Source of the DNA: Amoebidium appalachense
Lineage: Eukaryota > Protista > Ichthyosporea
Assembly (NCBI GenBank): GCA_963693365.1
Contig: CAVNZM010000006.1
Span: 3,741,767 to 3,805,766 of the forward strand
Length of the DNA stretch: 64,000 bases
Direction: 5' to 3'
The notes under the pieces were generated by a model. That model made no database searches. It was given only the letters and a program-made list of their open reading frames with translations, and was not told the origin of the DNA. Positions 1 to 64,000 of this stretch are shown piece after piece. The translations under genes were made by a program, and so were the position numbers. Numbering within the stretch: the first letter of the stretch is position 1; each line of letters begins with the position of its first letter.

Positions 1-479
1 TAAGACGCTGGATCCAGAGAGAATGACCGCATAGATTTGCCCTGAAAATAATCCTACAAGTAAATTGGGGGGCAATTACTTAACAAAGTTTCAATGTCAG
101 CCCCTGGTAAGGTCATATTCTACCCTCTCTATAATTGCTTATGCTAAGCAAAAGATGGGCACCTCAACCGAGGCCTACCACTCCCCCGGACGAATATTTT
201 ATTAGGTGATTACCCCCCACTTTATAAGTGAATTTTCATTTTCTCCCAAAGTTTATGGGGTTAATCGTCCAGGATCTAGGCGGGGTTTATAGTGCAAATT
301 GAACTTTCGGACAATTCGGCATCAATTGATCGACTGGATCAATTATGGAATTTGGTCTCAATCCGTTGCGCACCCCCAATTTTTTAACTAAAATCCATTC
401 CCTGAGTCTCCTTAAGTTGAAAGGGGAAGAGGAGGGGGGGAGGGGGGGGGGGGGGGGGGGGGAGGAGGGTAATACACAC

Positions 480-6047
<5,568 letters not shown>

Positions 6048-6706
6048 GTTTAGAACTATGTGCTTCCTGAGGCACACACATCTACAAATTTAACCTCGTT
6101 AACAGTCCTATATCGGTGCCTAAACCCATATGTCCAGCTTTAAAATGTTGAATAACCTTTGTATCATGTGGGTAAAGCTGTTGACTGGGTGGAGAAAAAT
6201 GTGACTGTTGCCACTGAGACAGACAGCACAGACAGTCCGTCGCAGCGCTCACTTCTTTTTGTGATGACGGTGTCATTTTTTATCACGGGTGAATCGCGAT
6301 CATTGGTTGGTAGGCTCCGAGTCTAAAAATCTGGCCGCATATAATTGGTTTAGCGAGCACCACCTGCCATATATGGTTAGTTGTGGAAATTCCTTGCAAG
6401 CTGACCATGGCGAGGCCATGGGCGAGTTCAGTGGGCGACTTCTAGATCTTAGATCTTGGGAGAGTCAGTCTGCTCACTGCATCATGAAGGGGGGGGGCAG
6501 CTGGAGTAGGTATGTACCAGGCTAAAAGCTCTGCTGCAGGCTGTACACCCCGGTACGTGACGGTTGTGGCACTGCAGAGCCAGCCACCTGACACCACCCT
6601 CCCCCCCCCCCCCCCCCCCCTCTTCCCCCCCCCCCAAAAAAGCACACACGCACACACACTACAGTACGTGACATACAGTGACACACACACACACACACAC
6701 TCAGAG

Positions 6707-7165
<459 letters not shown>

Positions 7166-8173
7166 CCCCCCCCCCCCCCCCTTCAAGTAGCGTCTGGCAC
7201 CATCGAAAAAAATTTCAGTAGGGCCCTGGCAGTGGCCATGGCCACATGATTCCCTACATGCTCCCTGCAATGCATTATATGGCATCTGAACTGCTTCAAC
7301 CGTGGCCACGTGCACCATGGTAGTACCATCGCACGTAGACATATGTATGTGTGTAGTAGCTACGGTATCGTGAAAGAAAATATTAGACAACGATATCATG
7401 GTTCATGGTTAGCTAAACGTGGGCACACACACGCATATGTCTGTGTACCATGCATATGTCAGAGGTGAATGATCATCATGTTTTTCTTTGTTTAGCGCGT
7501 GCACGCTTCGATCCCCCCCTCCCCCCCCCCCCCCCCTCCCCCCTCCCTCCTCCCCCCAAGGTGCAACTGTGGTCTCAAACTTGTTCACATCCGATTTCGC
7601 TGGCTCATCAAGCTTGTATACGTGGATGCCTTGTCTGTGTATTGAGGGAAGGGGGGAATTGCGGAAGGCTCAGGTATCTATGTAGAACAAGTACCGTTGG
7701 GGGAAAGGTAGGGAGATACCGAGAGCGCGGGGGCGGGGGGGGGGGGGGGGGGGGGGGAGGGGGGAGTAAATACTGGAGAAGGATAGAAACCGTTGACGTC
7801 GACGGAGAAAGAACTAATATTAGTGAGAGGCTGGGGAGTGGGAGAAGGAGGGGGGAGAGGACCCTCGACCTATATATGATATGACATCCCCTAGCAGAAA
7901 TGCGCTGTGCCTGTGGTGTATCTACCTACATGGATTTGTATACTTGAAAGCCCCGGGCATTACATCTTGCATTCTGTGGGCAACTGTGTTGTCCTGAGTC
8001 CCTGCAGGTAATGCGCAGGACAACCGAGTGAAATAAAGAAAAGAATAACCCTGGATATTACGTATTGCATCGAATAAACATCACTCGGTGACATCTTCAA
8101 ACAGCCACGAGACGGTCTCAACCGGTCTTTTTCTCTTCTGACACTAAGAGGAATTCTCTGCGTATTTGTGGGG

Positions 8174-8210
<37 letters not shown>

Positions 8211-8211
<1 letters not shown>

Positions 8212-8556
8212 GACAGCATTGCGGAGGGGCGTCTGCAGAGGGGTCATTTTTTTACCCCTCCCCAAAGTCACCCCTCCGCGCACTTGCGGAGGGGGTGCGG
8301 AGGTGTTTTCATGAACTTGCGGAGGGGTTTGACGGTTTTGCGCAGGGGTAAAAGTAAGGTTGCGAAGGGGTTTTCTTACTTTGCAGAGGGGTGGACCCCT
8401 CTGCACCCCAGATGTTACCCCCTCCGCCCACCCCCATCCGCCCCTCCGCAAGTGTCAGAATTCACGAAGCAGAGGGGTTTCAAGGAAGGGTGCCAAAAAA
8501 AAAAGACTCTGCGGAGGGGTTCCAAAAATATATCAAAAGTCCACTGCAGAGGGGTG

Positions 8557-8610
<54 letters not shown>

Positions 8611-9569
8611 CCTTGGGGCCGGGCCAGTTCGCGCATGATGTGAACTAAAGGCATTGTTCTTTACGCAAAAAGGTAAACATTTTTATAATGTGTAGGAGTA
8701 TAAGTGCCTTTAGGATTCAGGGGTCCTGAAGCTATCAATTAGAAGGTTATTTATTATATTTGAATGAATAACTAAGATACTTCGAAGGAAAAAGAGTGCG
8801 CGCCCGTGCGCCTACGAAATATCTTGTCGCTAAGGTATGTCTATTTTATATTTTAGGGTATTATGATTGGCGCGATTTGAGATTTAGAGCTGTAACCAAT
8901 CAGACAAATTGTATTCTTAAATTCAATCGTTATTGGATACATGTCACGACATATTGATTCCGGTAAGGAATGACATACCAGCACATGTGCGGCCACGTGA
9001 TTCATCACTTATTGCAGGCTGTGTTTCGCTTTCTATATGCCGGTCGGTGTGACACACATCTATCAAGGAAATTAAAAATTGATTGAACATTGAACGCAAA
9101 AACGCTCCTTAAAAAAAAGAAAACTAACACCAAATACTTCATTTTGGCTGGATACTTCCGGAGATCTATGTAGATCCAGTTCGGCGGCACCACGTGTGCA
9201 CGTGGCACGGCCACCTACCGGCGCCGGCTGCGCAGTAGGTGACTACACAGTGCCCCCCCCTCCCCCCCCCCCCCCCCCCCCGGAGGAACCCCTCTTCCCC
9301 TCAAAAGTTGCCCCTCCGCAGTGCAACATTTTCGTCCCGCCCCTCTGCTCACCCCTCTGCAAGGTCTTTTTTGGCACACGCAGAGGGGTGTGCGGAGGGG
9401 TTTTTATAGCTTTGCGGAGGGGTGGGCGGAGGCAACCCCTATAAAAACCCCTCCGCACCCCTCCGCGAAGTCATAAAACCCCTCCACAATGTCGTTTTTT
9501 CGGCACGGAGGGGTGACTTTGCGGAGGGGTCAAATTCACCCCTCCGCAACGCCCCTCCCCAAAGTGCGC

Positions 9570-9573
<4 letters not shown>
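8211..9573. mobile_element. Putative non-autonomous DNA transposon with long imperfect inverted arms built from GCGGAGGGG/CCCCTCCGC motifs
   Basis: The left end ttgcggaggggcgtctgcagaggggtca...acccctccccaaagtcacccctccg matches the reverse complement of the right end. Arms at ~8211-8560 and ~9280-9573 flank an AT-rich core. No transposase is seen. Confidence 0.65.
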
Positions 9574-9625
<52 letters not shown>

Positions 9626-10720
9626 CTGACAATGAGGGGGCCCTGTTTATATCAATTCAGCTTTGAATTCATAGTGCGAACTTTCCCGTTTCCGTACTTT
9701 TTTTTGGTTGCACATGCACAAAAGCCTAGGTTACTTGGCGCGTTATGGTCACGTATGATACCTACCACTACTAAGTTAATTAATTAACTCAGAACAGCAA
9801 AAGAATTCAAGTGCTACCAAATGGGATTTACATTCACTTCAGGAGCTAGAAAAGGTAAGTCACAGGTTAACTATTCATGGTGTTTATTTTTTACGTAACC
9901 AAAATGCCGTTATGTGCCATTTTGCAATTGTTTGCCGAAACCCGCAACCACACATGTATTTCAATACTACCACATATTTAATTACTAAGTTGTTTATTTG
10001 TTTTTTATTTTACTGGTAATTAATTTTTATTTTTATTTTTATTTTTATATTATTTTTATTTTTTATTTATTTTTTATTTGGGGGGGGGGGGGGGGGGGGG
10101 GGGGGGGAAGGGGGGAGGAGGCCCTGGGGGAAGATTTCTTTTAGATTTTTAAGAATACTGCAGTAGACAAAGGTATTGTACAGGGGGACACCAGTAACAT
10201 TCAAATTGGGCGGTGGTCTAGATATCCTTGCGATTGGTGGGCAGTGAGAGTCACAATGTACGTGTGTGTGTGTTATGTTTTTTGTTTGTTGATGTTGGGT
10301 CCATGGCCACCCAGTGGGGAACACGCGGGAAAGGGGGAGGGGGAGGGGGGGGGAGGGGGGGCGGGGGGAGGGGGGAGGGGGGAAAGAAGGAAGAGGGGGG
10401 AAAGCTTAAGGTGGAATGTGGGTCCTGCACACTGGCAGGCCTAGTGGTTTATGTTTGAGATGTAGGCTAGGGAGGGTGTTCGAAGTAGGCATTGGCAAGA
10501 GGACCCCTAGAGCCGATCTAAGCATACGTACCTGACTGATGAAGGTTGCTTGTCAATCAAATTTCTAGGCCTTTAGTTTTTTAACTTAATAGTTAAACTC
10601 GACTCATCGTCCGATTTTCTGTGTCAACCTTGTAAGCAAGGCGATTTTGGAATATGGGCTTTGACCAGCAAATGGGAGGTGAACATTAGAGAACATGATG
10701 ACATGATGTTAGAACGACAA

Positions 10721-10761
<41 letters not shown>

Positions 10762-11101
10762 GCACGGGCGCACAGGCGCGCGCACACACAACATAGTACA
10801 CAACATGAACATCAGCGCGCACATGCGCCCATTGCTCAAGCTGTTAACCAGTCGAATTATGGCCAAATCTGGTGGGATACCGCAGCCACAACCTCGGCTT
10901 TCTTAAGCTTCCTTGTTTCTTCATACCCTGGCACATTTCTTCTCCCCTTCCCCTCTATTTGAAATTCCTTAGGCATTTTTTCACTTCAAAATTTATGGGA
11001 CTCATCACTCTGTCTTCGGCATTTATTTCAGTTAAGACTGGTTGAGTTCCAGGAGCAAAGGTTCCCGGCATAAATCTGAGTCCGAGAGGAAGGAGGGGCA
11101 C

Positions 11102-11135
<34 letters not shown>

Positions 11136-11697
11136 GGGGGTAAGACCGGGTGTGGAGGGGGGAGGGGAGGTCCAATGGGGGAGAGGGGCTGGGAGGGGGG
11201 GGGGGGGGGGGGGGGGAAGGGGCACACGTATGAGTTATTATGTTCTACAGTAAAATGTCTGAGGAGCAGGATGTTGTATACTAATCCCCCCCCCCCCCCC
11301 CCCCCCCCCCCTTCCTCCCCCCGGCGGGCCCCCGCACGCCCCCTGCCTGAACACACCCGGCCACGTCACCTAAAAACCAACTCCTCTTATTTGCCACACC
11401 CGCCCGTTGGAGTATTTTGCACCATTCTTGCAGCAATTTCATCATTATGCTGGCTCGAATTCCACTATAGATTACGCTCCCTACCCCTGCAGTCATCTCA
11501 GTCTCCCTCTCCGAGCTCCGAGGCTCTCTCTCTCTCTTTTTTTTTTTTGCCTCACCCCCCCCCCCCCCCCCCCCCCCCCACACACCCACCCACCCTCCTT
11601 CCTCTCTCTCTATCAGGCCCGTGCGCCATTCCTGTTGTCCAATGAACAATGATTTCTCGTCATGTATACGTATATCCCTTCCTTCCCCCCTCCCCCC

Positions 11698-11740
<43 letters not shown>

Positions 11741-12200
11741 GGCCCCCCAAGGCCCTGTGTACGTCAATTTAGATTTGCTGAAGCTTTCGTGCTTGTGTGC
11801 TAAACGTTTTTCATGTTCTTTTGTCTTTCCCCCCCCCCCCCCCCCCCCCCTAGCTTCAGAATCTCTCCTCTTATCTGGCGTGTCTGCTCCTCCCTAACAA
11901 AGGCTCCCCTCAATGACATTCGTCTTTTTCGTTTTCATTCTTTCTCTCAGTTTTTGGTTGATCCTTACACCCACACAGAAAAACACATCAAAATAGCCAC
12001 ACCAACACCTAGAAGTGGCACCCAAGTACACATACGAACAAACAGTTTCACACAGAACGCGCACATGCACATGTAGAAATACTACACACACACGCACAAG
12101 AACAACACAAATATACATGTCACACACACACACTGTACACACACGCACACAAGCAAACATACATGCAAGCCCAAGTGCACACACTTACACTCAAACGCAC

Positions 12201-12250
<50 letters not shown>

Positions 12251-12654
12251 GACAGACACACAGACACACACAGAGCCTCTACACCGTGGCACCCGCCACA
12301 CGCACCGCGTACGCATGCGCAAGCTGGGTTATTAAACTCCGATCAGGAATCATACCGTGGTTTCATAAGAGCATTCGAGCTCATGCAAGGGAGCGTGCAA
12401 AAACACCACTACCGTAACGTAGAACACGTACACGCTGTATTTACGAAGCCGGGACACTGTACCTACTGTAACATGGGACACTGTACCTATGTACGTGACT
12501 GTATCTGACCCTCTCGTTCCAAAAAACCCGTGGGGGGATTTTCTTTGCAAGAATGTTCGGCCTGTGTGTGTGCATGATTGGTTTGCACACATCACTTGCC
12601 CCCTCCCCTCCCCCTCGCCCCCGGCCATATTCTGGAGAATACGTTATACCTTCA

Positions 12655-12685
<31 letters not shown>

Positions 12686-13693
12686 TGCCATTTGGTAATA
12701 CATCGGGCTTCTGCTGTGCTTGTGTGCTTATGTACACGTGCAGTGCAGGTGTTTTTGGTTGGACGGTGCAAGCATACCGTGCAAATACCTCCAAGTTGTG
12801 CCCAGACATAATTATAACATTTAGCCACAGTACAGACATGCATTGACGTCACACAGGGCAGAAATCACCTGCACACTGCCAACAGCAACACTGTATATAC
12901 CATTTCGGCCATTCTCCCCCCCCCCCCCCCCCCCCCCCCCCCACCCCTCCATCCCCCCCTCCCCGCACACACAAGTAAAAGGAAGAACAAGACAACAAGC
13001 ACGAGACCCATGCCACACATCATCTGAGAGCCCCCCCCCCCCCCGCCTCCCGGGAAATCGATGCACACTGAGCCAGGCAGAAAAAAACAAAAAAGATAAG
13101 TCCCAAATGAGCAAGAATATATTTCAATCTCCTGAGGTCCTGCATTACAAACCGGAGTTAAAAAAACCCCTTATGTATCCTCTACCTTGGCAAAAAAAAT
13201 AAATAATTATGAAATTCTACGCGCGTCTCGTCTCGGAAATGTAACACCGACACAAAAACCTTGTGAAGTGTGAGAAGACCTAAGCCTACCATTGTGCTCG
13301 TTGCCATATAACGTAAAGTGGTGGCTGCACTTGTCATTCTCACGGCCCAAAATTTCAATCACAATCGACAATCGATCATAATCGCAAAAAAATTCACAAA
13401 CATACCTCTCGCTGCACTAGCTACGGTGAAAAAGGTAAAACTTCAACACCATTCATTTTTGACGCGTCGAATCACAACCTTCATACAAAACACATTCATT
13501 AGTCCACCACGCCACATGCAGATCCCTCTCTTACGTCACCATATCAACGGGCTGTGCAGCTATTGTCGTGTCCGTAACCATGGGGGGTAGGGGTCGCGTC
13601 ATCAAGGACTACCTTCTTGGCCTCTTGTACGTTGGGGCTGGATGGGTTTGAATCTGTAGACTCGCTGCCTTGGTCGGATCGGTCTGTGGATGC

Positions 13694-13729
<36 letters not shown>

Positions 13730-13842
13730 TGTGTGTGGTGTTGGGGGTGGTGGGAAGGGGAGGGGGAGGGGGGAGGGGGGAGGGTTAGAATATGTTACAG
13801 AGCACGATGTGCGCATTCGGAACGGACGGGGGGGGGGGGGGG

Positions 13843-13925
13843 TTTGAATGCGGAACACGGTACAAAGTACGCATACACGACGAGAAGCATGGTGCAGGAC
13901 ACATGCAAAGGCAAACATTCAAGTA
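13843..13925 (+). repeat. Truncated third copy of the 182-bp repeat
   Basis: tttgaatgcggaacacggtacaaagtacgc...caaacattcaagta matches the start of the copies at 819 and 1257; flanked by G runs. Confidence 0.85.
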
Positions 13926-14984
13926 GGGGGGGGGGGGGGGGGGGGATAACAACACGGGCATGAAGAAGTATGTAAAGTCAAGCGCAGGAACACGAAGATG
14001 GGTCACAAGAGGTTCGTGAGAGACAGGGGTGAACATGAAGTAGTGGCGTGTGTGTGTAAGCGTATGTGTATGCGTGTGCGTGTGTGTGGTCGTGTGTGCG
14101 TGTGTGTGTGTTGTGCGTGTGTCGTTGCGTTTGGAAGGGCCAGGAGGGGGGGAAGGGGGGGGGGTTGGGAAGAGGGGGATAAAGTTGTTGCAAAGCACGA
14201 AGTACACATTCACGACAGACAACACACTGCAGATATTGCTTATCATCATTCGCATGCTGTGCAAATTTATTGGCTGTTCTTTCCAATTAAGTGGTGTTTC
14301 ATAGAGGATCCATCCACCTCCCCCCCGCACCCCCCCCCCCCCGTGTAAGTGTGTGTGTGTGTGTGTGTGCATGTATGTGTGTGTGTGAATGTATGGGTGT
14401 GTGTGTTTTAGGGCGGAGGGGGGGGAGGGGGGGGAGGAGCACTCTAAACTTACTGCAACACACTACCAGCTGTCAACACAATACACTTCAGTAAAAAAAG
14501 GAGCCAGCTCACAACATGCCCCTGCCCATTGGTCATCACCCAAGCACCCACCCTGATCCACGTTACACCCCTCCAGCTCCAAACACAACATTGCAACTTT
14601 GGAAGCTGTCAACCCAGGCTGTACAGGAAAAAATGGTGTTCGTGGAAGTTAGATAAACCAAAACAAGACCCCGCCACCACCCACAGACACGACAAGCACA
14701 CCTTTCCTTCTAGCATGGGAGGCACACGTCATGGTGAAAAAAGGAAGCTGGGACATTCAGGAGTCCTGCACGCAAGGGCAACCACCCAAACATCATACAA
14801 CCAGCCAACTCCTTATAGCCAAAGCTCAAAAATGCCCCCCCCCCTCCCCCTCCCATAAACAACAAAAGTCTGAAGTTTCCCTATAAACCCCAGGCCAAAT
14901 ACAATAAAGCTTCCCGTTCACAAAATCTACTACGTCCCCACCAATACCCTTTCATTAAACACGTCCCGCTGCCCCCCCTCCCCC

Positions 14985-15015
<31 letters not shown>

Positions 15016-15192
15016 ACACGTCACATGAACATTGTCCACACCCTATTCCCAGGTTCCCTCGGTTATGCCTTCCCATTCACCAACCCGTTCATCGCTTCCA
15101 CACTATGTGGCTCTCTCGTAGCCCAAATTCCCTCCCTTTCTCCCCACTCCCTCCCCCCTCCCCCTCCCCCTCACCCGCCCCCCCCCCCTCCC

Positions 15193-15295
<103 letters not shown>

Positions 15296-15417
15296 AAGAA
15301 GACACATGAACACCCGACCTCTGCCCAATGCCCAACCACATGCACGCCTCTTACTAGTCCGCCCGCTTTCAATCTCCGTAACCAACAGAACACCCTCAAC
15401 CCTTAACCCCTCACTCA

Positions 15418-15993
15418 CCGGCATATGAGCCCGTTTATTCCTCGGAAAGCGCGTCTTCAACAAGTCCTTCACGGAGTCAGACTCAATGTTTCGTTCATGG
15501 AATTTGGGGCTTCGATGTTTTGGTGGCTCTGGTGCAAACCGCACCTTGCGTGGGGAAGACATGTATTCTTTTTGTGCCCACAAGGGCCTTTCACTGTGTG
15601 ACAAAACAAAACCTTAGCCTTTCACTTTCCTTGCTTCAAAAAGGTTTTTACATAGAATGAACAGAACTCTTTATAGACCACGGTCTTCAATTATATCAGA
15701 ACCAACCACTTATTTACCCTCGCTCTTGCAGAGTCTGTTTGTTTGCTCACGCTCAAGCAAATGTGCGGTTGGGAAGTGTAGCAGAAACAGGTGAGTATCT
15801 TTCATAACGCACCTAAAAAGGCGGCACAAACGGCTTGTAAACGTGGACGAAAAGCAATGCATGAAGCTTTACCTTGAAGAACGCGAGAAATGGACTCCAG
15901 ATCCAGGAGTAAGGATGGCTACGGACCCTCTAGAACCTCCCATGGAACGCTTTCTTAAAGTTTCATAATCGGCTTGCCATTGGTGTATTTGTC
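15418..15993 (-). CDS. Exon-like segments of a hypothetical host gene divergent from HSD17B7 (model unresolved)
   Basis: Microsatellite-free sequence with minus-strand donors (gtgagt ~15417, gtaaat ~15717, gtaaag ~15872) and an open segment ERPLWAQKEYMSSPRKVRF...RAHMP. No family recognised. Confidence 0.35.
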
Positions 15994-16787
15994 TATTGGC
16001 TAATTTGAAACGTTGTTAACCAATGGATTCAGCTTGTGATCACTGATGTAGATGGCAGTTAGATAAATGGGTTGTCAGTTCGAGTGGCTCAATCATTCGG
16101 ATTTATACGTGCTTTGTTTGTTGCAAAAAATGTGCCACAAAGGGAGAGTTTTCTCCCTTTATTACGGCTTTGCATGTACGTTTTTTAACACAAGTTTTGT
16201 TTTCTCTTACCCTTTTTTCCATGGAGAATACAATAGGCCTACAGGTGTCAAATTGCGGGTCTGCGGGGGCACGGCCACCTGTGCTCACTGACTGAGCCTC
16301 ACTCTACGCCGACTGTGCGGTTCGGTTCGACTCGAACTAAAGCCCCACGCGGATATTCGGGTCGGGTCAGAGGCTCAGAGCGTTATCTTGGCGCCATCTC
16401 AAAAAATCGTGATATCATGACCTTACTTTTTTTGACCAATAGGCAACATCTGGGGTTGAGCGCGGTAAACCAACACATTGCTAATGCCAAGAACCAAAGA
16501 AAAAGAAAGAAAGAAACACACACTCTATGGTAGCAGTTGCAAGAAAAGGGCACCCAAAAAAAAAATTCGTATTGGAAATCAACTATAGGAAAGGACTTTG
16601 AAAGCATTATTTGATATCCCTGTTTCCAGCCATGATTCAGGGTTCTAAAATTCTCAACACTGCCAGCTTTTGAGAAACCGTCCGGGGAAGGCGACGAGCA
16701 CAGTAATAAGGCGACGAGAAGGGGAAAGAACCACTGTGCACGCGATACAAAACGACCAACGTAGAAATACCATCTGCTTTGCGAAAA

Positions 16788-17469
16788 ATGGGCAGCGCGA
16801 AGGATGCAAGGGTTGCCGTGCTGACGGGCTCCAACACATATCCACACCTGACTGGTTGGCTGGACCACATCCCCTCTTCGGATGTGGGGGAGCACACCCC
16901 TGTGAAGAGGCAAGATGCAGGATAGACAAGTCGGTTTTGCTCTGTGGTGAATTTTGGCTTGGAATTTTGAGAAGGAGCGAAGGAAGAAGGGGAGGGGGGG
17001 GAGGAGGGGATTTAGCAGAGGAAGGGGGCGGGTATGCGAGGTTGGACGGGTAGGGGGAGGGGGGGGATGATAATCGGTTTGGAGTTTCGGGTGTGTGTGT
17101 GTGGGGGGGGGGGGGGGGGGGGGGAATGGTTTAGCAAGGGAACGGGACGGGTTTCGGTTTGAGGGAGCGGCTGGGGAAGGGTCATACAGATATTGCAAAA
17201 CCACATATATTTGTCTTTTCACCCACTTTCACGACCAACACTTGCCATCCTTAACTCCACCTTACTGGTATCGGTCTGGCCATCGCCCACCGACTCCTTG
17301 GATGTGCGAAGGAGCACAACATAGCTCTGACGGTAAAACTTTCCGTAACTTGCCCTGCCTTACCTTTATGAATCTTTTGCTAACCTAAGATGTTTTCTGG
17401 TGGCCACCATAGGGAAGGGGCGGTATATGGGCGGGGTTTTTTTTTTTTTTTTTTTTTTGGCGCGCATGT

Positions 17470-17534
<65 letters not shown>

Positions 17535-18230
17535 CTATAGGGTCCATTTTTTGGGGAGGAGGAGAACACGGGGCCAGGGGGGGAGGGGGGGAAAGGGGGG
17601 GGGGAGAGGGGGGGGGGGGGGGGGGGGGGGGGCAGCGGCAGAGACACCTTGTTTGTCCAATGCAGTTTCATTTGGGCTCATCACCAAGTTTTTGGTGCCT
17701 TGCCTGTTTTTGAAAAATGGGGTTGGTAGCATATTGTAGGGTTTATGTCCCATGAGTAGGGCCCCCCTCCCCCCTCCTGCCCTGCCTGCCCCAGCTTCCC
17801 CCGCTCACTAGGGCTCGGGCCTCCTCATGGTCAGTAACAGCTTTGACTCCCCTCTCGCTCCCCGGTAATGTACCTTTCTGTTTTTGCAAACACTCCCCCC
17901 CCCCCATCCTCCCCCTGCACTCACCCACCCTCCTTCTGGTGGGACGGTCTATAAATCTCCCCTTCGTTTCTTCCGTTATAGAAAATTAGGCCAGAATATT
18001 AGGCAACAGAGGAGAGGGGGGAAAATTAAACTGACTTTTGTGGCACGACAGACGGTGTTGGCATGCCGGAACATGGAAAAGGCAAAGGAGGCCCAGACAG
18101 AGCTGCTGACTGCTTACCCGGATGCAGTGGTCGAGGTGGGTGGGTCACACTCATGCACGCGTGCTCGCCCACACACACACACACACACACACATGCGCGC
18201 GCGCACACACACACACACACGCATGCACGC

Positions 18231-18291
<61 letters not shown>

Positions 18292-18653
18292 TTTCACACA
18301 CATTCCCGTACACCCACACCCACACCCACACACCCACACCCACACTCCCACACACCCACACACAGACACACACCCCCCCTCTCTTGCATAGGGAGACATA
18401 CACAGCACACATGATCCCCCCCCCCCCCCTCCCCCTATCTAACCCCTTCCCACCCCCCCCCCCCCCCCCCACCGCCGCCGCCTCCTTCCTTCACCCCGTC
18501 ACATCACAATGGAATGAAGGGGGAAGGGGGTTGGGGTGGTGAGGAGAGAGAAGGGGTGGGGGGAAGGGGAGAGGGGGGTGGAGTGTTGGCAAGGGGGAGA
18601 GGTGAGAGAGGAAGAGGACAAGGGGATTGTGGTCCCGGTGAGTGCACCCGTGT

Positions 18654-18705
<52 letters not shown>

Positions 18706-18852
18706 AGAGAGGTGAAAGAAATAAGTGAGGGAAAAGGAAAATATGGAGTTTTAAGTAGACACGTGTAGTGCTGTGCCCTTGCCCTTTCCCTTCTACCCCC
18801 ACCACTGCCTTTGTACACTCTTGTACCCTCCTTCTCTCCCCCCACCCCCAAA

Positions 18853-18889
<37 letters not shown>

Positions 18890-19018
18890 GAGACACACAT
18901 ACACAGACGCAAAAAGGGGGGGAAGGAGGGAGAACCGGGGGAGGTGGGGGGGAGGTTGGGGGGGAGGCATGTACCCTGTCCATGCCTGCCGACACCAGAT
19001 CCATGCCTTTTACCTCAC

Positions 19019-19053
<35 letters not shown>

Positions 19054-19164
19054 CATACACACACACACATGCACACGTCTCGTTTACTTGCTTAAAAGCT
19101 ATCAATTAGATTTGAAATGTGCTTATGTCAACAGATCCCGGCATCATATGACTATCTTATTTAG

Positions 19165-19212
<48 letters not shown>

Positions 19213-20163
19213 GGGCCCTAAACCTCACAGCTTGTGCAATTGGACACGAGCAGTAATCGGTCAGTGTTGGACGCTGCGGCACAAATAAATGAAAGGTGGG
19301 TGGTGTGTTATTGTATTTTTTTTTTTTTTTGGGGGGGGGGGGGGGGGGAGACGACTATCTTGGGGGCAAAGGGTGGGTGTGGAGGAAGCCTTTGGGGTGG
19401 GGGGGGGGGGGGGGGGGATGGAGGGGCACGATCTGAGGAAGGTAGATTTAGGGAGTTTATTCTGGAATGGGGGGATTCATTTGTGAGCCTGTGGACTTGT
19501 AAGGACGTTGGGGGTGGAGGTTAAGGGGTTGAAGAAAGAGCATGACATGGGGATGTGAGTGTGAGGATTGTGGTGGTTGGTGGTGTTGGGTGGGTGGGTG
19601 GGGGAGAAGGGGGGGGTGGGGGGAAGGGGCGGGGGGGGGGGGATTGTTCTGTTTGGTGGTTCTTGCATTCGCCGTCTTGAATCTGGGGAAGGGTGTGGTT
19701 TTTGTGTGTTCAATTCTCGATTTGAATGGTTGAGTTAACGTAGATCTATGTATGATTAGAGTCCGTCATGAATGTGCACCTCTCACTCTGTAACAGATTT
19801 CAATCCCCCCCCTCCCTCCCCCCCCCTCCCCCCCCCCCCCCCCCCCTTCCCCCACACACACACAGACACACACCCCTACCCACTCCGTCTTTTCTGGCTG
19901 CTTATCCCCTCCCCCCCCCCCCCCCCCCCTTCTTCCCTCTCTTTTCTTCCTTTTCCCCCCCTCCTCCCCCCCCCCCCCCCCCTCACTCCCTCCATCCCTG
20001 TCCTTCTCCCCCGCTCCTTCCCCCTCACTCCTTCTTCTGCCCCCCCCCCTTTCCCTTTCTCTCCTTTCTGCCTTCTTTTCTCTCTCTCTCTCTCTCTCTA
20101 TCCTACTCCCTCTCTGTCTCTCTCCTCTTTCACTTTCTGTCCTACACATACACAAGCTCATGT

Positions 20164-20255
<92 letters not shown>

Positions 20256-20329
20256 TCTGCCTTTGTTGCTCATTCCCCTGCCGCCGCACCGGTTCTTGTT
20301 TCTGAATAATTCTGAGTTCTGTAAAGTGC

Positions 20330-20399
<70 letters not shown>

Positions 20400-20468
20400 C
20401 GTACTTTGAAGTGAGTGCCCTAGTGTTGACACATCCTCCCGCTCCCCCCCCCCCCCCCCCCCCCCCCC

Positions 20469-20516
<48 letters not shown>

Positions 20517-20786
20517 AAAAGTGATACAACATACAACACCGCCACACACACATACAAACACCGCTCCCCTTCCCCCGCCTCTCCCCCCCCCCCCTCCCCC
20601 CCCCCCCCCCCCCCCTCTCCCTCTCCCCCTCCGCACCCCCATGCACCCACCCACGTCCAGATATGGTCGCATCGACTATCTCTATCTCAATGCTGGCATC
20701 ATGCCTAGCAAGGGGTTGAACCTTAAGCCCCTACTGACCACCGACCTACGAAAAATGCTAGATCTCTTTTTAACCGGTACCCACCC

Positions 20787-20820
<34 letters not shown>

Positions 20821-22182
20821 TCTGTCTCTGTCTCTTTCTCCCTCTTCTCCTCCTCCCCCCCCCCCCCCCCCCCTCTCTGTCTCTGTCTCTTTCTCCCTCT
20901 TCTCCCTCCCTCCCCCCCCCCCCCTCCCCCTCTCTCGCCCCTTTCCCTCTCTCTAACTCTCTCTCTCTCTCTCTCTCTCTCCATCTTTCATTCACTCTCT
21001 CTTTCTTTCTCTATATATATATATCTCTCTCGGTCTCTTCCTCCCTCTCCCTCCCCCTCCTCTTCCCCCCTCCCCCTCCCTCCCCCCTCCCGCTCGCCTT
21101 TTCTCAGTGTTGGGCTCCATCAATGTACCTTTTCACCACCTTCCCGTATTCACTACCTCCCTGCTTTAACCCCAATGGACGGGTCTGCTCCGAGATTCCT
21201 GACTTCCCCACTCTTTGGGCTCAGCGGCTGCAGGACCGAAAGTTGGGTTCAGTGTGCATTTAGGTTGGTTGGGAGGGTTGTAGATTTGGGCAGGCAGAAG
21301 AAACGGAGGGATGAAAAAAGTAGAGCACGCTTTGTCAACACATATGTAACTTGCCCCCCCCCCCCCCCCCCCCCCCCCAACCCTTCTCACACATCACCCC
21401 CCCCCCTCCCCCCTTTTTTCAGGTACGGAACTGATGATCCAGGATGACTGGGACACGAAGGATGGCAACAGGGCTGTGTTTGCTACAAACGTGTTCGGCC
21501 ACTATCTGCTGGTATGGTTTCCTTTACCCTTCTCTGTTGGTATGATTTTCTATCCTATCTCTTGCTATAGCCTCCCCCCCCCCCCCCCCCCCCCCCCCCC
21601 CCTGCATGTATGTTGTATGTATGTCGTATTTGCTTGCCCCCCCTCCCCGCCAAAAAAAAAAAAAAAAAAAAAAAAAAAAGAAGAAGAAGAAGAAGAAGAA
21701 GAAGAGGCTCAACGAAGAAGAAGAAGCCCAACCTTGTAAGGAGGGCGGGGAGGGAGAGGGGGGGGGGGGGGGGGGCAGGTGTGAAAACTGATGGGGTAGA
21801 ACAGAAAGATACATATAGGTTGGAGGGAGGGCGGATGCTTTTGTATGCACACTCCCAAATCTCAAATAAACGCCTAAAACTAAAAATAATAACCTTCTCC
21901 CTATCTATTTTGTCGGGTTCTCTAAAAGCCATTTGTGGACATGATAATAGAATTCCATTACGTGATTGTGCTAAACTGGATCACCAATCAGATCCGAGAG
22001 CTCCAAGACAAGCTTGTCCAATCAAAAGGCCGGATCATCTGGACTGGGTCGAATGCTGGCCACTGCCACGATCTGGATCTCAGCGACATCCAGGATAGAG
22101 CAGGGTGTGTGTGTGTGTATCTGTGTGTGTGTGGGTGTGTGGGTGTGTAGGTGTGTGTGTGTGTGCGCGCGTGCGTGCGTGC

Positions 22183-22213
<31 letters not shown>

Positions 22214-22280
22214 CGCGCATGTATGCCTGTGTATGTGCCTGTGCCTGTGCCTGTGCCTGTTTTTTTCCTTTTTTCTTTTT

Positions 22281-22311
<31 letters not shown>

Positions 22312-22855
22312 CAGAGGGAGGTGCCGGCGTGCACCTGTGCACACGTGCATACACCTATGTGTGCAGATGTACATGGATGCCTATCAATCGTTCGTGGAGA
22401 GTAAACATGAGTGGTGTGTGCTGCTGGGTGGGTTTTGAGTAGGCAGGGGGGTGAGGTGGGGTGGGAGCTGGGATGGTCATGGTTGCATTGAGATGGGCAA
22501 GAACAGTGAGATAATTTTGTGATGTTGGTATGTGTGAAAATAACTGGATGGAGCCGGTAGGTGTGTGGGTGTGTGGGTGTGTGGGGAGGGGTGGGGGGAA
22601 GGAACATTAGCTTTGGGGGGGGAGGGGGGGGGGGAGAGATATGGGGATATATGCTTTTCCTACCGTTTCTACCAGTGAATCAACATGACAGAAAGCATGT
22701 AACACATGTGGCTTCCCAGAACCTGACCGTATCCAATCCTCCCCCCCCCCCCCCCCCCCCCTCCCCCCTCTCTTCCCCCCCCCCCCCCCCCCCCAAAAAA
22801 AAAAAAAACACACACACACACACACACGCACACACACGCACACGCACGCACACTT

Positions 22856-22894
<39 letters not shown>

Positions 22895-23185
22895 CACACA
22901 CACGCACACACACGCGCGCGCGCGCGCTTTTATCCCCCCTCCCCCCGACACACACACACACACACACTTACACACGTACACACGTACAGTGTCAACCCCT
23001 ACGGTCGCAGCAAGTATGCAGTAGATGTACTCTCGCAGTGTCTCAATGACCATTTAAACCCCCTCGGTGTCTACTCTTACACGTGCTGCCCCGGTCTGGT
23101 TGTGACTCAGATCTCACTGGCCCTACTCCCGTGGTGGGTGTGGATGGTTCTGATTTTTCCATTCCTCTGGTTGGTACGTTTCACT

Positions 23186-23230
<45 letters not shown>

Positions 23231-23592
23231 AAAAAAAAAAGGGGGGGGGGGGGGGGGGGGGGAAGGGGGGAGGGCTGGCTCGGAAAGCAAGCACGAAAGA
23301 AGTAATAGCTATGGTATGCCCTGCAATGGTTTCATTCACTTGTGTTTCTGCGCTCTTGCAATGTGTGCAAGCGCGAAATTGACCCACTATCATATATCCT
23401 TTATTGTTTTACGTTGTGGCATATCCCCAACCCCAACCCCCCACCCCACCCTACCCCAGCTCCCCCCCATTCTCCTCGAACCAAAAAAAAACAAGAACCA
23501 CTTTTACCACCGGACACACACACACACACACACACATGCACACATATACTAGCAACCATTTCCACCCGACACCACCTTCCCGTCGGATTAAA

Positions 23593-23624
<32 letters not shown>

Positions 23625-24254
23625 ATTACTGATGCTGTCTGGATATTGAATCTCAGGTTCGGCTGGTGTCCGCTGGGTTCTACACTTACTTCCCAGAGAA
23701 TGGAGCAGAGGGCCTGGTCTACCTGTCAGGTGTGTGTGTGTGTGTGTTGTGGGGGAAGGGGGGGGGGGGGGGGAGGGGGGGGGGGGGGGGGGGGGGGGAG
23801 GGGTGGTGGCCACGCTGATGTTTTTACTTTTTAATTGTGCTGAGTATGTGTAGTGCGTGTGTGTATCGTGTATGTGGATGTGCGTGCGTGTGCCTGGGTA
23901 TGCGAGTCTAGGATGTGTTTATATTTGTGCGCGTGTTAAACCATGCATGCAACTGACAACTAGCATCGGGCTTTGTTTACCATTGTATGCCTTTGCTGAT
24001 TTTGTCTTGCATACGCAAGTGAAGTACTATCGATGGTAGCATCGGTTATAATCTGGAAAAACTCATTGTTTTTCGTTTTTCTTTCTCGGTTACGAAGAAA
24101 ATCGACTAACATTAGAAACACAACCAGGACTGCCGGGCACAGGACATAAGGTCGACGGTAAAACCGAGCGGAGGAAGGACATTCCAAACCCCTACGTCAA
24201 ATACTTCAGGTAACAGAACCTCCCCCTCCCCGCGCCACCGCCGCCCCCTCCCCT

Positions 24255-24296
<42 letters not shown>

Positions 24297-25862
24297 TTCT
24301 CCCCCCCCGGGCACTTTTTTTACCTCCCCCCTCCTACCCTGTAATTCATTTGTCTCCGAAGAATAGACCTTAGTTCATTCATGAGCTGAATACCAGATAT
24401 GGTGTTTTGATGGCCTTAACTGTTGAATGTATCCATGTTGATGGTTTATGATGGGTTATGCACGGGCGCATGTGATGGTATGCGCATGTACAATCTGTAA
24501 GATTATCACTGGCACACTCCTTACCCCCCCTCTCTCTCCCACGCGGCCCGCTCGCCCGTCCACGCACCTACCCGTCACCCATCAAAGCAGCTTCTTTTTT
24601 TTTGCGCTTGGGCAAACACACACACAGGTATACTGACTGACACACACACACACACACACATAGGTATACTGACTGACACACACACAGGTATACTGACTGA
24701 CACACACACACACACACACACAGGTATACTGACTGACACACACACACACACACACACAGGTATACTGACTGACACACACACAGGTATACTGACTGACACA
24801 CACACACACACACGCACACACGTACACGTTTGCCTATGTGTACACCTACTGCCTGGTACTCCCCCACACACACACACGTACACACGCGCGCGTGCGCGCG
24901 CACACACACGTACACACACACGCACACGCACACGCACACACACACACACGCACACGCACACACACACAAACACACACACACACACACACAGTCGCACTAC
25001 ACCTCTCGGACAGCGTGTGGTGGTTGCAGGTGAGGTGCCGTGCACGAAGGAGGAAAAGGAAGGTCTGGTTGCTCAGTTAGACGCCATGGTGGAACAAGCA
25101 AGGAGAAAATAGACGGTGGGATGTGGGGTGCTATGAGTGTTTGCGGCCATTTATATGTAGTTTGGAATGCTGTATGAAGGTTCAATGTGGCTAACATAGA
25201 AACAGAAAAGGGCGAATGTATTAAAGTGTTAGTGAGACATACCTGTGCATGAATTGAAATGAGTGTGTATTTTCCTCGAAATGTTTAGGTCGAGAGGATG
25301 TGTGTCTGTAATGCGTTTTTTTTAGCAGGCTACTTTGACATGCTGTTGTGACTATCACAGTTCTGTTTAAGCCAGATACATAGCCATGTATGCAGCAGGT
25401 TTAATGTGGGATGGTGTGATCAGATGGTTCTATGTTTTATCCCTGTTATGGCGCTAGTATGTGAGGGACTGGTATAAACTCGTTGTGTGAGGTAGTAACT
25501 TACACACATGCAGTCACTGTTGTTCATTGATGAACCACAGCTGTTACATGCACGGTCATTCAATTTGACTTGGCAATGTAATGCAACGCGAACCACGTGT
25601 ACAGCCATGCTAGACTCACAGGCATGTCTACGTGCACGCTGTGACCAGGATTGCACACACACACGTCACAGCATATCCAAACACTGCATGTGCAGGTGCA
25701 CATGCACATAAATTCTACACACGCACGCATGCACACATGCACATGTGCATGCACACACGTCTAATACTCGCTCACACACGCACGCGTACGTGCACACAGT
25801 ACGACACATACATGTATACTGTACACACAAAAAGATACACACGCACATTGCCCCCACAAGGT

Positions 25863-25936
<74 letters not shown>

Positions 25937-26191
25937 CCCCCAATCGTAACAGTAAAAATGATTACTACCTTCACGTTTTCGGCCCACCCCGGATATTCAA
26001 TGCTGCTCTGCAGTATATGCTCCCTCACCCAACACGTGCACGATCGCGATGACACACGGTGACCTGTACATGTAGGATGTCCCTCCGCGGTACCGTTGGC
26101 AAAACACGGAGAGGAGAGTCTGATAGAGGCTTGCCGATGGTTAGCCAACGTGGCCCCCACGACCGATTTCAAACGTGCGCGTGGGCAATAA
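16788..26191 (+). CDS. HSD17B7: 3-keto-steroid reductase / 17-beta-hydroxysteroid dehydrogenase 7-like SDR (ERG27 family), 12 exons
   Basis: Exons 16788-16837, 17266-17332, 18052-18135, 19231-19295, 20661-20776, 21423-21511, 21992-22104, 22990-23173, 23657-23729, 24128-24209, 24992-25029, 26076-26191 are phase-consistent. Motifs: VLTGSNTGIG (Rossmann), [44 protein letters not shown], catalytic [29 protein letters not shown]. The last exon is the least certain. Confidence 0.9.
16838..17265 (+). other. U12-type AT-AC intron (428 nt)
   Basis: Starts ATATCC; branch site TCCTTAAC at 17248-17255 lies 10 nt before the terminal AC. Removing it rebuilds TGSNT-GIG in frame. Confidence 0.88.
24625..24800 (+). 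repeat. Six tandem units of (c/t)aggtatactgactga(ca)n within an HSD17B7 intron
   Basis: Units start at 24625, 24661, 24685, 24721, 24757 and 24781. Confidence 0.9.
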
Positions 26192-27935
26192 AAGAGCAGC
26201 ATCTAATTATACGGTACGTAGCAAGCAAAGGAAAACAATCACTGTCGCGGTGGCGCAGCCATGCATGGCCGGCGCAAGACAGAGGCTACTACATAAGTAT
26301 ATGTGTTCGCTCAGCTGCAAGGCCAACAGCTTCAGACGGCACCGGAATCTTTGCTAATAATAAAGGCCAGACCTCCTGCATGCTGGTGTTGTGGTGGCAT
26401 GCAGCCGACTCCGAGTACGTCGATGCATGACCGCGGTACGCATTCAGTGAATCTCAGTTTGAAACGGTGTCCTTGCCCTGAGGCAGCTGAGGCGGTCATC
26501 AAGATCTTGTGACACAACCAGCCTTGCAACTGCCATTGGGGCTAACATTACATATCAAGGCTGCAATGTGTCATGTATACATACTATAATTGTTTGCGGT
26601 TGGCTTATGTACTGCATGTGTGCTTCGCATGCGCCTCAGTGCACGCCACTTCCGGACCACGTGCTGGTATGTTTGTGTATGATGAATCTATCAATGCACG
26701 CTCGGGGATCTCCCGCATTCCACGGATTGCAAATTTTGGGGGATTTAATCGTGAACTGCAAATTATGATTTCGACATCACGTAGTCAAATCATGATGCCG
26801 CAATAATATGCACCTGTACACACACTATTTTCTCGAATAATTAATTTTTTTATAGAATACATGTTATATGCGTGTTGGTATAATATAGCCTTGATTATGC
26901 AGCTCTCTATTGAAGTTGTTGATTCGAAATACTCGAGACTCGAATAAACTCTAAAGTAAAATTTCATCAATAAATAAAGTCCCCCAAACTAGGCTGATTC
27001 GTCCGGCTCGGGTTTTGATTGGTCCGCATAGATGATTGGATAAGAACGCATCGTTGCAAGCTCATTCAGGGCCTTGTCGGAACGTAAATAAACGCACTGC
27101 CAGTCACTCTGCCCTTCATAGTTTTTTATGGAGGTGTGGAAAAAACATAGTTATTTTGGCAGCTAACATATTGATATCCAATCATGCTTTTTTGCCTCGA
27201 ATAAAAATCTCGATAATAGAATGCCAAAACATACGGTAGCTACGCAGGCAAGGTAAACAACAATATAAGAAATTGTTGTTAGGCCTAGGGTGTGAGCTGT
27301 GCTCTTCACTGAGCTGCAGCTGTGCTCTTCACCGGATCCGATGAGCGTGCAGACTCTGCAGAGCATATGCACGGCTTTAGGACCAAGCAAATACACACAT
27401 CTGAAGTTCTAATCAGAACGCCTATGCCCATAAAATCCACTGATACGTCCGAGTAGGTATGTACCGTACCTTGCACACAAACAACCAAATTCACAACGGA
27501 AGCCAAATATGATAGCCACATGTGTGCTGATGATCGGTTCCACACTGCACATTCTCATGTAGTACAAAGCAAAGACAGGCTTAGCACAAGAAAAGAAAAC
27601 TGTAGTAGTGGTGGTCGCCAGCTGATACTCTCAAGGTGGTATTCGCGCAAACAAGTTAAACTCTTTGAATTCAAAGAACTATTGTTCAGTTTCCATGCTT
27701 ATTTTTACATGCGCAGTTACTGTAGCTGTAATGCTGGCCTGAATCACGGCAGGAATATTGATACATAATACATTTTAGTAAAGTTACACTGTATGATGTA
27801 TTTCTATATGCAGCTGTCCTCAATAGCAAATCTGTTCCGGTGAACACATGCTGCACTTCATTCACGGCATTTCACTCAACCCTCGTTTTACTTCAAGGTG
27901 CTCTGCATGGCTCCCATGCGACCACTTTCTAGAAA

Positions 27936-30019
27936 ATGGTGGCCCCGATCGCCTTCATCTCTTCATGTTTCATCCTTTTTACCTGTTTTACCCGCGCGTT
28001 TTCCTATGGGCAGGTAGTAGTTACATCTACCAACACCACAACAGTTACAACTCTTCAACTTTCAACCATCCGCACGTTTGCATCGACGTTCAAGACAACC
28101 GACACACTGGGAGCAACGGTGACCACAACAGAACATTTCGTGGATTTAACCCAAGTGCCTGCTATTTTGACACGAACAGTAACTGGAACTTTCACACTTA
28201 CCCAAGTTTCTTCATCTTCACCGACACCCGTTAGTAGGGTAACTAGTACTACTACACCACAGGCGTCACAACAAACATATGAAACCACGACATACACCTC
28301 GTATTTTACTTCAACGTTTACGCAAATGAACTATTTCAGTCAGCTTACTACAATAAGCGAGCCGTGGGCAACAATAGTCACATCTTCATTTCCAATCACT
28401 GCGTCAACCACTAGTAGTACTAGCGTTCCTACACCCATTGTACTCACGTTTACAACTTCATACGAAACTAGTTTTTTTTACAGCTCAACAAAAATCACAA
28501 CAAATTGGTTGAACAAGTTGACCACCATCTATGAACCTATGGGTGCCTACTTCTACACAACACGCACATACACTACCACCATTGGATATGTTACACCCAC
28601 ACAAGCAGTCTCGACACCTGGTCCACCAAGCACACATGTACAAGCAAACACAACACCCACGTCAACCATTCAGCCGATTGCCTCTTCACCAACAACAATC
28701 GTAACTTCTTCTTCATCCATTACATTCACCTCGGTAATAACATCAACGGTGCCATTACCAAACACAATCATCACTGAAACTACAGCCACATACTTAACAA
28801 TAACCAGCAGTTCGTCCGCACCTACCTCTACATCTTCCACCCTACAGATGACCACTACATCCACATCTACACAGAAAACAACAGAAATTTCGTCAAACAA
28901 GCTGGCAGAAAGTACATACACCGTGTTAACCACCATCGCAACACAAGCCACCACTACCGCGGTATCCATACCCACACAAACCACGAACTCCGAGTTCAGC
29001 GGCACTGGAACCGGTTCCGCAGGCACAGTTACTTCTGTAGGCAGCGAGTTTTTGGTTTGGTATCTCACTAACGAGAGTGCTATTGTTTCAAGCACCGAAA
29101 ACACTCAGCTCATGACGACAGATACCTTGCAGCAGCTTATTGGCAGTGCAAAAGGTAGCTCCGAGCAGGGTGGTAATCAGTATGGGGCAGAATCAACAAG
29201 CGGCGTCGTTGTGGAATTCATGAATACCGCCACAGTTTCAGAAATTCAATCTACGATAAGCGGGGACGGCCGTGCAAGAGAAACTGTAGTAGGCACCGAC
29301 AACACGCAATCTACGGAAAGCACGGTGGTTGAATCGGTTGCAACTGAAACCGTCAAATCTACCGTTGGCTCGGGAAGCACAGTAATTTCTACCCAATCAG
29401 ACACGGAAACTGTTTTACCGAGTGACAAAGGCCCAACCACTGCCAATGACAGCGCAGACACGGGTACCATCGAAAGTATGACTGGGCTTGTGACCGCGAC
29501 CCAATCAGATCCAAGCTTTATATCCCCTACGACCACTACAACCACAAGTGCGGGAAGCACAGTCCTTCTCAGCCAATCACAAGAAGGCGCTAACTTGCCT
29601 GAGAATGAGGGTACACCCACAGCCACCAGCGACACTGGCCATGTGATTCCCACCCAATCAGAACACAGCATTAGCTCTACACCCACTACCATTTCTTTTG
29701 GTGCAGACCTCGGTCCGGCAGAGAGCAGGACCGCAGATGTGACTTCTAGCCAATCAAATCCAATGCCCACAACGACCCAAACGACCAATACGCAGAGTAG
29801 GTTTGGTTGTGCGGACCCATTGCATACCTCACTCACTGATCATGACTTTGTATCCACGCTCCACCAGTCACCTCAACCGCCAGACAGAATCTGTGCTGAG
29901 AAACTCTTTACCATTATGCCCTCCAAACTCTTTACCATTATGCCCTCCAAATTTCGACCCCTCCCCCCACCCCCTCCCCCCGCCCCTACCCTACCCCATC
30001 CTCTTTCCAGCCAATACAG

Positions 30020-30053
<34 letters not shown>

Positions 30054-30567
30054 TCCCTGCCCCTCCTCCCCTTGCCAACCCTGAACCAAGTGGGCGAAAA
30101 TGGGCTGCTCAGTTTTGTGTCTGGGCTAAGAACCAAATTAGGTTAAATTACAAATTTATCTTACTTTTGATCGGATGCTGCGGAAACAGGGGTTCATATG
30201 ATTGGTCAGAATGTCACGTGGGCTGGTATGGAACATTTTCCGCCGACCTTTGAAATTGCCATTGGAAACAATGTCGTCATCGGTAAGAAATTCCCTCCCT
30301 GCACACAGCATGTATTCCACTATAGGGTGCAACTCTATTCTCTCCCTCCAATAATCACCCCCCTTTTCCAGGTTCTCCTAGGGTCTCTGTAAGGCCCTCC
30401 CCCGCTCCCCCCACCACTCCCCCCCTTCCAATAAAAAAACCCCCCAAACCTCACCCCTCAACTAACCCACACACAAATTTCTTCCCTTCCATCCCATCTC
30501 CGCACCTTCCCTCGACCTTATCTCCTCATCTGTTGCATTCATCCACTCCTTCAACCACCCTTACCCC

Positions 30568-30618
<51 letters not shown>

Positions 30619-31528
30619 CCCGCCCGCCCGCCCCCCTACCCCTCCCCTGCCCCTTCCCCCGCCCGCCCCTCCCTCCTCCATCCACCCCCATATGCCCACC
30701 TCCACCCTATTCCCTTCAAGCCCTCACCACAAATCTTCCGAATACCTGCCCTTGGCCCCGTGCCTCTGTTTGCTCAACGTACGCCTCAAAGCCACTCCAG
30801 TTAGAGAAATCTCTTGAGTTCTAATCGTCGTTTTTTCAAAGCCCCTGGTGACCAAAGTTCACCACTCTTTGACGTAAACATTTCCAACACAAAGTATTCG
30901 CACCCCTCCCTCCCCCCTCCCCCTTTTGCCCTGGCTCCCCTGCCCCCCTCCCTCCCCCCTCCTTCCTCCGCAGCTATCTTCCCCCCCCCCCCCCCCCCCC
31001 TCCCGTCCATGCCCGAATTCGCTGTGAATTCGAACCATGTGGGATAAGCACCTAGCCCACGTGTATCAAGAGTATTCATGGCTACCTCTACGCTCTCTCT
31101 GAGTGTGGTTAAAATCATAGTAGCGGGGAAGCAAACCTCTCTTACACAATTTACTGACAAATAAATCAACAGCCGCAGATGCCAAATTAGGAAATTGTGT
31201 GAGCGTTGGCCACGACACGACGATAGCCTCAAACGTGTCGGTGCAGGAGGGGGTTGTGATTGGTGCAAGTGTTACCATAAATGGAAATGTGGTTCTGGCC
31301 CCAGGTAGTGTGATTGCAGATCATGTGGTGATTGGGAGTTCCAGCATTCTGGAAAACGTAGAGGTAAAGAGTCGCACAAAAACACACGGACACACATGCA
31401 CACACACACACAAACACAATCACACACTCACACATGCACGCGCGCTCGTGCACGCACACACGTGAGCGCACGCACACACGCGCGCGCGCACACACACACA
31501 CACATACACACACAGACAAAAACACATA

Positions 31529-31608
<80 letters not shown>

Positions 31609-31746
31609 AGTGCAAGCACGCGCGCACACACACAGACACACACGTGTGTGCACACACACAGGCACACGCGTGCGTGCACAAACACACACACAAACACACA
31701 CACAAATAAACACACACACACACACAACACACACAACATACGCACA

Positions 31747-31821
<75 letters not shown>

Positions 31822-31884
31822 ATACACACAGAGTTTCCCCCTCCCGGCCCCCTCTCCTTCCCCATTCCAACAACCCTCCAGCCC

Positions 31885-31920
<36 letters not shown>

Positions 31921-33757
31921 CCCTCCATCCCCCCGCCCCCCCCAGGCACTCACACACACACGTCCCCTCGACTAGATATTTCACCTCACCTTCACCTGTC
32001 GCTCAATTCAGTTTCACTACGACCCCAACCTTTTGCCCCCTTCCACTCCTACTCCAGTCCATCAGCTAGGCTGTACCCTCCCTGCCCCACCCAATCTCCC
32101 TCCCACCCCACCACCCATCCCTAGTGACATCAATAACCCCTTCACCCCCCCCCCCTCCTCCCCCCCCCCTTCACCCCACCCATATCCACGAGTCACCCTA
32201 TCGTCATTCATCTGTCGTCACCCCCCTCCCCCCTCCCCCCTTCCCCCTCCTATGTCCCCTTTTGATCCCCTGTGAATCCGGTATCCCCCCTGTGTCCTCC
32301 CCTACTTCTCCCCACCTCCAATATCTTTCATTTCTCCTTATGTATACTCACCACTTCCTCCGAACTGGGCAGTGGCAATGTGTCTCAAGTAGAGGTTGAT
32401 GTGCCAATTATGTTTATACCTCCCCCTCCCCCCCCCCCCCCCCCCCCCCCCCCGTGTCACCCCCCCGCGTCCTCCCGCCTTCCCTGCCCTTCTCACAGGG
32501 CACACTTACACTAAATTATTTTCTCTTTCTCCCCTCCTCCCCTTCCACCCCTCTTGTTGTGTTTGTTTGTTGAACTTCGCCCCCCTCCCCCCCTACCCCC
32601 CCCCCCCCCCCCCCCCCGATGCACACAAACACACCAAAAAAAAAATCCCATTCCCCCATTCGGGCCTCGCCTCCCCCCTCTCCCCTCCCCCCCCTGATCC
32701 GCCCCCACCCCCCTTCCCTCGCCTCCCCCCAAAGACACACACGCACACACACACACACACACAGCACACACACACAATATCTTCCCCCTTCCATCATCCC
32801 TCCTCTCCCTGGTATTATGGGACAATATTTGCCCTTTTCCATGAATCTCCCCTTTCTGCTGACACTCACCCTTCAATTCTGTGTTCTCTCACCTTCCCGG
32901 CTTATTTCACAGGTAAAGAGATCTGTTCAGATCGGAGCTGGATCGGTCTTATCGGATGCTGTGATTGGTGCCGGGGCCAAGATCGGGAGCAACACACTAA
33001 TCCTAAAGTCTAAAAATAGAAGGTATGCGCCCCATGCTGATCACATCCAACATTCACCCCCCTGTCATTTCCTTGGACTCTAGCTTTTGCATTATGCTCT
33101 GCCCATTCTCAGGCAATTACTATCCTTATTAAATCCCCCCCTCCTCCCCCAACCCCCCATCCTTCACTTCTACCCCCCTTGCCCCTCCCCACGAACCCCG
33201 CAATCCCATTCAATCCCTCGTTGCTCTCATGATAAGGTTTCTTTCCCCACACCATTATCCTTGGATTCCTCCTACTACTCCGTCCTACCCCGTCCCCTTT
33301 TCCGACTTTCTCCCCTCCCCCCCCCCCCCCCCTCCCCCCCCCTCCCCCCTCCCCTCCCCCCACCTGCCTCAGGCCCCAGCCTGCCTCACTACGTTCAAGA
33401 TCACACCAAGTCAAATCCACTTTCCTCCCGATTCCCGATGTGGCCCTGCCATCCCCTCAACCCCCCCCTCCCCCCCACTTCCCCCCCCCCCGGCCAATGA
33501 CCTATAGGTCAATACACAACACACGAACAGACACGCACACAACTTGAACCCTGCTTCCTTAGATTCCTCCCCGGTTCCCCTTCCCCCCTCCCCCGTCCCC
33601 TCTTTCCTTTCACCCTAACGCCCCACATACATACACAGCCACCCACACACGAACATACACACACACACACACAAGCACACACACACACACCCACGTGCGC
33701 ACGCCCATATGCACACGCAAACACGCGCGCATGCCTCCCCCCCCCCCCCCCAAAAAA

Positions 33758-33788
<31 letters not shown>

Positions 33789-34338
33789 CACACACAGGAG
33801 GGTAGCCGTCCGTCTCAAGCGCACATCCATCGGGGAAAATGCAGATATCGGAGGTAGGCAATCTCTAACCATATTCAGCAGCCCCTCCTCCCCTCCCTCC
33901 TCCCCCTCCGTCCCCCCTTCCCCCCCTTCCTCATTCTCACTCCTTCTCACGCCCTCCCCCTCCCCACCCCCCCCCTCTTCCCTTCCCCCTCTCCCCCCCT
34001 GGCGGTTTTCTTACCCATCTAACCCCCTCATTCTGGATATACGCTATACACGCCCCCTCCTCCACCCCCACCACCTTAAGACACCTCGTGCTGACCCATC
34101 CCTTCACTCCCTCTTCATGCCCACATCCCCCCCTCTTTCCCCCTTGCCCCCCCCCCCCCCCCCCCCCCCCTCCTACATTGCTAATCTACCCACTCCACAA
34201 GTCTCTTTGCTCCATCCACTTACTTGCCCTTACCACCCTTACATTCCAACCATCACAAACCCTCCTGAATTTCCTCCTAGTGGCCACATCTAATTCATTC
34301 ATGCATGTATTGCCACTTGCCATTGAAGTGTTACCTCT

Positions 34339-34380
<42 letters not shown>

Positions 34381-34596
34381 CCCCTCCCCCTTCCTCAAAA
34401 AAAAAAAAAAAAAAAAAAAAAAACCTCACATACACAAGAAAATACTCCTCTGGTCCTGATTTCCCGATAAAACTGGAAGAAGAATCACGGGCGCCGTTGT
34501 GAGATTCAACCAATACCTCTTTATCGTCTTACGTGTGTGTGCATTTTGTTCCCTCCCTCCCCCCCCCCTCCCCCTCCCCCCTCTCGACCGTACAAA

Positions 34597-34639
<43 letters not shown>

Positions 34640-35006
34640 CGGCCCCACTCTACCACCACTTTCATCATCTTGCAGCATATGAAACCTTACCTAGATATGT
34701 TTGCTCTCAGACGGCACGACCCTGTGTTCTGGCTTTGTAAGTGGTCGGGATCTTATACTCGGACGGAACAATCTTATTGCCTGCGTGAACTCAACCTTAG
34801 TGAGAGACTGCGTCACCATCGGAGGTGTGCGCCCCTTCCGCCGCCCCCTCCTCCGCACCCCCCTCCCCCTCTCACCTCTCTTTTTGCCCCCCTCATCCTC
34901 CCGCCTCCTCAATTCCCCCATTCACCCCCTCCCCACTCAACCCCTATCTCCCTGTCCCCTGCCCGCCCCCCGCCCCCCTCCCCCCCCTCCCCCCCTCCCC
35001 CCCCTC

Positions 35007-35045
<39 letters not shown>

Positions 35046-36173
35046 CCCTCCCCCCCCCGCCTTCCCTTTCGGTAGAATGAATACGACACACACCGAACTG
35101 CCCGCCGTGGTAAAAGTGTGTTTGATTGTTATAGTAAGCCCCTCTCTTCCCAATAACTTGATCTAACTCCTCAAGCCCTCTCTCCTCCTATTCAAATCCC
35201 TCCCCCTCTCTCCCCCCTCTCCCCCCCCCTCTCCCCCCCCCCCCTCTCGCCCCCCGCACACAAACACACTCACACATCTTTGCCACGAGGGTTTTTTAAC
35301 CCACTTTGTACAAACTTGCTGGTGTCCGGTACCAGTTCCATTGTCACCCAGGGAAGGGGGGAGGGGGGGGGGGGGGGGGGGGGGGGGGGAAGGGAATGAT
35401 ATGGGTGGTTGGGAGGGGGGGGGGTGGGGGAGTGGGAACAACGGGGAGGAAGCCGTGGAGGAGAGGGGCCGGATGGGGGGAGGGGGGAGGGGGGAGGGCA
35501 TTAATGAGGCGGAGAGGGAGGAGGGGGGAGGGGGGAGGGGAAGGGGGGTAGTGGGGAGTATACGAATAAAAGGCTGGCTTGAACTATGATGGGTGATTCT
35601 ATAAAATGAGGATCAGAATAATGGGGTAGCCCGAAGGTTGTCAAAGAGAGATAATGGCTGGTTCGTGTGTTTGGAAAAAAGCAGAGCGGAAGCTTGTGGC
35701 CATTAAGGGATTGTGATTGGCTCGTACTGACCAATCAAATTGACTATCCACATGCAAACGGTAGATGCAAATACGTTTCGGGTGGATGGACGGGTAGACA
35801 GCAGTGCAAAAATCGGCAGCAACAACCAGGTAATGCCCCCCTTCCCCCTTCCCCCCCCCCCCCCCCCCCCCCTCCCCCCCCCCCCCCCCACTCACCCCCC
35901 TCCCCCTCCCCCTCCCCCTCCTTCCCCCCCTTCCCCCCCCCCCCCCCCCCCCAAAAAAAAAAAAAAAAAAAAAAAAAACGAGGGGAAGGAAACCACACAT
36001 ACTGCTCCCTCTCCATTTAGTAACGTCCCTATGCAAATTCAGTGTGCTTGTTTGGTTTAAAATTCATACCGTCTTGTCTTATGGGGTGTGCTTTTGCCAC
36101 CGAATTTGAGCCCCCCCCCCCCCCCCGGCCCCCCCTCCCCCCGCCCCCCCCCCTTCCCCCCCCCCCCCCCCTC

Positions 36174-36204
<31 letters not shown>

Positions 36205-38070
36205 ACACACACACACCAAGCAAACACATACGCAAGGAGATATACAGCAGAAGCAATGAATGCAACCGAAAGCCTCAAAAACGAGAAAACACAGCAACTA
36301 ATTTGCAATGTTGCTCTGCACCCTACCCACCCCCCTATCGTCCAAAGACATTTCCTTATTCACACCCAGCAGTGATACCTTACACCCATGCCTTCCTGAG
36401 TAAGGGCCCAAAACGCACTTCTTTTTGTCTGTGTGGTGGTGTGATGCGAGAGGGAGCAGTGGGGGGGGGGGGGGGGGGGGGGGAGGGGGGGGGAGGGGGG
36501 GGGGGGGGGGGGGGGGGAGGAGAGGGGGGAGGGGGCGATATTTGTGTGTGTGTGGTGGTAGTGGCTGGGAGAGGGAAGGGATGTGAGGGAGGGACGGCCG
36601 GAGAGGGGGGGGGGGGGGGGGGAGGGGGATAAGCAAACGAGGGAACACTCCCAATATTATCTTTCCCCAGTAATCACACAGCTTAATACTATTTCCATCA
36701 AGAAACCACATCTCGCAACCAACGCTTCCTCTCCTTCAACCATCCCCACACTCTGAATCCCCCGTCACCCCCCCTCCCCCACCCCCCCACCCCCCCCCTC
36801 CCCTGCCCTTCTTTCCTTCCCCCCTCCTCCCCACCCCCCCATCCCTCTCCCTCCTCTCTTCCCCCTGAAAACCACCCCCCCCACAACCCCAGACCGCCCA
36901 GGCCAAACAACCGACCATCTTCCACACATACACACACGTACTAATCTAATCCAACCTTCTCCATTCACCCTCCCTCCCCACTCTACGCACCAACCCATCT
37001 CCCTCCCCTCCCTTCCCCCATCCCCCCCCCCCCCCCTCCTCCCTCCCCCTCCCCCCATGCATCGCAAAAAAAAAAAAAAAAAAAAAAAAAACTACTGAAA
37101 ACCAAGTTCGAATCTTCGTTCTACGTCGGTGAAGGCGCAACTGTAGGGGACGGCAACCACTTCCACCAGCCCATCATGATCCCCCCAAACCACAACATAT
37201 CCAACAGGCAGGATATCTGGGCTGAAAATTTGAACGATGAGAGTGAAAGTGGAATGAACAAAATAATTCTGAGGGCAGCATTTGGCGTTGCTGCTGCAGT
37301 GGTGCTAGTGGTGGGGATATGGGGAGCCACGATATATGTAAAGAAAATGAAGGGAAGAGAAAGACGTAAGGTAAGTGGGCTCTGACATGTTTATTTGCAA
37401 ATGGGCATTCCTCCTCTCCCTCCCCCCCCCCCCCCCTCTTTTTCGAGCTCCCCATTTACCTTCATCCAGCCACGCTCTAACTCTCCTGGTTGACTTTGTG
37501 ATTTTCAAAAAGTCTTTTCCAGCTTTCTTGAGTATGTGACAGAAAGATTGTGTTTGGCCTGGACGGGTGGAGGGCGGAGATTGGAGGGAGCGACGGGAGG
37601 GTGGTATTTGGGAGGAGGGCTGTGAGGGGAGAGAGAGTTTTTGTGTGTGTGTGTGTGGGGGGAGGGGGGGGGGGGGGGGAAGGGGGTGAAGGGGGGGAGG
37701 GGGGAGGAGGAATGTTGAATAGGGCATATCCGTCAGATTTGAACTCCACCGCAGCCTTACTAGTCGTGTAAGAGAAAAGGAACCTCAGTGAGTTAAACTT
37801 AGCGAGACACTATTTTGTGGATCCACTTCATATGAGCCTTGTATGAGGTGTGTTCTAATTCCCGAGCATCAGCTTTAACATTGAAAACATCGCACCATTC
37901 ACTCCTAATGTAATTCAACCCGTTTTTTATTGCAGGCGCCCGGATGCAGCCACATGTCTAGCTCATCCACAAATGGGTTAATTGGTGGCAGCACCCGTAA
38001 CCTGGACCTGAGTGACATGCAGGGCAGCTACAGCAGCACATATACAGGTGGGCCAATAGAATATAAGTGA
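27936..38070 (+). CDS. Type I membrane protein: signal peptide, ~600-aa Ser/Thr mucin-like region, hexapeptide-repeat (left-handed beta-helix) domain, TM helix, cytoplasmic tail
   Basis: Phase-consistent exons 27936-29796, 30190-30282, 31173-31363, 32913-33022, 33798-33853, 34711-34824, 35765-35829, 37107-37370, 37936-38070. Repeats IGNNVV/LGNCVS/VGHDTT/IASNVS/VQEGVV/IGASVT; TM segment AAFGVAAAVVLVVGIWGATIYV followed by KKMKGRERRK. Confidence 0.8.
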
Positions 38071-38214
38071 AAAAAGTAAATCCATGCAACCTCAATCACG
38101 CTCTATGTGTCACTAAGTGTGCGAATGCAAAGTGGTGGGTAGTGTGTATGTTTTAGGGGGAGCTGAGAACAAGCTAGCCAAGAGTTATGTACATGTCACA
38201 GATTCCGACCGATG

Positions 38215-38306
<92 letters not shown>

Positions 38307-38318
38307 CGCACGCACACG

Positions 38319-38415
<97 letters not shown>

Positions 38416-38923
38416 ACACACACAAACACACTGACACACACACACAAAGGCTACAACAGAGAGACGAGCTCTCTCTCATCTCCCTCCGTACTATCGGACT
38501 TCAAAACCGATTCACGACCCCTCGAGGACTGGAATACTCTAGATGTGAGAACCCCCCCTTCCCCCCCCCCCCCCCCCCCTCCGTCCCCCCCTCCCCCCTT
38601 CCCCCCCCCCTCCCCCCCCCCCCCCTTCCCCCCGCCAAAACGCATGCACACCCACCCCGCAACCCCTTTGCCTCTCCTCTTTGCCCCTTCCTCACTACTG
38701 TCTCCCCCCCCCCCCTAACAACCCCCACAAACTCCCACCCACCCCCCCCCCTCCCTCTAGGAGACTTACCCCCCCTTCCCTCCCCTTCCTCCCGCAATGA
38801 CCACGCATTGATATGAGCTCCACTTAGATGTATGGGGTGGTATTATAGGTTATCGTGTTTTACGACCTCACCCTTCTGAAAAAGTGCAGTAGCCTGCCTC
38901 GAAGATCCCCGTGTCCATGGGGC

Positions 38924-38958
<35 letters not shown>

Positions 38959-38982
38959 TTTTGTCGGGGCGGCAGGGCGGGG

Positions 38983-39022
<40 letters not shown>

Positions 39023-39296
39023 GGGGGGGAGGGGGGGGGGGGAAGGGGGGGGGGGAGGGGGTCCGGGGGCTAATTTTCTTTGCTTTTCCCCCCCCCCCCA
39101 TTTTTAGTCGTGTTCTCCAATGGTGCTTGGTTTTGCTTTGCTTTTAAGCTTTACAATCTCTCTAACGCATTTATTTACTTCCCCCCCCCCCCCCCCTCCC
39201 CTCCCCCCGCCCACCACCGCCGCCTCTCTCTCCTCCCTCTCCCCCCCCCCCCCCCCCCCAACACACACACACACACACACATACGCATCATCTCAG

Positions 39297-39892
39297 GTGT
39301 ACACGAACATAGCAAAGAAAGCTCCTCCCTCAGCAGCCAAATACGCAGCAACCATCTACCGCATGCGGGTGACAGGTATGTGTTCTGCATTCTGATTGGA
39401 GGAGTACCACTATTCGGGGCTGTGATTGGTTCACTTTTGCTCTTTTATGGCAGTGCACCATACATCGAGGAAGTCATTGTTGGCTCTGCTAGAAAAGTGA
39501 GGGCGGCCATTTTAAGCGATGGGGGAGAGAAAAGGGAGGGGGATATGGGCCTATAGAGAGCATACAAAGGAACCGCGGCAGGTGAGGAGTTACGGGAAGG
39601 GGGGTGGGGTGAGGGGGGTGGGGGGCTGGGGGGAGGGGTGCTGGTGGTGGTGGTGGAGGGGGGGGGGGGGGGGGGGGGGGGGATTGCAATAATAGCATAC
39701 AGCGTGCATGTAAAGCACACCGTGATGTGTGTGTGTGTACGTGGGGTAGGGGGGAAGGGGGGGGGGGGGGGGGGGGGGGGGGATTGAATTGTCCATAAAC
39801 ATGTGGATGACTGCACAGGTAAAGATTTGATGGAGTTGACAACACAACAGCTGATAGGGAAAATGAACAGCTGGCATGTGGCCCCACAGGAC

Positions 39893-39938
<46 letters not shown>

Positions 39939-40355
39939 TCTCTGTGTGCCTCCACGGGTCTATGGCAATACAGTAGTGGTGGTGGCAGTGGACGGAGAGG
40001 TAGGGGGGAGGTGAGGGGGAAGAGAGGGAGGGAGGGAGGGGGGAATGAAGGTGTGTGTGGTTTGTGCCTGTGTGTCTCAATCCGTGGGTTGTGTGTGATG
40101 GTTGCCACCCATCCATATCCAATACAACAGCATTTTGGTTCCTGGTGCACGTTCTCGTCTCATTGTCGCTGCATTGAGCTTACCCCCTTGCCCCCCTTTC
40201 CCCAATGTGTTTACAGCTGCAATGCACACTCCCCCTCCCCCTCCCCTTTCCTCCCCCGTACACACACCGACACACAGCAACCCTGCCTGTTCTCCCCAAC
40301 CTGATTGAACATCCCCCTCGCCGCCCCCCCCCCCCCCCCCCCCCCCGATCTCCCC

Positions 40356-40409
<54 letters not shown>

Positions 40410-40583
40410 CTCCACCCCCACTCATTCCTCCCCAACTTCCCCCCCCCCCCCCACCCTCCCCCCGTCTCCCTCTCAAACACCCATCCCTGCAGGCCTGGTC
40501 TAGAGCGCTACATCATGTTTCTACGTGTGTCCACCAACACATTGGCCGCCACAGACCCCAGAACCGGCACTGCTATGGTTTAG
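39297..40583 (+). CDS. Possible additional 3' exons (39297-39375, 40493-40583) of the mucin/beta-helix gene
   Basis: A donor after 38047 (ACAG/gtggg) joins in phase to GVHEHSKESS...AGDR and then PGLERYIMF...TAMV*, with canonical cag/gt sites. Confidence 0.5.
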
Positions 40584-40843
40584 CCAATCAGGTATCATAA
40601 AATAAGTTGCAAAGCATATTACATGTAGTCAAATTGTCATATGATTGATCAAATAGGCATGAACTGTCCCCAGGGTCCATATGGGCAGAAAAGTAGCCTT
40701 TCCAGGCTGGACGAGAAAATTCGAGCGAAATACTGGCAAACGATTCCTTGCCCCCTCTCTTAGCTGCATATAGGGACCTAAAGATCTTCTTTCGGGCTTG
40801 TTGTTGGGCAACACCCACTCTCCAGCCCTCACCACCTCCCCTA

Positions 40844-40896
<53 letters not shown>

Positions 40897-40993
40897 ACAC
40901 ATGCCTGCAGGCTTGTGCACACAGCAACACGGATACGCCGTGGACACACACATAATCAAACAAACACACATGCACACACCACACGCACACACA

Positions 40994-41130
<137 letters not shown>

Positions 41131-42635
41131 TGACACAAAAACAGGCAGACACACAAAGGCACATGCACACATTTCTGTTCAGCTGCACACACACAACATT
41201 AACACATACACAAAAAAAAAGATTTAAATGCAGTATTGATCCTGTACTAGGATCTACTGTTACTGAATAATGGTCCAATCTGCCAATAACTAAGCGCAGA
41301 TTTTAGTGCACGAACAGAATAACATTTGCATGTGCATATAAACATTCGGGATTAGACGTTTCCTCTACGCCATGCTTTCATTTTTTATATATGATGTATG
41401 TGTACTATAGTATAGTTTTTATGTCCTCCTCTTTTTGTGTGGGAGAGACCGTTCGACATGCCCAGGCCGCGGGCACTGCTATTGGCAATGACAGAGACCA
41501 TATGGTCTTTAAGCTATTAAAGAAAACCAGAAAGCTCCATTCATTCAGATCTGGTTTCGGCTGTGGGTCAAAGGGTGGAACACAGCAATGAGCCACCAAA
41601 AATAATTGGAAACTTTCAAGGCGTATTGAGAAAGTCCCCCCCCCCCCTCCCCCCCCCCCCCCCCCCCGACCACCCCACACTCTTCCCCTTCCGGCTTCCC
41701 CGTTACAACACCCATCGTGTGTAACAGCCCTTAGAAATCACCTCAATTACTCCAAACAACCCCCCCCCCCCCCCCCCCCCCCCCCCTCTTCCCCCCAACC
41801 CGCACATGCGGAAGTTGTATATGTGTGTGTGTGTGTGTGTCACGATTTGTGTGTGTTTCAGTGTGTGCCCACCTGTATTCATGTTGGGTGCATGCGGCTC
41901 GGTGGTTGACTTAGCCAATCCGATGTCTGCTTCGCATGTGCACATACGTGTCTCTGTTGTCTGTCGTAAACGGCTATGCTCCATTTCCTCCCCCTTCCCC
42001 CCCCCTCCCCCCCCCCCCCCCCCCCCCCCCTGTCGCTTTTTCGGGTGATTCTGTATTTCATTTATTTATGCCAAGTTAGTGAGTATTTGATTAACTATTT
42101 AATAAATATTTATTTATTTATTCTTTTTTGTTGGGAGAGGGGGAGAGGGGGGGGGAGAGGCAAAAGAGGGGGGGGGGGGGGGGGGGGGGGGATGGAGGTA
42201 ACATGTTAACAGAAGTGGTGTGTTCATGACCAATCAAGAAAAGCAGCACCAATTTCAGTTTTTTAGCCTACTGAGCTGTGGGTGTTGGTTTGCTGATCGT
42301 GGTACCGACTCGGTCACACCTGCTACCTATGTATGTGCCTCAGCTAAGCTAAATTTTCTATCATTCACAATCCTAACTATGAGTAGTTCACGCTTTGCTG
42401 TCCAGGGTTTAACTACCCCAGCCACGCCGGTTCTAATTACTAATATGATAATAATAGTTCGTATCCCATCCAGCCTATGTCCACGTACTAGTGTGACCCC
42501 CCCCCCCCCCCCAGCGCCCCCTCCCCCCCCCCCCCCCCCCCCCCCCCCCCTCTGAGCTCCTCCCCCCCCCCCCCCCCTCTGCCCCCTCTCTCTCTCTCTT
42601 TCTCTCTCTCTCTCTGTCTCTGCTCTCTCTCTCTA

Positions 42636-42673
<38 letters not shown>

Positions 42674-43353
42674 CCCCCCCCCCCCCCCCCCCCCCCCTCT
42701 CTCGAGCTCTCTCTTTCTCTCTCTCTCCATCTCTCTCGAGTCTCTCTTTCTCCCCCTCTGGCCCACGAGACTCACATGCGCATGTGGCTCTCAGGCTGTC
42801 GGCAAAGCTAAATCCCGGTAGATAGATGTTCGCTGCTGCTGCACGGTTCGCAGCATGTTTTACAGGGTACGAAATTATTGTTTGTTCCTTAGTCAGTACG
42901 TTATGTACATAGTTTGGCGGTTGTGTGCTGCTCGAGAGACCCTAATTCAGATAAAAGCCGTTTTTTATTAGTATAGTTCTTTTTATTTTGAAAATGCTAG
43001 GGCAAAGGCCACGAATTTTAGCGTGTCTAACCCCCAAAACTCACATCACATGCTCGTCATTGTCGTCAATACTTTCCCGAGTTGGACTAGTCTTGTGATC
43101 TGGTAACTTTGAGATCAAACCCCCCACCAAACCCTCCGATCCGATCGCGATCGATCTATTTCCCACTTCCCACTTTTCCTACTTAAAATCGAAAAAGAGA
43201 AAAAAAAAGAGATAAAACAAACGATACAGCATTACCCACTTCTAAGTGGGAAAGTGGCCAATGACAACAAACACTTATCGATTTAAACCTAAAACGCGAT
43301 AACATAGTGTCACACTAAGGATCAGGCCGGGGAACGGGGAACGGGGGACGGGA

Positions 43354-43697
43354 AGCAAAACGTCTAAGTATGGACACTGGCACAGAGAGACAGAGAGCAA
43401 AAAGTCTAAGTCTACACGCGAGACAGAGAGCAAAAAGTCTAAGTCTACACGCGAGACAGAGAGCAAAAAGTCTAAGTCTACACGCGAGACAGAGAGCAAA
43501 AAGTCTAAGTCTACACGCGAGACAGAGAGCAAAAAGTCTAAGTATGGACACTGGCACAGAGAGAGAGAGAGCAAAACGTCTAAGTCTACACGCGAAGCAC
43601 GAGAGAGAGAGAGAGCAAAACGTCTAAGTCTACACGCGAGACAGAGAGCAAAAAGTCTAAGTCTACACGCGAGACAGAGAGCAAAAAGTCTAAGTCT
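43354..43697. repeat. 33-bp tandem repeat (agcaaaaagtctaagtctacacgcgagacagag) with longer variant units
   Basis: Directly visible; roughly nine to ten units including variants. Confidence 0.95.
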
Positions 43698-43710
43698 TGA
43701 GTCTTGACCC

Positions 43711-43917
43711 GGGCAGGTGAGGCACGTGAGGCAGGTGAGGCAGGGGGGCAGGGGGGGCAGGTGAGGCAGGCACGTGAGGCAGGTGAGGCAGGGGGGCAGG
43801 GGGACAGGGGGGGGGGGCACGTGAGGCAGGTGAGGCAGGTGAGGCACGCGAGGCACGTGGGGCACGCGAGGCACGTGGGGCACGTGGGGCACGCGAGGCA
43901 GGGGGGGGGGGGGGGGG
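43711..43917. repeat. G-skewed 9-bp tandem repeat (ggcaggtga / ggcacgtga / ggcacgcga) ending in a G run
   Basis: Directly visible. Confidence 0.9.
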
Positions 43918-44079
43918 TATTTTCCAAAAACAGGGATCTGTATATACTTCACGGGGGTTTATTTTAGCATACAATATGGGTATAACAATTCCCAACCCAC
44001 ATATTCTGATCAGCATCAACAATCTAAATTCGAGCATATAAATTCCAAAAGGTGAGTGTCGATTTTTTCTATATACAGG

Positions 44080-45165
44080 TCATTCATCCTCGGTATGATC
44101 GGATTGTACATTCATATTTGGACGGAAAAGGAGAGAGGGACGAGATGTGTTATGGTACACAACCAGAGATACACCATTGTCGTCATCACCACTATTTTCA
44201 CTTTCACTTTCACTTTCACTCTCGTCGTCTGACTCGCAATAGGCCAACGTACGCACACGTTCCAAACGCACATGTTCCTCCAAAGACTCCATCTCTACAT
44301 ACAAAGCAAGCGCATCACCACCACCACCACCACCCAAATCGTCACGACTACTCTTACGTCTTTTGACGGAGTCGCCAGAACCGCGTCGGCGAGGCAGACC
44401 ACAACCAAAATGACACTCTTTCGGCTCGACGTTGTGATATCGCTTCAGACGCTGTTCGTTGTTGTACACGTCGCTTGTGAGTTTGGATTTCTGTGCCTGT
44501 AGCACTTTAATCTGACGAGAAAGGGCCCCAATCTCGTCCTTCTTCTGGGCATTCACGGCGGAGGTAGCGGCATACAAATACGAATACTCGGCCAACACAC
44601 AACTGAAAACCTTCTTGTCTTCATCGGTCACAGGCCATGGGTCTTGGTCGTATAGAGCACTGTCACGATATGTCATGAACGCGATGCATTTGCCAACAAC
44701 GTCATCCCAATCAGCTTTGTAGGAGCGATGTACTTCGACGTCGGGCGAAAAAATAGAATCGGCATCGATTTTTTTCAAACACAACCGGAAGTCACGAACA
44801 CCAATTGTTGCTATACCAGAGGTGTCGAGGGTGAGATGTGCACAAACGTCGAGCAACTTATCCAACAAAAAATCGTATTCGTCAATCGAATCGACGACAG
44901 TTTCGTTAGTCACCGCGAGGACCTGTGCGTGATGCCACAATCTGGCAAGGGAAGGCAGGGAAACCCGCATGTTGCTTTGCATGCTCGGGTCACGCTTGTC
45001 GGAGGGTCTTGTTTCCAGTGCATCAAAGAAATCAATAATAACCCGAAAAGTCCCGGAGACACGAGCATAGCGAATAGAAGCCATTGTGAACCCGTTAACA
45101 AGAACGATTCCAAACAGACTTACAAACACAATCAAACACCGAAATTTTGTGTCGCTACATGTCAC
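44080..45165 (-). CDS. Viral hypothetical protein with coiled-coil and acidic C-terminus (alternative start 45084)
   Basis: 361-aa intronless ORF of normal composition; heptad-like IGALSRQIKVLQAQKSKL and an acidic ESESES tract. Confidence 0.75.
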   Translation of the reverse strand: MTCSDTKFRCLIVFVSLFGIVLVNGFTMASIRYARVSGTFRVIIDFFDALETRPSDKRDPSMQSNMRVSLPSLARLWHHAQVLAVTNETVVDSIDEYDFLLDKLLDVCAHLTLDTSGIATIGVRDFRLCLKKIDADSIFSPDVEVHRSYKADWDDVVGKCIAFMTYRDSALYDQDPWPVTDEDKKVFSCVLAEYSYLYAATSAVNAQKKDEIGALSRQIKVLQAQKSKLTSDVYNNEQRLKRYHNVEPKECHFGCGLPRRRGSGDSVKRRKSSRDDLGGGGGGDALALYVEMESLEEHVRLERVRTLAYCESDDESESESESENSGDDDNGVSLVVYHNTSRPSLLFRPNMNVQSDHTEDE

Positions 45166-45497
45166 GGTTCGTAGACGATGGAAAACAGAAAAAAAAAATC
45201 TCTTCTAAAAAGGGACGCTTACAACACGGCTCGTTCACGATGGAAAACAGAAAAAAAAAATCTCTTCTAAAAAGGGACGCTTACAACACGGCTCGTTCAC
45301 GATGGAAAACAGAAAAAAAAATCTCTTCTAAAAAGGGACGCTTACAACACGGCTCGTTCACGATGGAAAACAGAAAAAAAAATCTCTTCTAAAAAGGGAC
45401 GCTTACAACACGGCTCGTTCACGATGGAAAACAGAAAAAAAAATCTCTTCTAAAAAGGGACGCTTACAACACGGCTCGTTCACGATGGAAAACAGAA
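45165..45497. repeat. 61-62-bp tandem repeat, five full copies plus a partial one
   Basis: gatggaaaacagaaaaaaaa(a)tctcttctaaaaagggacgcttacaacacggctcgttcac at 45177, 45239, 45301, 45362, 45423 and 45484; units differ only in A-run length. Confidence 0.97.
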
Positions 45498-45810
45498 GGC
45501 TTCTGCGACGCGAAGAGTTCTTATAAACATCTGCATTAGCGCAACCACCAAAACGAACCAATGCGCATCACGTAGGGTTCAACTCAGCAAGAAACATAGC
45601 AAATCAAAACAATGCTTTAATTTCGCTTGGCCAATTAAAGGGCTCGCCTTTCACGTTTTTTGGAGTGTATTATTTCGTCTGGCCAATCAAGTGGCCTCGC
45701 GTTTCGCTTTGCAAAAAAAAATAAAGTTCGCCGAGTGAACAACCAACCAAACCACGCAAAAAGCACGCCACCACACATGCTTCCCATTATGGTGACTACC
45801 GCGGCGTTCG

Positions 45811-46030
45811 GGACCAATCAGATCAGCGGTCAAACCACGCGAACCAATCAGATCAACGGTCAAACCGGGCGGACCAATCAGATCAGCGGTCAAACCGGCG
45901 GACTAATCAGATTAGAGGTCAAACCGGGCGGACTAATCAGATCAGAGGTCAAACCGGGCGGACCAATTAGATCAGCGGTCAAACCACGCGAACCAATCAG
46001 ATCAGAGGTCAAACCGGGCGGACCAACCAG
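45811..46030. repeat. 30-bp tandem repeat with a CCAAT(CA)-like core, about seven copies
   Basis: gaccaatcagatcag(c/a)ggtcaaacc(ggg/acg)cg units. Confidence 0.95.
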
Positions 46031-46134
46031 ATCCGATTTAGATACGGATCGAAAAAAAAGGCCCAGGCGGTGCTGTGAAGGGTCGTATCGCGCGACAGAC
46101 ACAGCCTTCCTCTTTTTATTGGTACAAGTGCACA

Positions 46135-46404
46135 ATGTGGCCTTGGGTAGTCGCGTCCGCCATCTCATTCGTCCTGTTCTGGTTGACGCTGATATCATGT
46201 GACGTTCATAGAATAAACAGATCACTGAAGCAAAAAACCGGGCCCCACCCAATACTGGACCCATTGTGCGACAACTTCATGATTCGCTGGCTGTGGATAC
46301 TGTTGCCACTAATGCTTGCATATACATACACCACATCCACACAATTCACCGAGACGGAAACCACACAGAAAATACTTTCAGGTGCTACACCCGTATCAAC
46401 TTGA
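46135..46404 (+). CDS. Small viral protein with two hydrophobic segments
   Basis: MWPWVVASAISFVLFWLTLI and IRWLWILLPLMLAY. Confidence 0.5.
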   Translation: MWPWVVASAISFVLFWLTLISCDVHRINRSLKQKTGPHPILDPLCDNFMIRWLWILLPLMLAYTYTTSTQFTETETTQKILSGATPVST

Positions 46405-46732
46405 AACGACCCACCCCTTTGAAAGGTGGATCCCACCAGGGCTCTCGCTTGGCAATCACCACGACTTCCGGTACACGAGATTGTGTTTTTGTCAAAACAC
46501 CGACGAGTTCACCGACATTCCAACATATATCTGGAATCGACAGGCTGCTCGCCAACGCGTTCACAACAAAGCGGCTTTTTTGATCCACTCCACATACTTG
46601 TGTAATCAAATCACTCGTCGCGGAAAGAACCACAGTCCCAGAGTGAGCACGCGCGCTGCGCAGCATGTTGTCTAACCGCCCGCGATCTCCCACGTACCAA
46701 TAACACCCTGGGTTGTACACTTCCACGTCCAT
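46385..46732 (-). CDS. Viral hypothetical protein
   Basis: 115-aa ORF from the ATG at 46732 with globular composition, convergent with the neighbouring ORF. Confidence 0.55.
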   Translation of the reverse strand: MDVEVYNPGCYWYVGDRGRLDNMLRSARAHSGTVVLSATSDLITQVCGVDQKSRFVVNALASSLSIPDICWNVGELVGVLTKTQSRVPEVVVIAKREPWWDPPFKGVGRFKLIRV

Positions 46733-46914
46733 TTCACAAGGAAAAAGATTAAATTGACACGACAGACCAACGATCACTGGGTTTTATTGTTTATCAATAT
46801 ACAAATGACCAGATACAGTGCCACCGGTGACCAGTCACCTGCATTTATTAGGACGAAACCCACAAGACCCCAAGCGGGCCTGGCCGCGGAGGGCAAATCC
46901 ACGGCAAGCCGTCT

Positions 46915-47787
46915 TCAAAGTGCGTGTCCTACATGGCCCGAGTTGTTCCACGGTGTCGGTCTTCTACGCAGTCTGCGAGGCAGGCCGAAGAACTCGGTTG
47001 TGCGGTTGCGGGCGTGGACGGTGTCCAACACGGCGTCCCTTAGCGGCAGACCCGCGTTCTCGACCTGGACGATGACCCGCTCAAAGAACGGGTCGAGCCA
47101 CTCGGCGGCCCAGTCGTCAAGCGCGGTGGTGAAGTCTTGAGCGGCCACAGCGCCGGGGGCCATCGAAACGGGGGCACCGTGCTCGATCCCGACGCGGTAG
47201 GCACCCTCTTGCAGGGTGGACGGAGGCGCGGCAGGCGATGGGGTAGTGCGTACGACGTCCTCAAACAGGAGGCTGGGCATGACCCAGTAGGGTTTCCTGG
47301 AGATGGCAGGCGCCACACCATCGACTTCATCCAAGTCGGGATCCCCAAAAACGTTCCAGAAAACCCATCCGTCTCTGGTCGGCTTGGTGGCGTATATGGG
47401 GGGCAGTCGTTCACATCCGTAGCCATACCCCATGCCGGCCTCACTGTCGCTGAGCATGGTGTCGAATTCATAGTAGTATTCGCTGAGGGTCGGGTCGGTA
47501 ACGGGGTGTCCGGGCTTGTACAGTTTGATGTAGCTGAGGATGGAACGTTCGTCGCGCTCATAACGAGTCATGCCATTTACACCAACACTCTGGACACTGA
47601 TCTGTCCGTTTGACAGAATGGGAATAGCCACCCTGTGTTCGTGGTCCCATCTCGGCTCACTTAGCCACGACCAATCCCGGCCATCGCCCGTGGATTCTGT
47701 AACGCATTCAAATTTGCGGTCTAGGTACCTCGTGAGCTCGTCCTCCGTGGCGATGCGGGTCAGTTCCATGCGCGCCGGCATTTTCAT
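46915..47787 (-). CDS. Viral hypothetical protein (290 aa)
   Basis: Long ORF with upstream TATAAAA and CCAAT boxes and a downstream AATAAA on the minus strand. Confidence 0.8.
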   Translation of the reverse strand: MKMPARMELTRIATEDELTRYLDRKFECVTESTGDGRDWSWLSEPRWDHEHRVAIPILSNGQISVQSVGVNGMTRYERDERSILSYIKLYKPGHPVTDPTLSEYYYEFDTMLSDSEAGMGYGYGCERLPPIYATKPTRDGWVFWNVFGDPDLDEVDGVAPAISRKPYWVMPSLLFEDVVRTTPSPAAPPSTLQEGAYRVGIEHGAPVSMAPGAVAAQDFTTALDDWAAEWLDPFFERVIVQVENAGLPLRDAVLDTVHARNRTTEFFGLPRRLRRRPTPWNNSGHVGHAL

Positions 47788-47849
47788 AACAGAGAATGTT
47801 CATGTGAAAGTGGAAATGCGAACTGGTGGCCTGTTCTTGTGTGGTAAGC

Positions 47850-47990
47850 TTTTATACCGGATGTCGCGCAAGCATCAAGCCAATCAGATTTCACACCCGT
47901 CAACCAATCAAGAACCAGATAAAGAGCAAACACAAGATCCACCAATCGGAAATCAGAAGTCACATCCAAAGACCTTGCACCAATCAAAGC
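47850..47990 (-). promoter_or_regulatory. TATA box plus four CCAAT boxes upstream of the 47787 ATG
   Basis: TATAAAA on the minus strand at 47850-47856; CCAATC at 47880, 47904, 47942 and 47980. Confidence 0.6.
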
Positions 47991-48020
47991 CACAACATCC
48001 CCCCTGATCTGTCGCCCTGC

Positions 48021-48311
48021 CTAGTTCTCTTTATTTTCCATGGGCGGCTCCGGCTCGTCATCGGGTTCTAACATCCTTTGCATGACAATCGCGGTCATGG
48101 CCTGGTTCTTGGGCACCCAGTGCTTGAACCCACACTTCCGCGCGAGCTCGTCGGGCAGGTCGATGTAGCCCTTCTCCGCGAGCTCCCTGGCGTAGCGCTG
48201 CTTCTCGCGCTCGGTGTGGCGTTGCGTTTCCTCTGTGGGCACAACCGTGGCCTGGATGACGGGGGCCTTGCCTGGCTCCTCCTTGAGCTTGTATTCCCAG
48301 CGATACGCCAT
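48021..48311 (-). CDS. Viral hypothetical protein (96 aa)
   Basis: Strong G/C third-position bias in this frame; charged helical sequence. Confidence 0.75.
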   Translation of the reverse strand: MAYRWEYKLKEEPGKAPVIQATVVPTEETQRHTEREKQRYARELAEKGYIDLPDELARKCGFKHWVPKNQAMTAIVMQRMLEPDDEPEPPMENKEN

Positions 48312-48426
48312 ACGTGTGGCACCAATAAAAATACAAACAGACGTTTATTGAGTTTGTGTGTTGTGAAGGCGGGGGCCAGCCCCGCGTGTGTGTAGTGAAA
48401 TGTACATGGTGTGTGTGCGTGTGTGG

Positions 48427-49377
48427 TCAAGCCTGCGGCGCGCGTGCAAACAGGCCGTGTGCGACCTCGTAGAACTGGGCCGTTTCACCGACCCTCCACT
48501 TCTCGCCGGCGAGCTCGACGACGACGGGATCGGACGTGATGGGGGTGATGAGGCGCGGACGAGGCGCGCCCTCCGTGTCCAAGGAGACGCTCGCAAAGCC
48601 CTCCATGACTAGGAAGGAGGGGTGCTCGGGAAGGCACATGCCGCGGACGCGCGGGTGGTAAGGACTTGCAACGATCCAGACGATGCACAGGTGGCGCAGC
48701 CTGCACAGGGTGCGGATAGCGCGCATGAACGACGCGGTCCATACTGCGCGGACAGCGACCAGGGTCTCCATGTCGTAGGCGCGCCACGGGGTGAAGTGGT
48801 TCGTCATGGTCAGGCGCTGGACTGCGCGGATGAAGAGCACGGGGGGCGCGGGGTCGGTGTAGGTGTCCTCGTCGTCGCTGGGCAGGTCGGTGTCGACGTG
48901 TGTGATGCGCACGGTCTTGCAGTTTGAGATGCGACCGCGGACGAAGCACGCGGACAGCTGGACGGCAGAGGCGTTCGCGATGACGCCCTCGATGAACAGG
49001 TCACCGTAGAAGGTGACATCGACGGTCTCGAGCGCCGTGCAGGCGTCGAAGCCCACGAGGTGCAGTGCGGCGTCGGCCTCGAAGAGCTCTGACCTGTTGA
49101 GTTGGATCAGACGGTCGCCCTTCTCCGACTGGTCGTCCCATGCGCTCGTTATGCACAGGTGGCGGAGGCCGGGGGGCAGCTTGACGGTGATGGACTGGTT
49201 CAGATCGCGTGAGAAGAGGGCTACGATGTCCAGGGTGATCACCTCCATGGCGCTCCTGGTCGAGAAGTCGATCTTGACGGTGGGGTGGAACAGGTGCGCC
49301 CTGATGTTGGCTTCGAGGTCTGGGTTGTCGACCTCCTCCTTGAGCAGAAAGTACGGTCCCTCGGTGATAAGCGCCAT
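48427..49377 (-). CDS. Viral hypothetical protein with degenerate leucine-rich-repeat-like segments
   Basis: Start MALITEG at 49377; strong codon bias; LPPGLRHLCIT, CTALETVDVT, AVQRLTMT, LCRLRHLCIV. Confidence 0.7.
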   Translation of the reverse strand: MALITEGPYFLLKEEVDNPDLEANIRAHLFHPTVKIDFSTRSAMEVITLDIVALFSRDLNQSITVKLPPGLRHLCITSAWDDQSEKGDRLIQLNRSELFEADAALHLVGFDACTALETVDVTFYGDLFIEGVIANASAVQLSACFVRGRISNCKTVRITHVDTDLPSDDEDTYTDPAPPVLFIRAVQRLTMTNHFTPWRAYDMETLVAVRAVWTASFMRAIRTLCRLRHLCIVWIVASPYHPRVRGMCLPEHPSFLVMEGFASVSLDTEGAPRPRLITPITSDPVVVELAGEKWRVGETAQFYEVAHGLFARAPQA

Positions 49378-49450
49378 TCTTGTGTCGGTTCCCGTGTTTG
49401 CCCGGTGAGATTCTTGGAGCCATTTTAATGGCCGTTGCCGCTTGGGATAC

Positions 49451-49630
49451 GATGACGTCATCGCCCAATGGCGATTTCCGCCCAAGAGCGCCCATCCAAT
49501 CCAATCAAGGACGTCCACGAGCACCCACCCAATCGGGAGGTGTCGTTACGTCATCATACCCGAGCCCGAAGATCGTGCGGACTTCCAGAGCACGGTGCAC
49601 GTACGTACGTTCTCCAGAGCGTCCAATACA
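49451..49630 (-). promoter_or_regulatory. CRE palindrome and CCAAT cluster upstream of the 49377 ATG
   Basis: GATGACGTCATC at 49451-49462, TTACGTCA at 49546, CCAAT at 49465, 49496, 49501, 49529 and 49623. Confidence 0.55.
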
Positions 49631-49637
49631 ATCCAAA

Positions 49638-50591
49638 CTAACGCGTGAGGAACCATGTGCTGTTGCTCGGATACGAAGCTAATTTGGAGTCGGCTTCGCC
49701 GACCGTCTTGAGCCATCCAACATTATCCTTGGTCGAGTAGTAGAAAGACTTGCAATTTGGGTCTGCGACGCACGCAATCTTCACTTCGTCCACCGATCCC
49801 TTTATCGACCGAATATCGCTACCGGCGTGTCCGACATCCAATCGCTGCACCCAATTGGGTCCGGACACCGGCTGGCCCGACTGCCAGAGCACGGTGCCGT
49901 TGGCGTCCCGCACGTAGGCGACGCCGTCGTTCTCCATTGTCAGGACCGCCGTGCCCACCTTCCCCTTGCGGTAGGTGTTTGACGCCCATATGACCGCACC
50001 CTTTGCGTCGTACACCACCAGATTGTTGTCTTCCTGCATGACGAGGGAGTAGGGCGAGCCATTCTTGTTGATCTTGTTGTGTGCCCAGAGGACCTTGTTG
50101 GTGCCGCGTTCGGCGACTATTGTGTTCCCGTCTGCCCCCTGCACCAGTTGGTACCGACCGTCGGGCGACACGACCTTCTCCCTGGTTGTGCTGGGCGCCA
50201 CGATCTTGTTGCCGTTTCCCAGCATGCTCATGGCCGGCGGATCTTCCTTCTTTACGACAACGGTGGGGGCGTTGGGGCAGGTGGGACAGTCGGGGCACTT
50301 CTCCTTGGGGGGGCAGGTCGGGCAGGTCGGGCACGTGGGGCACTTTGTGGGGGCCAGGGTGGGGCACGTCGGACAGGTGGGGCAATCCGGGCACTTCTTT
50401 TCGGGGGGGCAGACCGGACAGCTGTTGCATATGCCGCAGGGGCGCCTGCACTTGAGGGTGGTGATGTAGCGGATAAAGCGGGGCCTGTTGGCGTCGTACA
50501 TGACGATGAGGACGAACAGGGCACACAGGCACCACACCCAGGTAGACACGCTGGGGCGGCGAGGGAAAACCTGGGACGGAGGCAAGTCCAT
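49638..50591 (-). CDS. Membrane-anchored bulb-type (B) lectin with CPxCP stalk and C-terminal PAN/apple-like module
   Basis: TM WVWCLCALFVLIVM; (CPT)n repeats; SPDGRYQL...LVMQEDNNLVVY...IWASNT...LWQS carrying the QxDxNxVxY mannose-site motif; GSDI...CVADPNCKSFYY...WLK. Confidence 0.85.
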   Translation of the reverse strand: MDLPPSQVFPRRPSVSTWVWCLCALFVLIVMYDANRPRFIRYITTLKCRRPCGICNSCPVCPPEKKCPDCPTCPTCPTLAPTKCPTCPTCPTCPPKEKCPDCPTCPNAPTVVVKKEDPPAMSMLGNGNKIVAPSTTREKVVSPDGRYQLVQGADGNTIVAERGTNKVLWAHNKINKNGSPYSLVMQEDNNLVVYDAKGAVIWASNTYRKGKVGTAVLTMENDGVAYVRDANGTVLWQSGQPVSGPNWVQRLDVGHAGSDIRSIKGSVDEVKIACVADPNCKSFYYSTKDNVGWLKTVGEADSKLASYPSNSTWFLTR

Positions 50592-50637
50592 TTGGTAGAC
50601 CCACATGAAAATCGCACACAGTCCTGTTTGGCAAGCT

Positions 50638-51045
50638 TTATTTGAGCGGCTCGCGGCGCAGCGCGGATGCCACGCGGGCGGTCCAGGCGTACCTGCCACG
50701 CAAGTTCGCGGCGAAGGCCTCGTATGGAAGCGTCTGTGAGAACCACTCGCCCTTGTTAACGTCCCAGTAGCGGAGCCCGTTTTTCCTCGATACGTGGACC
50801 CGGGGGCAGCTGCGGCAGTCCGGGACGGTCTCGCTGTCGGCGTCGAAGCCCTCGGCGAGGTACTTGTCGTACAGCGCCTGTCCGCACGTGATTGCGTCGC
50901 AGCCCGCGTAGGGTCCAGGGTCGGGCAGTGGACGACCTTCCATGGCCGCACGCAACGATCGCCACCCCGACGCCACCCGGTGCCGAGCCGCGATTGCAGC
51001 AAACGTCAGCGCGCATAGGACACACACAACCAGTACCAGATACAT
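50638..51045 (-). CDS. Small N-anchored viral membrane protein with four cysteines in its ectodomain
   Basis: N-terminal hydrophobic helix MYLVLVVCVLCALTFAAIAA; biased codon use. Confidence 0.75.
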   Translation of the reverse strand: MYLVLVVCVLCALTFAAIAARHRVASGWRSLRAAMEGRPLPDPGPYAGCDAITCGQALYDKYLAEGFDADSETVPDCRSCPRVHVSRKNGLRYWDVNKGEWFSQTLPYEAFAANLRGRYAWTARVASALRREPLK

Positions 51046-51091
51046 CACTGTGAGACACCAGCATTACGTCCAACCCCAAGACCGCGAGCGG

Positions 51092-52457
51092 CTATTTGAT
51101 CCCAACTAGGACGGTGAAGCGACCGCCGACCCTGTACCCCATCTCATCCACGACGGCCACGCGCAGCCCCTCGACGTGCTCGAGCGACGTGGCGATCTGC
51201 GGCGACGCCTGTAGGTCTTCGCTGATGCCGCAGGCGGCGCCGTGGACACCCGCGGACACGATGCGGCCCTGGCAGTGCAGGCTTGTCTCGCCGTGCATGA
51301 CGTTGACCAGCAGCGCGCCCCCGAGGCGCCAGGGGAGGCGTGGACCCGACGATGCACTGGATGTTGTCTGCGGCGCAGGGAAGCTGTTGGTCGCCTTCGG
51401 CCACGGGGGCGTGGTCGCGGCCGTCGAAGTACCTTGCAAGCGGGGGCAACCCGCTGGTGAGGCTGTGACTGACGTGGCCGCCGACCTCGAAACCCAGGAC
51501 GCGCGCAAGGCCGCGTGGGACATCGAGGGTGAACGTAGGGACAGTTGCATATGGGGCCCAGTGCTTGACGACGTCGGGTGTGAGTGTCTTGTGGTGGTGG
51601 ATGCTGATGACCAGGCGATCGGGAATCGCCAGCTGCGACGGGGACATAAACGAGTAGAGCGTGTGGTGGAACGGCCACTTGAAGCGGTTGTGGGGGTCAC
51701 GCTCGTTTGCCAGCTCTCGCCATGCCCAAGGGTTCTCCCGATAGTGTATCTGCGCCAGCTGCAGCACCTCGTGGGCCAGGTGATCGGCGGGGCCCGAAGT
51801 GCGCGACGCCCACCTGTCCTTTGCGAGGAAGTCTTCTTGGCGGGTCCATGCCTCGCCATTGCGCTCGGCGGCGGCCTTGATGACGGCCGTGTGTGTGACC
51901 TTTGCGTAGTACGGGACTGCATCCGGGAACACGTCGAGGAGGTCTGCGATGTCATCGATGTTATATGAGGGCTTGTAGCAATCGGCGATGGCCTGATCTA
52001 GACGGGCCTCCAGTTCAGCGCACAGGGCGCCGATTGTATAGTGCCCGACCGGCAGGTAGATGTCTGCAGTCGAACGTGTCCACGAGCCCGGGTGGCGGCC
52101 ATCTGGCGAGTCGAGGAACGACAGCCCCAGCACCAATCTGTTGGAGCCCTCTGACACGTCGTACACGGAATGCACCCTTGCGCCCTCGACGCGAACACCG
52201 TGGACCGAGCGGGGAGCGGAGAACTCTATCTTCAGCGGGCCACCATGTGTGTCGCCGCTGACAAAGTGGTATCGCCAGGGAGCCTGGGACGCTTGGGTCG
52301 GGGCGGGTGAGCTCCGGGCGGAGGCATCGCCTACCACTGATGTGCGGGACGGGGTTGGAAGTGCGGGTCCGTGGGGAAAGGCCCGTCGTGCCATGGCGGC
52401 GGAGAAGTCGATGTGTGAAGCCATGTCGTCGAGAATACGGGAGCGCGCCTTCGACAT
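51092..52457 (-). pseudogene. Penton / minor capsid protein-like gene split by one extra base in a homopolymer at 51318-51322
   Basis: KIEFSAPRSVHGVRVEGARVHSVYDVSEGSNRL and IYLPVGHYTIGALCAELEARL fit the single jelly-roll penton pattern. Removing one G joins LAPRG to ALLVNV...VEGLRVAVVDEMGYRVGGRFTVLVGIK*. May be a sequencing error. Confidence 0.65.
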
Positions 52458-52482
52458 CCTACAGGTGGGTGAGCATAAAAGC

Positions 52483-52852
52483 TCAGTCCATGACTGTGCA
52501 GTTGCACTGCCAACGGGCCTTGGGTCCCGGGGCAGAAGGTGCGGGCGTCATGCTGGGTGGCCACACCAAAGTCTCGGGGGTAGTGGTGGGGGTGGCTGGG
52601 GACGGGGTGACGTCATCCTCGGAGGAAATCTGTGTCCCGGAGCCACTGGCGGGGAAGTCGAGTGGGACCTCATCGTCTGTCGGCGCGGGGATGCCGGGGG
52701 GGCCAGACCGCAGGTGCGGTTTCAGCGACGGCCTCGGTGGCTGCGAGACTGGACGCGGGGCCGGTGCTTTGGTATATGCACTGTGGGGCAGCGAACGACC
52801 CGACGGCAAGGGCGAAGACGGCGTAGAGGTTGTTGAGCATTACTTGTAGCAT
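52483..52852 (-). pseudogene. Signal-peptide-bearing Pro/Thr-rich protein with a frameshift at the G7 run 52696-52702
   Basis: MLNNLYAVFALAVGSFAA...AVWPP continues as GIPAPTDDEV...LVWPPSM...CNCTVMD* if one base is removed; the repeated VWPP supports the join. Confidence 0.55.
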
Positions 52853-52860
52853 ATAAAATT

Positions 52861-53457
52861 CTAGGCGCCGCGGAGGTCCAAGACGGCAAGAAACAACGTT
52901 ATGGCAGGGAACGGGAACATGTCAAGACAGAGCCTGAAGCGCCAGAACCGCGCGATGCATATCGCAACATTGACACCCCGAAATCCATATTGGACGCCGA
53001 GGTCGTCCGTGTAGACAAACCACGAGGGCATCGGGATGATTGGTAAACCGCCCAAGCCAAGCGAAGCGGCCACTCCCAGTTCGATACGGGCAGTGGGTAG
53101 CGAAGCGGGTGACCAATTTGTGTGGTTAGGTGTACGCGCGTTGATTCTTACGTTAGCCAGGCTTGGCCTCGGTAGTGCGTGTTTCGCGGCGGTCGTGGCT
53201 CCGGTCTGTGAATGTATGAAGACAAATTCTGAGGCATCGGCCCTGTCGTCGGTGAACGTGACGACGTTGTGATCCGGCAAAGCCTTCCAATACATACGCA
53301 GATCCCCGACGCGGGTGCACACGTATGGGTCATCCCTCTGCCATGGCAGTGCCATGCCAGTCTGTTGGGTGTCTGCCAGATCGGGCGGCCAATCAGTTGG
53401 TTCGCTCAGCAGAGCCAGTTGCTTGCTAACGTATCGACCTGAATGAAGGATGTGCAT
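52861..53457 (-). CDS. Viral hypothetical protein (true start may lie upstream through another frameshift near 53465)
   Basis: 198-aa ORF packed head-to-tail with its neighbours. Confidence 0.55.
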   Translation of the reverse strand: MHILHSGRYVSKQLALLSEPTDWPPDLADTQQTGMALPWQRDDPYVCTRVGDLRMYWKALPDHNVVTFTDDRADASEFVFIHSQTGATTAAKHALPRPSLANVRINARTPNHTNWSPASLPTARIELGVAASLGLGGLPIIPMPSWFVYTDDLGVQYGFRGVNVAICIARFWRFRLCLDMFPFPAITLFLAVLDLRGA

Positions 53458-54255
53458 ATCGTGTGGGGGCTAACAAGACCTAGGCATTTTATTGTGCCAC
53501 AAGCAAGGGCCAGTGCGTACACGCGTGTGGATCGCTCTGGGTATACTCTGTTCATCTGTTCACGGACATGCAGCCATGTTGTGGCCGCCGCAGATGCCTT
53601 GCCCGGCAAGCTTTATTAACGAATTGTTGCCACGCGAGACGCGGGCGATGGCAAAGAACAACCAATCATACGGTCAAGACATACCCATGTACCTACTCCA
53701 ATCGTCCAACCTTGAATATGCCAAGTCCGAGCCATGTCGGACGCGCAAAACAACCGGCGAAACCTACACAGTCAAACCCGGAAAGAGATCTAACATCAAA
53801 ACCCAAAACGATGTTCCCCACGGGGAGACTACTACTTCCGCTTTTTCAGAATGGTTAATAGACGCATGCATACGAGTGACATCCAACTAGGCACTCCAAG
53901 TGCAAAAAGGGGTGCTGGTGATACGGCCAATCGGGGCGATGGGATGCAATCCACGCCCCCCGAAATGTGAGCGTCTGTAAAGGGCGGCGGAACATTAGAG
54001 TGCGAGCTACTCTGAGTGAGCTTACTCTGTAAAAGTGTCCAATCGCGAGTTCAACGTACATGTCGAATACGTCGCGGCATGCATTTCGCGCGGCATTGCG
54101 TCGTCGCCTTCAGGTGTGTTTACGTCGCCGGACAGCATTGCGTCATCGCATCCGTGTGCTTGCGTCACCGGACAGCATTGCGTCATCACAATGAAATCGA
54201 CCTTCGCGAACGTTTAAAAGCCCGCGGAACACCCTATGATCGTCAAACCTGCAGC

Positions 54256-55956
54256 ATGTCTCTCTCTCAAGCCTTTCCCGCTATCGCCCACGAGTGGCAC
54301 CCGAGCAAGAATGCCCCGCTGTCTCCGTCGTCCGTGGGGGCCAAGTCCAACAAGAAGGTGTGGTGGCGCTGCGGCACGCCCGGCTGCAACGGCGAGTGGG
54401 AGGCGTATGTGTTTGCAAGGACCAAGCAGGCGCCGGGGTGCGTCGCGTGCCGCAAGAGTGCCGACGCGAAGAAGTACTTTACCAAGAAGCTCGATGCCGA
54501 CAAGACCTTCGCGGTGCTCTTCCCAGACATCGCCGCGGAATGGCACTTTGAGAAAAACCACCCGATCGCCCCGTCCGACATCGGCAAGGGGAGCAAGGTC
54601 TTCTGGTGGAAATGCTCGCGCATCGACTGCGAAACCGAATGGCAGGCCAGCCCCGCAAACCGCACGAAGAACGGGCCGGGCTGTCCGGCTTGCAAGCGCA
54701 AGGAGATCAACATGCGCGTGAAGCCGGACGAGACACTCCGCGCGAAGTTCCCAGCCATCGCCGCCGAGTGGCACCCCACCAAGAACAGCGAGGTCACGCC
54801 GGACAGGGTGCACCACGGCAAGAAGATGAAGGTTTGGTGGGTGTGCGCGAGCGGCCACGAGTGGGAGAACTGGATCCACAACCGCACGCGGCTTGGTAAC
54901 GCCTGCCCCGTGTGTGCCAACAACAAGAGGGCTCGCGCACTCGGGCCCGACGAGGTCGAGATGCCATCCCCGAAACGCCCGCGATCCGAACTGCCCAAGA
55001 ACGACGAAGAGTATGCCGAGAAACGGCGCATAAACCTCGAACGCCGAAGCGCCCACGCTATCGAGATAGGTGCCGAAGGAAAGAAGTGGGTGATGAGCAT
55101 GTTCAGAGAGGCCGGCCTGACCATTATGCCGACAAGGGAAAGCTGTGCCGCCGATTTCCTTTGGGTGACGGAGCCTGATGAAGAACCCCGTGGCTACGCG
55201 GTAACAGTGAAGACTAGCACGCGGCGCGACGAAGCCGCGTTCGCCTTTATGCGGTGCAACAAGTACTCAGGCGGAGTGGTTGCGTGCGTGGGGGACGACG
55301 GTAAGGCACGACGGCTGTGGATCTTTGCTGGAAACGAATCGGTCATGAACGCGGCGGGCAACATAAGCATCGGGCAAGGCGGGCGGACACGATTAGCGGA
55401 CAGGGAAGTCGCGTCCGTCGGACAGCTGGTGACTTCACTTGATGGACTGAAGGAGAACCTCGAACTGCGAACACACGCCCAAGCAAACACCCCAAATGGG
55501 TCGAAACAGCAAAGAGAGACCGAGACGCAGGCGGCCATAGAGCGCGTACTACAGACCAAGTTTGTGTATCCCGAAGTACACGAGCACAACGCCAGGTTCG
55601 ATATGTACTGGAAGGGCCAACGAGTGCAAGCAAAGACGGCTTTGGATATGGGCACGTATTGGCAGTTCGCTCTGGCGACTTACACGGGTGGCCACAGAAA
55701 GAAGACCTGCTACGCTGTCGATGATTTCGACGTCCTCATGGTCTTCCTCCCTGAGGGATCTGTGGCAAGGGTTTTATTTGTTCCCGTTGTCGTCCTGCGC
55801 GACATGGGTCTGGTGGCGGGGACCCACGGACCCAAGGCCGCTCCGTGTGTAGTTCTTTACAAGGACGGTTCTGGCAAGTACGGCGGTCTTTCGCGCTTTG
55901 TGTTTCCTGTGGTCGACGATCTTGAGGAGAAATTCACATCGATGTTTAGTGTGTAG
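54256..55956 (+). CDS. Three treble-clef zinc-finger repeats (DUF4379-like) fused to two PD-(D/E)XK-like nuclease domains
   Basis: FPAIAHEWHPSKN...KVWWRC...HEW...CPxC occurs three times; then ADF...AVTVKT and RFD...RVQAKT followed by YAVDDFDVLMV. Confidence 0.8.
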   Translation: MSLSQAFPAIAHEWHPSKNAPLSPSSVGAKSNKKVWWRCGTPGCNGEWEAYVFARTKQAPGCVACRKSADAKKYFTKKLDADKTFAVLFPDIAAEWHFEKNHPIAPSDIGKGSKVFWWKCSRIDCETEWQASPANRTKNGPGCPACKRKEINMRVKPDETLRAKFPAIAAEWHPTKNSEVTPDRVHHGKKMKVWWVCASGHEWENWIHNRTRLGNACPVCANNKRARALGPDEVEMPSPKRPRSELPKNDEEYAEKRRINLERRSAHAIEIGAEGKKWVMSMFREAGLTIMPTRESCAADFLWVTEPDEEPRGYAVTVKTSTRRDEAAFAFMRCNKYSGGVVACVGDDGKARRLWIFAGNESVMNAAGNISIGQGGRTRLADREVASVGQLVTSLDGLKENLELRTHAQANTPNGSKQQRETETQAAIERVLQTKFVYPEVHEHNARFDMYWKGQRVQAKTALDMGTYWQFALATYTGGHRKKTCYAVDDFDVLMVFLPEGSVARVLFVPVVVLRDMGLVAGTHGPKAAPCVVLYKDGSGKYGGLSRFVFPVVDDLEEKFTSMFSV

Positions 55957-56123
55957 AGTTGTGCAAAATCAAATGTAATCGACTCGTGCATGGGTACAAT
56001 AAATAAAGTTCGTCAGACCAATTGTATACGCACTATGGCATAACATCGATTGTTTGCAGGGTACAATTCTACACGCATCATAATATCATCTGTGTATACA
56101 CTGGAATCGATTAGTATGGGTGA

Positions 56124-57404
56124 TCAACTAAATCGAATTGATAGCATCCCACCACTGATGCTCACTAGGTTGTGACCTCTTGCGTAGACCCAGAAGTCCA
56201 CCATGTTGGTCATGGACTCGTGCATCTCGAGGTTGAGGTCGATGGTGTCGATGCGCGAGAAGTTGGTTGATCCGGTCGGCTGAATGGAGTCTTCGGGTTG
56301 AAGGGCGTAGGGGACCATGAACATCTTGAGTGCGGGGGAGCGGGTGTGGTACTTCTGCACAAGCACCTTGTGCGCGAAGAGACCACTGTAGTTGTACTGC
56401 ATGCCCGTGTTGTTGTACTTGACGTCGATCTTCTGGATCGGCAGATACAAGGGGTTGTTGAAGTTCTTGCCGGGGCTGGCAAAGTTGAAGAAGTCGTTGC
56501 GGCCAGGGGTGTTGTTGCGCGCGCGGGGCTGGCACACGATCAGCAGCTCCTTGACGGGGAAGCCGAAGTTGAGCTGCTGTGTGACGATCTGCTTCTGGCC
56601 GCCGGTGCTGGTCATGTTCACGCTGAACATCTTCTCCTGCCAGAGGTCGACCAGGTAGTCGTGGCGCTGGGCCTGTGCCCACATGGCACGCTCCTGCTCG
56701 TCGACGAAGATGTACTCGACGATGACGTTGCTGTCGAAGATGGCGCCGCCATACTTGCCCACGGTCTGCGAGGACGGCTGCAGGTCGCCGACGTCGTTGA
56801 TCAGGTCGCGCAGGGGCTTGGTGTCGATGTCGATGCGCACGGTGTGGAACTGCAGCGCGACGATGGGGAGCGCGGCGCCGTACCTGCGGTTGAACCAGAA
56901 CTGCAGCGGAAAGAAGTACTCCATGTCGTGGTTGGCCCAGTCGCGCAGCTGGCTGACGTGTTCAGCCTTGCCGATGGCGATGCCAAGGCCCTTGCCCGGG
57001 GGCGTCTCGATGTCCTCGAGCATGGCCAGCAGGCGGCCCACGTGCTGGTCGATGCGGTAGGTGCCTACATTGAGCTCGATGCGGTTGAAGAGCGCATAGG
57101 GCAGCATGTTGACGAAGTGGGCGTTGTACGGCAGCAGGTCGGAGCCCGGGGGGCCGCGCTTGAGGGCCTGGACCTTGAAGTGGATCCACAGGTCCTTGAT
57201 CAGATCACCGGAGCGGCTGATCTCACAGTTGCAACCGGTCGAGCCGTAGTCCAGGGCGGTCTGGAAGTTCACGCGGAAGAACTCGATGGAGAAGTTGTTG
57301 ATCTGGGCATACTTGCTCCGGAAGAGGGTCTTTGTGGGCTTGAAGGTCAGCACCGAGTCCTGCACGCCCTTGGACACCAGCTGAACGATTGCCGAGCTAG
57401 ACAT
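56124..57404 (-). CDS. MCP: NCLDV double jelly-roll major capsid protein
   Basis: VQLVSKGVQDSVLT, FRSKY...NFSIE, ISRSGDLI, PLQFWFNR...ALPIVALQFHTVRI, NFGFPVKEL, YALQPEDSIQPTGSTNFSRID, YARGHNLVSISGGM. Intact at 426 aa. Confidence 0.97.
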   Translation of the reverse strand: MSSSAIVQLVSKGVQDSVLTFKPTKTLFRSKYAQINNFSIEFFRVNFQTALDYGSTGCNCEISRSGDLIKDLWIHFKVQALKRGPPGSDLLPYNAHFVNMLPYALFNRIELNVGTYRIDQHVGRLLAMLEDIETPPGKGLGIAIGKAEHVSQLRDWANHDMEYFFPLQFWFNRRYGAALPIVALQFHTVRIDIDTKPLRDLINDVGDLQPSSQTVGKYGGAIFDSNVIVEYIFVDEQERAMWAQAQRHDYLVDLWQEKMFSVNMTSTGGQKQIVTQQLNFGFPVKELLIVCQPRARNNTPGRNDFFNFASPGKNFNNPLYLPIQKIDVKYNNTGMQYNYSGLFAHKVLVQKYHTRSPALKMFMVPYALQPEDSIQPTGSTNFSRIDTIDLNLEMHESMTNMVDFWVYARGHNLVSISGGMLSIRFS

Positions 57405-57495
57405 GTTTAAGATTTGCCAACATAATATCGCACAGGACCACGTCTGGATGGAAAAGGCCGCGGGATAGCGCGCATTTTGTCCGCCAGAGACTAGA

Positions 57496-58305
57496 ATGCC
57501 CTATACCGACTTTGACGCGCTCGCCAACGACGTCACCGGTCCCGCGCGCAGGCTGCAGATTCTCGCGGTGGACCGGTACGCCCAGGACTTCGACGTGACC
57601 CCCGAGGTCACCAAGGCGGCGGCGTTGCTGCTTGCGGGGTCCATCGACGACTTCGCCGAACACCTGGCGGCCGACAAGCCCGTGCCGCTGACCGCCCTGG
57701 GAATCGTCGACCTTGCGCACTGCCTGTGGGCGCAGATCAAGGACGGCAAGTTCAGGTTCAGCAGGGCGCTGCGCGTGGCCGAGGACATCTACCAGCGCAC
57801 GCGCCTGGCATGCCTCTCGGCGACGGCCGCGGACTTCAACCGCACGCTGGTCGATGGGTACGGCGTGCCTTCGACTCTGGTGACGGACATCAGCAGGTAC
57901 TCGAGGTTCGATGGTCTGCGGCTGTCGGACGTGGCGGCCGTCAACCGCTGGCTTGTCGCAGTGGAAAGGACGCTGCACGAGAAGGACGCCAGCGCGGCGC
58001 TGGTCATACCGCCTGAGATCCGCAAGCTGCGGCCGCGCGAGTGGTGCCAGAAGCCCGAGGAGACGTTCAAGCGGCGGACGGAGCTACACGAGGACCTGTA
58101 CCAGCGGTGGCGCAACTTGCTGTACAAGCCCATAAACATGGTCCGGCTGGAGGCGAAGGACATAGACAAGAACACGCTGCTTGCGGTGCACCACCGCCGT
58201 CTGAACGGCCAGCACGTGGACGCGTTCATGGCCGGCACGGCCGTCGACGTGCGCGGGACCCCGAACCCCCTTAAGACAAGCGCGTTCCTGGCCGCAAGTG
58301 CGTAG
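57496..58305 (+). CDS. Viral hypothetical protein, paralog A
   Basis: 269 aa; shares AEDxYQR, DFN, EDLYxRWRN and LxAxxHRxL motifs with the next ORF. Confidence 0.85.
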   Translation: MPYTDFDALANDVTGPARRLQILAVDRYAQDFDVTPEVTKAAALLLAGSIDDFAEHLAADKPVPLTALGIVDLAHCLWAQIKDGKFRFSRALRVAEDIYQRTRLACLSATAADFNRTLVDGYGVPSTLVTDISRYSRFDGLRLSDVAAVNRWLVAVERTLHEKDASAALVIPPEIRKLRPREWCQKPEETFKRRTELHEDLYQRWRNLLYKPINMVRLEAKDIDKNTLLAVHHRRLNGQHVDAFMAGTAVDVRGTPNPLKTSAFLAASA

Positions 58306-58332
58306 AGCGATTTTTATCGCTGCAGAAATCAG

Positions 58333-59154
58333 ATGGCAACCGACCAAATGAATATGAGGGCGACAGAGTTCAGGTCGTCTGATTTCGCAGATCAAGTGGA
58401 GAAGAAGGAGGACGCACTACCACTGCGACCACTTCAGATTCTACACACGGAGAAGTACGGGAAGCAGTTCAACCTAACCGAGGACGGGGCCAAGCTGTTG
58501 TCGCTGTGTTTCCGCAAAAACGCGGACTGCTTCCTGACGGAGATCCAGCAGAACAGGACACCCCAGCTCTGTGCCCTAGGCATCGTGCTAACCGCAGCGC
58601 AGCTGATGCGATTCGCGGACAGCAACCAATCCCCAACTAAACTGACGGACGCGATCCGCGCGGCCGAGGACATGTACCAGCGATACCGCCTGATGATCAC
58701 CAACCAGCCAAGCCCAGACTTCAACCTCAAAACCGTCGGTCCATGCGGCGGTCCACGCATCCTGATTACGAGCATCCAGGAATACATGAACACATACCAC
58801 GTGAGCTTCGACACCATCACCAAGATAAACCGCACGCTTAGTGACATCAAGAACGCCGCCAAGGCCGGCGTTTTCAATCCCGACATCGTATTCAACGTGC
58901 AGGCACTCGCAAGCGTCACGACGTGTCCTGGGCCCGTGTGTGTTGAGGTCAAGATGCTGGGCCGCGTGCAGCTGTTCGAAGACCTGTACAGTCGCTGGCG
59001 GAACGCAGTGCTGGGGACAAACACGCTGGCGGTTGAAACGACCACGCACAACATGAGCGGGGACAGCCTCGCAGCCCTTTGGCACCGCAACCTCGACCAG
59101 GCCATGCGCCGCAGCAGGTCGTGCATCAAAGCCAACCCGTGTATCGGGCGCTGA
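58333..59154 (+). CDS. Viral hypothetical protein, paralog B
   Basis: 273 aa; colinear similarity to 57496-58305. Confidence 0.85.
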   Translation: MATDQMNMRATEFRSSDFADQVEKKEDALPLRPLQILHTEKYGKQFNLTEDGAKLLSLCFRKNADCFLTEIQQNRTPQLCALGIVLTAAQLMRFADSNQSPTKLTDAIRAAEDMYQRYRLMITNQPSPDFNLKTVGPCGGPRILITSIQEYMNTYHVSFDTITKINRTLSDIKNAAKAGVFNPDIVFNVQALASVTTCPGPVCVEVKMLGRVQLFEDLYSRWRNAVLGTNTLAVETTTHNMSGDSLAALWHRNLDQAMRRSRSCIKANPCIGR

Positions 59155-59183
59155 TACGTGATAAAATGTAACCGAGTACCATA

Positions 59184-59615
59184 ATGAAACAACAGCGCGG
59201 ACCAAGACGGACAGTTATGGACTGCTCTGAACGCCCAACCCGGGCCGACGGAAAGGCCAAGCGCGCAAGACCCTCGCAGGCGAAGCGCGCAAAGACCACG
59301 ACCTCCGCGCCCACCAGGACGCGGAGATGTGGACCCGCGACCGTACGCAGCAGGGTCACCGGGCAGTGCGTGCCGGCGAACCTCGAGAAGCTGCCGATCA
59401 CATCCGAGAGGTCCCTGGTACCCAAGAACTTCTCGGTCAAGCCCGGCGTGGGCGGTGGATCCCCGGGCGACGCCTACTTCAAACCACCAGACAAGGTTGA
59501 CGATCTTGTAAACATGATATATCCAGCAGGAGGGTCAATGACATGCGGCGCGGAACTATTCTACAGCGGAACCGGGGCCAGGCTTGCCGGTTGTTCCATG
59601 TTCCTAGCGAAGTAG
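59184..59615 (+). CDS. Small basic viral protein
   Basis: Arg/Lys-rich N-terminus and a CGPATVRSRVTGQCV motif; codirectional with its neighbours (alternative start 59217). Confidence 0.65.
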   Translation: MKQQRGPRRTVMDCSERPTRADGKAKRARPSQAKRAKTTTSAPTRTRRCGPATVRSRVTGQCVPANLEKLPITSERSLVPKNFSVKPGVGGGSPGDAYFKPPDKVDDLVNMIYPAGGSMTCGAELFYSGTGARLAGCSMFLAK

Positions 59616-59648
59616 TGGCTTGTGCATATGTTTTTGGGCCCGTTTCTA

Positions 59649-60029
59649 ATGTCCCGACACAACCTGAAATCAAAATGCTGGGGCCCAGACGCATGGAAGT
59701 TTATTCATGCCGTCACACTCGGGTACCCCGACGAGCCGAGCGCGCGCAGTAAGGAGCAGTACGAGGCGTTCCTGAACTCGCTCCCGGACGTCCTGCCGTG
59801 CCGGTCGTGCCGCGGGCACTTCGCCAAGCTGGTGCGCAGGTCCAAGTGCAAGCTGTCGCGCCAGGTCCTCAAGAACCGCGACCGCCTGTTCCGCTGGGGC
59901 GTGCGCGTGCACAACGCCGTCAACCAGCGCAAGAAGAAGCGCACGCTCAAGCCGCGGGAGGTGGCACGCCAGTACGACCCGTGGCTGGTTAAGCCAAGCC
60001 GTGGTTCGCAGCCCAGTGCCGCACAATAG
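59649..60029 (+). CDS. Erv1/Alr family FAD-linked thiol oxidoreductase (poxvirus E10R-like)
   Basis: WGPDAWKFIH...YP...LPCRSCRGHF...W...HNAVN family motifs. Confidence 0.95.
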   Translation: MSRHNLKSKCWGPDAWKFIHAVTLGYPDEPSARSKEQYEAFLNSLPDVLPCRSCRGHFAKLVRRSKCKLSRQVLKNRDRLFRWGVRVHNAVNQRKKKRTLKPREVARQYDPWLVKPSRGSQPSAAQ

Positions 60030-60693
60030 TGGCCAGGTGCTGCAGGTACGCCGCGGGGTGCATGTCGTTCTTCGTGTAGTTGCACGTCTTGCAGCAGGGC
60101 ACGCTGTTCCCCTCGGTGTAGCCGATGGCGGGATACAACCTGTCGACACCATTCGAGTTCTCCAACCCACAATAAAAGCAGTCCTTGCCCCGCAGGCTAT
60201 CGAACTCCTTCCGGGTCAATGTAAACACGGACGACGGGCACCGCCGCCCGTTGTCCGTGACGCACCGCTTGCGCGCGCTGCACCTGTACGTGTTGTAGTT
60301 CGTGCTGTACGACCGCGTCGATGGGGGCTGTCGGTAGGCCTTGCGGGCCGTCAGCGCTCGAGCAAGCCGGCGCGCGCCCCCCGCCGACCGTCCAAGTGCG
60401 CGTTTGACCAGTGAGCATTCGAGCATGGTGTGTGCGGCCAGGGCACACAGCTGTGATGTGCGCAGGCCGTGTCTGACCTTGTGGCACGTCGAGCATACCG
60501 GGCGTACGTTCCCGTGCACGTATCCGCGCCGGTACACACACAGCGCGATGTTCCTGTGCGTGCGCTCACGCTCCGCACGGTTGCACACCTGGCAGGGGCG
60601 GCGGAACAGCTCGTTGAGTGCGGTCGAAGACAGGTCCATGGGCAGTTTTTTGTTTGTTGCGTTAGCCCTGATGTTGGACACGAACACATCCAT
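59989..60693 (-). CDS. Protein with two HNH/zinc-binding endonuclease-like repeats
   Basis: CQVC...GYVHGNVRPVCSTCH and CFYCG...NGVDR...GYTEGNSVPCCKTCNYTK. Confidence 0.85.
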   Translation of the reverse strand: MDVFVSNIRANATNKKLPMDLSSTALNELFRRPCQVCNRAERERTHRNIALCVYRRGYVHGNVRPVCSTCHKVRHGLRTSQLCALAAHTMLECSLVKRALGRSAGGARRLARALTARKAYRQPPSTRSYSTNYNTYRCSARKRCVTDNGRRCPSSVFTLTRKEFDSLRGKDCFYCGLENSNGVDRLYPAIGYTEGNSVPCCKTCNYTKNDMHPAAYLQHLATIVRHWAANHGLA

Positions 60694-60714
60694 GATGGCA
60701 CGAGAGCATTAAAA

Positions 60715-60954
60715 TCACAAAACGGTGCCGACCACCACCGTGACGCCGAGGGGGGCGCACATCCCTGCCACCCACGCGGCGTAGCCCACGGACGCGCCCA
60801 TCAGCACGAGGCGCGGCTCAAGCGTCGGGTCGTTTCGTGCACGCTCGAGGATGCGCAGGAGCCCCGGCACCCAGCTGTGGACGAACCCTACACCCACGGC
60901 GCCGTGCAGCTGCAAGCGCTCGCACGTCGCCCTCAGGACGGCCCACCTGTTCAT
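60715..60954 (-). CDS. Small hydrophobic viral protein
   Basis: 79 aa with a hydrophobic C-terminal half, in tandem with the HNH gene. Confidence 0.55.
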   Translation of the reverse strand: MNRWAVLRATCERLQLHGAVGVGFVHSWVPGLLRILERARNDPTLEPRLVLMGASVGYAAWVAGMCAPLGVTVVVGTVL

Positions 60955-61081
60955 CGGCAAGGGGAAAAAGCCACAGCAGATGTGGTGCTCAACGGGTGTG
61001 TGCATGTGACCTGCTTGTGCCGCGACAAAGGTATAAATACCCGCGGGTAGTCCTTCGGCGACAGAACGGTCCCGACGGAAG

Positions 61082-61332
61082 ATGGTGGCATACGACGAAA
61101 TCGAGCTGCTCGACTACCTTGGCGAGCCGCCCTCGAGCGAGACCGAGACCGACGACGACGCCGATTCCCTCCCCCCCTGCTGGACCGGGAGTTCGAGCTT
61201 CTAGTGCACATCTTCCACGAACTGAAGTACCGCTCGGCGACGACGGGGCTGTTTGACCGGCTGACGCTGCGGCAGTTCTACAATCTGGCACACGCGAGCA
61301 GCACGTGCTTCACGTCGGCACGTTGGCGGTGA
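61082..61332 (+). pseudogene. Small acidic viral protein split at the C7 run 61171-61177 (absent from the ORF track)
   Basis: MVAYDEIELLDYLGEPP...DDDADSLPP continues as LLDREFELLVHIFHELKYRS...LFDRLTLRQFYNLA if one C is added. TATAAATA lies upstream at 61032. Confidence 0.6.
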
Positions 61333-61874
61333 GGCTGTCGAGGATGCTGAAGCACAGCTGCCCGAGCTTGGCCGGGTCGCGTGTTTCAAGGAGCGAGCGG
61401 GCGTCTTCGTCTGTCATCTGGGAGGTGGCGGCCTTTGCAATGTTGAATATGTTCGACATGGTCGACGGGTCCAGGGTGGGGAGCGGCGTCTGGCCGCCCG
61501 GAACGTACAGTGGATGTTGGGCCGGGGGGGGGGGTGTCGAGGAGGGGCACCCCCCCGGCATGGCCAACGAGTTTCTGGATGTAGTCGACAACAGCGACCT
61601 TGGTGACTTCGTGCATTCGTGCCCAGGCGTTGTACAGGCCCATCTCGTGCAGCGGGGACGCGTCCGAGTCCAGAAAACCCCAATCGCCTGCATGCACGGC
61701 AGCGGCGAAGGGGACCAGCCTGTCCGCGAACATGCGTGCAGGCAGGGCTGGGTCTATGTCGGCCGTCGCTGCGGCGAGCTGGCGAGCCTGAGTGATCTCG
61801 GGGAGGTCGGGGAATGCGCCCTGCAATTTCGAGCAGAGTTCGTCCAGGCAGGCATTGAATGCAACGGCGTCCAT
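61310..61874 (-). pseudogene. NCLDV-type helical hypothetical protein, frameshifted in the G/C runs at 61524-61556
   Basis: FNACLDELCSKLQGAFPD...MF...D..FL...W...TKVAVVDYIQKL resembles a family I recall lying near VLTF3. A coding-like C-terminus (MSNIFNIAKAATSQM...) is in another frame. Confidence 0.6.
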
Positions 61875-62191
61875 TGAACAATGACCTACAAAATAAAGGG
61901 CCGCAGCACTACCGACAAAAAAAATGATTCGGGCACATGCAAATGCCACGCAGACGCCGCCATACCCGCACGCGTACGCACGGAGGAAAAGCCGGATCGC
62001 CCTTCCACAAGCTCGCGCTGGGGCTCCTGACTGAAAGCGTGCACGAGAAGGCGCCGGGATGCATGCCCCGACACACCGCCAAGACCATCGCGAACGCAAG
62101 ATACCATCTGATGCGCCGACAGATGCGGCGCATGGCATGCAGCAGGTGGTGTTCCCTCGAGGCCTAAACACAAGGGTGTTGGTCGTTTTTT

Positions 62192-63178
62192 CTAGACGGT
62201 CATGAGACAACGCGGGGTTGTCCTTGTTTTAATAAAAGCCCAATCCAGCCGGTTGCAGATGGCCCTCCATGTGCGATCGTGGTCGCAGAGTTTGTCGGCC
62301 GACTTGAGCAGGGGTATGTGGGCGAGATATGACGTCCAGTCCAGGAGCTCGCAAAACTTGTAGAGCAGGTAGTTGACTGACAGGAAGTTGATGCGATCGT
62401 CACATGCGTCCTTGAAGACGCCCTGTGTCTGCATGAACATGTCCCTCAGGCGGTCCAGCTGCTCGGTGTTGAATTGGGGGCACTGTATGCCAAACGCGCT
62501 CTGCATGATGCTCGGTATGTTGCGGTAGTAGCGGTTCAGCTTACGGCTGCGGAGCAGCTTCTTGACGTGCGCGTGGGTGACTCGTTCCATGGGATAGTGG
62601 GTGCCAGCGGCCTCGCGGACGAACTGGACAACCTCGTCGGGGATGTCCGTGGTCTCCTTGCCCTGAAAGTGCACCAGCGTCTCATTGAAATGGTTGAGAG
62701 GCTTGTACACCTGTTGGCGTTGGCTCCTCGGGGGCGGGTGCTTGAAGAACGACTTGCTGAACTCACAGTAACCGGGGACCGCCTCGCCGCACTCGGTGCA
62801 CACGCTCAGCTCGCGCGTCTTCTCCAGCACGCCGACGCCACAGGCCGTACAGGGGTCGGGCTCCCTGCGGGGCATGCGGTCCTGGACGTCCTCCACGTGG
62901 GTCAGGTACTGGCGGTACACGTCGCGGCGCGATTCGCGGTCGCTGCACTCGTAGTGCTTGAGGATGTACGGCACGGTGTCCAGCAGGAAGTCGATCTCCT
63001 CCTGACCCACCGAATCGTCGCCCACCTTCCTGCGCTTCGCGAACTCGGCCATGCGCAGGTCGACGCGCGACTCGATGTCGTTCTGTGCGACGTGCTGCGA
63101 GTACTGCCTGTCTGCATCACAGGCCTTCTTGGACCGATAGGGAGCCCGCGTCGGGCGCTTGCGTTCGTCGAGCGACAT
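62192..63178 (-). CDS. VLTF3: Late transcription factor VLTF3 (poxvirus A2L-like)
   Basis: CTACG...VCTECG zinc ribbon, YKPLNHFNETLVHFQGKE, LNRYYRNIPSI, RINFLSVNYLLYKFCELL, PLLKSADKL..HD..WRAIC..LDWAFIKT. Confidence 0.95.
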   Translation of the reverse strand: MSLDERKRPTRAPYRSKKACDADRQYSQHVAQNDIESRVDLRMAEFAKRRKVGDDSVGQEEIDFLLDTVPYILKHYECSDRESRRDVYRQYLTHVEDVQDRMPRREPDPCTACGVGVLEKTRELSVCTECGEAVPGYCEFSKSFFKHPPPRSQRQQVYKPLNHFNETLVHFQGKETTDIPDEVVQFVREAAGTHYPMERVTHAHVKKLLRSRKLNRYYRNIPSIMQSAFGIQCPQFNTEQLDRLRDMFMQTQGVFKDACDDRINFLSVNYLLYKFCELLDWTSYLAHIPLLKSADKLCDHDRTWRAICNRLDWAFIKTRTTPRCLMTV

Positions 63179-63230
63179 TGGAATGAGTGGTGTGGGGCAC
63201 GCCGGGCGCCCGTTATTTATACCCTCGAAC

Positions 63231-63938
63231 CTAGGGGGCGGAGTGGACCACGAACAACGCAGGGAAGTGCTGCAGATTGGCCGCGACGCCCCAGCAGCCC
63301 GAGTTTACAGGGTCGACGAGAGCGAAGGTGCTGATTTTGTTGGACCCGCATCCCATCATCTGAAGAACGTCTTGACCCTGGTTGATGGGCTTGCGGCTGA
63401 AGTCGGGCGGCGGAGCCGCGCGCCCAGTCTTGGGCTCGCAGTACCCGAACACGTTCTTTGCCGTCGCAGGGAAACATTCCCCGGCCAACTTGATCGTCCC
63501 CGGCCCGCATTCGCCCGCACGGGACCTCGAACCGGCGGAGCGCACACGCATGGTGGAGACAGGGCGGGGGGCCTGTGTCTGCTTCCTTTGGGTTTGGGGT
63601 GGCGCCTTGACCGGTGCGGGCTTGGTCCTGGCGGGCCTGGCGACGGGCTTGACACGGAACGTCGACATGGCCTTCGGCGTCGCGGTACAGGTGGACACCA
63701 GCGCGCGCGCGCCTTCCATTCTCGCGCGCTTCCTGTCAGGTGCCTGGGCGCCAACCGGGCCGGTCGGTCGCTTGGGTGGTGCGGGGGGGCGGGGGGGCTT
63801 GGATCCGGACGGCGCCGGCGTACCGACACGCTTAGACAGGAGCTCCAGCTTCTTGATCTCCGACTCCAAGTGACCGAGGGTGAGACCCACGCGTGGAGTA
63901 GCAACCCGACCGATTGTCTTCGAGGGCTTGGGTGGCAT
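63231..63938 (-). CDS. Basic Pro/Lys/Arg-rich viral hypothetical protein
   Basis: 235-aa ORF codirectional with VLTF3; Cys-containing C-terminal part (CGPGTIKLAGECF). Confidence 0.65.
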   Translation of the reverse strand: MPPKPSKTIGRVATPRVGLTLGHLESEIKKLELLSKRVGTPAPSGSKPPRPPAPPKRPTGPVGAQAPDRKRARMEGARALVSTCTATPKAMSTFRVKPVARPARTKPAPVKAPPQTQRKQTQAPRPVSTMRVRSAGSRSRAGECGPGTIKLAGECFPATAKNVFGYCEPKTGRAAPPPDFSRKPINQGQDVLQMMGCGSNKISTFALVDPVNSGCWGVAANLQHFPALFVVHSAP

Positions 63939-64000
63939 TTATTGGTGAGCAGAAAAGATATTAAGCACATCGCGCAGCCGCGGTGGCAAGCGCGTTTTGT

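Follow-up and report, generated by a model that had tools for sequence, protein, structure and literature searches.

Probable left end of a Nucleocytoviricota genome beside intron-rich eukaryotic genes, likely a recent copy from an insertion family

Gene content of the host flank and the viral segment

The window (the whole 64,000-nucleotide stretch that was analysed) holds spliced eukaryotic genes, with introns rich in poly-G/C and CA, up to about 43.1 kb, and thereafter DNA that is gene-dense, intron-poor and distinct from the host in composition, as is characteristic of a giant-virus insertion (GEVE). Simple repeats occupy 13.6% of bases in 1-42800 (244 runs) but only 0.4% in 43100-64000 (7 runs), and the masked CpG observed/expected ratio shifts at about 43.1 kb from 0.58 to 1.09, so that an earlier note was right to see microsatellite-laden spliced genes give way to a repeat-poor, CpG-rich block. 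After masking, the host flank has 50% GC. CGC/GCG words, whose depletion was taken here as a proxy for an Amoebidium host, are not specially depleted in it (observed/expected 0.69 for CGC versus 0.52 for CGA), so that this proxy lends the host guess no support. The features are as follows.

1-43119: host flank with spliced eukaryotic genes (SacI-homology/synaptojanin-like, short-chain dehydrogenase, hexapeptide-repeat protein, and a short gene ending at 40583)
43120-43150: left boundary; single-copy flank contigs of runs X1 and X3 both stop at 43150
43341-43697: terminal tandem array, 33 bp unit (repeat analysis)
43717-43917: terminal G-rich array, 9 bp unit, closing in a G run (repeat analysis)
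44080-45084, minus: ORF of 334 aa with acidic C-terminus, no family (ORF list, family searches)
45163-45497: tandem array, 61-62 bp unit, about 5.5 copies (repeat analysis)
45811-46047: tandem array, 30 bp unit, about 8 copies (repeat analysis)
46135-49461: five ORFs without a family (46135-46404 plus; 46385-46732, 46915-47787, 48021-48311 and 48427-49461 minus)
49638-50606, minus: B-lectin protein with hydrophobic N-terminus, Cys/Pro-rich stalk and mannose-binding B-lectin domain
50638-53457, minus: three ORFs without a family (50638-51045, 51144-52457, 52861-53457)
53990-55987, plus: optional 2 kb cassette directly downstream of the capsid gene, with ORF 54079-55956
56124-57404, minus: NCLDV double jelly-roll major capsid protein (MCP), 426 aa, full length (Pfam, structure model)
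57496-59154, plus: tandem paralogues of 269 and 273 aa, 31% identical to each other, no family
59184-59615, plus: basic ORF, 143 aa, no family
59628-60029, plus: Erv1/Alr thiol oxidoreductase with CxxC motif (PF04777, E 2.6e-21, model 3-92 of 93)
59989-60693, minus: HNH / endonuclease VII-like protein, 234 aa (PHROG 1035, E 7e-17)
60715-61874, minus: small ORFs, no clear family (ORF list)
62192-63178, minus: VLTF3-like late transcription factor, 328 aa, full length (PF04947, E 1.9e-35, model 5-168 of 168)
63231-63938, minus: basic Pro-rich ORF, 235 aa, no family (ORF list)

On the host side, fragments of Syja_N lie collinearly on the minus strand (model positions 13-95 at 4119-4640 and 154-182 at 2406-3167), adh_short and hexapeptide fragments were also found, and a three-exon AG/GT model chosen by eye (39297-40583) is open through to its stop. 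A homology search with the 67 aa SacI-domain exon gave no match, and eight short stretches (six host, two viral) gave no useful Pfam match.

The first 3 kb of the element contain four tandem arrays. The description of its ORFs as tightly packed therefore applies to 46.1-64 kb, where the chosen ORF set is 84% coding (77% if counted from 43120), and not to 43.1-46.1 kb, where a single ORF accompanies the arrays. At the other side the element extends beyond the window; a contig of run X10 crosses 64000.

Two of the annotated proteins call for comment. The product of 49638-50606 is a predicted virion or cell-surface attachment protein, judging from a Pfam B_lectin match (E 4.6e-7) that at 30.7 bits is slightly below the 32.4 cut-off and an NCBIfam lectin-like match (E 2e-14) far below its cut-off. 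ORF 54079-55956 of the optional cassette has three DUF4379 zinc ribbons (Pfam E 2e-45), and its C-terminal part may be a PD-(D/E)XK nuclease, a putative assignment with Atlas scores of 0.86-0.87. The paralogue pair at 57496-59154 is oriented divergently to the capsid gene; an Atlas search with the 57496 paralogue gave no usable match.

The capsid protein and its relatives

As the earlier note had it, a double jelly-roll MCP, VLTF3 and Erv1/Alr (a near-core gene of Nucleocytoviricota) are all present, full-length and above the Pfam cut-offs, and by these markers the segment belongs to the Nucleocytoviricota. The MCP matches Capsid_N (PF16903) over positions 1-207 of 207 and Capsid_NCLDV (PF04451) over 1-195 of 196. 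With 13 sequences as input, structure prediction gave a model too poor for use (pLDDT 38); the present one has a pLDDT of 84, and its top Foldseek matches are all NCLDV capsids. The best is that of Medusavirus (24% identity, E 1.8e-33), nearly tied with Terrestrivirus (21%, E 1.3e-32).

These results bear on whether the element could instead be a mid-sized integrating virus of the adintovirus or Polinton-like kind, about 30 kb long, with terminal repeats and a VLTF3. Such a virus would be in keeping with the high copy number and the defined end that are discussed below, and the adintoviruses of Amoebidium do carry VLTF3 and retain terminal repeats (PMC11244446). The capsid, however, is of NCLDV type by Pfam and by fold and not of Polinton type, the first adintovirus protein among its fold matches standing at rank 48 with 9% identity; Erv1 is present; the 21 kb of element in the window contain no integrase, protein-primed PolB or Dam methylase; and capsid relatives are located on contigs of 122 kb and 183 kb, which may or may not be wholly viral. 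We consider this explanation extremely improbable. The same 21 kb contain no PolB, A32 ATPase, D5 primase-helicase or RNA polymerase.

In a tree made without named reference sequences the MCP sits in a long-branched clade of 13 rows (SH-aLRT 98), and outside this clade no match found exceeds about 35% identity to it, which bears out the suggestion of a poorly described lineage. The relatives inside the clade are 81-83% identical and comprise unnamed freshwater or run-derived capsids (P0001, P0002, P0121-P0129) and a single named record, KAI9549643.1 'Major capsid protein [Daphnia sinensis]' (82%), which lies on the 183 kb contig. VLTF3 relatives are 33-50% identical; those belonging to the capsid-clade relatives reach only 47-50%, and so the latter represent other species or genera. 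For two clade capsids, as for two VLTF3 relatives, the longest contigs measure 6992 and 6734 nt, which suggests that these relatives share the same capsid-VLTF3 block. Searches of viral_contigs, metagenome_contigs and genome_contigs with the MCP, and of viral_contigs with VLTF3, returned no close relative. An alignment search with the MCP gave only distant loci (11 at 24-30%, plus the best 80 of 239, also at 24-30%), and 15 other element proteins had no match at E 0.1 in those 91 loci.

Could the lineage then infect crustaceans, and the host here be an animal? The one named close capsid is annotated as a Daphnia sinensis protein, but the flank, with its masked GC content of 50%, its 13.6% of simple repeats and its long introns rich in poly-G/C, is, we presume, unlike Daphnia DNA. 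A passenger could also explain the record: freshwater arthropods carry Amoebidium on their cuticle (PMC11244446), and another ichthyosporean is reported as a parasite of the Daphnia gut (PMC6295042). An animal host thus seems scarcely credible, and KAI9549643.1 is likely mislabelled as a water-flea protein. Our literature search found no paper linking Daphnia sinensis with Nucleocytoviricota and none joining Amoebidium, Daphnia and epibiont. The clade has no isolated member, and the likely mislabel of its only named record is worth correcting.

Junction, read depth and copy number

Assemblies of two runs, X1 (S1, P1) and X3 (S2, P2), contain contigs that match 42741-43150 without a mismatch and lead from the flank into the first ~30 bases of the element, at depths of 33.6 and 90, respectively, indicating that the junction is present in the reads. 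X1 and X3 come from different studies, and one of them may be the source of the window itself. The overlap with the repeat by which host DNA is joined on the left is 30-31 letters, which is at the bridging limit of the method. As judged from 31-letter words, multi-copy sequence starts at about 43120-43121, slightly to the left of the boundary proposed before (43140). Marker genes and junction contigs together support the earlier view of the segment as an integrated piece of a Nucleocytoviricota genome, and we hold it highly probable that this is real.

In three DNA runs (X1, X3 and X10) the element is 16-25 times as deep as the flank, although contig depth does not translate directly into copies and each run offers one or two flank contigs as baseline. 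In their median depth, long element contigs exceed the junction contig 17-fold in X1 and 24-fold in X3; in X10 the core reaches 16-25 times the depth of the flank. Sharply different coverage had been named beforehand as a mark of chimeric assembly with a free virus. The difference is there; together with contigs that span the junction, it points to many copies and not to a chimera.

A chimera would require that 43.1-44 kb is ordinary host repeat, mis-joined at a tandem array to a co-sequenced free virus. Tandem arrays are typical mis-join points, none of the contigs listed connects the flank, across the arrays, with a viral ORF, and the depth is sharply unlike that of the flank. On the other hand, depth in X1 and X3 is high, fairly even and comparable in magnitude all the way from 43.1 to 64 kb, and it does not jump at the arrays; CpG observed/expected is virus-like already at 44-46 kb; and near-identical virus occurs together with the host flank in three samples under three organism labels. 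A mis-join is accordingly very unlikely.

The element is likely one copy of a multi-copy family, a state that the earlier note missed along with the repeat-rich end. Contigs with 90-99% identity to the window number 413 of 778 in X1 and 605 of 1252 in X3, indicating many diverged copies. There are likely about 15-25 chromosomal insertions (about twenty per genome) with a common repeat-rich end. Copies also differ in the cassette: in X1 and X3 its right end has about 0.3 times the depth of the core, and X10 carries other sequence in the slot. In run X16, 18 of 30 bins were covered, at depths of 4 to 108; run X20, guessed to be RNA, gave no records on 44-64 kb and is uninformative either way.

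The extra depth might instead be mostly extrachromosomal viral DNA, with one or a few proviruses and many free replicating copies in a latent or persistent infection. X10 looks nearly clonal (a single 9813 nt contig at depth 263 versus 10.5-17 for the flank, and 105 records in all), and capsid, VLTF3 and Erv1 are whole. Precedents are Punuivirus (10.1101/2024.09.03.611062), Ectocarpus phaeoviruses (PMC13236599) and persistent skiaviruses (10.64898/2026.07.28.741200). The many diverged variants in X1 and X3, with the cassette in about 0.3 of copies, suit many old insertions better; a similar 16-25-fold depth in three samples fits a fixed genomic number better than infection; the clonality of X10 is perhaps overstated, as contigs lose rare variants; and neither particles nor capsid reactivation were seen in Amoebidium (PMC11244446). 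We therefore regard free copies as an unlikely main source of the depth and keep to chromosomal copies.

The copy in the window appears to be recent. It is 99.0% identical over 7.3 kb to the copy of another sample, and a 1321 nt contig of X10 matches the flank at 42752-43081, departs from the window about 40 bases short of the boundary and continues with some 970 letters unlike it; this is likely an empty site, at which the insertion would be absent from that sample. Both observations favour the young age proposed earlier. The hallmark genes MCP, VLTF3 and Erv1/Alr are intact, as the earlier note had it, but not every gene is: single-base indels inside ORFs, at ~51.3 and ~61.5 kb, set the window apart from the majority contigs in each of the three DNA runs and are either decay or assembly errors. 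ORF 51144-52457 seems frameshifted at the first, and two overlapping frames at 61310-61874 resemble a single gene frameshifted in a G run at the second. Among the best-supported rows listed, to which this comparison is limited, 7 of 11 sites with T/A in the window and C/G in other copies are CpG (p about 0.02-0.04), whereas the reverse class shows no enrichment (7 of 20); this may be a weak hint of methylation.

Mode of insertion and comparison with known systems

Taken together, 43120-64000 probably represents the left-hand terminus of a Nucleocytoviricota genome, joined to intron-rich eukaryotic DNA, and is likely one recent copy of an insertion family. The earlier note's guess of Amoebidium is plausible, and an ichthyosporean of the Amoebidium type is the likely host. 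A linear viral genome with satellite-bearing ends would insert by those ends at new host sites, using a recombinase or integrase that is probably encoded outside the window; the host would then likely methylate and silence each copy, and copies would slowly accumulate substitutions and frameshifts, while a selfish zinc-ribbon nuclease cassette might be gained and lost at the slot beside the capsid gene. End-directed insertion is quite conceivable, if somewhat short of probable. The ratio of left-arm to core depth is 1.0 (X1), 1.3 (X3) and 1.6 (X10), where a terminal inverted repeat (TIR) would predict 2.

Rather more doubtful is an unnamed, deep-branching giant virus of animal relatives that actively integrates and is latent, being linear with satellite-bearing terminal repeats and either inserting by its ends at dozens of sites or replicating from a provirus while the cultures stay healthy. 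If true, Holozoa would have their first example of a Punuivirus-like life cycle, contrary to the published account of such insertions as stochastic accidents, and the 183 kb Daphnia sinensis contig would be a near-complete wild relative. Giant-virus insertions in protists, Amoebidium included, are already published, and the bare finding is ordinary; but if some twenty near-identical copies share one repeat-rich end, programmed insertion or latency would be at hand in a culturable animal relative.

The present element resembles the Punuivirus latens GEVE of Chlamydomonas reinhardtii in its whole capsid and core genes, variable satellite arrays at the end and sharp host boundary (10.1101/2024.09.03.611062). 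For Punuivirus both ends are described, with TIRs of 10.8/14.8 kb, target duplications of 6 bp and an ACC-GGT motif, as are virions, whereas our element is known from its left end alone, and the capsids indicate unrelated lineages. With the Mamonoviridae it shares the best Foldseek match of its MCP among viral structures (Medusavirus stheno T3); at 24% identity and in a near tie with Imitervirales-type capsids, this is no family-level match.

The closest comparison is with the GEVEs described from Amoebidium appalachense and A. parasiticum. These giant-virus insertions, of which 90 chromosomal and 42 unplaced ones are reported, are intron-poor, polymorphic between isolates, hypermethylated and transcriptionally silent, and their capsids are placed next to Mamonoviridae within Pandoravirales (PMC11244446). 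Their insertion is called stochastic and they are treated as chance relics of failed infections; divergence between insertions is stressed, GEVEs are contrasted with adintoviruses that retain terminal repeats, and the terms 'inverted repeat', 'episom', 'extrachromosom' and 'copy number' are absent from the main text (PMC11244446). Our element, which may or may not be among them, is like these GEVEs in being a gene-dense, intron-poor NCLDV block with capsid and VLTF3 amid intron-rich host genes, in what are likely many insertions per genome, in its likely polymorphism between isolates and perhaps, going by a near-tied fold match, in a proximity to Medusavirus. Unlike them as published, it represents one family of high depth, 95-99% alike, with a sharp repeat-rich end. 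The element is thus of a known kind; its copy number and shared end are possibly the new part.

A viral segment beside intron-rich host genes

The host flank and the sequence that follows it differ sharply in composition. Up to ~42.8 kb simple repeats occupy 13.6% of bases (244 runs) and the masked CpG observed/expected ratio is 0.58, as against 0.4% (7 runs) and 1.09 from 43.1 kb on; splice-like motifs per kb are likewise more frequent in the flank than on the viral side. The earlier note described a switch from microsatellite-laden spliced genes to tightly packed ORFs. The fall in microsatellites and the rise in CpG bear this out, but 43.1-46.1 kb consists of arrays with 33, 9, 61 and 30 bp units plus one ORF, and our ORF set reaches a coding density of 84% from 46.1 kb.

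For Amoebidium, PMC11244446 describes intron-rich genes and CG methylation, and PMC11286789 highly repetitive genomes. Clear Pfam matches occur in 5 of 23 host-flank stretches; the flank holds two SacI-homology fragments on the minus strand, in the order of the model, together with a fragment of a short-chain dehydrogenase and with hexapeptide repeats. A three-exon gene model, chosen by eye, reads open until a stop at 40583. A homologue search with one host exon (SacI-domain) gave none, and by a word-count proxy CGC/GCG words show no special depletion in the window. An Amoebidium-type host is probable, and an animal host unlikely.

The flank also contains a 4 kb stretch (25950-29900) that is free of microsatellites and has a CpG ratio of 0.8-0.9. 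Within it lies a 737-codon Thr/Ser-rich open frame (inside 27933-37382, plus strand) that seems to run on into spliced exons with hexapeptide repeats and into a membrane segment at the C-terminus; its translation seems to be that of a mucin-like protein of the cell surface, containing a left-handed beta-helix. Repeated translations reveal a short host sequence present twice, at 729-1064 and 1227-1763; a related copy, facing the same way, lies near 13.8-13.9 kb (13547-13918), perhaps a small host repeat element.

The main annotated features of the element are:

49638-50606, minus strand: B-lectin protein with a mannose-binding domain, a Cys/Pro-rich stalk and a hydrophobic N-terminus
56124-57404, minus strand: capsid gene
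57496-59154, plus strand: tandem pair of paralogues (31% identity), in each of which a motif is repeated internally
59628-60029, plus strand: Erv1/Alr
62192-63178, minus strand: VLTF3

Among 24 ORFs scanned, the capsid (PF16903, PF04451), Erv1/Alr, VLTF3 and DUF4379 score above Pfam cut-offs, as the earlier note had anticipated in naming the first three as Nucleocytoviricota (NCLDV) genes. The segment is of NCLDV origin, with its structural and late-transcription genes whole. The B-lectin match falls slightly below the cut-off, and 59989-60693 has an endonuclease VII-like match in PHROGs; the remaining ORFs of this set have no family in Pfam or PHROGs. From its domain layout the B-lectin protein is a candidate attachment protein. 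One contig of run X3 carries a fold-back joint from 49907 to 49638, inside this gene region. The paralogues and the capsid gene are arranged head to head; Pfam, PHROGs and NCBIfam assign neither paralogue to a family, and the first has no Atlas match.

The left boundary in public sequencing runs

The junction was tested on public runs, 20 of the 24 listed containing part of 41200-47500; these come from four named studies and bear three organism labels. Four were compared with the junction, and X16 proved too uneven for interpretation. Runs X1 (S1, P1) and X3 (S2, P2) each yielded a contig equal to 42741-43150 with zero differences, at depths of 33.6 and 90. Both flank contigs end at 43150, beyond which depth jumps; with words of 31 letters, this puts the beginning of the multi-copy sequence at ~43120-43121, and the overlap into the repeat (30-31 letters) is at the bridging limit of the method. 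The left boundary is sharp and is followed by terminal arrays. The first 140 bases of the element (43120-43260) contain a run of C, short palindromes rich in GATC, and TTCCCAC repeats, with length variation among contigs at 43133 and 43260.

Integration had been made to hang on reads across the junction. The X1 and X3 contigs provide these at the edge, but among the contigs listed none passes from the flank across the arrays and on into a viral gene. Continuity past 43150 therefore rests on the window assembly and on even depth. The window may itself derive from X1 or X3; an assembly chimera, in which flank and virus were joined artificially, is unlikely. Run X10 (S4), in which the virus is deep, has a 1321 nt contig comprising flank 42752-43081 and then ~970 letters unlike the window, likely an empty site.

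Depth and variation among copies

The region 44050-64000 is covered in 30 of 30 bins in X1 and X3 and in 29 of 30 in X10, whereas X20, a guessed RNA run, has no records on it. For 13 long element contigs per run, the median depth is 17x that of the junction contig in X1 and 24x in X3, and the X10 core contig, 9813 nt long at depth 263 and with 76 differences from the window in 7315 letters, stands at 16-25x its flank. Contig depth is not copy number, and each run supplies one or two flank contigs as baseline; the likely figure of some twenty element copies is a rough one. Left arm/core depth is 1.0 (X1), 1.3 (X3) and 1.6 (X10), where a terminal inverted repeat (TIR) predicts 2.

Is the extra depth due to inserted copies? 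This is the likelier reading; its main rival keeps the provirus and attributes the depth to free replicating copies. Such copies have precedents (PMC13236599 and 10.64898/2026.07.28.741200), and the near-clonal X10 contig favors them. Neither the variety of copies in X1 and X3 nor the comparable ratio across three samples does so, nor does the lack of particles in Amoebidium that PMC11244446 reports. X1 and X3 have 778 and 1252 element records, about half of them 90-99% alike, a fragmentation that many diverged copies would produce; the 105 records of X10 are what nearly clonal copies would give. The unequal coverage that the earlier note regarded as a refuting sign is present (16-25x), but it does not refute integration.

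One segment, 53990-55987 (plus strand), is optional. X10 has other sequence here, with loose ends of at least 255 letters on either side. The right end of the segment is at ~0.3 of core depth in X1 and X3. It carries one ORF with three DUF4379 zinc ribbons, whose C-terminal part has Atlas features leaning to PD-(D/E)XK nucleases (0.86-0.87), a lead only to a possible nuclease of that type. We interpret the segment as a selfish cassette with a putative nuclease gene, lodged behind the capsid gene in a slot whose content varies. In X1 and X3 depth is higher over the middle of the DUF4379 gene than at its ends, suggesting additional copies elsewhere.

Single-base indels inside ORFs near 51.3 and 61.5 kb separate the window from the majority contigs in all three DNA runs; either decay or homopolymer errors could account for them. 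Of 11 listed transitions with T/A in the window against C/G in other copies, 7 fall at CpG (expected share ~0.3; p 0.02-0.04), whereas the reverse class (7 of 20) is not enriched, both counts covering the best-supported rows listed. This excess is a weak hint of host methylation.

Lineage and comparison with known elements

The best 120 of 252 capsid matches comprise three at 82-83% identity, one at 47% and 116 at 25-35%; one further match, at 35%, came from a profile search across 1.84 billion representatives. A quick tree built on 69 rows (the window, the top 60 matches and eight cluster members, no named references among them; P0061-P0120 and two fragments left out) places the window capsid in a 13-row clade (SH-aLRT 100, stem 1.85), where its neighbours, at support 84, are P0003 and P0129. 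P0003 corresponds to KAI9549643.1, annotated as 'major capsid protein [Daphnia sinensis]' (82% identical; 407 aa, the last few residues unrelated; its cluster mate P0129 has 423 aa). Its 183 kb contig is possibly a near-complete viral genome or passenger DNA in the Daphnia assembly; Amoebidium lives on the cuticle of freshwater arthropods (main text of PMC11244446), which would explain such a relative there. The sister lineage P0004/P0130 (47% identity, 122 kb ENA contig) is the best outgroup for this clade.

VLTF3 gave 6 matches among 531 candidates, at 33-50% identity. The capsid model from 100 sequences (pLDDT 84) matches NCLDV capsids; Medusavirus stheno ranks highest (24%, E 1.8e-33), closely followed by Terrestrivirus. 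The phylum Nucleocytoviricota is secure, the order is not, and a Polinton-like virus is unlikely.

Giant endogenous viral elements (GEVEs) from Amoebidium are already known: the main text of PMC11244446 reports 90 chromosomal and 42 unplaced insertions, near Mamonoviridae and differing between isolates, and the present element may be one of them. In a Chlamydomonas GEVE the TIRs carry satellite arrays, the terminal motif is fixed and the target duplications measure 6 bp (10.1101/2024.09.03.611062). It offers a model for end-directed insertion, although only one end is visible in the window. By analogy, a linear viral genome with satellite-bearing ends would insert via those ends into new sites, by means of an enzyme whose gene would lie beyond the window; the host would methylate and silence the copies, which would then diverge slowly. 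PMC11244446 terms insertion stochastic, and its main text lacks 'inverted repeat', 'episom', 'extrachromosom' and 'copy number', though its figures may show insertion ends; among the papers listed since 2024, no other one has these viruses as its main subject. Hence it is the high number of near-identical copies and their shared end that may be new.
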